From contig OX597834.1 of NCBI GenBank assembly GCA_951406725.2, forward strand, positions 2,170,001 through 2,234,000: a stretch of DNA of 64,000 nucleotides. The letters are read 5' to 3'. Position 1 is the stretch's first letter. Each line of letters opens with the position of its first letter. The position numbers and the translations under genes are program-made. The notes under the pieces are model-generated. The model ran no database searches and was not told the origin of the DNA. It saw nothing but the letters and a program-made list of their open reading frames with translations. Below, piece after piece: positions 1 through 64,000 of the stretch. This DNA comes from Octopus vulgaris (lineage: Eukaryota).

Positions 1-2
1 AA

Positions 3-36
3 GACATGTTTCAGCCGTATTTACACCTCATCAGTG
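3..36 (-). ncRNA. Hammerhead ribozyme motif cut by window edge
   Basis: Minus strand: CTGATGA-ggtgtaaatacggct-GAAAC-AT-GTC. Confidence 0.45.
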
Positions 37-184
37 ATAGATGACAAATTGGCAGAGTTGTTAAAGTGTCAGGTAAAATACCTTGTGGTATTTGTTCTGC
101 CTCTGAATTCAAATCTTGCCAAGGTCAGCTTTGCTTTCCATCATTTTAGAGTTGGGAAATAAATTTGGTTATATATTGGGGTAG

Positions 185-186
<2 letters not shown>

Positions 187-246
<60 letters not shown>

Positions 247-300
247 CTCTTTCTCTCTCTCCCCTCTTTCTCTCTCTCCCCCCTCTCTCTCTCTCTTTCT
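187..300. repeat. (TC)n microsatellite, representative of very many (CA)n/(TA)n/(TC)n tracts in the window
   Basis: Seen directly. Confidence 0.95.
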
Positions 301-1262
301 GACTCTATGTTACATATTTTACAATGTGATAGGATCAGGGTCACTAATTGTAAAACTACCCAAGAAATCCCTATTAGGGACCGATTAAACCAGTAGGTGT
401 CAGCTGAAAGGAGGGCTCTGTATTCTCTCTAAACCTGCTAGAAATAGCAGCCCTGAGTTCATATGAGAGAACCAAGGCAGTGTTGGGCAGTTAAGGGTTA
501 AGGGAACCATGTCACTCCTCAAGCTTCTTGCCATCTTTGAAATAGGGGTGGCGTGTTTAAAGTTAGTGTTAATTTTAGAACAGTTTGTTATCCACTTGCA
601 CAATAACCGTGTGGTTTTGGGTTCAAAGCCACTGTGCAGCACCTTAGGCAAGTATCTCTTCTCTAGTTCTTAGTTAATGTGTGTTTGTGTTTCCTCATTT
701 TCATATTGTGTTGGCTGTTAACCAATGCCATAAATTTGCAATCTTGCATGAAAACTTGCCCCGGCCATTGTGATGTTTGTGCTTAAAGGAGTCTGAGGGG
801 AGATATCACCTTGCTTGGAAACGGACGAATGTAGGGAACAAGGAGAGCATCCAGCCTTAGAAACTCTTCCACAAATAAACTCTGTCAGATCCATGCAAGC
901 AGGGAAGAGTGGACATTCAATAAGGATGATGATGGGGATGATTAAGGATTGGTTTTTGAATGTCTGTTTGCAATTAGTTTGGCAATAATTAAATAATATT
1001 CATTAGAATTCTCAAGGCAGCAAGATGGCCAAAATGCTTAGCATGCAGGGCAAAATGCTTCGTGGCATTTCATCTGTCTTTGTGTTCTGAGTTCAAACTC
1101 CTCTGAGGTCAGCTTTGCCTTTCATCCCTTTTAGGGCTTGATAAATTAAGTACCAGTGAAATACTGAGGTCAATGTAATCAACTTGTCCCCTCCCACCAA
1201 ACTATCAGGCCCTCTGCCTTTAATAGAAAGAATTCATTAGGATTCTTACAAAAAAAAAAATA

Positions 1263-2005
1263 GGCATAGGTGTGGCTGCGTGGTAAGAACCATATGGTTC
1301 TGGGTTCAGTCCCACTGCGTGGCACATTGGGCAAGTGTCTTCTGCTATAGCCTTGGGTCGACCAAAACTTTGTGAGTGGATTTGGTAGACGGAAACTGAA
1401 AGAAGCTCGCCGTGTGTATATATATGTGTGTGTGTGTGTGTTTACCCCCCCCCCCCCCCCCATCATCGCTTGACAACTGATGTTGGTGTGTGTACGTCCC
1501 CATAACTTAGTGGTTCTGCAAAAGAGACTGATAGAAGAAATACTAGGCTTGTAAGGAATAAGTCCTGGGGTTGATTTGTTCGACTAAAGGCAGCGCTCCA
1601 GCATGACCGTAGTCAAATACTGAAACAAATAAAAGAATGGCTGTGTGGTTAAGAAGCTTGCTTTGCAGCCAAATGGTTTTGGGTTCAGTCCCAGTCCACA
1701 CCACCTTGGGCAAGTGTCTTCTATAACAGCCCCAGGATGACTAATGTTTTATTAATCAGTTTGGTGGATGGAGACTGGGTGAAGCCCATTGTGCGTGTGT
1801 GTGTCTACCCCATGGCCACTGCTTGACAACTGGTGTCAGTTTGTTTATGTCCCTGTGACTTAGCAGTTCTGTAAAAGAGATTGATAGAATAAATACCGGA
1901 CTTCAAAAAATAACAAAGTATCAGGGTTGATTTGTTTGACTTACAATCCTTCAAGGTGGTGCCCCAGCATGGCCACAGTCTAGGAACTGAAATAAGTGAA
2001 AATAC
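1263..2005 (+). mobile_element. Two tandem copies of tRNA-derived SINE family A (internal GT/TA microsatellite)
   Basis: Head tggctg(c/t)gtggt..aag...gggttcagtccca; tail ccagcatg(g/a)cc..agtc...actgaaa; many other copies in the window. Confidence 0.85.
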
Positions 2006-2991
2006 ATGATTACCCAATATTTAAAAATTTATCCCCCACCCACAACAAAAAAAAGCAAAAACTAGTTACTTGGAATTCTGAGAAATATGGTAAATCATTT
2101 CTTGTAGTTTGAACCTGGTAACTTCAGCCATAAAAATGGCCTTATTGGCCCATAAACATGTATGGGACAATGTTTATAGATGAACAGGTAATGAAGTATT
2201 TAGGTTAGACAAGGGTTTCTAGATTATTCAAGTTATTCAAGCTTCAGTTTGTTACACCTATAATCAGAGGTCACCTGGATTAAGTAACACCAGGTGAAAA
2301 CAGATCAGTTGACTTTCTCATACAAAGAACAACAAAATAGTTTAAATTTTCTTTCATGAATGGTTTTGCAGAAATATCTAAAAAAAAAAAAAAAACGAAA
2401 AAGAAGAGTTTTCTGTAAAATTCCACAACTTTACAATTCCATTGTTGTCTGGGAGATTTGGTCAGATTCTATGGAAGAATTCTGATAAATGAATGAGGCA
2501 TCACTGCGTGTGTGTGGGGGGGGAGTACATGTGTTTGTGAGTATAATTGTGTCTACGTATTTGTGCATATATCCATTTGCATGTGTATGTATGTGTGTGT
2601 GTGTGTATATATATATATTGCATGTATGTATGTATGCATGCATTTGTATATGTACTTGTGTATGTGTTTTATGTGTGTGTGTGTATATATGTATGTACAC
2701 ATACACAGAAAGCGTATGTGATATACACTCTGATATTCCTAAATCCTGCTTGTGTATATATTGGGGTGTGTGTGTCCTTGTTCCTGATATCCTGCAATAG
2801 TCGTAAATGAATGTCACTGTCATACAAGTGGTGTCCTTCCATGAAAACATGTCCAGCCTTGGGGAAATCTTACAGATGAGGGTTCATGACAGGAAAGGCA
2901 TCCAGCCATAGATCTACGTCAATGAATTCTAACCCATGCAAGCATGGAAAACTGGACGTTAAACACACACACACACACACGCACGCACGCA

Positions 2992-3049
<58 letters not shown>

Positions 3050-3101
3050 CTCTCTCTCTTCTTTCTATATTTCAATGTTATTGTCACAGTTTCTGTATAA
3101 A

Positions 3102-3213
3102 TTTCTTTTCTTCTTTTCCAGGTAAGTGGTTCCACTTCACTAAAAGATATTATTATTACTGTATTCTTTGAATACCTGGATCTCCTTATACTCCTAACTG
3201 AGCATAGGTAAGT
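3102..3213 (+). promoter_or_regulatory. Candidate recursive splice site (ratchet point) with 86-nt RS-exon
   Basis: tttcttttcttcttttccAG|GTAAGT (junction 3121/3122); second donor TAG|GTAAGT at 3207/3208. Confidence 0.5.
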
Positions 3214-3390
3214 CACTTTGGTTATTCCATAACGATCTGAATTAGCCACTGCCAGTTGTTTCATAAACTGCTTAGAATTGGTAAAATATCAGAGAAAACA
3301 ACTTGCTGTGTGTGTGTGTGTAATATATACCTTCGAAACGTGGAGCAGACGAAACAGGGGGCAACTGAAGAAGGAGAGTATTCCTTGTAT

Positions 3391-3444
<54 letters not shown>

Positions 3445-3527
3445 CCATCCCCGTGTATAATATATAAATATATATTATACATGGAGATGGTGTCATATTT
3501 TTTGCCCCCAATTAAACACTTGCGCTA

Positions 3528-3690
3528 TTTATTTGATCTTCCCATTAGGTTTTAGCTTTCATTCATATTGTTTTTAGTTTTTACGTCTGTCAAAGTCCTT
3601 TCATCACAGAAAGTGTGCCGAAAGAACTTTGACAGACGTAAAAACTAAATATAATCGCAATAAAAACTAAAGTGAAGATCAAATAAACAG
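3528..3690. repeat. Fold-back MITE-like element
   Basis: 30-bp inner arms 3573-3602 / 3620-3649 with 1 mismatch; outer arms tttatttgatcttc / gaagatcaaataaa. Confidence 0.8.
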
Positions 3691-3755
3691 GGAGTGGCAA
3701 AAAAAAGATGATGATGATACACGTTTTCACATCATGAACCTTGCAGGACAAATAC

Positions 3756-3786
<31 letters not shown>

Positions 3787-4231
3787 GGCCCGCCTTACTA
3801 CTCCTGTGCTGGTGGCACGTAAAAAGCACCCACTACACTCTTAGAATGGTTGGCGTTAGGAAAGGCATCCAGCTGTAGAAACTCTGCCTGACCAGACTGG
3901 AGCTCTCAGTCAAACCGTCCGACCCATGCCAGCATGGAAAACGGATGTTAATCGATGATGATGATGTGTTTCTTTACATTCTGAGTTCCTTCCTCTGACA
4001 TATGAAGTCGTGATTTATGCTAGAGGCCATGGTATTAGTGGACTGTCCGTAATCAGAGGAGTGTCAGACAAAATGACTGGCTGTATTTAGTTACATCATT
4101 CTGTGACCTTTTAAGTGAAAACACAACAGAGATCAACTTTCACTCCTTCTGTGATTTGTTGATGAAATAAAATACCAGTCATATAATGAGGTTGAGTCTT
4201 TATAACTGAATTCTCCGTTTTTGTTCCAGTA

Positions 4232-4790
4232 TTTAACCCTTGCTGGTTTTAGTCATTGGACTGTGGCCATGCTGGGGCACTACCTTGAAGGGGTTTTAGG
4301 TGAACAAATTGACCCCTCTACGTATTTTGTTTCTTTAAGGTCTGCTACTCATTCTGTCAGTCTTTTCTTGCTGAACCGCTAAGTACAAGGACATAAAGAA
4401 ACTAACACCGGTTCTCAAGGTGGGGGGATAAATAAAAAAGGCACAATGTTGCATACACATATAGATATATGTGTGTATACATGTATATATAGGTATGTAT
4501 GTATATAGATGTATGAGTGTGTGTGTGTGTGTGCCCTTCCTAATGGCACCACTCTGAGTGTGTGGTGCTTTACATGCCACCCGAGCATCAGGCGGATCAG
4601 GCAACGTGTGTATACTTATACATATGTATGTGTGTGTGTTTTTTTTTTTTTTTTTATATATATATGTATACACAAGGCTTTGGTCGACCCGAGGCTACAG
4701 CAGAAGACACTTCCCCAAGGTGCCAAGCAGTAGGACTGAACCTGTAACCATGTAGTTGGGAAGCAAACTCCTTACCACACAGCCATGCTT
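4232..4790 (-). mobile_element. SINE family A copy, with nested fragment of another SINE
   Basis: Reverse complement of head and tail motifs. Confidence 0.75.
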
Positions 4791-4944
4791 TCTTTAAAGG
4801 GTCTGTTGTCAACAGCATCTTTGTTTGTCCCTTTTTATTGCCAAAGATCTGTAAGGAACTAAACCAATCTGGATTGCTGCTACAACATTTAATAATGGTT
4901 AATGAAGGTTGTTAAGAAAATATTGTTGCTTATTCCTTTGCACA

Positions 4945-5410
4945 TCCAAAACCTTTTCGTAACTTTGTCCTGAACGTCCATTCTTGTTTCCAGACTTGTT
5001 TTAGTCAGCCCTCGTTTCATACGTTCTGAGAAACATAAGGCTTTCCTTTTACAAGTTCTAAATCACTCCAGTGGTTGAAAACAATGCCTAGATGCCAGAG
5101 AAATATGTTTTGTGTATCAGATGTGATGGACAAATGGTTAAGCCCACCATCAGGCCCCTGTTGCAACCACAGCATCACAAACTATGGAGACAATTGTTTG
5201 ACATTTAAGACTTTTGCCTGTCTAAAACATTTCCATAGCTTTGCCCTAAAAATCTGTGCTTGTTTTCAGACTTTTAGTCAGCCCTTGTTTCATATGTTCT
5301 GGGTAACATAAAGCTTTCCTTTTGCAAGTCTCAGATTACTGTAATGGTTAAAATGCAATTCAGAATGTGTATCATATATGGTGCAGGGGACCATATCAGA
5401 TGTCCTACAC
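4945..5410 (+). repeat. Old direct duplication, about 275-bp period
   Basis: cagact..ttttagtcagccct.gtttcata.gttctg...aacataa.gctttcctttt.caagt at about 4991 and 5267. Confidence 0.75.
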
Positions 5411-5720
5411 AGGGCAGGCAGAGGTTTTAAACTATATTTTCTACCTTTTATCTATTGTGATAAAGATATGGAAGTGGTTTTAGCAAAATAAAATTTCTTG
5501 GGAAAGAGAAAAAAATGACACTTCTCAGGAAAATATATATCTTCAGATAAAAGAAAAAAAGGAAGCATTGTGCCTAAAAGATAAATGATTTTCTGTTACT
5601 GATAGAATTTAAGAAGAAAAAGAGAGATAAGGGAAAGTTTCAGTATCTGCCACAGGAATTTTATGAAGTGAATATGGAGTAGATGTAAGAACGCTTGTAT
5701 GAATAACAAACTTCCTCTTT

Positions 5721-5758
<38 letters not shown>

Positions 5759-6135
5759 ATTTATTTATGCCCCAGCAGCTTATTTTGCTGAACTCTGTCA
5801 AATTGAACAATTATTGTAGGTATTGAAACTGTGATGATATTTGGTCAATAAGTGATGCGGGGTCCAGCGTGTTTACATCTATCGTGTGCGTGTTTCCTGT
5901 TTTTATGTATGTCTCTTCGTTATCTCCCTGGGCCAGACTTGCATTACACACACACATAAATGTAGTGCATGGGAAATCAAATGAAAGTATAATTCTAGGA
6001 AACTAAGTCATTTGATCTCTTCGAAGCAACCCACATTCATTCACACTGATATGCATCCTCACGCTTTATTGGAAAAATGTGTCATGGGAATGGAATTTAG
6101 ATTGTTGCTGAAGGTCAAGGTTGAGGCTTCACTCA

Positions 6136-6171
<36 letters not shown>

Positions 6172-8420
6172 TGCACACATACCAAATTCACTCACAAGTC
6201 ATTGGTCGACCAAGAGTGGTAGAATTCTAGTTTGACCCCAAATTGATCAATACTCAAGGTGCTGTGCAGTGGGGCTGAACCTGAAACCACCAGCTTAAGG
6301 AGTGTACTTCTTAACCCCAGTCATGACCACATTTGTCTCATTATTGAAATAAATGAAGGAATTTGCTACTTTACCGAATATAACCAAATTGGTGAAACAG
6401 GGAGAGAGAGGGACCTCTTCATGGTAGCCTTAGATGCTAGAAATAGCAGCTAAATTCCTTTCAAATTAATCCTCAGCCAAAGATATGGCCCAAATGCTTA
6501 CTGCAGAGTGAAAACCAATAAAAACACTCAAGGACCTAGGGACCACATACACAACATCATTTTAATGGTTTTGATATATTAAAGGGAATGGGTTTTCACA
6601 ATAACTCACTAGGTAGAGTGCAGGACTGTTGAAAGTTATCAAAATGTGTAATCGTTAGATCAGTTCTCCAAACGTGTCTCATGAAATCCTGCTTTGTTGT
6701 AAAGGGATCAGCTGGGAGAATGGTTACTGCACTGGACAAAGTGCTTAGCGACATTTTGTCCATCTTTACATTCTGAGTTCAAATTTTGCCTGGGTCCACT
6801 TTGCTTTTCATCCATTCAGGGTTGATAAAATGAGTACCAGTTGAGCACTGGGGTCGATGTAATTGATTTACCCCTCCCCCTAAATTGCTGGCCTTGTGCC
6901 AAACGAATATATAAAAGAGAGTGTAGGAATGTTTCAAGTTGTAGGCAACAGTTTTTACACTGAGGCAGTTGAGATTCTGTGTAAGGGTCCGTACTTTTCA
7001 AGCAGAAATGCACAAGTTATGAGAGTGTCTCTAGCCTAAGGTGTTCTTTTCTACTCTAAGCACAAGGCCCGAAATTTTTGTGGGAGGGGCCAGTCAATTA
7101 GATCGACCCCAGTACACAACTGGTACATAATTTATCAACCCCGAAAGGATGAAAGGCAAGGTCGGCTCAGCAGAATTTGAACTCAGAACATAAAGACAGA
7201 CAAGCATTTCACCTGGCATTGCCACCTTTCTAGCTGAAGATATTGATTAAACCAGGTAATAAGGCCAGGTGCAGCTACGGCTTGAAATATTAGCCAGGTG
7301 AAGGATTCATTGGGAAGAAACCTGCCCACATATCTGAACAAAAGCAATCGTAAAAAAAAGCATTTGTCTCCTGGCATTTGTTTTTTTTGTTGGTGGCACA
7401 TCTCTGGCCCATATGTGGTGCACCTGTGTGACACACTTGCGCACTGCAGGTGTGTTTTATGCTTGAAAATGACTGTCGTACAGTTGTTGCTTAATCTGCT
7501 AGAAATAGCAGTCAAATTTACTTGAAGTCACAGTCAGAAAGATACACTGGAGACTGTAGTTGTTGATAAAAAGAAAGAAGAAAAAAGACAGGATGGTCAT
7601 AGTTGGAATGCCTTTGATCTGAGGCTTGTGGGATGGGATTATAGGGCTGATTGTAGGGTAAACAATGACTATCACCTTGATGATGATTTCCACCACCACC
7701 ATTGCTGCTACTACTACTACTACTACTACTACAAAACTATTTCCCCAGTCATTGGTGAATCACATTTTTATCACCATATTACATTACATTTTCCATCTCC
7801 ACACACCAAGTTCTGCATGACACCACACATACCCCAACACACACTGCCAGTGGTGGTTGACAGGTTTTGAAACCCTCCTTTCCCCAACCGCTCCATGCAC
7901 TTCTAATTCTTATCTTTTATTTCAATTTTTCTCTCTTTTTCTCAACTGCTTGGCCACCAAAGGATTGAATTTAATAATCGAGATCCTCCCAGTTGAAATC
8001 CACGCCATACATACATACATCCCTTTAACTTTTACTTGTTTCAGTCATTGGACTGTGGCCATGCTGGGGTACTGCTCTTTAGGGTTTAGTCAAACAAATC
8101 AACCCCCAGTATTTATTTTTTTAAGTCTGATCCTTACTCTATCAGTCGCTTTTGCTGAATCACTAAGTTATGGCAAAATAAACAAACCAACACAATAAAC
8201 AAGCCAACTTCTTAACCACACAGCCATCTCATAGGAATTGAACACCTATTTTGTATATCTCTAACTACCTCTTCAGAGATTCAACTTTCAGATAATTTTT
8301 AATTTAATTAATTAATTTTCTGAAGGTCTGGAATTGAAACAGCTGTAAGGGATGTTTGTCAAATTTTAATTAATAAATAATAATTTATTAATTAACTCCC
8401 TATTTTCTCATCTTCCCCAA

Positions 8421-8515
8421 GACACCTGAAGAAGTCTGGAGGGTATATCAGCTGAAACATTGTGTTAACAACAAACAAAATGAGGACAAATATCTGTCAA
8501 ATGTAAATAATGTAT
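8421..8515 (+). mobile_element. Penelope-like terminal repeat remnant with degenerate hammerhead
   Basis: GACAC-CTGAAGA-agtctggagggtatatcagct-GAAAC-att-GTGTT; downstream aacaacaaacaaaatgaggacaaatatc recurs at 59395-59422. Confidence 0.5.
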
Positions 8516-9153
8516 ATATATATATATATATATACCGGAGTAAACACATAAATGTGAAACAAGGTGGAAAAAAGAGTACTCAAATACCAGTGGTAGAGTA
8601 ATATGCTTTAAATAAAGTATATATATTTATATATATAAATGACCGACTCTCCCATCGAATGTATAAGTGTTTAGCTTTTGCCAAGCAACTTATGCAAATG
8701 ATTTGTGATCAAATGTTCGTGCCACACATTATTAGCTCACTCTCCCTCCATCAAGTCAATGTTACCTGAACAGGTAAGTGGTGTACCACGTGCCAGGTGT
8801 CAAAGTGATTGCAGAGCAACGTGAGGTGAAGTGTTTTGCTCAAGAACACAACGCACCGCCCGGTCTAGGAATTGAAACCACAATCCCTAGGTCATGAGTG
8901 CAACACCAACACCCTGACCACTACATATCATTCTTAAACAAGAATACTATTCACAGCAACTTCAAAGCTTCACCTTTCTAAGAAGTCTAATGACGGCATA
9001 ACTGGTCACAACTTCAAAGTCAGTCAACAACAACATCCTTGTTTGAGAATAATAAATCTGTACTCTACAAAAGTATAAAGTAACCAATTAGAGTAATGTA
9101 AAATTGTTTTTATTATAATTGAACACAACAACAAATATTTGTGTGTGTGTGTA

Positions 9154-10420
9154 CAGGATGCGTAAGATATCTGAGGACAGATTTATGTTTATAAAAAAAA
9201 TAGATATATAATAACAGATAATAACTTTATTTATCAAAAAACACTATGAGGATAAAAACAAACCTTCTTTTCTATAATGTTATTCAATAAAGCCACCTTC
9301 AGCTTCAACAACTGCTTCTATATGAGATCTAAATCATCTACATACTCAAATCAAGTGGTCCTTGTTCATTTTGGACATTACTCTGACTATGGCTGCTTTC
9401 AAAGGATCTGGTGTTATGGGTGGGTTCATTGACCTCTCTCTCAATAACGCTCCACATGTAATAGTCCAATGGATTGAGATCTGGGGAATTAGGAGGCCAA
9501 ATATTAGAGGCTATGTGATCGTGAAAATTTTCAACTATCCATTCCTGTGTTACTAGAGCCATGTATGATAGTGCAGAGTCTTACTGAAACACATGGCCCT
9601 CCATTGCACACACTGTCTATGCAGGGCTTAACAATTATTTCTAGGACCTCAGTGTAGGTGGCAGAGTTAACTCTAAGGTCTTGTGGAAAGAAGTAAGGAG
9701 GCATCACATGTCCTTCATTGCTGACAACTCTTAAAACCATGACAGTTGCAGGAACTTTTGCATGCATAACACTTGGGACTTCAGAAGGGTCTGCACATAA
9801 CCATCTGTCATTTCTTCTGTTAACTTTTTGATCTTAGTCAAAGTTTTTCTTGTTTGAGAAAAACCAAATCAAATCTTCTTCTGCTGGATTTTTCAGTTTG
9901 TTTTAGAGCCTTTTAGATCTGATGTAGCAATTTTCTTTTGCTTTTTCTGAAAAATTGACCTTTCCTCATCATATAAGACTTATATATCTAATACCTTCAT
10001 GGACAACATTTCTGACTGTTCATTCTGACACATGAAGATCTTTTGTAATTGACCTCATGAACTTTCTGGGATTGTAATCAATGGTCTGTTGAACTTGCTG
10101 GATAAATTCAGGTGTTCTGATGGTTTCAGGGCCTTTAGAATGCTTTTTTATGCTTTGATACTGGTGATACATTTCCATCTTCAGTCTCTAGCTCCTTACA
10201 AACTTTGTAGATGAAAGATCTGGCAACTTTTCAAAATCGAGATATTTCTAAATCGCTATGCTCAGCCTTTATAACCACAATAACAGCATGCCTCTTCATT
10301 TCTTGAGTAAACTGAGGATCTGCCATTATTATTTTCTGAAACAAAGATTATACAGAGTTAGCAAAAAATGCAGCAATGACCCCAAAAAAGCTATGTCCTC
10401 AAAATACCTTATGCACCCTG
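9154..10420 (-). mobile_element. Decayed Tc1/mariner transposon, DD37D/maT-like, with TIRs and TA TSD
   Basis: TA|CAGGATGCGTAAGATATCTGAGGAC ... GTCCTCAAAATACCTTATGCACCCTG|TA. Frameshifted transposase fragments VMVLRVVSNEGHVMPPYFF and WPPNSPDLNPLDYYMWSVIEREVN. Confidence 0.88.
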
Positions 10421-10689
10421 TATATAACATTGAACTTTGCTTTATCTCATAAAGTTTTGCAGTTTTTCAAAAGTTCTTTCCCTAAACACCTGACAATGTG
10501 TTAAGCTATGAAATACCTTAACTTGACTGGTTACTTGTGACTTGTGGTGTTTGTCAGGGATGGTGGGATTTATCTTATATATGAATCACACTGACAAACC
10601 TGTAGAAATTCTCAATTTAGACATTTTTGCTGACGACATTGGAATACAAATGAATTGTAAAAAATATTTCACATTTCCTGTTTGATCTC

Positions 10690-11160
10690 TCATTCCTGAC
10701 ATTGTTGTGGAGGTTCCCTGAGACCCCCCTCCCAGTCATCACATATTGTCTGACCATATTCTTCAGGTCATCACTAATGGTTTGCGCATCCATTCCTTCA
10801 TGTTGTCTGACCATTTTTACTTCTCTCCACTTCTCCTTCTCTTCCTCTCCAGTTCTTTGGAAAATGGTCTTAGCAAAGCCATCCTAGATTTTATTCCATG
10901 ACCAAACCATCTCAGTTCTCTCTTCCCCACATTGTGAGGTCTTCCTGGGAACCTGTTATTCTGGTGGATGGTTTCACGGCCCTGTTTATTTCTGATGTAC
11001 TCCAAATATAAAACATTGAAGGCATTTCCATACCATTCCATGTCCAGCATCTCTGAATTCCTCTCTTTTTCTCCAGTCAAACTCCACATCTCACATTCAG
11101 AAAGACAAAGAGCATCACTCTACACAGGAGTCTGAGTTTAATCCTCATCGTGATGTTTTC
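10690..11160 (-). mobile_element. RTE-clade LINE 3' remnant
   Basis: Frameshifted RELRWFGH...LAKTIFQ motif typical of the RTE ORF C-terminus. Confidence 0.6.
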
Positions 11161-12479
11161 TTCTCCCCACATTGGCTCACGAACTGCTTAACCCTTTCGA
11201 TACCAACTCAATTGAGACTGTTCCTTTAGTCTATCATACAAAATTCCTGTCTTAAGGAATATAGAAGAAAACCCTCCATTAACATTTCATGATTATTTAT
11301 GCCCCAAACCCCAGTTTAATAACGATAAAGTTATTTGCTAAATTGTTTCTCTTTTCCAAAATTAACTGAAACAGAATAATTGTATTTCAGCAGAAATATG
11401 ATAACACGGGTCCAAAGTTACGATTGTCCACTTAAACTTTGCTCTTCTGTGGTTGGCAATTTTCAACAAACAAATGCATTAATACTATTTTTCTTAGCTC
11501 TGAATCTCCTTTATCTAATGTCATCTGAGGTTAATGCCATTCTTGTTGCACAGGATACAAAATACATGGCAGTCAATTTTTATTGGTGATCTGAAATATA
11601 CGAAGTCTATATGTGATATGTTTGATAGAGATCATAGAGTCATATTAATCTCTTATCTTTAAAAGCTTCAACAACTGAGATATTCAATCTCTTTGTCACA
11701 TGTTTAAGTCTTATTACATCCTTTTACCTCCGTCGACTTTTTTCTGGTCTCCCCCATATCTAATTTGTAACATAGAGCTAGTTGAAAAAATCACGAAACA
11801 TTTCAAAGCTCTTACTTACTTAATGCAATGATAGGAAAGTTTAAATTGACTTCTGTTGGAAACAGAGCATGTAGTAAATGACAAAGTGTTTGTGCACAAA
11901 ATATTATATAACAAAGAATCTACTACTTTTCACTGACGACTTTTTGCTGCCATATCATGCATATCTGTGACATATTTATAACTACAAACTGGGCCAATCT
12001 TTGTTGTCTTTACCAAGGGTGTTATTGTGCTAAAAAAAAACCTCTTAGTCATTCACTGATGATATCTCTGATAACAGCAATAGTTGTCTTTTTTTAAAGA
12101 CACCTAAATCACAAATCATTGTAATAACATGTCATAAACAGTATGTTAAATGAAACTAACTTTCACTTATTTGTTGTATTAATCTGAAAAGTCTGACTGC
12201 TGCCTTATTACTAAGGAAACCAAGGAAGTGAAATTTCTGACAATTTATTTTGAAGCTTTTGTTGTGAAAATTTAAACAGGTGTGAATATATTGTTATAAT
12301 GTCTATACACAGAAAAAAAAAAAATAAATAGGCTTTATAGTTTGTTGTTCAGCTATCAAAGAACTTGTACACTTTATCTGTTCTTCACAAAGTGAACTCC
12401 TGACAAATCGCTATTTAAATCAAACACAAACCCGAACTCTTTTGAACATGATATATTTTGTAATTTGCATGCAGAATTT

Positions 12480-12830
12480 AAAATATTTTTTTTTGTTTCT
12501 TTCCTGTCTTTGCAATTATTCTTCCTCGGTAACTTTTATATGTTTTAGTAGTTTGCAGGGTTGTTGGCTTGAGATTTGGTGATGATAAAGTCTCATCAAA
12601 TCTTAAGAATCTTTCTTTGGATTCTTGCAGAATAGAGGAATGCCACTTTTCAGCCAGTTTGACAATACCATGTTTCAGTTCCAACATCCTTCAATCCTTT
12701 GGGTAGAAATTTGGACGTTGCTCCAAGAGCACCAATTACCACAAGGGAAAGTCGTTGCCTTTGTCTTCCACAGTCTCTTCATCTCTCTGGCTTGGTCCTC
12801 AGTTGCTTTAGCCTCGGCTGGCAATCTCCT
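12480..12830 (-). mobile_element. Decayed RLE-type LINE remnant
   Basis: QAREMKRLWKTKATTFP followed, after a frameshift, by VIGALGA on the minus strand. Confidence 0.5.
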
Positions 12831-13158
12831 TCACATGGTGCGTCTCACTAAAAATGTCCATGGTTATGATACCTCAAAACCACAGCCCTCATTATGAGTG
12901 TAACGTCAAATATAAAGTATTATCACAACTGCATTCATGAGACTGGGTACCGGAGCAAAAGTCCCTCATATGGCAAGTGCCCCTCTAAGAAACACATGGA
13001 CCTGGTCGTTACCCAAATACTGTTGCAAAGGTTAGGAGAAGGTGGTCTCAAAACTACAACAAAACTGTGATACAATGTTGTTGCTATTATTACTATGATT
13101 ATTACTATAATAATAATAATAATAATAATTATTATTATTATTATTATTATTGAAATTA

Positions 13159-13740
13159 AGGTGGTGAGCCAGCAGAGTTGTTAACTCATCAAACAAAACG
13201 CTTAGTGGCATTTCGTCTGTGTTTACATTCTGAGTTTCACTGAGGTTGACTTTACCTTTCATCCTTTCAGGATCAATAAAAGAAATACCTATTTCTTTAT
13301 TACCCACAAGGGGCTAAAGACAGAGGGGACAAACAAGGACAGACATAGGTATTAAGTCGATTACATCAACCCCAGTGCGTAACTGGTACTTAATTTATCG
13401 ACCCCGAAAGGATGAAAGGCAAAGTCGACCTCGGCGGAATTTGAATACGGCTACGCATTTCGCCCGGCGTGCTAACGTTTCTGCCAGCTCGATACTGGGG
13501 GGTTTAAGTGATTGACAAGTCATCTCCCCTAAAATATGATGCCTTGTGCCTAAGCATGCCAGACAAAATGCTTAGTGGTATTTCATCTGATTTTTACATT
13601 CTGTGTTCAAATTCCGCCGAGGTTGACTTTGCCTTTCAATCTTTTGAGGCCGGTAAATAAGTACCAGTTGTGTACTGGGGTTGATGAAATCAACTAGCCC
13701 CTCCCCTGAAATTACTGGCTTTGTGCCAAAATTTGAAATC
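13159..13740. mobile_element. Nested family B SINEs (young minus copy inside an older plus copy, then another plus copy)
   Basis: Plus copy 13159-13290 is interrupted by a CpG-rich minus copy about 13290-13491 and resumes at atactgggg 13492. Confidence 0.8.
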
Positions 13741-14181
13741 ATTACTATTTTTTGTAGTAGTAGTAGTAATAATAGTAGTAGTAGTAGTAGCAGCAGCAGC
13801 ATTATTATGTTTGGAATTTTTTACTTTGAAATTTTTTTTGTGTTGTTATTATAAAGCTGTGAGAATTGTCAGCTCATATTTTTCTGTCTTTCATGAAATA
13901 TTTAAGAAATCATGTGTGTGTGTGCCCCCCCCACACACACACATAATACATAGATATAGAATGTTTGTCTTCATTTTACTTACACTTTCCACATGCTCAC
14001 ACGTCTGTGTACACACACACACACACACACACATGCATGCACACACTTCTATAATTCCTTACATTGTCTAAAGAAATTCCAAAGATAACAGAGAAGATAT
14101 TTCTTTCTGTTTTAAATTCTTTTCTCTCTTCATCCGCCCCCCAACTCTGTCATTCTCTCTCTCATTCCACTACTCTATATG

Positions 14182-14227
<46 letters not shown>

Positions 14228-14524
14228 TGTGTCTGCGTGTGTGTGTGTGTGTGTGTGTGTCTGTGTGTGTGTATTGTATAGACATACACATATAGCTGTG
14301 TACATGCACTGTTTATAGTATAAAAGAGAAAAAGTACTCAATACAAGATGTTTGGGTGTATCTTGAAAGCTTGGAGGTTGAAACTTTGAAGTCACTGTCA
14401 CCTTCTCTTCTTGTAGAAGTATAAGAAAAAATTACTCTTCTAAAAAACATTGAGTAATTCTTCATTTTAACGTTCAATAGTTTTTATTATAAAACAACAT
14501 AAAGAAAAAGCAACAAACATATAT

Positions 14525-14581
14525 ATTATTATCATTTTCATTATTATTATTATTATCATTTTATTATTATTATTATTATCA

Positions 14582-14614
<33 letters not shown>

Positions 14615-14678
14615 CATTATTATTATTATTATTGTTATTATTATTATCATTATTATTATTATTATCATTATTATTATT

Positions 14679-14740
<62 letters not shown>
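14525..14740. repeat. Long (TTA)n microsatellite
   Basis: About 70 imperfect TTA/TCA units. Confidence 0.95.
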
Positions 14741-14895
14741 TTCAGTATTGGTCTTATTGCTGGTGTAATTTATAAATGCTTTGATATCTCTCATATGGTT
14801 TCAGTGAACCTTCAAGTGCTCGGCCACCCTTCTGTTGATCCTTCCTGTTCCTAAGAGGTCGATGCTCTTCAGAACATTCCATTCTCATTTCCATC
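14741..14895 (-). mobile_element. Old R4/Dong-like 3' remnant
   Basis: LLGTGRINRRVAEHLK on the minus strand between two (TTA)n arrays. Confidence 0.5.
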
Positions 14896-14908
14896 TTTAT
14901 TATTATTA

Positions 14909-14950
<42 letters not shown>

Positions 14951-14954
14951 TATT

Positions 14955-15097
14955 GCCTTTGCACAGCTTCTAATGCTGGAGATGTAGTACAGTGTCAGCT
15001 GTTCACTACCAGGGAACTAAGGTAACACCTCTTATTTTCCGAGCACCTTCTGGAGTATTCGAGTGGTTCCAAGCAATGCAGTTTTCTGCAACTGCTA
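14955..15097 (-). mobile_element. Short 3' end of R4/Dong-like element, same family as 25023-25364
   Basis: QLQKTALLGTTRILQKVLGK*; shared 3' UTR gcacagcttctaa(t/c)gctggagatg. Confidence 0.8.
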
Positions 15098-15099
15098 TC

Positions 15100-15432
15100 C
15101 TCCTCCTCCGCCTCCTTATCACGTGGCTTTCGCTGCCCTCCCAAGCGCAGCTCTGTGTGCCTTGCATATGTGCTGTGGTTTGTTGTGGTGCTCTTATTTT
15201 CACTGCATTGAAAGTGCTTTGCGTAGGATGTGTGCGGTGCCTAGTTGTGCTATTTTCTGTATGTTATATACATTCATTAGTCCTGGTGTTTTGGTTATGT
15301 ATTTATCTGAGTGCTTTTTAATTATACTTAATGCACCTGTTATTATAGGGATTGTTTGTGATTTTAGGCTCCACATTCGGGTTACCTCTATTTCCAGATC
15401 TTTGTATTTTGAGAGTTTCTCTGTTTAGTAGA
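15100..15432 (-). mobile_element. 3' end of second R4/Dong-like family
   Basis: Minus strand reads EKLSKYKDLEIEVTRMWSLKSQTIPIITGAL...IQKIAQLGTAHILRKALSMQ*; adjacent (TTA)n. Confidence 0.8.
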
Positions 15433-15446
15433 AAGGATTATTATCA

Positions 15447-15477
<31 letters not shown>

Positions 15478-15849
15478 TATTATTATTATAAGGGTAGTAA
15501 ATCGGGATCATTCCCATGCTGGACAAAATGCTTTATGGCATTTTTTGTTCTTTGTTTTGAGTTCAAGTGCTGCTGAGACCAACTTTGCATTTCACACTAT
15601 CAATAAAATAAAGTACCAGTCATGTACTGGGGTCAATATAATTGACTGATACCCCCTCCACCACCACCAAAAAACCAAAAGTTGCCAGTCAAAGTTTGAA
15701 ACAATTATTTATTATTTATTTTTTTTTGATTGGTCTCAAGAACGGTCGTTAAGGACCACAGAAAGCAATTGGCAGCGAGTTAGAGATTGTGTGAGATGAT
15801 GAGAGAAAGAGTAGCAACAATGTCTCTTGAGATTTTTGCTTCATATTTC

Positions 15850-16330
15850 AAACAGTGAGAACCAATCAGAAGAAAGTTCACACCAAATCCTGGACTCTCC
15901 TCAGTTTCAAAAAGGCAAGTGTCCACTTCATGTTCCCATCCATGGCCTAACAGAAGATTTACTCAATCCACTCATTGTCACTCTATCACTTTTACTGAAT
16001 TTACTGGACGCCAACACTTACCTCTTCCTTCGCTCTCTGTCTCATTTTCAAGAGGTGCTTGAAAAACTTGATGAGGGATTGGCCTGAGTGACAAGAGAAC
16101 CCTGTTGTCAAACGTTTGAACTACACCCACCCAACTATCTCTATCACCATAGTTACAAGACAGAGAGGCACAGTCAACTTCCCTGTTCAAGGAATGTCAT
16201 GTTATGTGAGAGGCAGGATCTTCACAATGGACTTCACTGAGAGTCAGATCCGCTTCTAGAGAAAGGCTGTTAAAACAGCTGTTTGACATATACAGTAAAC
16301 ATTACCTAATCATCAGATCTACTTCCACCC
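15850..16330 (+). mobile_element. Possible Penelope-like GIY-YIG remnant
   Basis: ENPVVKRLNYTH (cf. PVAxHFNxxxH) and a downstream aaaacagctgt hammerhead-like relic. Confidence 0.3.
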
Positions 16331-16523
16331 TCTTCTTACAAGTCTCCATTTAAATTTTTAATTAATTTTAATTTTAGATTTCTCTCCCTTGCTTTCTTTC
16401 AAAAGAATTGTCATTAGTGTCAATGATTTTTTTTCCCTATGTAAGTGAGATATCAATTATATTTCGTTTTGGGATTTGGTTTGCAAGATTCTTTATGTGA
16501 GTTCGTGTGTTGAAGTATATTCT

Positions 16524-16673
16524 GTTGTGTCTGGGGAGAGTCATTTTCTTTTTGTGCCTTATAATTTAACACACTCACCGGTAAAATTTCCACTTATTTC
16601 TTATTTATATTTTCTTAGAATTTTCGTTGCGTCTTGCAACCTTTTCAATAGTCTTGACAAACACAGATGCAAA

Positions 16674-16712
<39 letters not shown>

Positions 16713-16846
16713 GTCAAGACTATTGAAAAGGTTGCAAGATGTAACAAAAATTTTAGGAAAATAAAAATAAGAAATGAGTGGAAATTTTACCGGTGAGTGT
16801 GTTAAATTATAAGGCACAAAAAGAAAATGACTCTCCCCAGACACAA
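16524..16846. repeat. Long inverted repeat (about 135-bp arms, (CA)n spacer)
   Basis: gttgtgtctggggagagtc...caatagtcttgaca / tgtcaagactattg...gactctccccagacacaac; third copy about 41917-42047. Confidence 0.92.
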
Positions 16847-17285
16847 CGAAATATCAGTTGATTAAACACTATTTTTAGTTCATTACATGAAGTCTGAGAT
16901 TTGAAATCTTATCTTATCCTTTAAATTGTTTGAAAGATTTATTCACCTTCTCCTCAGTCAGTACTTTCTTTGGGTATTCTTTGTGACTATTACAATATCT
17001 CATTTTATAAGCACTTTGGTTTTGTGAGTAATTGTGAATCTCCTTCCATTCAGGATATGTATAGCGAGAGAGAGAGAGGGTTCCTGATAGATTTTGGTTA
17101 AATGATAACAATATACTGTCGCTTTCAAACAAGCAGTGTCATTCATTTCCAATTTTCTACAAGAGAATGTCTGTCCATGGGGAAATTTTCCCTTGCTTGG
17201 AAGATAGTATCCTGGCAATATCGGGGCTTGGAAAATCTTCCGAGCACTCAACAATACTCATACATACATGCATACATCATACATT

Positions 17286-17323
<38 letters not shown>

Positions 17324-17329
17324 CACACT

Positions 17330-17530
17330 TTATTCTTTTACTTGTTTAAGTCTTTTGACTGCAGCCATGCTGGAGCACCACTTTTTGTTGAACTGCTAAG
17401 TTATGGGGACATAAACACACCAACATTGGTTGTTAGGTGATGGTGGGGGAACAAACGCAGATCAAAAACACACTCACACACACACATATATGTAAATACA
17501 TACATACATATCTATCTATCTATCTATCTA

Positions 17531-17584
<54 letters not shown>

Positions 17585-17699
17585 GCTTCTTTCTGTTCTT
17601 GTCCACCAAATCCACACACAAGGTGCCACAATGTGGGATTGAACCCAGAACCATGTGATTGGGAATCAAGCTTTTTACCACTCAGTCATGCCTGCACCT
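17330..17699 (-). mobile_element. SINE family A copy
   Basis: Reverse complement of head and tail motifs, internally deleted. Confidence 0.7.
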
Positions 17700-18111
17700 A
17701 TGTATGTATATTTATATACAAATGCTGTGTCAGTAAAAGAATTATTGTCAACTATTTATCTAAATGACTCACAACATTCAACAACAGTTTCAAGGAAATG
17801 CCTACAAGGACACGTAAATAAAAATATATTGTTTCCTTTTAGATTCCATTATCTGTAAAACCAGCCTTTTTTGATCCAACCTTCACTCAATGACAAAAAC
17901 ATTGGACACCTACGTTGGTAACCAAACAGGTGTGGTGTCTTGATTGCTTGGCTAAAATAACACAGGGTGACTGTTTGACCAAAGAAGTGGAATCGAGTCT
18001 ATTTAGGTTGTTTATAAATAAGTTTTTTAGTCTGGTGACTGGCCAAACACTGGAAATATCTGATATCTATAGTTTTCTTTACTGGAAATACTGGATGTGT
18101 GTGTGTATATG

Positions 18112-18160
<49 letters not shown>

Positions 18161-18414
18161 GGAAAGAGAGAGAGAGAGCCATCAAAATCCTCAGTTATTT
18201 TGGTAATAATTCTGACTTATTTTTCCTGTGATAAGCTTTTATTTAAAGAATTTTCTGTTACACCTTCTGAGCAAAATTGTTAGACAAAAACTGTGTAGAA
18301 GCCCATTGTGTGTGTGTGTGTGCATGCGTGTGTGTACATAAGTATGCATGTATGTATACATGCACTAGTATGCGTGTAGTATATGTGTAAAGAAAGAATA
18401 CAAATGAGTTAAGT

Positions 18415-18511
18415 TTCACTACAGCTGTTTCAGACCTTTTTTTTTTTTATTGATGAATAAAACTTATTACATCATGGGGGGGGGGGGGGAGAACCGTTTT
18501 CTTCAGGTGAA
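18415..18511 (-). ncRNA. Type I hammerhead ribozyme motif
   Basis: Minus strand: TTCAC-CTGAAGA-...-GAAAC-AGCT-GTA-GTGAA; perfect stem I, stem II eroded by homopolymers. Confidence 0.6.
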
Positions 18512-19354
18512 TTAAAGTTCAAAATTTGGTCCAGAAAATACCAAGATGTGGAATGTGTGTTGACCCTTTCATTTTGGCAACGAGTGAGAGAGTGAATCTA
18601 TATCTACACAAAGCCAAATATCATGTATATATATGTGTGTGTATGGATGGGTGGATGTACGTGTGTGTGAATGTGTGTGTGTATATTTATATATGTATGT
18701 GTGTATGGATGTGTTCTGTGCAGAATCTAGGCTGGTCACAAAGTAAGAAGCAAATCTGCTTTGTTAGGATTTCTGCTTATTTGTATTGGTTGGTGTATGC
18801 GTGTATAAATGTGTGTGATGTGTGCTTGTGGATGAACGTGCGTTCATGGCTGTGCACATCACATCAGAACAGAAAGCATGTGTGTATGCTTATATGTATA
18901 TACATTCACTTATCCATTCTTGCATGGCTCAGACAGAATTTGTTGAAGCAGATTTTTGTATGGCCAGGTGCCCTTCCTGTCACCAACCCTCACCTGGTCC
19001 CAAGCAAGGTAGTACTTCCCAACAGCCAGACAGATTCCCACAAGATTTGAAACAAAGGATGGGCTTGTATGATGGTTTGCTTGTTTATGATGACTCTTGC
19101 ATGACGGCAAAACAAGGCGACATAAACACACACATCCATACACATATACACACAAGTGTATATGTTCACCCATACAAACACACACACACACACATGACAA
19201 GCTCTTTTCAGTTTCCATCTGCCAAATTCACTCACAAGGCTTTGGTTGGTCTGTAGCTATAGTAGAAAACACTTGGTCAAGGTGCCACTCCGTAGGACTG
19301 AACCCAGAACCATGTGAAAAGAAGCAAGCTTCTTACCACACAGCCATGTCTGTG

Positions 19355-19400
<46 letters not shown>

Positions 19401-19520
19401 TGATGAGTTGTCCATAGAGCTAAGTGCTTTATGGATGTGAAACCATTAGTTACTCTATGACTGGACATATACTTAACTACACACACAACTGTAAAACATA
19501 AATGTCACCACAACAACATG

Positions 19521-19561
19521 AACCTGAAGATTGCATAGTTTAATGCATGAAAGTACTAGTT
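19521..19561 (+). ncRNA. Minimal type I hammerhead ribozyme motif
   Basis: AAC-CTGAAGA-t-TGCAT agttta ATGCA-t-GAAA-GTAC-TA-GTT; palindromic stem III AGTACT, CUA triplet. Confidence 0.6.
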
Positions 19562-19788
19562 GAATCAAAATAGACATATAATATTCTATCATTTCATTAT
19601 CTTATATTATATTATTATAAGATTGCATATAAAACGTGAAAATTAGACGAAGTTGGAATGTCTTTGAGTAATATATATATATATATATATATTTCAACAA
19701 TTGAGGGTAAAATTAATTAATTATTAATCAATTTCACCAAGTATTCAGTATGTAAAGGGACCATTTTAGGCGAATTCAAAATATTACA

Positions 19789-19922
19789 TTATATATAAGG
19801 GCTTAGTAAAATAAATTACTTTGCCACATACTGAACTCATTAGAAATAGCTGAAGAAATTTCTTTAGCTGCTATTTCTAATGAGTTCAGTATGTGGCAAA
19901 GTAATTTATTTTACTAAGCCCT

Positions 19923-19931
<9 letters not shown>
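19789..19931. repeat. Near-perfect palindrome (about 62-bp arms)
   Basis: ttatatataagggcttag...cattagaaatagc (19789-19850) is the reverse complement of 19870-19931; centre agaaatttct. Confidence 0.92.
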
Positions 19932-20012
<81 letters not shown>

Positions 20013-20067
20013 TAAATAGAAAATGGAGACAAACACTCAAGATGTTATTAAATTGTTTATATCTTCA

Positions 20068-20158
20068 TATCTCCTACACATCTTTTGATGGATGCATCCA
20101 AAATACATCTGACAGGATGAATAATGATCAGGAATGCATCAATCTCTTCAGGGAGGAT
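20068..20158 (-). pseudogene. Inactivated hammerhead motif
   Basis: Minus strand: CTCC-CTGAAGA-GATTGATGCAT...ATGCATCCATC-AAAAG-atgt-GTA-GGAG; GAAAC core mutated. Confidence 0.45.
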
Positions 20159-21493
20159 ATAAACAACAGCACTCATCAAATAGACATTTTAACAGATATA
20201 TGAAGCTCCAGGAAATGTGACATATATATATGCATATGCAAACACACATACATCATCATCATCATCATCATCATCATTTAACGTCCGTTTTCCATGCTGG
20301 CACGGGTTGGACGGTTCGACCGGGGTCTGGGAAGCCAGGGGCTGCTCCAGGCTCCAGTCTGATCTGGCAGAGTTTCTACGGCTGGATGCCCTTCCTAACG
20401 CCAACCACTCCACTCCATATACATATATATATATACACATACATATGATGGTCTTTTTCCAGTTTCCAGATCCCAAAGTTATTCGCAAGGCTTTGTTAGG
20501 CTTGAGGCTTCAATAGAAGACCCCTGTTCAAGATGCTGTGTTATGGAGTTGACCCTACCATAGTCAAGGGATTTACTTTCCACCACATGGTTGAGATGCA
20601 CACTTCTTAACCACACACACACACACACACACACACATATCATATGTAATAATAAAAATAATAACAGTGATTATATTTGTCTATATATATATGTATGTTT
20701 ATATGTGTGTGTGTGTGTGTGTGAATATAATCATGATAATGTCTATAGACTTAAGAGAAAGTTGGTAAACTGGATAATTTCTTCTAACAAAGGTTTTGTG
20801 CCAATGACATAAGTCCACCTTAGTCATCATTGAGACTGAAATAGACGGAGATGTATCTATATCTGTGGGGATTATATATAGATACACACCTCTCTGTCTA
20901 TCCATACACACACACACACACAATCGTATACAGTTACACAGGCATATATATACTTGAGTGGGTGTATAGGCATCTCTTTGTCTTTATCTATCTATCTATA
21001 TACATACATGCATACACACACACACACACACACACATTTGTTCCTCTGCAATGACAAGTTCAAAAGGATTTAGCAATTTATTGTTATTTGTAATTCATAC
21101 CCTGTAGTTTACTGATGGGAGTTTGAATGTATCAAAGACACACAGACAGACGGGCAGGCAGACGGGCAGTGAAGCCACTGGGCTGTGTTTCTGTCTGTTT
21201 CTAACCCAGATCTGCTTGATTGGTTTATCTGTTTGTGATTCATAATTAAATATAGAAATAATTAAAATTTTTAGTGCTTTTTCATCTATTGGCATCACTT
21301 TCTTGTTTTCTCTCCCTCCCCCCCTCTCTCTCTCTCTCTTTCCCCATTGATCTATGTATCTGTCTGTCTATTTCTCTGCTGTCTGTCTGTGTGTCCACTC
21401 ACACACATTTCTCTCTGTAAAATACTGCATGCATTAAATGTGTGTGCAGTGTCACATGGTGGTGAGACATGGACATTGAATGTGGAAGCTGGG

Positions 21494-21526
<33 letters not shown>

Positions 21527-21608
21527 TCAAGTATGAATCGTTTAGGTTTATAATATTAATTTATACGAAAGGGCAAAGAGAGAAGGAGAGAGAGGGGGGG
21601 GGAAACAG

Positions 21609-21639
<31 letters not shown>

Positions 21640-22463
21640 ACGGGAGATCTGAGTGTACTGGGATGGAAATGTGTGTTGGGAATTAGGTGTGTGGGGAGTG
21701 GGAGCTGAGGGGTGGTACCACGGCGTAGGGAACTAGTTGTTGTTTACCTCCATCGTGTGTTTTGTATTGCATACCTTGGAGTACATTAGTCAACATGTGT
21801 TTCTGTAACCAAGTCAGCAGTAGGATGTCATTTGAGGGAGATTTGGCTGTCATTTCTAGTAGATCAAGTAACCATATAAAGGCTCTGTTAGAGGCAGGTG
21901 CATGTAGTGATGATGATGCTGATGGTGCTGAAATAGTTGTGTTAATGATGGTAAAGATGATGATGATGATGATGATGGGGATGTTGATGCTTGGGTTGTT
22001 GGTGGGGATCCTTTTTGGAACCACAAACCATTTCTCTATTCCTCAAAGCAAATTTCCAAAAGTGGACAGATTCTTTACAAGGTACAGACTTGAGACAGAA
22101 AAAGAATCAAGCAAGAGAAGGTGTTGAAAGGAATTGAACCCCTATTGCTTACCTGGTAAATTGTGTTACCAGTGTGAGACTTGAAATAAGTGCTGGGGGT
22201 TATGGAATCAACAGAAACCCTTACAGATGCTGAGCCAGTGCACCAGCATGGCCTCAGTCAAATGACTGGAATCAGCAACTGAAAACTATATACATACATA
22301 TATATATAAATTAGAAAAAAAACCACCTTTCATCAATTCAGTAATGAAAAATTAAATTATGCCATCTAGAAAATTACATATTATGGAAAGATTAAATATA
22401 AGATAAAACATATAACAATGATTAAGTAATTTTTCCCTATAAGTTTGGAATAATATTCCCTCA

Positions 22464-22507
<44 letters not shown>

Positions 22508-22718
22508 AATAAAGAGTATGGAGACTTGTACATCCACAAAATAATATACAGCAGATTATAATGACCCACACGTGTTTCCATGTTTCTGACAATTTTTACC
22601 GTCCAGCAAAGAGTACACAGAATCACTCATCGGAAGTATTCACACAGTGACTAACAACTAAATGTAGACACAGATGTTAGGTTCTGATCCTCGTTGTGAC
22701 CTCCAAATTCACTTATAT

Positions 22719-22750
<32 letters not shown>

Positions 22751-23055
22751 CATCATCATCGTTTAACGTCCGTTTTTCGTGCTAGCACGGGTTGGACGGT
22801 TCGACTGGGGTCTGGGAAGCCAGAAGGCTGCATCAGGCTCCAATCTGATCTGGCAGTGTTTCTTCAGCTGGATGCCCTTCTTAACGCCAACCACTCCATG
22901 AGTGTAGTGGGTGCTTTTCATGTGCCAACGGAGGCTGGCAGCAGCCACGATTGGTTGGTGCTTTTTACATGCCACCGGCACAGAAGCCAGTCAAGACGGC
23001 GCTGGCATCGGCCACGTTCGGACGGTGCTTTTTGTGTGCCACCGGCACAGGTATC
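22751..23055 (-). mobile_element. Family C SINE/LINE tail ending in (GAT)n
   Basis: catcatcgtttaacgtccgttttt...gcacgggttggacggttcgac. Similar copies about 3795-3965(+), 20251-20412(-), 26355-26535(+), 37228-37445(-), 53455-53660(-), 54740-54828(+). Confidence 0.8.
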
Positions 23056-23569
23056 ACAACTACAATTTCCATTTGATATTTATTTTGATATATATAGAAA
23101 TGCATGTATATATATATATTGGTATAGTTTCCAGTTCCGTTAAGTTAAGATCAGCAAACAATGTACTGCATCCAATGAAAGATAAACATCATTCAATGTA
23201 GACAGAACAACGATATGAGTTGTTAGAAGTTTCTTCATTTAGAAACACAGGTCCAGGCAGGTTTTCATAACGTACCTTATATCTCTGAGCAATCTTCAGA
23301 AAGATGGATGGATAGACAGAAGGATGGATGGGTGTGTGTGTGGGTGCACGCATGCATATATATATTTACACACATGCACACATATATGAATGCATATACA
23401 AACACATACACATTTACACAAGTATGATAGACAGACAGATAGATACTTAGGTGGATTAATAGGTTTGTGTGTGTGTGTGTGCATGCGCATATATATATAT
23501 ATTTACACACACACACACAAATATGATAGGCAACTAGAGAAGTACATTGGTAGATAGAGGTATATATAC

Positions 23570-23613
<44 letters not shown>

Positions 23614-24165
23614 CTGTGTGTATGTGTGTGTGCATATATATATGTATGTATGTATGTATATTCTTATGTAGGCAGGGGAAGAAATAGATGCAGGCTTCTC
23701 TACAATTTCCATTTACCAAACTTTAATTCCCAAAGTGTCGGTCAACTCATGCTTACAGAAGACACTTGAAGGCATCACACAACTGGATTGAACCCCCAAT
23801 GCACTTGCTTACAAAGCAATCCCCTTAAAACCAGACTATACTCCAGTGGACCCTATTTTAGTACAAACCACATTCATGCCCCCACCACATTACAAATGCC
23901 TCATTGTCCAGTTTCTCTAAGTTACTCTAGACGTCCACTTCTACGAGACTGACCGATTCTTATGTGAATCATTCCCACAATATTTGGAAAAGCGATGCTA
24001 ATCCTTTCACTTGAGAAATCCTTCCCCAAACATTCCAAAAGAAAAACTCTCAAGTTTTAATCTGGAGACAAATGTTTCGAATGTTTATTGACACTCGACA
24101 CTTCTCCACATTCCCTCTTTCAGTCCTGTTACTCTTCCTCCTCCTCCTCATCATCATCAGCATTG

Positions 24166-25006
24166 GGCAGTGAGCTGGCAGAAACGTTAGCGCGCCATGC
24201 GAAATGCTTAGCGGTATTTCGTCTGTCGCAACGTTCTGAGTTCAAATTCCGCCGAGGTCGACTTTGCCTTTCATCCTTTCGGGGTCGATAAATTAAGTAC
24301 CAGTTACGCACTGGGGTCGATGTAATCGACTTAATACCTATGTCTGTCCTTGTTTGTCCCCTCTGTGTTTAGCCCCTTGTGGGCAATAAAGAAATAGGTA
24401 TTTTGTCTGTCTTTACGTTCGGAGTTCAAATTCCACCGAGGTCGGCTTTGCCTTTCATCCTTTTGAGGTTGATTAAATAAGTACCAGTTACGCACTGGGG
24501 TCGAAGTAATCGACTTACTCCCTTTGTCCGTCCTTGTTTGTCTGCTCTATGTTTAGTCCCCTTCCCTCCCCGTGGGTAATAAAAAAAATTTTAATTATTA
24601 TTATCATTATTAGCACACCAGGCAAGATGGTTAGCGACATTTCGTCCATCTTTATGTTCTGGGTTCAAATTCCGCCAATGTTGACTTTGCTGTTCATCCT
24701 TTGGGGGCTAGTAAAATAAGTACCAGTTGAGTACTGGGGTCAAAGTAATTGACTAACACCCACCCCTAAAATTCCAGGCCTTGTGCTTATAATATAAAAA
24801 ATTATTATTATTAAGGCAGAATTGTTAGCATGCCAGGCAAAATGCTTAACGGCATTTTATCCGTCTGAATTCAGATTCCGCTGAGGTTGACTTCGCCTTT
24901 CATCCCTTCAGGGTCAATAAATTAAGTACCAGTGAAACACTGGGGTTGATGTAATCAACTAGTCCCCTCCGCACAAATTTCAAACCTTGTACCTTTAGTA
25001 GCAAAG
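24166..25006 (+). mobile_element. Cluster of four family B SINEs (MetaSINE-like central domain)
   Basis: Repeated gagttcaaattccgccgaggtcgactttgcctttcatcctttcggggtcgataaattaagtaccag. Other copies near 45-180, 1015-1230, 6705-6910, 7045-7230(-), 15495-15700, 25390-25610, 36868-37075, 47845-48035(-). The Meta-domain name is from recall. Confidence 0.85.
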
Positions 25007-25022
25007 ATTATTATTATTATTA

Positions 25023-25364
25023 TCTTAGCACAGCTTCTAACGCTGGAGATGCACTATGGTGTCAGCTGTTCACAACCAGTGAACTTAGGTAACAGCCCTC
25101 ATTTTCCGAGCACTTTCCGGAGTATTCGAGCGATCCCAGGCAGTGCTGTTTTCTGCAAGTGCTCCACCCTTACTGCAGCCCCTATTTGCTCCATGTACTT
25201 CTCAAGATTTTTACTCACTGTTCCCAGGGCTCCGACAGTTATTGGTACTACTACCACCTTTTCCATCGACCACAACTGCTTAACCTCCCAAGCTAACCTG
25301 TCATATCTCTCGACTTTTCTTTCTTCCTTATCGCATACCTTGTTGTCAGCTGGGCATGCCATGT
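25023..25364 (-). mobile_element. 3' end of R4/Dong-clade non-LTR retrotransposon (restriction-like endonuclease domain)
   Basis: MACPADNKV...YDRLAWEVKQLW..VVVVPITVGALG...LQKTALPGIARILRKVLGK* plus short 3' UTR, flanked by (TTA)n. Confidence 0.85.
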
Positions 25365-25833
25365 CTTATTATTATTATTATTATTTCTAAGGTGGTGAAC
25401 TGACAAAATCGTTAGTATGTCGGGCAAAATGCTTAGCGCCATTTTCTTTCAGTGCTTTCTATTCTGAATTCAAATTCTGTTGGTGGTCAACTTTGCCCTT
25501 CATCCTTTTCGGGGTCAGTAAAATGAAGTACCAGTCAAGGACTGGGGGTCAGTATACTTGACTAGCCCCCTGCCTCCCACCAAAATTTCAGTCTTTGTAC
25601 CAAAACGTTAAAAGAACTACTACTACTACTACTTATCTGTTGATGTTGTTTGTTTGAACACCACACAGACTGACTCATGCATTCACTCACACTTATATAC
25701 AGTGATGATGATGGTGATGATGGTGATGATGGTGACTATGCCTACATTCACACACACACACATCCGTGGTTGCTGTTTGAGGATGAGGCTGATGACATTA
25801 GAGAAGCATCTTCACTGTTACAAAAACAACCAC

Positions 25834-25870
<37 letters not shown>

Positions 25871-26112
25871 TTCTCTTGCATGACTTGCTGTTGTTGTGGT
25901 GACTTAACCATCCATCCTTTCATCATTTTATCATTTATTAAGTGGCTACTCATCCATTATGTGTGGTGGTGGTGGTGGTGGTGTAGTGGGTGGGGGTATA
26001 ACAGGAAAAATGTATTTTCCGCTTAACTTTGACACAAATCAGTAAATGTCTTGTTTTACTGATTCCTGCTTCAGAACAATCATTTGCAGCTTAGCTCAGC
26101 ACATTTAGGGTT

Positions 26113-26162
26113 ATTCATCACTGAGGAGGCCAAATTAAGTTGAAACACTGTGTCTAGTGAAT
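26113..26162 (+). ncRNA. Hammerhead ribozyme motif, partly decayed
   Basis: attcatca-CTGAGGA-ggccaaattaagtt-GAAAC-ACTGT-GTC-tagtgaat; imperfect stems I and II. Confidence 0.5.
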
Positions 26163-27356
26163 CACTGAGCAAAGCCCTTTGTTTTTAACACCCTCTGTAT
26201 ACACCACCTTGTATGACCCCTTCCCCCTCTCTGTTACATCATCTTTCTCTCCTCTTTCTCTTTCAATCTAAGGAGACCATGTCTCTCTTCTAATGCAAGA
26301 CACCTTTTTTGTCCCTCAGTACTCCCCCGACCCAGCTGAGGGATCTTGTGCTGCAGAAAAAGCACCCAATTCACTCTGTAAAGTGGTTGGTGTCAGGAAG
26401 GGCATCCATCCTTAGGTACCATTCCAAAAGAGGCAGCACAGCTTGGTATAGTCTTCTGACTTGCCAGTAATTGTCAAACCGTCCAACCCATGCCAGCATG
26501 GAAAACGGAGGTTGAATAGTGATGACGATAATGATGAAGTGTTTTTGAGAAGTTTTTTCTGAGACATAGCATAACATCTGTGCCATTCCCTGTTTATATA
26601 TCCATTTTAAATGTTACACATCCACTGGTATTTTGATTCAAAGCTTATTCAAATGTTGCGCTGGGTGGGGCGAATGAACTGTACGAAGAACATTAGAATC
26701 CTTAAAGCTGTACTCTATAACGAGGAGGTGAAGTGTAGAAGCTGTGAAAGAGGGGGAAAGTCGTTATGAGATTGTCATTAAATCTCATCTCAATGAAGTG
26801 GATGAGTCGATTGTGTCTGTATGGGAGGAGATAACAGCAATAGCAGGAAAGACTTAAATGTTGCAAAGTGAAATTGAATAAACATACATGGATATCTAGA
26901 TGCAATCTGGGAAAGCTGGGGTCTTCAGAAAAAGAAATCAACCAACTAACTCGCCCCTTACAAATGCGACCTGTAAGAGGAACAGTAAAAATCTGCAAGA
27001 CTTTTCTCAAGTTGAACATGTGTGACATTGTTTTTGTTATCTACATTTGAAAAGTGGTTCTTTGTTAGAAACCAGCTGCTTCTTCAGAGGAAGAATTTAA
27101 GAGAACTCGTATATACGTGTGAGTGTTTACACCAGTTTAATTAAAGGGAAAAACAGGTTTAGATTGTATCATTTCTATGTATATATATTTCCTGTAACTT
27201 AGCAGTTTGACGTGGAGAAATTAATAAAGAATGGCCCATGGGGTAAATATGTGTGGAGGTGAGTATGAGGGACAAAAGTCCTGGAGGGCAGTGCTCCAGC
27301 ATTGCCACAGTCCAGTGAGAGAAATCAGTAGAAGAAAAACCAACATTCTAAATATG

Positions 27357-27387
<31 letters not shown>

Positions 27388-27574
27388 GCACACACAGATG
27401 TACTCATACACATATATAAAAACAAATGCACATGCATTTACGTACACACACACAACCACACACACACACACACACATTAAATAGAAATGAACTTATATAA
27501 TTTCCTTGTATTCAGGCACTTCTCTCTGTCCTAATTCTTTTGGTGGTGGCAGTGCTAAGACTACTACCACTATT

Positions 27575-27626
<52 letters not shown>

Positions 27627-28139
27627 GCACACACACACACATATGCACACACACACACATATGCACACACGCTCACACACACACACACACACACACATAT
27701 GCACACACACTCTCTATCCTATTAAATTCAGTTCTCTTGTGAAAGGTCAGATCCTGTATAATATAGCTGAGAAATTTCTGTACACACTATTGTACATGTG
27801 GTGTGTGTGTATATAAGACTCTGTGTGTGTATATACACACACACAGTTCATATATAAACTCTAAATCACTTTTAACTTCATGATACACCACCACCACCAC
27901 CACCACCACTGCTGCTGCTGCTGCTGCTGCCAACACCATTACATATGTCTGTCTGTCTGTGTGTGATGGCTGGTATAAATTACAGTTGTTGGCTAATTCC
28001 TCTTGTCATAGTTCACATTGTATAGAGAGAAAGGCAGATACAGATGGAGAGATGATGTACAAAGTGCAGGATGAGTGCACACATTAGGCTTGGTGGCAGG
28101 CAATGAGTAATTGAATGCTCTCTCTCTCTCTTTCTTTCA

Positions 28140-28173
<34 letters not shown>

Positions 28174-28234
28174 TGCAAAAGAATCATAGCCACAGAGGAG
28201 AGGGAGTAATATATACATATATACATACATACAT

Positions 28235-28273
<39 letters not shown>

Positions 28274-28564
28274 AGTGTATAACATATCTTGTGTGTATAT
28301 AAACAATTATATATTATACGCAATATTTTCTCTGTTGCGTTTGTGTATAATGTATATGCATATGTATATACATATATGTTTATCTCTCTCTCTTTCTCTC
28401 AATGTATATATATGACACCTGTGTGTGTGTGTATATATATACATGCACACACAGGTGTCTTTTCTTTATTTTTCCAGGTTAAGTCAGTTGACCACAATGC
28501 CACCCCTCACCCTTCCCCCAATCAAAACAAGCCACTCCATCCCTCTCTCTCTCTCTCCATCCCC

Positions 28565-28602
<38 letters not shown>

Positions 28603-29399
28603 TTCTCTCCCTCTTACCATCTCCCCCCTCTGAATCGGCTGAAATCTTAATTAGAAAGTTCTATTTTAGTCTCTTTAATTAACCACTTCGTTAGCGTGAT
28701 TAGTTAATTGTTAAAAGGCTGGAAGTCATTCAGGTTTTATTTTTCTTATTGTTTTTGTTATTCATTCTCATACAAACATATCACATACGGACACACACAC
28801 ATTAACATACCTTGACAAGAGATATACACAATTGGCATATATACATATATACACAACATACATTGACATACATGCATACACCCACATACATAGATATACA
28901 CATTTGACATACATACACACATACATATGTTAGCACATATACACATACACATGTCATACATTTGATATACACAGATGGTGGAAGTCGACTTGTGACCGAG
29001 TAAGACCACTTTTGAAATCCATTCCACTCCCAAGAAATACTTTGTTTGGTTTCCCCATCATTGACAGAATCTCACGTGGTCCCTAAGGCCTGCACCAGAC
29101 CTATGGGTCATTCCACATTGACCACAAGTCGGTCTCCATGCAGCAGCAGCAGCAACAGCCTGACCATCTGTATGTTGTGACCTACACTACTGAATGAATC
29201 CACTGGCCAACCCCCACACACTGCTGCACAAGAGAGCATGCTGGATATCACATTGGTTGAAAGGGGACACTTCTGAAACCAAGTTTGCAACTGAATAGGC
29301 CCTAGCTTTCCTCTGAGAAGCAGGCATGACCACCCAGGTCACACAAAAGAGACTCTTTCGTGCCCTCATCACAGGAATTGGGTTGACATCTTCCATTTA

Positions 29400-29900
29400 T
29401 TTACCAGCACATTTCAACTCAGGGTATGCAACCCTCTTGTTCTTCAACACCAATAGCAATCAGATTCCTCCACAGCTCTCCATCTGATGCAAGAGATTCC
29501 CAGACATTAATACCAATATTGATCTTTTGTGGCTGGAACTGGAGGTGTTTTCCTTGCTCCAGCTCGTCACACCCTACCTGTTTAGGCATGCAGGTGTCCC
29601 CTAAACAGAGAACATGACCAGACCGTCCAATGTGGTATTTCATAATCATAGACTCAATATTCCTCATTTTCTGCAGCTGTTTAGTACTCTGGCAGCAGAC
29701 ACATTCGGTTGCCATCAGGTCTTCAGGATATTACGCAAGCAGCAAGCATCGCTGGTGGATTCGCTAAAGACATTGGATATTCTTGCAGGAGGTTCTTCAG
29801 ATCTCGCATTCAAACAACATTACTGTTGAGGCACAGGCTTCGTAAACCTCAGCTTTCATTGCTGTTTCGATGTCTGATTACAACCAAAGCTTTCCTAATG
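29400..29900 (-). mobile_element. RTE-clade LINE remnant
   Basis: MRNIESMIMKYH..RSGHVLCLGDTCMPKQV..ELEQGK...WESLASDGELWR. Confidence 0.6.
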
Positions 29901-29913
29901 CATCACAAGCCTT

Positions 29914-30299
29914 GGAAGCACTCCGTCGGTTACGACGACAAGGGTTCCGGGTGATCCGAATCAACGGAACAACCTGCTCGTGAAATTAATGTGTAAGTGG
30001 CTGAGCACTCCACAGACACGTGTACCCTTAACGTAGTTCTCGGGGATATTCAGCGTGACACAGAGAGTGACAAGGCCGGCCCTTTGAAATACAGGTACAA
30101 CAGAAACAGGAAGTAAGAGTGAGAGAAAGTTGTGGTGAAAGAGTACAGCAGGGATCACCACCATCCCCTGCCGGAGCCTCGTGGAGCTTTCAGGTGTTTT
30201 CGCTCAATAAACACTCACAACGCCCGGTCTGGGAATCGAAACCGCGATCCTATGACCGCGAGTCCGCTGCCCTAACCATTGGGCCATTGCGCCTCCACT
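29914..30299 (-). mobile_element. Young full-length tRNA-derived SINE with 12-bp TSD
   Basis: ATCACAAGCCTT at 29902-29913 and 30300-30311; A box TGGCCCAATGG and B box GGTTTCGATTCC; CpG-rich. Confidence 0.9.
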
Positions 30300-30685
30300 A
30301 TCACAAGCCTTAACAAGTCTCTAACTGAACTACTCAGCAAATGGATTAAATCACACACACACACACACACACACACAAGCACTATTGAATATGTTTAACA
30401 AATTTCATTCTGTAACTAAATACCAGGTATTCACAGGTGACATACTTATTGTTCTCTACCTGTCTTTCTGTGTGCATGTGTGTGTGTGTAAATGTAGTTA
30501 GACTTTTGACACTGTTATCTCCCTTTGTCTGTCAGTCTTACTGTAGAGGCTTACTGTGCTTGACATCTACCTCTCTCTCTCTCTCTCTCTCTCAATATGC
30601 CTCTCTCCTACTCACTCTTCACCTTCCATACGTCTGTTTGTCTGTCTCTGTCTCTCTGTATGTATATATATGTATATATATATAT

Positions 30686-30765
30686 ATCATCATCATCATC
30701 GTTTAATGTCCGTTTTCCAACCCATGCTAGCATGGAAAATGGACGTTAAATGATGATGATGATAT
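30686..30765. repeat. Palindrome of two family C 3' tails joined back to back
   Basis: (cat)n cgtttaatgtccgttttcca ... catgctagcatg gaaaatggacgttaaa (tga)n. Confidence 0.8.
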
Positions 30766-30789
30766 ATATATATGTATATATATATATAT

Positions 30790-31178
30790 TCTTCATTTAC
30801 TAATTTCAGTCATTTGATTGTGGCCATGCTGGACTGGTGCCACTGCCTTGAAAAGTAGTGGAACAAATCAACCCCAGGACTTATTATTTTAAAGCCTAGC
30901 ACTTATTCTATCACTCCCTTTTGCTGAACCACTCAGTTATGGGGACATAAACACACCAACACCAGTTCTCAAGTGGTGAGGGGGGTGGAGACAAACACAG
31001 ACACAAAGACACACACACATAGATACATACATACATGAATGACAGGTTTCTTTTCAGTTTCCATTTACCAAATCCACTCACAAGATTTTGGTCAGCTCAA
31101 GGCTCTAGTAGAAGGCACTTGCCCAAGAACTATGTGGTTGGGAAACAATCTTCTTACGACATGGCCACACCTGCGCCT
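30790..31178 (-). mobile_element. SINE family A copy
   Basis: Reverse complement of family A. Confidence 0.8.
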
Positions 31179-32034
31179 ATGTATATATATATGTATATAT
31201 ATATATATGTATGTATTTAAATATACACCTCCCTCCTTTCCTCTGTCTGTCTTTCTTTCTTTCCCCCCCCCCCCCCCGATTTATTCTATTTCCCAGATTA
31301 CAACAACATAACACTATTTCTAATGACATTCATCTCTGACAAAACTGACAGTAATTATTATAATTAAATAATCACTAATTAAAATTTCAAACTAATACTC
31401 GTTAGACAAGTGACACAATCTCCCATCGTCTGTTGAATCCAAGACGATTACATCATAGAAAAGCCATTTCTCCCGTTTAAACAAAAAAAACCCAAAAAAA
31501 CCGTTGACTTTTGTTTGTTTCTTAATATTTCTCTACAGGAAAACACTGACTTTATTCTACTCACTTCCTGTCTGCTATCCCAGCATGCTTCATTTCTGAC
31601 CCAGCATAAATTTTTTATTTTTTTTATTCATCATCTATTTTGATGAAGGGTGGCTGTCAGAAACATCAGTTTGTCTTCCTTTCTAATTTACATTTTTTTT
31701 TTTAACTTATATATATATATATATATAAATATATATATATAATGTGTGTGTGTGTGTGTGTGTGTACATAGTATATATATTGTATACATATATATGTATA
31801 CATATATGTATATATACATACACACACTATCTATCTGTATATACACACTATATATATATATATATATATATATACAGATAGATAGTGTGTGTATATATAT
31901 ATATATATTTATATGTATAGATAGATAGATAGATAGATAGTATATATATATTTATATATATATAGATAGATAAATAGTGTGTGTGTGTTATATATATATA
32001 TATATACACACACACATTGTGGGGTTGTAAGTAC

Positions 32035-32320
32035 AATTCCTGGACCGGACTGCGTGTTGTGTTCTTGAGCAAGACACTTGTTTCGCGTTGCTCCAGTTCA
32101 CTCAGCTGTAGAAATGAGTTGTGGCGTCATTGGTGCCATGCTGTATCGGCCCCTTTGCCTTTCCCTTGGATAACATCGGTGGCATGGGGAGAGGCAGGGC
32201 TGGTATGCATGGGTGACTGCTGACCTTCCATAAACAACCTTGCCCAGACTTGTGCCTCAGAGGGTAACTCTCTAGGTGCAAACCCATGGTCAGTGTCTGA
32301 CCAAAGGGGGTCACCACCAT
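32035..32320 (+). mobile_element. SINE with the same body as 42170-42480 but a different tail
   Basis: gtgttcttgagcaagacactt...gttgctccagttcactcagctg followed by an unrelated 3' half. Confidence 0.7.
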
Positions 32321-32601
32321 TAGAGATATAGGGTAAAGAATTATTAATTTAATAATTAATAAATTTTACCAAGTAGTTCCAGTATGGAAAAAACCATTAT
32401 CGGTAAAAACTTATACAAAAAATTTTTTTTATATAAATATAAATATAATTAAGGGTTTAGCAACAAGTTGCTTCACCACATACCGAAAATTTAGAAATAG
32501 CAGCTAAAGACAGCTACAAATATGACTCCACAGACAACAATATTTGTAACTCACATAGGCAAAAAGAAGAGAAAATAACGAAATCAAACAGTCTACGATT
32601 A

Positions 32602-32659
32602 ATTATGGACGTGTTTCTGGATTAGAATTATACAAATTCATTTCCTTCATCAGCATAAT
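32602..32659 (-). ncRNA. Type I hammerhead ribozyme motif (Penelope/retrozyme-type)
   Basis: Minus strand: ATTATG-CTGATGA-aggaaatgaatttgtataattctaatcca-GAAAC-AC-GTC-CATAAT; 6-bp stem I, intact core, GUC triplet. Confidence 0.7.
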
Positions 32660-32677
32660 ATTTCGAGAATTCTCGAA

Positions 32678-32710
<33 letters not shown>

Positions 32711-33267
32711 TACACACACAGTTTCATCAACCAAATTTATTCACAAAGGCTTGGTCAGTCCAGGGCTATAGTAAAAAAAAAACACTTGCCCAAGCTGCTG
32801 CACAGTGGGACTGAACCTGACTCCATATGGTTAGAAGCCAAGCTTCTAAACCTCACAGCCAAGCCTGCGTGCATCTACGTATATATGCATATGTGTTTGT
32901 GTGTGTGTGTGTGTGTGTTTCTAGTTGTTGTTTACCCTCAAGTTAATTTAGGTTAAACAGACATTCCACCCATGGCCTTTCCACCGACTAAACTGACTGT
33001 ATTATCCAGTATGGCCTTCCTTTTTGTTTTCTAACTAGTTGAGTCACTATAGTGTGATGTGTGGGGGACCCAGCTGCTACTTCTAGCAGGTCAATGGTTG
33101 AGTACCCTGTAGATTCCCCCTCATTAACTCCATTTAATTATCCCCCATGCTGTGATGACTACAAACCTGTACCCCAACACTACCCACACTTTGTACTCAA
33201 TGACACAGATATTAATGGCCTCTCCTCCTCCACAACTCTTTCATGTGCTCTGTTATAGTGGTGTGTG

Positions 33268-33313
<46 letters not shown>

Positions 33314-33481
33314 CTATATAGGCATGTTTAGGTCGTAACTTGGTGGTTCAGCAAAAAAGACTGATAGAATAAGTACTAGGCTTACAAAGAATAAGTCCTG
33401 GGGTCAAATTGTTCGACTATAGGCGGTGCCCCAGCATGGCCACAGACTGAAACAAGTAAAATAACACACACACACACACAC

Positions 33482-33533
<52 letters not shown>

Positions 33534-34645
33534 TATATATCCTGCATCATGGGAACTAGAGCTTTATGGAAAATTACAGGTTTCATACAAGTGGTGGTGA
33601 TCATGGATGGGTGGTGTAGTATGTATACATGCATGTGTGATGTGTAGCTATGGACACACACACACACACACACATATATATCATATATATGTGGTAACTA
33701 GCCATACGCATACATGTATATGCCATGACAGAAGAGTGGATATTAAAATGATGATGATGATGATGATGGTGATATATGTACGCACACACACACACACACA
33801 TATTCTTCAGAAGATTGACAAATACAAAATTTGGATTCCTGATTTATAAAATGTTCACTTCCAGTAATCTCCACACGATCGTTTCTGTACAAAGCAGACT
33901 CTCAGATGTTGCTGGCTACCATGGATTTCTTTGTTTTTTAAGTTTTGAATGATGTCACCCCACTGGTAAGGCAGGACAGGCTGACAAGCATGACCACCAC
34001 CACAGAACACGCTGTCCCATTGCAGAGCTACCCATTTATATGAATTGTGTGTGTGTATGTGTGTGTGTGTGTATGTGCGTGTAATGTTGAGGTTTTTAGC
34101 ATATATTAGGCAAATATATTAAAATCACAAAAGGCATTACTGAGATAGAACTCAATACATGTATTAGGGTAAAGATTTGTTGTGTCACAAAATGATGACA
34201 ATGACTTTTTGAAGTTTTGACATTGAAACCATTTCACCTTCAAGTAAAATTTTTTATTCATTGACAGTGTGTGTGTGTGTGTGTGCGATTTAAAGGGCAC
34301 TGTGATTACAGGTGTGTATATATGTTTTACATGTGTAGAATGTGTGGAAGACATATGTCTGTGTGTATATATATTCACATGACTGCATAGTGTCCTGGGT
34401 GTGTTTGTTTTGTGGCAAAATTGATTTCTACTTAAGCAATCATTTTTGTTTACATCATCAATATAGATGTGTTTACAAGATTGATATGTATACCAGACTC
34501 CTGGTGACCCTTTGGGTCACTGGAAAACTCAGTTTCCCAGCAACAGAGTTTTGTTTCGTGGGTCTTTTCCAGGTTATTTTGCATGCTTTCAATGAATGTG
34601 ACATCAAAATAACGCGTAAACTGTTTCTTTCCCCCAGAAAAAGTA

Positions 34646-34760
34646 AGATTTGGCTGCTATTTCTTGCATGCCCTGCTACTATGTAACAGGTATATCAGAT
34701 CCTTTATTGCAAAGAGCTGTTACGTAGTAGCAGGGCATGCTAGAAATAGCCGCCAAATCT
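34646..34760. repeat. Hairpin, 44-bp arms (3 mismatches), 27-nt loop
   Basis: agatttggctgctatttcttgcatgccctgctactatgtaacag / ctgttacgtagtagcagggcatgctagaaatagccgccaaatct. Confidence 0.9.
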
Positions 34761-35380
34761 TTGGAGGTGAGATAGCATTGAATGCACTCGAAAAAACCTA
34801 AGGAAGAAAACTATTTCACACCGAGGTTACAGAGTTCATGATGTATATATATGTGTTTATGTATGTATATATGTGAGTATCTCTGCAAGTATGCATGTAC
34901 GTATGCAGATGTGTACATGTGTATTCTTGTATGTATGTATGTATGTATGTATGTGAGCATTTACATAAGTGTGTAGACGTGTCTGTATGTGTGTATATGA
35001 GGTATGTATATGTAAACGTATGTTTATGTACTGAGATGTGTGTCTGTTCAAGTTGTATATATTACTGTTACTCTGTCGAATGTTGTATTTTTTTGTTGTC
35101 AAATCAGTCTGATCAAAAGGTTAGAGTTTTTCCCCTTTCAGGATGAAGTTAAATTTGGAACATTTTCACATCATGCACCGTTTTGGGTATTTATACCCTA
35201 AACCCTGAATACCTCAATAACTACTACTCCAATTTACGTGAGACTTGTTTCATTCCGTTCCTATTAACATTTCAGGGTGGACTTAATTCATAGTATTTTC
35301 CCGTTATGCACCAGTTTTCCTGGGTAACATTGCAAGCAAGCAAGCAAGCAAGCAAGCAAGATTGAAACTGACTTTTAATG

Positions 35381-35414
<34 letters not shown>

Positions 35415-36029
35415 GGAAGCTTTATGAAAATAAACAAAAGACGAAGGCAGGTGGAGTACAAACAAACAATTGTATTAGTATGGCGCTCAGGAATATAAAT
35501 AAAACAAGTCATTTACGTTTCGAGCCTATGCTCTTCAACAGAAAGATACACAGAAAAGAAACACGGAGAGAAAAAAAAATGCGTGCAGAAGCTAGCGATT
35601 CAACATGGCGATAAATATATATATATATATATATATACACATACTTACACATACTAAGGAATAACATGATTAATGCTACCCTCTATCATTTAGTGATATG
35701 TGTGTATGCATATGTATGTGTGTGGAGGTGTCAGTATATGCATGTATATGTGTGTGTTAGTGTGTGCTACAAATGTCAAACTCAGAGCAATATTTAACAG
35801 CTAAATCACATGGCATTTTCTGTAACTATTTTCTGGTTAAAAATTTATGACTTATCTTTGTGTATACAGCATGTAACCAATACTGAATCAGCACAGCAAA
35901 ATATTCGGTCAAACTGATATTAAAGAAAAAAATCACTTTTGAAGATGACAACACAAAGAGCACGTTTTTAGAAAATTGGTCCCTATGTTTAATTAAATAG
36001 ACTAAAAAATGGCCACTCAACTAAAACTT

Positions 36030-36688
36030 CCCTCACCCACAGCATAGACATAGAAATGATTGCCCAGCAGGACCAGATGACTCCTTCTCATGTCACAGTG
36101 GGAGTCTCCAAAGAATCTTTGACACCGTAAAACCATTGATCAGTTCACCTTCCAGTATTGCCCAATGCTGCAGTCGTGTATGGAGCCCAAAATCAGGAGA
36201 AACAGGAGACCACATGATGTTGGGGTGGGTGTCATGTGATTACATGGTTTCCCTACCATCTCTTACCAAGTGTGAACTATCATAAAAGACCCGTTTGTGA
36301 TGTCTTCATGCATCACATGGCTGGTTGAGGACTCAGCCATTCACTGGAACTGTCTTTAAAAATGTCCCAACAACTGAGAATGTCAACCTTTCTTGGTATG
36401 GTGGACACAGTCCTGCTTGAGGTCTCCATATTTTTCCTAGCCTTGAATGCAAATGACATGACCACATTCAAGAAAATGGTAATCCCTTTGCATGGCACCA
36501 AGGCTCATGAACCCGATGCTGTCTTCTCAGTTGCTATCAGACTGGAACCGGCCATGTTCACTCTGCTGGTAAATGTGAAAGAGAAACGAGAAAGCTAGAA
36601 TTTGGGGCATGTCACATATCCTTGTTTGGTTAGCTTCCATTTATGGCTCCCACTAAAAATTGTTCATAAATTCCTGGTGCATCCTGTA
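36030..36688 (-). mobile_element. Highly decayed Tc1/mariner remnant
   Basis: Terminus ...gcatcctg|ta resembles the TIR above; minus-strand remnant reads MWSPVSPDFG...HWAILE (cf. WPPxSPDLNPLDYxxWxxLE). Confidence 0.45.
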
Positions 36689-37174
36689 CTGTATATGTTA
36701 TACATACACACACACACACACATTTACATATATGTATACATGTGTATGTATATATGTGTGTGTATGTGTGTATATATGTATACATAAATATACATACAAG
36801 TATACATATGTATATGTTGTTGTATATATATATATACACACGCACACACCTACATATATATATATAGGTGAGTTGGCAGAAACATTAGCATGCTGGGCAA
36901 AATGCTTAGCAGTATTTTGTCTGTCTTTATGTTCTGAGTTTAAATTCAGCCAAGGTCAACTTTGCCTTTCATCCTTTCAAGGTCGATAAATTAAGTACTA
37001 GTTGCATGCTGGGATTGATCTAATCAACTGGCTCCCCTCCCCCAAAATTTCTGGCCTTGTGCCTAGAGTAGAAAATAATTATATATATATATATATGATG
37101 ATGATTGAAAGTCTATGTGAATTACTTTTATACAGTTTTTTTCTAGTGCGTGTGCGCTTTCATTTAACCTTTTC

Positions 37175-37216
<42 letters not shown>

Positions 37217-38834
37217 TATAAATATATCATCATCATCATCATCATCATTTAACGTCTGTTCTCCATGCTAGCATGGGTTGGACGATTTGACCGGGGATCT
37301 GGGAAGCCAGAAGGCTGCACCAGGCTCCAGTCTGATCTGGCAATGTTTCTACAGCTGGATGCCCTTCCTAACACCAACCACTCCAAGAGTGTAGTGGATG
37401 CTTTTTATGTGCCACCTGCACAGGTGCCAGGCGAGGCTGGCAATGCACACACAGACATACACACACACACACACGCACACAAGCATGTACACACACACAC
37501 ACACAGAGCATAGGCTTCAGCACAATTTCTGTTTATTATTGATCATCACTGTGAAGGTTTTAGTTGTCCCAAGCATAGTTTCCCAAGGCTCCATGCGCTG
37601 GGATTGAACCTGGAACCATGTAGTAACGAAAGGAACCTATTCATCCACACTCATACTACTACTACTACTACTGAAATCCTTCTTAATTCTCCCCCCCCTC
37701 TTCTCTATTCTTGAAGCCCTGCCAGGTAGTCTACATTTGGTCTGATAGAAATAGCAGCTAAACTCTCTTTCAAATCACATCCCTCTGCCTTTAAAAGAAA
37801 TGTGAGACTTATAGGAATGGTTTAGTCTTAGTTCTACTGTTTACATAAAAGAGAGGGGATGGTCATGGCTGGAACGCCATTGATCATATGTCTGCCAGAT
37901 GGTTGCTGACCTGGGGCTAAATAATGGTTAACTGTTTGATTAAACTGCTAACAATGAAAGGTGTGATGGAAGACAAAGGTCATGTTTACTGGAACACCCC
38001 ACACCTTCCACCCGTCCCCGTGGTGGCGGCGGCAGGGGTGGGGGAAGCGTTGCTGGGGTGGAAGTAGTTGGGTGGTGGTGGAAATGTTATATTTGTTGAC
38101 TAGATTATTGTATTACACCTGGGTGGGGGCTGGCGGGTTGGGGTGTGGTGTGGTGTGGCGAAGGGATGGGGGGGTAACTACACCACCACCACCACCACCA
38201 CCAATATTGTTGGAAGAATTTAATTTATTCAGCTGTCATTTACACACACACACACACACACACACCAAGAAACACACACACTCACACTCACACATATATA
38301 CACACACACACACACACTCACATATGCATATATGCAAGCATGCACACACATAATGACCTTTTATGATTCTTCTGTTGACTCAGAGGGGGAGAGAGAGGAG
38401 AATGAGAGAAAGAGAGATTAAGTGTTACAGGGAGAGAGAGATGGGATATACAGATAGATAGAGAGGGAGAGAGAGGAGAGATTTGTTGTGAAAACCGACC
38501 TTTTGAAGAGTTCCACCCCCACCCCAACCCTCACCATATCAACAATGACAACCAAGTAAACAGTTGGAGGGACAAGCCCATAACCTTTCCTCCATTGTTT
38601 TTCTTCCCTCTTCAACTGTAATCAAATTAACCTGCTATCTTATCATTTAATTAGTCATTTAATTTTGGCAACTAATTAAGTAACAGAGGTCTCTATGACT
38701 GGCTGTTCTTGAGTGGACTGGTGTGAAGGAAGGGGTTTTTTGAGCCGGACTTTGTAGCAACCCCCCCCCCCCCATCCATCCCTCCCTAGGGTTTTGAGAC
38801 TGGTGGCTGGGTTGATGCAGAGGATAACCCTCTT

Positions 38835-39245
38835 GAACATTTGCAGGAAACACATGGTGAGGGGGAAGAATTTGAGAGGGATAATACGCGGGGGGGGGGG
38901 TGAACTGGGGGTAAGGGTTAGGGATGGGTAGAAGAAGCCTTGCCCTTGTCATTCACAGGAACCCTCAGGCTTCAGTTGTTCCAAGAATTGCAGGAAACAT
39001 GAGGCCAGGGGAAGAAATTTTGGAAAGGATTATACTCAGGGGAAGAAAAACTAGAAGTAAGGGTTAGTGCAGGGCCTCTCTCTCTCCCCTTTTTTATTGG
39101 GTTTGGAAAATAAGCCAAAGGTTGGGACCGTCAGGCTTCTGTTTGTTCTAAAATTGCAAGAAACATGGCCGGTTGGGGAGGATATATGAGAGGCTGATCC
39201 TCAAGGGAGTAAAAACTGGGAGTAGGGGTTAGTGCAGGGCCTTTT
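38835..39245 (+). repeat. Diverged tandem repeat, about 150-165-bp unit, 3 copies
   Basis: ttgca(g/a)gaaacat...gggga(a/g)ga...actg/agg..gta(a/g)gggttag recurs three times. Confidence 0.7.
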
Positions 39246-39817
39246 TCTATTTGGTTTGAAAGAGGGATCGGTGTCCATGTCCTTCACAGGCTTGTACACG
39301 CACACACACACACACACACACATCTCAAATCACATTAAAAATCTTTTAAAAAGGGGTCACTCAAGTTATTATCCTGTCATCATCCACTTCTGGCTCACTC
39401 CTCTTCTGGCTCACAGGCACATTGTCTCCTCTCTTCGTCGTTTCTCTCTGATGCTATAATGGCCCCTGCTCCTCAGATCTGGTTGTTCTTATGCCACCTC
39501 ACCCCCACCAAAACACACCAGAGTCACTTCCCTCCTCCTACCCCGCTCTCTACCTATACTGTAGCCACACCTCCCATCCTGATCCTGCTCTTACCAATCC
39601 TTTCTTCCTCTCTTGCAACATTCTGTGTTTCTATGCAAGAGCAATGTCCTCAGCTTATTATACAAGATAAATCTTTGATACTTATATGGAAACATGCTTC
39701 AAATCTGCATAACGGTTTGCAGTAATATAGAATAGGCTAACTGAATTCTCCAAACACAGAAATTTTATGAATGTAGTGAAAAATTTCAGGGTGGTCCCAA
39801 ACTTTTAGCCAGTAGTC

Positions 39818-39852
<35 letters not shown>

Positions 39853-39986
39853 TTATTATTATTTTGCAATTTACTTAATCATCGGTATATTATTGTTATT
39901 TTAATTTTAATATTTCTATTACATGTAATTTTCTAGACGGTGTAATTTAATTGTTCATTTTGAACTGATAAAAGGTGTTTTTTTTC

Positions 39987-40027
<41 letters not shown>

Positions 40028-40424
40028 CAAGGTCTAAATAATGGTCATTACATATTTTTCTTTCATTGGTTTCCTGTAGTCTTTATATGTTACTGATAGG
40101 TTTACTCAATCGATCTATTGATCAGCTGAGGAAAACTGAAATTTCCTCCAATAAAGGAAAAATGTGTTATGAGCATCATTTTAAGCTTGTTTCTTATATA
40201 TATATATATATCACTCTGTGTAAAAACCAGTTTGTCTGGAACCCATCCATGGATTTACAATATAGAATTGGGATGAACCATAACCTTGGACCCTGCCACA
40301 AGAATACCTGGAGTTCTTCACTAATCTAAACAATATCATTAGCCAGGTGTGCCAACAGAGGGCTCATGAAGTATTTTGCTCAGATTGATATAATCCCTCA
40401 CTATGTGTGTGTGTGTGTGTGTGT

Positions 40425-40805
40425 AGGCACAGGTGTGGCTGTGTGGTAAGAAGCTTGCTTCCCAACCATATGATTCTAGGTTCAGGCCCACTGCATGGCA
40501 CCTTGGGTAAGTCTCTTGTATTATAGTCTTGGGCCAACCAAAGCCCTGAGAGTGGATTTGGTAAAGACAAACCGAAAGAATCCTATCATGTATATACATA
40601 TCTATCTGTCTGTGTGTCTCTGTCTCTCTGTTCCCACCCCCACCACTTGGCAACTAGTGTTGGTGTGTTTACATCCCCATGACTTAGTGGTTCGGCCAAA
40701 GTGACCAATAAAAAAAAAAGTCCTAGGATTGATTCATTTGATCAAAAAGTCTTCAATGCCCCAGCATGGCCACAATCTTATGACTGAAACAAGTAAAAGA
40801 TAAAA
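40425..40805 (+). mobile_element. SINE family A copy
   Basis: aggcacaggtgtggctgtgtggtaagaagc...tgactgaaacaagtaaaagataaaa. Confidence 0.85.
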
Positions 40806-41145
40806 ATGTGTGTGTGTGTGTATGTGTTAGACTGAGCCACCACTTAGCCTTTTACTGGATGAACATCACAACATCCACCTCCTCTTCCCATTCCCCTCTC
40901 CTATAAATATATAGACAGTGTGTAGAATGTTACTGAGTCAGTGGCAGAGTGGACACTTAGCTGAAGTGGTGGAGGAGGTGCAGAGTTCAAATCCTGTTTG
41001 CTGCACTCTGGATGGTTGTGATCATCTCAGCTTTCAGTGACTAAGTCCACCTGGCTGTAAGAAAATACTATCTGTAAGTAGCTATTACAAGGAGGTACAG
41101 GCCACTTGGGTGTAAGCAGATACCACAAGATTGTGTGTACATATA

Positions 41146-41830
41146 TCATCATCATCATCATTTAACATCTGTTTTCCATGCTGGCATGGGTTGGACGGTT
41201 TGACCAGAGATGCCAAGCTGGAGAGCTGCACCAGGCTCCAGTTTGGGCTTGGTTTCTACAGCTGGATGCTCTTCCTAATGCCAACCACTCCACAGAGTGT
41301 AGTGGGTGCCTTTTATGTGGCACCAGCACAGGTGCCTCTTATGTGTCACTGGCACTGGCCAAAACTTTGATTTCACGAGATTTCACATGTCCTCTCAAGC
41401 ACAGCAAATCACCAAAGGTCTCGGTCACTTATTGTCAGCTCTTTGATGCCCAACATTCAAAGGTCATGCTTGACCACCTCATCCCATGTCTTCCTGGCTC
41501 TGCCTCTTCCACAGCTTCCCTCCACCGTTTCACACAGTTGTCCTCGTCTACCAGCACAGTCATCTCTCTTGCACACCACATCTGATGCCTCTTATGCCCA
41601 GCTTTTCTTTCAAGGCGCTTACACTCTGTCATGTATGCACACTGACATTGCACATCCAGCAGAACATGCTGGCTTCATTTCTTTCAAGCCTTCACATGTC
41701 CTCTGCAGTCACAGCCCATGTTTCACTACCATGAAGTATGGCTGTTCACACTTAGGCATTGTACAATCTGCCTTTCACTCTGAGAGAGAGAGAGAGAGAG
41801 AGAGAGGCTCTTTGTTACCAACAAAGGTAG
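41146..41830 (-). mobile_element. RTE-like LINE 3' end with (GAT)n-tailed 3' sequence
   Basis: Decayed DEDNCVKR...TWDEVVKHDL-like coding sequence, followed by the tail shared with the (GAT)n-tailed SINEs. Confidence 0.6.
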
Positions 41831-42048
41831 AAGTGTATATATGTATACATACATATATACATACATATATATATATATCTCCATATCCATCCATCTATCT
41901 ATCTATCGTTTTTGGAGTCAAGACTATTGGAAAGGCTGCAAAATGCAACGAAAATTTTAGAAAAATAAAAATAAGAAATAAGTGGAAATTTTAGCGGTGT
42001 GTTAAATTATAAGGCACAAAAAGAAAATGACTCTCCCCAGACACAACA

Positions 42049-42089
<41 letters not shown>

Positions 42090-42169
42090 TATAAGCATGC
42101 AAGACTCATGTACACACATAGCCTGTGTGTGTGTGTGTGTGTGTGTATATATAGATATATATATATAAG

Positions 42170-42480
42170 TGGCACTCTGTTGGTTATGACAACGAGTGTC
42201 CTAGTATATATAATCAATAGAACAGCCTGCTTGTGAAATGAATGTGCAAGTGGCTGAGTATTCCACAGACAAGCATACTCTTAAGGTAGTTCTCGGGGAA
42301 ATTGAGTGACACAGAATGTAACAAGGCTGGTCCCCTTTGAATTACTGGTACAACTCATTTTTGCCAGCTGAGTGGACTGGAGCAAAGTGAAATAAAGTGT
42401 CTTGCTCAAGAACACAATGCACTGCCAGGAATTGAACTCATGACCTCACGATTGTAAGCCGAATACCCAAACCACTAACC
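42170..42480 (-). mobile_element. tRNA-derived SINE sharing its 3' half with 29914-30299
   Basis: Shared cctgcttgtgaaat...gtggctgag...ccacagac block, different body (ccagctgagtggactggagcaa); similar copy about 49310-49635. Confidence 0.8.
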
Positions 42481-42607
42481 TTCAGAGAGAGAGAGAGAGA
42501 GAGGAATTTCTGTTTGTCTAGCTTTGAATGCAAAACTGTTCTTATGCAATCTTTAAAAGTAAAGTATCCGAGTTCAATTGCAGTCCACTGAAATATATTT
42601 GTATAAG

Positions 42608-42652
<45 letters not shown>

Positions 42653-42716
42653 GTGAGTGAGTGAGTGTGTATTTAAGAATGGAAGTCTGATTTTTAATCC
42701 ACTTGAGTGAAATGCA

Positions 42717-42752
<36 letters not shown>

Positions 42753-43199
42753 CTGTAACTTAGCAGTTCAAACAAATTAAATTGAGAAAATAAGTAGTAA
42801 ACTTGGAAAGTATTGTGGTTTTATTTCAAAGTTTCATAATCTGGAAGGTTTTTGTTCCCCAAAGACAGAAATTCTGTTGTGGTTGTTGGAACTCTTTGTT
42901 TCCCCATACACAATGGTTACACTACAAGATCCCCACTGTGCTGTCTCCATCTGTTTTGTAGCTGGAAGCAATGCAGGCTTAGAAACAACAGCTATTATTA
43001 AGCATATCTTTTTTGTAGAGTCAGGCAGGAACTTTCAGTGAATTTTTTATTTTTTGTTTTTTCTCTGATTTAAAAATTTTTATTTGTTTATTTTTTTAAA
43101 ATTTTTTGTCTCCAAATAAATCGTCCAACATGGTTGACCTTGCAAAATGTCTTTACACTTTGATCTTCTCCTCTTCTCAAAGTCTCACCCAGGAATCGG

Positions 43200-44280
43200 T
43201 TAACCCTGAAAGGTCATGGTGAGATCAGATGCAGATATCTGCATTGTCTGCTCAATAACTCAACTTCTGACCATTGTGCTCATCCTCAGTCTTTGTCCAG
43301 ATTGGAGCATCAACTTTTCTGCTTCCATTGGCCAGGCAGTCCATCTCTTGTCAGCATCCCTCTCTGAAAGCCAGGTTTGGCATGCTGTGGTCGCTGATGC
43401 ACAAACGTTCACAGAGGCTATCCTGGCGGATGAGCAGGTGTGTCCACAATGCATCTCTTTGATGGAGTTGCAGTCCTAGGTCAGGTAATGGCCAAGATTA
43501 AGGTCCCTGGCATCTAGAATATCCTCAGAGGCTCACCACTCTCAACCAGTCAAGTAATGCTGTCGGTGGAAGTATATAGAGGACAAGTGATGGGCTAGAG
43601 TGATGCTGTTCTTGAAGCTGGGGAGGATGAATTATTTGGTCTGTTTCAGAGGTTGAGGACTATTATGGAGAGCTTCCAGAAATTCCTGGCCTTACTATGT
43701 TGAGGAGGGCCACTGGTGGTTCAAGATGTTCTCTACAGGTATGCTAATGCCACTTATCAGGACTGCTTGAGATGCTCACAGAGTAACAAAACTATTGCAT
43801 GCACCCATGCAGTGTCTTATCATCGCTGACCTTTGAGGAGATGTCGGAACAGATATTGTCACGTGCAGCACAAATCCCAACCATTGGCTGGGTTCATCTT
43901 TACAGTTGACCCCACCCCCACCATCTGCCATTAGCAAGTTTGGGCAAGCCGTGTCCCCCTATCTAATAGTTATGGTGGGAGAAGTTGTGTGGTGGATGAG
44001 GTTGAAAGGATTGGAGACAGGGACACCTTCCTCTTTGCTGACACCCTCATTGACCTTTAAAAGTTAGAAAGGGAGGGTGGAGAGGAATGTGCTCTTTCTC
44101 TCACTGAATTTGTGAAAAGGTGGGTAACTGTGGTAAAAATGGCTGGGATCAATGGACCTTTTCTGGTTATGGTTGGAGACTGGAGAAAAAATAGTTGGGC
44201 AAGAGTTTGTGTCCTTCATTGTTAAGGTACACCTGGATCTGTGGGTGTTCCATTATTGGCCCCTGTTGGAGGCTCTCCTG
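43200..44280 (+). mobile_element. Decayed LINE remnant, possibly L1/Tx1 clade
   Basis: About 1 kb GC-richer, microsatellite-free, broken reading frames; RVER...EFVKRWV near the end. Confidence 0.4.
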
Positions 44281-45092
44281 TATTAGGAGGGATTATATCA
44301 TGTGTGCACATATTTTAACAAATACCATTCACAGCTTTCATCTCCTCCTCTCCCTTCATCATTTACATAACCCCAACTCCCACAAATTCTATGTCCTTGT
44401 TTTGTCCCCTTCATCAGATCCCCCTGTGGCAAATCAAAGAAATATCAGTTTTATAAATATTAGATGTTGAGTAATGGAAGAAGGAGTTCAAAACAAAAAT
44501 AGATTATTTTTATTATAAGACAGTAGAGATTTATGGAGGTTTTGGCTGCTGTTTCTAGCAAATTTAAGCAACTACATTGAAGTTTTTCCTCTTAGCTTGG
44601 AGATTTAATTACTATACTTAAATCTCTGATTAAGTCAAACTAGTAATTCTTTTGCAATTAGTAAACCATCAAAACCATAAACAAGTTTTACATAGCAACA
44701 CTCTGTTGTGGCAGTGGGGATGGGGGGGGGTGACGGGGATGGTGGTGACGGGGATGGTGGTGATGGTGATTGTGGTGGTGATATTTTTCCTTTTCATAAA
44801 AAAAAAATTATCTTTTAATAATAAGTTTGTTGTATTATGTTAGTTTTGAAAAACCGGTTTCTTTTTTTTTTTGCTGACAGAAAACTGAAGCCAACCACAC
44901 CCACAAACGAAGTGTGTGTGTGTGTGTGTGTTTGGTGAATTGGGAATTGTCCGTCTGTCCATCTTACATATACCCACAGACTATTTCATGCTTTCACCAC
45001 CATTTTACATCCACTTTCCCTGCTGGCATGAGTTGGACATGTCATGGCAATCAAAGTCAGTGCTTATTTGGAGCAACTCTCATCCCAGACTG

Positions 45093-45152
45093 GTCTCACT
45101 CAAACCGTGTCTCACTCAAACCGTGTCTCACTCAAACCGTCTCTCACTCAAA
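45093..45152 (+). repeat. 16-bp minisatellite, about 3.8 copies
   Basis: gtctcactcaaaccgt repeated. Confidence 0.9.
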
Positions 45153-45241
45153 CACTCCATTCTCTGTCTGCCTGTCTGTCCGTGTGTCTCTCTCTCTTGG
45201 AGTTCTGGTTCTTTCTTGAACCAACACATTTTCAAATCAAA

Positions 45242-45648
45242 GGCACAGGTGTAGCTTGTAGTAAGAAGTTTGCTTCCCAACCACATGGTTCTGGGTTCAG
45301 TCCCACTGCATGGCACCCTGGGCAAGTGTCTTCTACTACAGCCTTGGGCCAATCAAAGCCTTGTGAGTGCATATGGTAGGCGGAAACTGAAAGAAGCCCA
45401 TCGTTTATGTATGTGTGTGTGTCTGTGTTTGTCCCCCATAACCACTCATCAACTGGTGTTGGTATATTTACATCCCCATAACTTGGCGTTTCAGCAAAAA
45501 AAAAAATTAACACAATAAGTATCAAGCTTTAAAGAAAGAAAGAAAGAAAAGAGACTCGTGCTGAGGTGGATCCATTCACCTGAAATTCTTCAAGGTAGTG
45601 CCCCAGCATGGCCACAGTCTAATGAGTGAAACATGTAAAAGATAAAAG
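45242..45648 (+). mobile_element. SINE family A copy
   Basis: Full head-to-tail similarity with 40425-40805. Confidence 0.85.
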
Positions 45649-45974
45649 ACAGTGTCTGGTTTAGAACGGCAGACATTGATTGGTGATGTTATAGTGATGT
45701 AGGGGACAGCTCTAGGGGACAGATGTAGGGTGTGCAAAGAATTTATAGTAATGTAGGGAACAGATTGAAGGTGGAGAGTGAGAGAGAGAGAGAGAGAGAG
45801 ATTGCACTAAGTCTTATAGACATTCCTTTCTTTCTGTTGGTGTGGGAACTGTGACTGTGAATAACTCCTGAGTACCTCATGGCACTCAGGAGTACCATGG
45901 CACTCTGGAGAAATATGAAAGAGTACTCAGAAGATCTTGTTCTACAGAATATATGCAATGGAATATGTCTACTA

Positions 45975-46015
<41 letters not shown>

Positions 46016-46440
46016 AAGACGTAGGCACTTCTATACGCACATACAGGGTTTCATTGTAATTGGTTTACTAATTAGTAAATTAAATAATGATTCGATAAAT
46101 ACATGACTGATTAAATAATTTCTGTAGGATTGATGACTAATTGGTTAATTTGATTGCAATGAATCAGAAGCGAAGATCTTTGGTTTTGCTAACCGGTTGC
46201 CTGGCTTACTACCCCCACCCCTCTCCTCACTCTCAGTTTATTAACAGCCCCCTCCCCACCACCACCACATGGTCCTTTGGTACCTTTGTGAAACTTCATT
46301 CTATTACAATCATTCACGGCAGAACCTGGCATGGTTTTGCTGCTAAAATCTCACCGATCTCGAGAGAGGTTCTGGTTAAAAGGCTGAGGGGTGGGGATGG
46401 ATTGTCCAATGCAAGTTTGCCACAGATTCCGCCACACACT

Positions 46441-46685
46441 GGCATATTGTGGTGTTCTGTCCTTCCATAGTTATACTCTACATTCACCCACCAGTTGACA
46501 CATTGTGCTGTTATGTCCTTCCATAGTTTTATCCCACATTCTACAAGGTGAGACATTGTGCTGTTCTGTCTTCCCATAGATTTACCTCATATTCAAACCA
46601 TAATGTAATACAATATGGTATTCTGTCCTTCCATAGTTTTACCTCAATCCCTTTAACCACAAGGTGACAATAAGGGATTCTTCTA
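46441..46685 (+). repeat. Degenerate minisatellite, about 55-bp unit, 4+ copies
   Basis: Core TTCTGTCCTTCCATAG (or variant) ends at 46470, 46526, 46579, 46636. Confidence 0.8.
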
Positions 46686-46878
46686 ACTACACTACTCAAG
46701 TCCACCAAATAAAAGGACCCCAAATATTTCCTTATTGTTCTTTCTTTACCCTGCGGCGATTCTTGTCGCTTCCTAAATCTTTTAATCTCTTCCTGTTGAA
46801 CCCCTACTACTACTACTACTACTACTGCTACTACTACTACTACTACTGTTACTACGACTACTGCTACACACCACGCAG

Positions 46879-46905
46879 CCATCATTGATTTAGTACTTAA
46901 ACATG
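46879..46905 (+). other. Candidate small exon ending in ATG (possible alternative first coding exon)
   Basis: ...TTAAACATG|gtgagt at 46903-46911; phase 0 matches acceptor 49729; in-frame upstream TAG. Confidence 0.3.
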
Positions 46906-47133
46906 GTGAGTTCGTTATTATTCTGTGTTTTCTTGTCTTATTCCAGAAAATACTGCACAATCTTCCCTCTTTTACTAACCTTATTGCATCTTACACCTCC
47001 TAACTCCATTATATATACATTTAGCTGTTTCTTTTTATCTTTCTCTCTCTCTCTCTCTCTCTCCCTCTCCCTGTGTATATATTTACATACTTCTGTGCAC
47101 TTTTATCTGTTCATCTCTCTCACTGCATATATG

Positions 47134-47207
<74 letters not shown>

Positions 47208-48548
47208 TATATATACATATATATATACATCTGCCTTTCCGCCAATATGGCTTATATTACCAAAGTGCAGCGGAACCCTCAATGCTCTCCACCAACAACA
47301 ATTTAATCGACAGGACCTGTTTGTAGCAGGGGTTTGATTCCTTCAGCAACTCCCATTTTTGATATCTCCATCCCTCTGTCCTTACAAATACACAACTGAT
47401 GTCAGACTTGCCCAAAAGCTAACACCATGCTGTTTCTGTCTGTGTGTCCTGCACTACACTACAACACACAAGGTACCGCAGAACCCCAGTATAGATAGTG
47501 GTACAGTGTATTCACTACCATTGTATGACCGTACCTCAAAACGCTATGTACCTTTATAGTTACAATAGCACCACAGCCGTGTACCTCAGTACCTCAGTCT
47601 CGATCCTTGGTCTGCATTATTGTATCAACTTCAATATGGAATGTCTTATGCTTCGATGTCATCTTATCATGTGGCTGTGTCCATCACAAGTAGATGTGTG
47701 TGTGTGTGTGTGTGTGTGTGTGGATATAATACACACACACATACATTTTGCTGACATCATAAGAATTTATAAACTTTGGGGCAATGTGAAATAATTTCTT
47801 TATTGGAACGGTGAACCTTGTAGCAAATGAAGCTATGAATAATCTATAAGGCACAAAGCCTAAAATATTTTTAGGGGTCAGGGCTAGCCAATTAAATAAA
47901 CCCCATTACTCAACTGGTATTTTATCAACTCTGAAAGGATGAAAGGTAATGTTGACCTCAGCAGAATTTGAACTCAGAACATGATGATGAATGGGATGCC
48001 ACAAAGTACTTTGTCCAGCATGCTTATGATACTGCCAGCATGGAAACGTTGGGTTAAAAAAACCCTCTTGGAAAAAAAAAAGCCAAAGGCTGTCTGTTGG
48101 ACTTGAACCCACATCTTCTGTAGACATGACAGATGTTCTACCATTGGACCAAAGCAATCTTTCCAGTTTCTCGATCCATTTTAGAAAGTCTATTTTTACC
48201 AGCAAGAATTGTCTGTTGTTTGATGTCTTATAAACTTTTGAGGGAATGAGAAATAATTATCTGAAGTGTTTGGCGTTAGGGATGGCCTGCGGTCAGTGGA
48301 GGCAGGCCTAAACAGTGGCCAGACTAACAAGACAGGGTCCCAGACTCACAAGGGGTTGTAACTCTGTATAAGAATTGACTCGGGCCATAGCAAGCCATGG
48401 AAAGGGGCTGTAAAATGATACTGATGATGGTCATGATCCTCCGTGCGTGTGCGAGCGTGTGGGTTGTGTGTCTTGTATAAAAACCTTGAGTTTCCATAAT
48501 ACCAAAATGACCCTCATGTCATTTCTAGTTTAAATTTCTATAATGTAC

Positions 48549-48588
<40 letters not shown>

Positions 48589-48745
48589 GTGTGTCTACAC
48601 ACATATTTAGACAATATATATATATATGTGTGTGTGTGTGTACTCATACACTCCGCATGTATAAAAGGACTTGTATGCAGTCGTAACTAATATTTGTATA
48701 TTCTTATCATTTGCAGCATAAAGCCTGTATTTAATGAGCAGATTG

Positions 48746-48784
<39 letters not shown>

Positions 48785-49728
48785 ATGTGTATACACGCAC
48801 ACACACATATACACTGTATGTATATTTACATAATATGTATAACAGTATGTGTATACACTCATAATTGATGTTTGTGCTTTATTGTTGTTATCCAGCAGAA
48901 AGTATATATTTAATGATCAGTTAGATTTTGTGTGTGTGTGTATATATATATATCTACACATACATATATATATATTCTTTTATAAGCTTGAGCCCTAAGG
49001 TTATGGCCTATCATCCTGTAATGTCCCTTTTTCTTCATGCTGGTATGTGTGTTGGATGGTTTGACAAGAACAGACAAGCCAAGGGTTCTGCCAGATTATA
49101 AATCTGTTTTGGCAGACTTTCTGCAGCTGGATGCTGCCCTTCCTAACACCGATCCCTCAACTACATGGCACCAGCACCAGTGAGGTCACCAAGTCCCTGC
49201 AAGATAAGATCCCTCAACTGCTGAGCAGGGCATAGACTGGAGAAGTAAAAAAAAAAACTATAATAGGGAGGGAGAAGAGCCGGTCCATTGGTGGAGTGGT
49301 GAATACATTGGTCTGGCACTTTGCTGGTCATGATGGCGAGAGTTCCAGCTGATTCAATCAATGGGACAGCCTGCTCGTGAAATTAACATGCAAGTGGCTG
49401 AGTGCTCCACAGACATGTGTAACCCTTAATGTAGTTCACAGGGAGATTCAGTGTGACACGGAATGTGACAACACTGGCCCCTTGTGAATTACAGGTACAA
49501 CTCGTTTTTGCCAGCTGAGTGGACTGGAGCAATGTGAAATGAAGTGTCTTGCTCAAGGACACAACCTGTGCTACGAATCAAACTCATGACCTTACGACTG
49601 TGTCCTGAATACCCCTGACCACCCCTGACCACCAAACCACACACATTGTTTGTATGTATAATGTGTATGCAAGCGTGCGTTTTAAACATCACTTTCACCT
49701 GATGTTGTTGTTGTCGTTGTCTTTTCAG

Positions 49729-49963
49729 CACAAGGTGTGTTTCAGTGACCAGATCAGCACCTTACATGACTATCCATCGGAGGAAGTGATGCTGGAACAT
49801 TATCTCCTGGAACATCCGGAAGAGAGGAATGAGCTGCTATTACTGGAAGGCCATGGTCTTGATGGAATGAACGAATCCACCGATGACGGCTCGGAATCTG
49901 ATGACAGCAGCCCTGTCAGTCCTGATGACGGAATGAGATCAAACTTGGCTTTATCTTCAACAG
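49729..49963 (+). CDS. TPRN: Internal coding exon of a taperin/phostensin-family PP1-binding protein (HKVCFSDQISTLHDYPSEEVMLEHY...SNLALSST G)
   Basis: Acceptor ttgtcgttgtcttttcag ends 49728; donor AG|gtgagt at 49964. 235 nt open, phase 0 in and phase 1 out, non-repetitive codons. KVCF fits the RVxF PP1 motif and is followed by YPSE and an acidic tract, as recalled for taperin/phostensin (KISF...YPSES). Family call is from remembered motifs; orthology is unverified. Confidence 0.85.
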
Positions 49964-51103
49964 GTGAGTAACCCACAGCTTTTCATCTCACGCCTCTTTC
50001 CTTAATTAGCGATCATTAATTGCTATTAGTGTTGCTCTTCTTTTTGTTGTTGTTATTGTTTAGTCTTGAGTCATCGTGATCAAGCAGGCTTATTTGCTCA
50101 GACACTCCATCCACGACTCTCTCATCATTTAGCCAGTATTTCTAAGATTACATCATTTCATGTTATCCTTCCTGTTTTAACACAGTTGTGGGCATGATAG
50201 CTTTGAGGGGAATTTGGTTGCTATTTCTAACAGCTTCAACAGTCAATTAATGGCTCAATTATCTTTGCTGTTATTGGTATTGCTAATGATGATGATGTTA
50301 AAGTTTTATCATTTAGTCCTAGAGATAAAAATACTTTCCTCTCCTTAATAGAAATGATGGTGGCGGTGGTGGTGGTGGTAGTAATATTCCTTTTCTAAAA
50401 GTCTAATTCTCCCCAGTCTTTATATGCATATAAGGAACAGGTGTGGCTGTGTGGTAAGAAGCTTGCTTCCCAACCACATGGTTCCAGGCTCAGTCCCACT
50501 GCAGTCCCACCTTGAGCAAATTTTTTCTACTATAGCCTCAGGCCAACCAAAAATCTGTATTATCTTGCTCAGCCCTCCACCCTGGACTATCCTCTTAGAT
50601 TTGCACCCTAGAGAGGTCACTCAAAGTCAGAATTCCTTAACCTCTCAAAACCGGACTCAGTTTCACAACTAATTGTCAGTGTTTTTCTAAACCTGTTGTG
50701 ACAAGCCTCTCTTGTGGCTATAGGGTTACATAATGGAACTAAATTGGTTATGTCAACCGCAAACCACTGGATGCTTAATTTGGCTGGTGATAGGCAGACA
50801 GGTAGGCAGATGGATGGACAGAGCAGTGGGGACACAGCATGTCCAGAATGCAACAGTGTAGCACATAATTAGCCATTGCACGTCAGAGAAAAACTTACGA
50901 CTAGATGTAGACGTGGCATTTCTCAAGTTTATTTTGGCTGACCACCCACAATGTTATGAAGTACCTCAGGGTCTATGAACTCTAGAGGTCATGGAATAAC
51001 AACAACAACATCAATAACAGACATACAGAAACAGACTGTTCAGTGGGGAGAGAAAGAGAGAGAGATTAGGACGTGTCCCTTTTAGGACCTGTTTAGCTTA
51101 GAA

Positions 51104-51349
51104 CATTGTTTCTCGACCATTTTTTAAATTATGGACCCCTTTTATCTTGCTGGATCTTCATGGCCATTCAATGTTTTAAAAAAATCATATATTTTTTGGA
51201 ATTAAATATAATTAAGAATTGTATAAAACTAATTACCAAAATACTTTGCATATTGCAGAAGTGTTAGCAATTTACTGCAGATAAATTCTGACAACAAAAT
51301 CTTCTGTGGACCCTCAAGGGTCATGTGGGCCCCAGATGAGGACCACTGC
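51104..51349. mobile_element. hAT-like MITE
   Basis: Degenerate termini cattgtttctcgacc ... gatgaggaccactg with sub-terminal ggaccc motifs. Confidence 0.45.
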
Positions 51350-52407
51350 CTTGAGATATGTTCACACTACACCACCCGTTGTATGTTGTAATGTCCAGTA
51401 TGGTCTGTGACAGAGCGGACAGTGGAGGGAGAGAGAGAGATTGGGACATGTTCCAACTATCACACTGCACCTCTCCATACCTGACCGGTCATTAGCTGGA
51501 TAGAGGTCAGAGGTATCCTACAGTCAGAAGTCAGGATTTTTGACTACCTACAACACCTTAAGTCTGCTTAATCAGGATTAGCCTAGGGTTAAACAACAAC
51601 AACAACTGTGAGCTTCGTTGATATTGAGTTTCATGTTTGTTGTAAATGAAATAATTGGATGAACAAGGTGTCATGTGACTGTTTTATAGGGGTGGGAAGT
51701 GGGTGTGGGTTGGGGTGGTCAAGTGGTTTGTATCTTATTGTTTTGTCTTCAAAATTCCTTTGCAAAATAGTCTTTGACTTTCTAGCGTTTGTCTCATTAT
51801 TCAATTCTTTCTTGTCCAATTCCATTGAATATTTCCACATTCTTTCTGCCAACAAGACACAAATTCTTTGCTATTTTCCAAACAAGATTTTCAAGGAATC
51901 CCTTCCATTATATTTTATTGTCTTTTACTTTCTCCATTCTCTTGTTTCTTCCATCCAGAATAATTCTTGTTCAGTCAATGAGGATAAATGTTGAGAAATA
52001 TTTCTGTAAAATAGGAAAGAAAAAAGCAAAGCTTTCTTATCATCAAATGTAATGTATTTAAACAATTCGGTTCAGATATAATTTAATGCTTTTCTTCAAT
52101 GTTAACAAAAATGTCCCCCTGGAGAAGAAATAGTCCCCTTTATAGACTTCACTTCTCTCATCTGACACATGAAAATTGTAGCAAAGATGTTGCTTCCTCG
52201 ATAATTCCTCTTTTTCTCTGTTATTGTTGAAAAAAAATATATTCCATTCCAACAATAATCTTGGTTTCTAGAAAAGTACAAAAAAAAGTTGTTTCTTTAT
52301 ATTTTCTCTTCTCCAACAATTTCCATGGCCACATCCTTCATTACTGGACTCTGTGATCTGACGAGTTAATAATTTAATTATTGATGTTTGTTGGTTTTTA
52401 ATTGCAG

Positions 52408-52441
52408 AGTTGGTTGATCAACAAAACCTTTGAAGCTATCA
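52408..52441 (+). other. Candidate 34-nt cassette exon with in-frame stop
   Basis: ttggtttttaattgcag|AGTTGG...GCTATCA|gtaagt; joined to exon 49729-49963 it reads E-L-V-D-Q-Q-N-L-stop. Confidence 0.4.
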
Positions 52442-52820
52442 GTAAGTTTTAATCCAGCCTTGCCCATCCCTTCTTATCCATGGCCACCAACTAAACAGGG
52501 GAGAGGGGGAGACGTCCTTTCTAGCATTCACTCAACGACTGGCCTCACATTCTACAGCAGCAGTTGTTTGGCTTCATTTAAACCTGGCTTTCTACACACA
52601 CACACACACATGTAGGTATGTGCATACATATGTATATATATGTAGGTGCGTGTTTATATATATATATGTATGTATATAAATAGATAGGTTTAAGAGACAG
52701 AATCACCCTCAAGCAACTCAATCATTGAATGACATTATCCACAATAGGTACATATAGGACTAAATATTAAAATTATCAAAATTAATACCTTCAATTCTTA
52801 TTTCAAATCATATACTTTTC

Positions 52821-52920
52821 TACGTGTGTTTCATGACAACATATTCCTCAATATTACTGAAATAGAATGTCTCTAAATACAATACCATATTAAAAAGATT
52901 ATATTGCCAATCTTCAGGTC
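52821..52920 (-). ncRNA. Hammerhead ribozyme motif lacking stem I
   Basis: Minus strand: CTGAAGA-t-TGGCAATATA...TATGTTGTCA-t-GAAAC-ACAC-GTA; 10-bp stem II including GU pairs. Confidence 0.5.
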
Positions 52921-53375
52921 TAGCATATATGAACTTATTTTGCTATTTACATCCTATATAAAGACATGACAAACTAAAATTATATAACTAGAAGTTGTTG
53001 GAATAATTTTTACTTTTGAAAATAATGAACAGAAATATGAAATAAAAGTAGGAAAAAAAGTAGGAAAAAAAAATGTTAACTTATCTGTATGGTAATTTTC
53101 TCTCCATGAATTAAACATGGCTACCAGCAATCGTATAATCGTATAATTGAGAGCTACTTTTTGGAGGAGATAATTCTTATTAACATTTAAAAATTTATTA
53201 TTTATCAAAGTTAATATATAAATAAAATAAATTAACCAAGAAAAAAAAAGAAAAAGACTCTTCCCATCAAACACTCACTTCTAGCTTCTATTTATTTGTT
53301 ATTATAACAGAAAATACCTGGCAACTTGGTTTGGTTAATTTTAATGGACGGGCAACAACAAGTTAATACATGTGC

Positions 53376-53409
<34 letters not shown>

Positions 53410-54335
53410 TGATACACATGTGGCATACATATCCACATATATATATATATCAATATTTAACGTCCATTGTCCGTGCTGGCATGGGTTGGACAGTGTGACC
53501 GGAGCTGGCACCTGGGGAGCTGCCCCACACTGCAGTCTGCTTGGACATGGTTTCCACGGCTGGATACCCTTCCTAACACCAACCACTTTACAGAGTGTGC
53601 TGGGTGCTTATACGTGGCACCACACAAGCGCTTTTATGTGGCACTGCACGGGTGCTTTTGCATGGCACCCCACAGGGACACACAGACATGCAGTGGAACC
53701 TCAGTTTATGGATTTGATTCATTCCTGGAAGCCATTCATAAACCAAAAGTATTTATTTCTATTGGAGATTCAATAGAATGCATGGGGAGTTCAAGTCAGG
53801 AAGTGCACCGAATGCAAGCAAAACGGTAAATGATGCTCTTGCGGCAGCTTGGTGCCAACCATTGTTCATGGCTTGCATCTCCGTCACCCAAGATATTTTA
53901 TGTTGAAAAAGTTGTTTGTAAACTGGTTTGTTTTTGGTAAGAGACATTTGTAAAGCAAGGCTCCACTGTATATGCATGTGGCCATACACACACTTATATA
54001 CACACGTGTATGTATACAATGTTAGTGACATTACATGTAAGGCTGCCTCTGCATCTGTGTCCACATACATGAGTGTGTGTATGTATAAAACATGTATGTG
54101 TGTAATCCAACATGTAGCTATATTGTCTCACTCGCTCTACATGATGCATACTCAATATGTATACCATGTCTACACATGCAGCATTACCTGTTCTATATGA
54201 TCCCATGTAGTAAGTCACTGTTATACTTCATGTTGATCCCCATGTTTCGCTGAACTCAGTTACTGTCTACTTTGTGACCTCCATGAACTGTGCACTTCAC
54301 TACCTACATACAGTACACACTTCCTCCATGTTTAC

Positions 54336-54372
<37 letters not shown>

Positions 54373-55693
54373 CGTGCGTGCGTATGTGTGAGTTTGCTTT
54401 TATCTGTGGGTGATAGATACATATATCTATAGGCAGCTTATACTTCATATAAGTTATGTACATACACACACGTAAACATCTGTATATCTACATGTTTGTG
54501 TGTGTATATAGTAAAATCGATAAAAAGATTGCAGTGAATTTGCTGTAGGGAGAGGAAAATCCAACATTTCAGACAGATTCTTTCTTCAGAAGAAAAGTTG
54601 AAAGGAGAGAAACTCTTGAGAAAAAGCAGAGTTTAACATCCTCTTAGAAAAACTGGCAACAGTAAATTCCCTGCAGTCTTTTTGTTGATTTGTGTGTGTG
54701 TGTGCACATACACATGCATATATACACAAATATATATGAGCCTGGTGCAGCCATCTGGTTTGTGAGTCCTCAGTGAAACCGTCCAACCCATGCCAGCATG
54801 GAAAGCGGACGTTAAATGACAACGATGAGGATAATACACACACACATATATATATATACACACGCACGCACACACACACACACACATATATATATATACA
54901 CACACGCGCACACATATATATATATATATTACAGCCCATCATTAGTCTCTTTGGGGTCTGATAATGTGTCTGTACACACACACACACATACGCTTCTTTT
55001 TCCCAATGACAAAAGTGAACTCTGTCAAAAGTTCTGAATGGTGGACATTGAAACAGCTCCATCAGCCAGTAATCAGTGTCCATTTCAAAGCTGACCATTG
55101 TAACTACTGTGACCAACCATTGACCAAACAGTCTGTTTATGCTAGAAGGATCGTCTCTCCTCTCCTCCACCGACACACGTAGTAGCATGTACTGAAAGCT
55201 GTCTTCTGCTTCAGTGTCACCCTCACCTCCAAGAAACCCCTTTCTGTTTTGACCCCCACCCCCAGTTAGTCTTTACTGCATGTTTTTTCATTCTTTCTCT
55301 TCGTTCTGTCTTGTCTCTCCTAAAAAAAAAATCAAAAATAAAATATCCCCAAAACACCGAAAATGGTAATTCACTCTGTGACATCTTCAGTTCTTCCTGA
55401 AGCATTCGTTTTCATTTTTCTTTCTTTTTTTGTCCAAAACTCTGCATGGTTCCGTTCTGTTGAATCAGTTTCCATTCGGCATCTCTCCACCCCACCCCTC
55501 TCTCTCTCTTTCTCTCTCCATCTGTATCAACAGACTCTACTGCCACTGCCGCCTTTTGTTAACACCACTTTCTGTTGCCATAGTAACTGTGTCAAAGTTA
55601 ATCATTGTTTAACAGTCTCTTTGAGATATATGTATGTATAATGCATATTATATATTACATAAACTATACATATATATAGTGTATATATATATG

Positions 55694-55741
<48 letters not shown>

Positions 55742-56199
55742 GTCTGTACATATACACATACATGAATATACATTTTGCACGTGTATATATATATGTGTGT
55801 GTGTTATACATCATATAATACATAGAAAATGTTTTTGTTCTGTTTTTTTTTTCTTGGAGTCTGTCATGTTTCCTTCACCGAAGCTTCTGTCTTGAGATTG
55901 TGATGCTTTCTTTCAAATTTCATCATCTTTTCAATTCTTTTCCAATTTCCATGAATTTGAAATGTTGCTTTAATTTGAAAATAAAATAACATCTGTTTGT
56001 TAGCTTTTTCTGTTTTTTTTGCCACAAATTCTTTCTCTTCTGCATGGTTCTGTTCCTGTTTTGTTTTTTGTTTTTTCTGAGATTGCTCCTTTCCAAGATC
56101 AATGTCGTATTTATTTTTGGATCTAATTGAAATTTTAAAATATTCCTTATCTATGAAATTCCCAATTTTTAGCAGGCGTCCCTTTCCATTCATCCTTCT

Positions 56200-56530
56200 T
56201 CTCTGCCCACTATACTTGAGAGGCTCACGGGGGTCGAGTCCTCAGATGACCTCCTCCATTGGCTCTTATTACAAGCAATAATCATTCTACTTTCTGGCTG
56301 GATTCCAAGATGCCACCGAGTCATGGATCTTATCCAACTATTTCATTCTTGGTCCACCTCTAAGTCTCCTGCCAGTTGGCTTAGCTTGAAGAATCTGTCT
56401 TTCAATTCTTTCTTGTACCAGAGTTGAGACCTCTCAATGAGTAGACATAAAAGCTCCACCTGGGGCGATTCCTGATTTCCGTGCAATGTAACCGGTCAAA
56501 TAGTCTTACTTGTTAACCCAGAGTTATTCT
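56200..56530 (-). mobile_element. RTE-like LINE 3' remnant
   Basis: Decayed ERQILQAKPTGRRLRGGPRMK-LDKI motif on the minus strand. Confidence 0.45.
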
Positions 56531-56531
56531 A

Positions 56532-56562
<31 letters not shown>

Positions 56563-57074
56563 TTCGCCTCTTTATCTTTGCTTTCGTTTGATGTCTGGCT
56601 TTAACACCACAAGGGAGACCACTGTGTTATGTCTGTTGAATATCCCAGTCTACATTTATTTCTAAATTGAAGACAAGGTGTTAACTCACAGTTGGAAATG
56701 CTGTCATGTCAACACTCAGTGATCTCCCTTACGGCAGGGAATTCTATGAGCACCAATTCCTGTTCTTCAATACTGTGTTTGTTAATTATACACTATTGTA
56801 TAGCTTTGGCTGGGAATGAACCAGTGACCTTTTATTTCTCAGTGAATCCCTTAAAGTCCACGCCAAATACATTTAATCTGACATCACTTTTAACAAAAAG
56901 AGTGAGAGACCGTTTTTTTTTGGCCTGTAATGATTATATGGACAGTTGAAGGGTCTTCTTTACATCGAGGATCAAAAATCGTATGCATGGGTGGGGTGGT
57001 GCGGAGGTGAGTCTAAATACAGCTGTAATGGTGATGGTGGGGTTAAGCCAAGATCCCAGAACATCATTCTAAAG

Positions 57075-57235
57075 TAGTGCTTTGCAACCAGTATGCTGCG
57101 GCACACTGGTGTGCCACGAGACTACGCTAAGTGTGCCACAGTGTAACCTGAATATAATTTCTTTCCCTTTACTTTTAGTTTTGTGGTTCAGGTGTACCAC
57201 CATATTTTGAAAAGAGTGAAAGTGTGCCACACCTG
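57075..57235 (+). mobile_element. hAT-like terminal fragment
   Basis: tagtgctttgcaacc followed by repeated gtgtgcca sub-terminal motifs. Confidence 0.4.
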
Positions 57236-59317
57236 TCTAAAGTATCTTGTAGCATTTAGGTTCGTTTGTTGTAACAGTTTTACACTGGGATGATTCAGTT
57301 GACTGATAACACACCTCTCCTTCCTGGCCCACCTCATCATATGCCTCTTCAAAAAACAAACGTAATCAGTTTTTACCTTCTTCATTATTTCACAAAGAAT
57401 GGATATGTTCACCTGAGAATTGTAGTTTTCTAGAGTTCTTATTTAGAGACAAAACCTTTGGTACACATTCATGGTATTTAGTCCTAGGACAGTTCTGCAT
57501 TCTAACCACGACAATCCTGTCTTTTTCCTTTGATTCAGAGAACCAGCAATTAGATATTTCGTCTTTAGTTTATTAATTAACTCCTGCATTATTTTAGGTA
57601 ATTAACTTAATTCACACAATATCTTTTGTGCACTGGTTTCAAAATGAGTGCACGTACATTAGTCTCACAGATTATCTAGAGCACAATAGACCCTGTGTCC
57701 TTTTTGAAGACAAGCAAGAGATTTGACTGCTGTTTCTAACAGATTGACCAACCACATAGTGGTTGGTCTATAGTGATGTGACCGAAGAGATCCATAAACC
57801 CAGACAACCTCACTACACTGCATAAAGGCCATTTTGTTTAGTATCAAGGATCTCAAATGAGAAATCTTATAAAAGTATAAACTTTTTAAGCAGAGGAAAA
57901 TGGCTGAAAGTCTACCAAAAGACAGAAGTTATCAAATATTATAGAAATTCAATATAAAAATGTTTATTTTCGGCAAGGCAGTATATCTAAATAATTAGAT
58001 TTCTGAAATATATCATATGGCGATTGTTTGGGGGGGGGGGGGGTCGGCAAATAGAAAATCTGTTTCGCGAATACAATCCACTGCTGATTTCTTTTATTTC
58101 ATTCCCACAATTTTATTTCTGTCTTGGCTGTTTTCGTGTCAAAATTAGCATATATCTATATATATATATATACACATATGTATATATATATATAGATATA
58201 TGTATATATATATATATATGTAAATGGAAAACATTTACATATACGTATTATTTTTAACTTAATTTCAAGCCTTTCAGTTATGCCGCTACAGCACGATTCG
58301 AACTCAAAGCATGCTCTCTCACTTTTAACCATTTCTAAATTTTATTTTATTTAATCATTTTTGAAAAATCTTTTTTCCAATGTATTTTGCCACAATTTTC
58401 TGGTAACAGTAAGAGTAGCTTCCCTTGCAACAATGCAAAGGACGGTAACTCTGTTTTTACCAGTAAATTTTTTCATTGAAATTTCTTTTTATGGTCCTTA
58501 TGAACCGTTCGTGCACAAACTGCGGGCCACATAACATTTGAATGGCACACCAACGGAAAATTAGCTTCAATGATTTTTAGTAGTACGGTCCATTTCTCGA
58601 AAAAAAAAAAAAGGTTGTCCATGCCTGGTATAAAGTATAACAGCGAGTCGTTACCTGGTTTTGAAGTGGATGGGCTTAAATACGAGTGAGTCTCACAAAA
58701 GAATGTTGGTGTCCCCTGTGGATTTTGAGTCCTTAAGCTATAAGCTTGTTTGGATTATGACTAAATCTAACGCTGTCTAACACCAGTTGTAGTTCTCTCT
58801 TATAGATAAGGTCGATATAAATGATTTTTATATACAAAAACTCCTCCGTTGTGTCACAAGTGCTGTCGTGGGTAGCAGGGTAGAGAAGCTGGTTCTGTTC
58901 TGACTTCAGTACCATCGCATTGACACCTTCAGCAAATATATTCTACTATAACATGGAATCAACCCAAAATAAATTGGGTTCTTGGCAATAATGAATGGTG
59001 GATCTGATTAAATCTCTTTCTCCGCCAGCAATTTATCTCCACTGGGTGAGTCTTTTGGAGTCTTTTTGGTTCTTAAACCTTGACTTCAGATTTCTAATCT
59101 GAACTTTATACAGATCTGAATTCACATCCTCCATGAAGATTAAATATTCAGTTTTGCTCACAGAGCATCAAAGGTCCATGACCCTCACCCTTGATTTCCA
59201 ATCATTCATGGACATATGTAATTTTAAAGTATTCACAAAAATAAAACCATCAATTTTAAACCCTATTTCTAGCTACAAGAATACAGTTTTATATTTAAGA
59301 GATGAGGAATTATGTAT

Positions 59318-59436
59318 ATTTACATTTGATGGATATTTGTCCTCATCTTGTTTGTTGTTTTGGCTGGAGGCTATATCAGCCGAAACATTGTATTAACAAC
59401 AAACAAGATGAGGACAAATATCTGTTGAATGGAAAT
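59318..59436. repeat. Inverted repeat of a Penelope-like terminal sequence enclosing a half hammerhead
   Basis: Perfect 28-bp arms 59332-59359 / 59395-59422; loop GGCTG-gaggctatat-CAGCC-GAAAC. Confidence 0.85.
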
Positions 59437-59622
59437 AGCTACAAGAAGTTTTGTCATCATTTATAAAACTTGCATTTATATTTACAAATTCTGTGTGCGT
59501 GTGTGTATATACGTTTTATATAAATTTGTTTTGTGGCAAAACAAAAAAAAAAACCCAAAGGTGGTTTAGCAAGTTTTATAAATATTTGTGAAAAAACCTG
59601 ATTTTTTTGTTTGTTTTTGTAG

Positions 59623-59819
59623 GAGGTTTGGCCCGGTACCATTCCAAATATGGAATGGAATACGAATTTGGAATGCAAATGGAAGAGGAGTTGAAGCCAG
59701 CAGTACATGACAAGAAACTGAATAATGGACAAGAAACGGACATTTATCAATTAACTCCAGCCGATGAGAGAGACCTAACGTCATGGTCAAATGTCTCCGG
59801 CACAGACCTTCTCTTCTAG
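59623..59819 (+). CDS. TPRN: Terminal coding exon of the same gene (GLARYHSKYGMEYEFG...YQLTPADERDLTSWSNVSGTDLLF*)
   Basis: Acceptor tttttttgtttgtttttgtag ends 59622. Phase 1 join G|GA=Gly keeps frame with the previous exon; stop TAG at 59817-59819. GL..Y..K and LTPA...DL.....L.F resemble the recalled taperin C-terminus. Confidence 0.85.
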
Positions 59820-60349
59820 ATTCAGTTTCATTTTCTTACAGATACACTATTATCATTATTATTATTAATTATTATTATTTTGAAAATTTTTATAGTTATT
59901 AATATTATTATTATTATTATATTTTATAAGCAAATTCTATCATGGATTAATCATTGTTGTATTGTTGTTGTTGTTGTTGTTGTTTCTCTTTTATTTTATT
60001 TTTGAAGGAAGGAAACCCATTCCGATTGTACATATTTCGTCAACTGTCGACCCTCCTCCCCCTAACTCGCTTCACTCACCTCCCACCTCCTCTTCCTTTC
60101 TGTTTTCTCTTTCTGTGGCGTGGGGGTGGGTGGGGCTGTAGTAGTCTGGCTGTCTCCACGGAACAAACTTCCCTGTTCCTCACACACACACACACACACA
60201 CACTCCAAGTCCCTATTTTTCGGTCTACATTTTCATTTCAGTATCTACCCGACCTCCAATTTCATTATATCGTGGTTCTTCCTTTAAAACTCACATCTTT
60301 CGCTTTTTTTATAAACAGCGACTTAGAAAGCCTCTGCAATGTAGTCGAG

Positions 60350-60355
60350 AATAAA
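60350..60355 (+). terminator. Candidate polyadenylation signal
   Basis: AATAAA about 530 nt after the stop codon; the motif is common in AT-rich DNA. Confidence 0.25.
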
Positions 60356-61165
60356 TTTGAATGACAAACTTTACTATAAAACTTTCAATAATCCTCATAT
60401 TTTGGCTGATAAAAGCCTTAGTCATAGGTTTAGAGAGCAGGAAAGATGTCCTGCTTTATCACAAGTCTTGGCTTGTGTATGTTTATATATATATATATAT
60501 ATATATACATTTTAGATCATATTTTGAAGCATTGAGAAATTTTAAAATGCACAGATTATGGGGTAAAACAAACAAACCCTTACATAGAAAAGAGTTGACA
60601 ATATTCACTTTTTTCCTATCCGAAAGGTATTTACTTCGTTTTGGGAGTTGTAATTTGTAACTACATTTCCATTTGAACATCATAAAATGACACACACACA
60701 CATCTGTATGTGATGGAGTTCACTTTGTTAACATGCAGTTTTGAGTTCTATCTCAGTGAATGGCACCTTAGAGCAAGTGTCTTCTACTGTAGCACGAGAC
60801 TGACTAATGCTTCGTGAGCGAAATTGGTCAACAGTAACGGAGTGGAAGCCCGTTTTATGTATGGATGTACATGTGTATGCGTATATAATGTGTGTAAATG
60901 TTTACATTCTGCACTTTGCAATGTAAAGTTTGAACTAAAAAGATTTTTTAAGATTGGTGATGTTTGTTGATAATCTTCATTGACAAGTTGTCCATTAGCT
61001 CTATTCTTTCAACAAGGAATCACACAAATAATCCTTTACTTGAAAATAGGAAAAAAAAAAAAAACAAGAGTTAGTAACAAGATGGAAATCTGGTTGTAAA
61101 GCAATGCCTTGATTTTTATGTCCTCATTCACACCATTCTAGTATGGGAAAACACGCATAAAGCAA

Positions 61166-61203
<38 letters not shown>

Positions 61204-63375
61204 CAGCTTGGTCAGAAGCTGCTGGCTAGAATGTTTATGTATGTAGAATTATATAAACACTCGCACATCTACACATATGTATATGTTTACATAATGATGT
61301 GTAGTGAAATATGTGTATATATACACATTTTATTTATGCATGGAAGTACACTGACATATTCACACATTGTTATATATGCAAACTACACACACACACACAC
61401 ACACTCCCAAGACATACCCCCCACCCACATTGTAAACTCAGTCTGTGTGAGGACTCTCCCCCACCACCTTCCAAACCCCCCACTCCCATTCTCCACCCAC
61501 CCACCTTATTATCAGTGAATTTTTTTCCTTCTTGCTCCCCCCCCCCTTTGAATGTTTCTGGCAGTCAAAAGACATTCGCAAATTTTGCTGGCTGCCAAAA
61601 AAAAAAAATAAAACAAAATAAACCCCTTCATGGCGGTGCTCCAGCATGACCACAGCCGCATGGCTGAAACGAGTAAAAGAGTAAGATCTTAGACGTCTAC
61701 ATGACCTTCACAAATGTTCCTGACAGTCTAAAGACATTCAAATTCACAAAATTATTCCAAGAAAAAATTTCCAATTGTTTAAAACGTTGAAGTAAAATTT
61801 AGGGGCCAGGGTTTTGTTTTTTTGGTTTGTTTTCTAATTGTTTTTTAATTATTTTTTTGAAATATAAATGTATATGTGTATATATATTATAATTACTACA
61901 ATGAAGTATATATATATATAAATATATATATATGTATGTGTGCACGTGTGTGTTTGCATGTGTGTGTGTGTGTGTGTGTGTAATCATCTCACTAACTCAA
62001 ACTACAGTTTATGTTGTAAAAAGTCTGTAGTTAATCCTGCTGGTCAGGTGATGGCAGAGGGGGGCGGGGCGGAGGTGTGTGTGTGTGTCACCTTCCCCCA
62101 CCCCCTCTAACACCCCCTCCCTTTGTCTAGAGCTGGAGGGGGAGAGAGAAAAGCTTGGAATAGAGGTGAATGGGAACATTAGGGTGAGAGAGCAGCTGTG
62201 TGTGTGTGTGTAGGGGTGTGAAAAAGGGCCCACCCCTGTGTGTGTGTGTGTGTGTGTGGTGGCAGGAGGTGAGAGAGACTCAGGTGTCTGCAAAGGGGAA
62301 TGAGAGGACGTGTGTGTGTGTGTGTGTACATGAAATAGACTATACAAGTGTGTGTGAAGGGAGCATGAGAAAACCTGTGTGTGTGTGTGTGTGTATGCAT
62401 ACATACATGTAAGAGGAACCCTATAGAAGTGTGTGTGTGTGTGTGTGTGGTCACCCAGCATAGTCTGACGCACCTTTTATTAATCTCTGCATATATTCCA
62501 ATCCATGCAAGCATGGAGAAATAAAAATGGACATAAAAATGATTAATTATGATGATGATGATGATGATTCCAAATGCCATATGATGTCTCGCTGTGTGTG
62601 TGTGTAGGTTCAATTTCAGCTGTCTTCTTCCACCATAACCACCTCCTCGGAGACATGATCCTCCTCCTCCTCCCCCCCCACCTCCACACACACAGCCTCA
62701 CTTTATTGGTTCATTGAAGTCATATGATTTGGAACAAAAACAAAAATAAATAAATACAAACAACAGATTATTTAACTGCCTCATTAATAAATACTAATGA
62801 CCTACAACAGAATCCCTCTCTTAACGAGTTGTGTTTTTTCTTCATTCTTTTCTCTATCTTTACAGAAACCCCATTTTTTTCTGGTTCCATCTATAACCCC
62901 TCAGTCTCTCATCTCCTGTTCTGGAGGGAGAGAATATCCCCTCGCACCCACACACCCACTTCCTCAGATCCTGTTCTCATAATATAACGAACTTATTGCC
63001 CACCCCTGCTTGGGTGCACCACAACTCACCTGAAAAGGTTGCCAAAAGTGCGTGAAGAATACAAAGAAGAATGCACAGGAAGTGAAGAATGAAGGAATTG
63101 CTTAAAAACACAAGCTTGGGGGGGGGGAGAAATCAAGTGGTCGTGAGATATGCTAAAAATAACAGCTTGAATCACAATTTATTTTCGGTGGGTGGTGGGG
63201 GTGCATAGTTGTATGATTTCCTGTTGTGTTGGTTATATGCCATGCGTAACGAAGAATTCTGCCATGGATTGAAAGACAAAGTTGACCTCGAGGGCACAGA
63301 CAGCTTGAAGGAACACAACAAAATAGTATTGTATTAAAAATATATGAAACATGAGAGTTTAAAAATTTTTTAATG

Positions 63376-63471
63376 CATCTTACAATTGTTTCATAAAAGT
63401 ATTATCATTATAATGGAATCAATTCATTGTTGATACACATTGAAAGACAATACTTCCGATCGTCAGAGATG
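63376..63471 (-). ncRNA. Type I hammerhead ribozyme motif
   Basis: Minus strand: CATCT-CTGACGA-[AAGTATTGTC...GATAATACTT stem II]-GAAAC-AATT-GTA-AGATG; 5-bp stem I, palindromic stem III. Confidence 0.7.
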
Positions 63472-64000
63472 GGGAAGATAAAGTTTTTATAGTATATCGA
63501 ATGTTGTTTGAGAAAGTATTTTTGAAAAATAGATTAAAATTTACTGGTTTAGATTTATGCAGGTAGACTTTGGTAAAAAAAATCAGAAGTTTGTTTATAT
63601 ATCTCCTTGGTAAGTTCCTCTTGGTAATCCATGAGAATTTTGTGTAAACAATACCTTATCCTGCATTCCATATTTGAGACGTAGAAGGTGGAATTTGGTG
63701 GTCAAAATTATCAAATTTTTATTTGTACAACTGGAAGATACCAATTTAAATTTTAAATTATAATTTTTTTTTATTACAACTGTAAAGGTCTTTTTATTGT
63801 AGGTTAAATGTGTACAGGTTCAAATTCTAAGAAAACCAATTTTGGTGACCCTCCACCATCACAACCAGTTGGGTCTCACCAACTTCCACAATTTCTGGAA
63901 TCTCTTCTTACGTTGTCTGCTCCACTTGTATGAGAATTCTGACACTCTGGCCATGCCAGTTTCTTTGCTCCACCACAGCAGCATCCAACAGGGTTATTCT

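What the first reader, a model, noticed from the sequence alone, without database searches (positions are those of the whole stretch)
3..63471. About ten dispersed hammerhead-ribozyme motifs from several unrelated repeat families
Seen: CTGA(T/A/C/G)GA ... GAAA(C) followed by a short, often palindromic stem III and an NUH triplet. Positions: 3-36(-), 8421-8466(+), 18415-18511(-), 19521-19561(+), 20068-20158(-, mutated), 26113-26162(+), 32602-32659(-), 52821-52920(-), 63376-63471(-), with relics near 8320, 22575-22632(-) and 35514-35540(-). Stems I and II differ in sequence between copies but keep pairing, which argues for structure rather than chance. Established: minimal type I hammerheads with palindromic stem III mark Penelope-like element terminal repeats and retrozymes, and cleave as dimers. 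Inference: this genome carries a large and diverse ribozyme-bearing retroelement population, here roughly one motif per 6-7 kb.
Basis: partly seen in the sequence, partly recalled or inferred. Interest (0 to 1): 0.78.

Follow-up and report, generated by a model that had tools for sequence, protein, structure and literature searches.

The report
Penelope hammerhead relics, one odd-core lineage
The motifs are real but mostly decayed hammerhead-ribozyme sequences from about fourteen repeat families that likely all derive from the ends of Penelope-like jumping genes, a known arrangement; one lineage of over 15,000 copies keeps an unusual core letter and would be a new natural variant if it still cuts RNA.

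Summary
The observation largely holds. Only one window copy (19524) passes a full descriptor. The excess over shuffles is clear (window 10 vs 0.8; 380 kb of fixed-position genome samples 16 vs 0-1). Two families sit directly behind RT + GIY-YIG frames of Neptune-type Penelope-like elements and a third likely does; most loci end in (TA)n. These are truncated 3' stubs, not tandem retrozymes, as published for other animals. The surprise is the 35514 'relic': its lineage has U instead of the conserved A6 (15,730 exact copies against 180), lies behind its own RT-endonuclease frame (19 of 20 loci), and varies only at the two positions free in hammerheads (N7, H17), also in runs of three other organisms. 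Published position-6 changes cut poorly, so this is a selected weak or assisted variant, or a fold kept for another job. Cleavage is untested. The scan noted other Penelope hammerhead variants on other DNA, not this one.

The parts
3..36 (-). Short-stem hammerhead relic, first of two cores about 55 nt apart (second lies just before the window); predicted cut after position 3
8268..8350 (+).
   Evidence: 8 of 25 copies pass the descriptor
8421..8466 (+). Minimal hammerhead of a young family (96-97% identity); stem III not palindromic in the close copies (likely CpG decay); N7 alternates 12 U / 8 A
16615..16651 (-). U3-A8 core minimal hammerhead, stem I reduced to 2 bp; inverted partner of 16720-16756; missed by reader
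16720..16756 (+). Same U3-A8 family, G12 lost in this copy; missed by reader
18415..18511 (-). Old long-stem-II family; 5-bp stem I, 8-nt palindrome, GUA triplet; stem II base imperfect (0 of 20 copies pass)
19398..19455 (+). Hammerhead with 12-bp stem II, 5' arm of stem I cut off by a (TA)n run; missed by reader
19521..19561 (+). Only window copy passing the full descriptor (U-U at the base of stem II); 3' terminal repeat of an RT + GIY-YIG family; predicted cut after 19558
   Evidence: 11 of 20 copies pass
20068..20158 (-). Long-stem-II hammerhead, G12 lost in this copy; family lies behind an RT-GIY frame in L120/L405
22563..22578 (-).
26115..26160 (+). Old family, 6-bp stem I in the majority, short stem II, 7-nt near-palindrome, GUC triplet
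32602..32659 (-). Hammerhead with 6-bp stem I and bulged stem II; palindrome decayed in this copy
35412..35606 (-). About 200-bp 3' stub of the U6 Penelope-like lineage, between (TA)n runs; nearest copies 97-98% identical
35509..35546 (-). Minimal hammerhead with lineage-fixed U at core position 6 (35538); N7 = 35537, H17 = 35514; predicted cut between 35514 and 35513; this copy has one mismatch in stem I
41924..41960 (+). Third copy of the U3-A8 family, core decayed; missed by reader
52821..52923 (-). Long-stem-II hammerhead; this copy belongs to the 13 of 25 that share a deletion of the stem I 3' arm
63376..63471 (-). Long-stem-II hammerhead (14-bp stem in the majority), 5-bp stem I, 8-nt palindrome; stem II base broken in this copy
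   Evidence: 5 of 30 copies pass

Best explanation
The sites are hammerhead motifs inside short dispersed repeats that are likely the truncated 3' ends of Penelope-like retrotransposons, and almost all copies in this window are decayed and predicted to be inactive. In a full element the motif stands at both ends of the RT + GIY-YIG frame (shown: L422, two motifs 2,953 nt apart). Inferred from published work: on one transcript the two motifs swap their palindromic stem III strands, form a dimer and cut after NUH, probably helped by the element's protein; the protein nicks AT-rich (TA)n DNA and copies the RNA from its 3' end; early stops leave 100-600 bp stubs, often with an inverted second piece, which then decay. 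The 35514 lineage is one such autonomous element whose motif carries U at position 6; I read it as a hammerhead kept by selection in the master copies that likely cuts slowly or with help.
For: Majority anatomy in the families; excess over shuffles and over a reversed-pattern control, 10,399 vs 935. RT + GIY-YIG frames are abundant (148 matches of 150 scored, 16 with a 781-aa open frame; Pfam) and carry a C-x-C-x2-C linker. The 19521 family follows such a frame on the same strand in L258, L266, L268, L274, L131, L135; the 35514 family in 19 of 20 frame-picked loci; a U3-A8 motif follows the frame in 14 of 30 GIY-picked loci. 166 of 240 family loci have (TA)4 within 120 nt of the 3' end against 17% background, and 58 of 240 have an inverted partner. 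Same anatomy and setting in PMC4209133 and PMC8557442.
Against: No RT or endonuclease piece in the window plus 10 kb each side. For 10 of 14 families no locus carried a frame piece (0 of 13-30 loci each), so their origin is inferred. G10.1-C11.1 is missing in the majority of three families (19521, 52821, 32602). No cleavage or transcript-end data. For U6: a mutational scan found low activity for CUGA-turn changes other than the C3/G8 swap (PMC9901934); A6C is slow in Mg2+ (PMC3088659, PMC7151607); the stem II loop is as invariant as the core; the constraint test is modest (p 0.02 or 0.07 by threshold).
Confidence: 0.87

Rival explanations
1. The U6 motif no longer cuts; it is kept as an RNA structure or sequence bound by the element's own protein, or as part of the promoter in the terminal repeat, and cleavage is dispensable for transposition.
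For: Catalytic mutants did not affect insertion by an anole element in vitro and no reads ended at its cut site (PMC11167929); Naiad elements spread without canonical hammerheads (PMC8557442); 13 of 25 copies of the 52821 family share loss of the stem I 3' arm; the U6 stem II loop is invariant; position-6 changes are deleterious in print.
Against: The only shared variants between C3 and H17 are N7 (all four letters: 20/13/9/6 of 48) and H17 (A or U), exactly the positions free in a cutting hammerhead; G8 and G12 are kept in 98 of the first 100 listed matches each.
Confidence: 0.4
2. U6 is a neutral founder change that rode along with a prolific lineage; the apparent constraint reflects few changes among master copies.
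For: Fisher p rises to 0.07-0.12 at the stricter threshold; subfamilies are not independent; T-runs inflate flank variation.
Against: The 3' flanks of the same copies fall to about 75% identity while the 28-nt motif stays the same; one position took all four letters while its neighbours took none; the pattern repeats in runs of three other organisms.
Confidence: 0.15
3. The window sites are non-LTR retrozymes that make circular RNAs, or host-recruited active ribozymes.
For: A 359-bp tandem array of intact motifs exists elsewhere in the genome (L148); mussel retrozymes of 350-390 bp are known (PMC7229834); 3-36 has a neighbour about 55 nt away.
Against: No hammerhead-bearing tandem array in the window; 5 of 240 family loci have a direct partner; 15 of 16 window sites fail the canonical descriptor; window copies carry private breaking changes.
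Confidence: 0.05
4. Chance matches in AT-rich, microsatellite-rich DNA.
For: Single copies mostly fold no better than shuffles; 4 of 10 relaxed hits have no family support; the 22575 pairing was spurious.
Against: Shuffle and reversed-pattern controls; families were found by sequence alone and their majorities restore the pairing.
Confidence: 0.01

Closest known systems
Minimal hammerheads of metazoan Penelope-like elements (Cervera and De la Pena 2014, PMC4209133; review PMC6765202 for the dimer work of Lunse et al.)
   Same: Type I topology, extra base after A9, short palindromic stem III, 3-6 bp stem I, many divergent families per genome, mostly single truncated copies, U3-A8 subtype, molluscs (Lottia, Crassostrea) listed in the supplement.
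   Different: No octopus entry found; stem II regions of 58-78 nt in five families against 7-8 bp helices described; counts far above the 4,000-9,000 reported for coelacanth and Xenopus; a lineage-fixed U6 core is not in the consensus given.
Neptune-clade (or Nematis-clade) EN+ Penelope-like elements (PMC8557442)
   Same: RT, Zn-finger-like linker, C-terminal GIY-YIG, hammerhead in the terminal repeat, partial tandems, inverted truncated copies, microsatellite targets.
   Different: Clade not fixed by a tree with reference elements; the linker alone does not separate Neptune from Nematis.
Natural A6C hammerhead of phage Bcep176 (PMC3088659, PMC7151607)
   Same: Natural pyrimidine at core position 6.
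   Different: One phage example with C, slow in Mg2+ and favouring Mn2+; here U, in more than 15,000 copies of an animal retroelement lineage, activity unknown.
Non-LTR retrozymes (PMC7229834; bioRxiv 10.64898/2026.07.22.740005)
   Same: Type I hammerheads, link to Penelope-like elements; a 359-bp array in this genome (L148) fits.
   Different: The window sites are single stubs, not tandem 150-450 bp units.

Membership tests
Penelope-type minimal hammerhead | Core CUGANGA (or U3-A8) and GAAA | tested here: met
   Family majorities; met for 13 of 14 families
Penelope-type minimal hammerhead | A6 in the core, for the 35514 lineage | tested here: not met
   U6 in 15,730 exact matches vs 180 A6; 45 of 48 flank-picked copies
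Penelope-type minimal hammerhead | Short palindromic stem III and NUH triplet | tested here: met
   Exact or near palindromes in majorities; 8421 close copies not palindromic
Penelope-type minimal hammerhead | Stem I of 3-6 bp and stem II of 4 bp or more | tested here: met
   exceptions: 52821 deletion subfamily (2 bp), 3-36 family (opening mismatch), 18415 (imperfect stem II base), 26113 (3-bp stem II in the majority)
Penelope-type minimal hammerhead | G10.1-C11.1 pair | tested here: inconclusive
   Present in the 35514, 20068 and 16648 families; U-U in 19521 and 52821, A-A in 32602
Penelope-type minimal hammerhead | Location in the terminal repeat next to an RT + GIY-YIG frame | tested here: inconclusive
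   Met for 19521 and 35514, likely for 20068 (3 of 20 loci), one locus of 15 for 22575; no linked frame seen for 10 families
Penelope-type minimal hammerhead | Self-cleavage as a dimer | not testable with these tools
   Needs an assay; only contigs were offered for RNA
Neptune-clade Penelope-like element | RT, Zn-finger-like linker, C-terminal GIY-YIG | tested here: met
   (GIY-YIG below Pfam cut-off for the U6 frame, E about 0.01; motif seen directly)
Neptune-clade Penelope-like element | Placement in an RT tree with reference clades | not tested
   No reference proteins were fetched
Neptune-clade Penelope-like element | Microsatellite targets and inverted truncated partners | tested here: met
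   166 of 240 and 58 of 240 loci
Non-LTR retrozyme | Tandem 150-450 bp units each with a hammerhead | tested here: not met
   None in the window; 5 of 240 loci with a direct partner
Non-LTR retrozyme | Circular RNA | not testable with these tools
   No raw RNA reads offered
Rfam hammerhead families | Gathering score | tested here: not met

The most novel reading that the evidence does not exclude
An autonomous Penelope-like lineage has run for several subfamily generations, and across at least four related species, on a hammerhead with U in place of the conserved A6, and this variant still cleaves (slowly, with another metal, or aided by the element's protein): by copy number the largest natural departure from the hammerhead core that I could find, with a 4,264-copy A6 look-alike family in the same genome as a built-in control.
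Probability: 0.4. Interest if true: 0.66.

Novelty: new variant of a known kind. Interest (0 to 1): 0.45.

Why it matters
The U6 lineage makes an open question testable: whether Penelope hammerheads are kept for cutting or for something else. If U6 cuts, the core rule has a mass natural exception; if it does not, a hammerhead fold is being conserved without catalysis, which would point to a binding role in transposition.

Tried and rejected
Rfam scans: no hammerhead. First monomer descriptor too strict for this class. Single-copy folding energies uninformative. tblastn for RT/endonuclease in the window plus 10 kb: nothing but microsatellite artefacts. RNA evidence: no RNA holder on record and only contigs offered; laying them showed no molecule ends and no circular joints, which contigs cannot show. 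Relaxed hits 7234, 10766, 15904, 24160 and cores at 23299, 14872, 10312, 10184: no family support among the loci held, dropped. The 5' core at about 22633 rejected. The second CUGA-like word after 26162 is ordinary family sequence, not a second ribozyme. Host exons: 12 candidates, no convincing Pfam match. Flanks of the A6 look-alike family were not obtained, so its relation to the U6 lineage is open. Lunse et al. 2017 could not be read, so its roughly 150,000 variants (figure recalled) may include octopus families or U6; file 1 of the Cervera 2014 supplement was not searched. Paper searches that found no report of octopus Penelope hammerheads or of A6U.
Full report
Setting. The window is G000:C21:2170001-2234000 in a 2.8-Gb assembly of 227 contigs, 38% GC and full of microsatellites. 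I take it for an octopus-like genome from size, contig number and a SINE that I recall; no call confirms this.

Checking the observation. As single copies they are poor: none passes a strict monomer descriptor, Rfam reports no hammerhead, and 12 of 13 segments fold no better than shuffles. A descriptor modelled on the published minimal motif (extra base or mismatch at the base of stem II, palindromic stem III, stem I of 3 bp or more) passes one window site, 19524, against a shuffle mean of 0.025. On independent DNA, 38 stretches of 10 kb taken at round coordinates, the strict descriptor gives 16 against 0-1 and the relaxed one 37 against 2-6. Seven of the 16 lie in one 359-bp tandem array; the 9 dispersed hits scale to about 66,000 per genome (95% limits 30,000-126,000). 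An exact short pattern gives 10,399 matches against 935 for its reversed control.

Families. Each site was searched in the genome (at most 40 candidates scored and 13-30 loci aligned per family, so close copies are favoured). The majority sequences restore the anatomy that the window copies have lost: for 63376, a 5-bp stem I, 14-bp stem II, 8-nt palindrome and GUA; similar for 20068, 52821 and 8271, with stem II regions of 58-78 nt. Copies passing the strict descriptor: 5 of 30 (63376), 2 of 25 (52821), 8 of 25 (8271), 5 of 20 (20068), 11 of 20 (19521), 0 of 20 (18415, 32602, 8421), and 21 of 25 for 35514 once position 6 is freed. In three families N7 is the most variable core column (12/8 in 20068, 12/8 in 8421, 20/4 in 8271). 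Total: 16 sites in 14 families.

What carries them. [quoted passage not shown] A U3-A8 hammerhead follows the frame in 14 of those 30 loci. The 19521 family follows a second such frame on the same strand in six loci, once with an inverted copy upstream. The 20068 family has frame pieces in 3 of 20 loci, one in the expected geometry. Ten families showed no linked frame in 13-30 loci each, and there is none in the window or 10 kb either side. Over 11 families, 166 of 240 loci have (TA)4 near the 3' end (background 17%), 58 have an inverted partner and 5 a direct partner. This is the footprint of truncated Penelope-like insertions, not of tandem retrozymes.

The 35514 lineage. Genome-wide the exact 27-mer occurs 15,730 times with U6 and 180 times with A6; the A6 copies inspected (25) mostly have the flanks of U6 subfamilies and look like back-mutations. 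A looser pattern gives 19,748 matches; 96 of the first 100 listed have U6. With G8 and G12 left free, 98 of the first 100 keep each. Copies picked by the 3' flank alone (54 found, 6 dropped for not spanning the motif) have U6 in 45 of 48, N7 as U20/A13/C9/G6, H17 as A42/U6, and every other position from C3 to U16.1 at 44 of 48 or better; flanks have shared variants in 18 of 105 columns (Fisher p 0.02 at a 12% threshold, 0.07 at 20%; 0.001 and 0.12 for the 30 copies not picked through the frame). Contigs of public runs from four coded organisms show shared variation within C3-H17 only at N7 and H17, apart from the window's private change, and none at position 6. A search with the frame and tail, ending just before the core, returned 20 loci; 19 have the motif about 0.9-1.1 kb behind the GIY-YIG motif on the same strand, all with U6, and L422 has it at both ends, 2,953 nt apart. 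The frames seen are broken or partial; RT is recognised by Pfam (E 4e-7), GIY-YIG only below cut-off. A look-alike family with A6 and a 3-nt loop has 4,264 exact matches; its flanks were not obtained.

Mechanism. Shown: anatomy, family structure, position relative to the frame for two families, target preference, decay of the window copies. Inferred from print: dimer formation through the palindrome and low activity in vitro (PMC4209133, parts 1-3 of 4 read plus a supplement search; PMC6765202, passages), protein-assisted cleavage, nicking of AT-rich DNA and insertion that does not need cleavage in vitro (PMC11167929, passages). The window's single stubs have no partner on the same strand, except the decayed 3-36 pair, and should be inert. 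For U6 the evidence points both ways. Variation falls on the two positions free in a cutting hammerhead, which favours selection on the catalytic fold. Against this, changes in the CUGA turn gave low activity in a mutational scan (PMC9901934, passages), natural A6C is slow in Mg2+ (PMC3088659 and PMC7151607, passages), the stem II loop is just as invariant, and 13 of 25 copies of the 52821 family share loss of the stem I 3' arm. I put working U6 cleavage at about 0.4, a non-catalytic role at 0.4 and neutral carriage at 0.15.

Comparison and novelty. Abundant, diverse, mostly solitary minimal hammerheads from Penelope-like elements are published for many animals, with about 4,000 in coelacanth and 9,000 in Xenopus, molluscs included; the axolotl has up to 120,000 retrozymes (PMC7229834, passages); the giant squid paper lists 235 Rfam hits (PMC6962438, passages); a 2026 preprint derives retrozymes from these elements and does not mention cephalopods (part 1 of 5 and passages); PMC6155905 (passages) added nothing. 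Searches found no paper on octopus Penelope hammerheads or on A6U, but Lunse et al. 2017 could not be read. The scan's own notes hold other core variants on other DNA and nothing on this genome or sequence. Verdict: the census is a new member of a known kind; the U6 lineage is a new variant awaiting an assay. Interest 0.45.

Noticed in passing
L148:3080-4550 and adjacent (G000:C1 near 20.003 Mb): Tandem array of about 359-bp units, five on one strand and two inverted, each with an intact hammerhead (6-bp stem I, 4-bp stem II); no RT piece within 10 kb; looks like a non-LTR retrozyme.
   Followed up: partly
L158 minus strand, positions 971 and 1333: Two U3-A8 hammerheads 362 nt apart with a stem II like that of the L148 array; a related single motif in L244/L270.
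   Followed up: no
L256, L257 (G000:C16): Young Neptune-type element with a 781-aa open frame, preceded by a second open frame of 333-359 aa with no convincing Pfam match; its terminal motif has a U3-A8 core.
   Followed up: partly
window 8268-8277: The core of the 8271 motif differs from its family by two bases that read as a tiny inversion between short inverted repeats, leaving a perfect core word on the opposite strand.
   Followed up: partly
window 52821-52923 family: 13 of 25 copies share an 11-nt deletion that removes most of the stem I 3' arm, so a subfamily spread with a 2-bp stem I.
   Followed up: partly
window 19521, 52821, 19400, 32602 families: A U-U or A-A mismatch in place of G10.1-C11.1 recurs in unrelated families.
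   Followed up: no
window 29190-29396(-), 36096-36504(-), 43263-43475(-), 49609-49968(+): Non-repetitive open frames that look like host exons; no convincing Pfam match. Whether the motifs lie in introns was not established.
   Followed up: partly
window 48088-48158(-): tRNA-like match at the Rfam threshold (29.8 bits), probably a SINE head or pseudogene.
   Followed up: no
window 24213-25005: Four tandem or close copies of a 184-bp SINE-like repeat, with other copies across the window.
   Followed up: no
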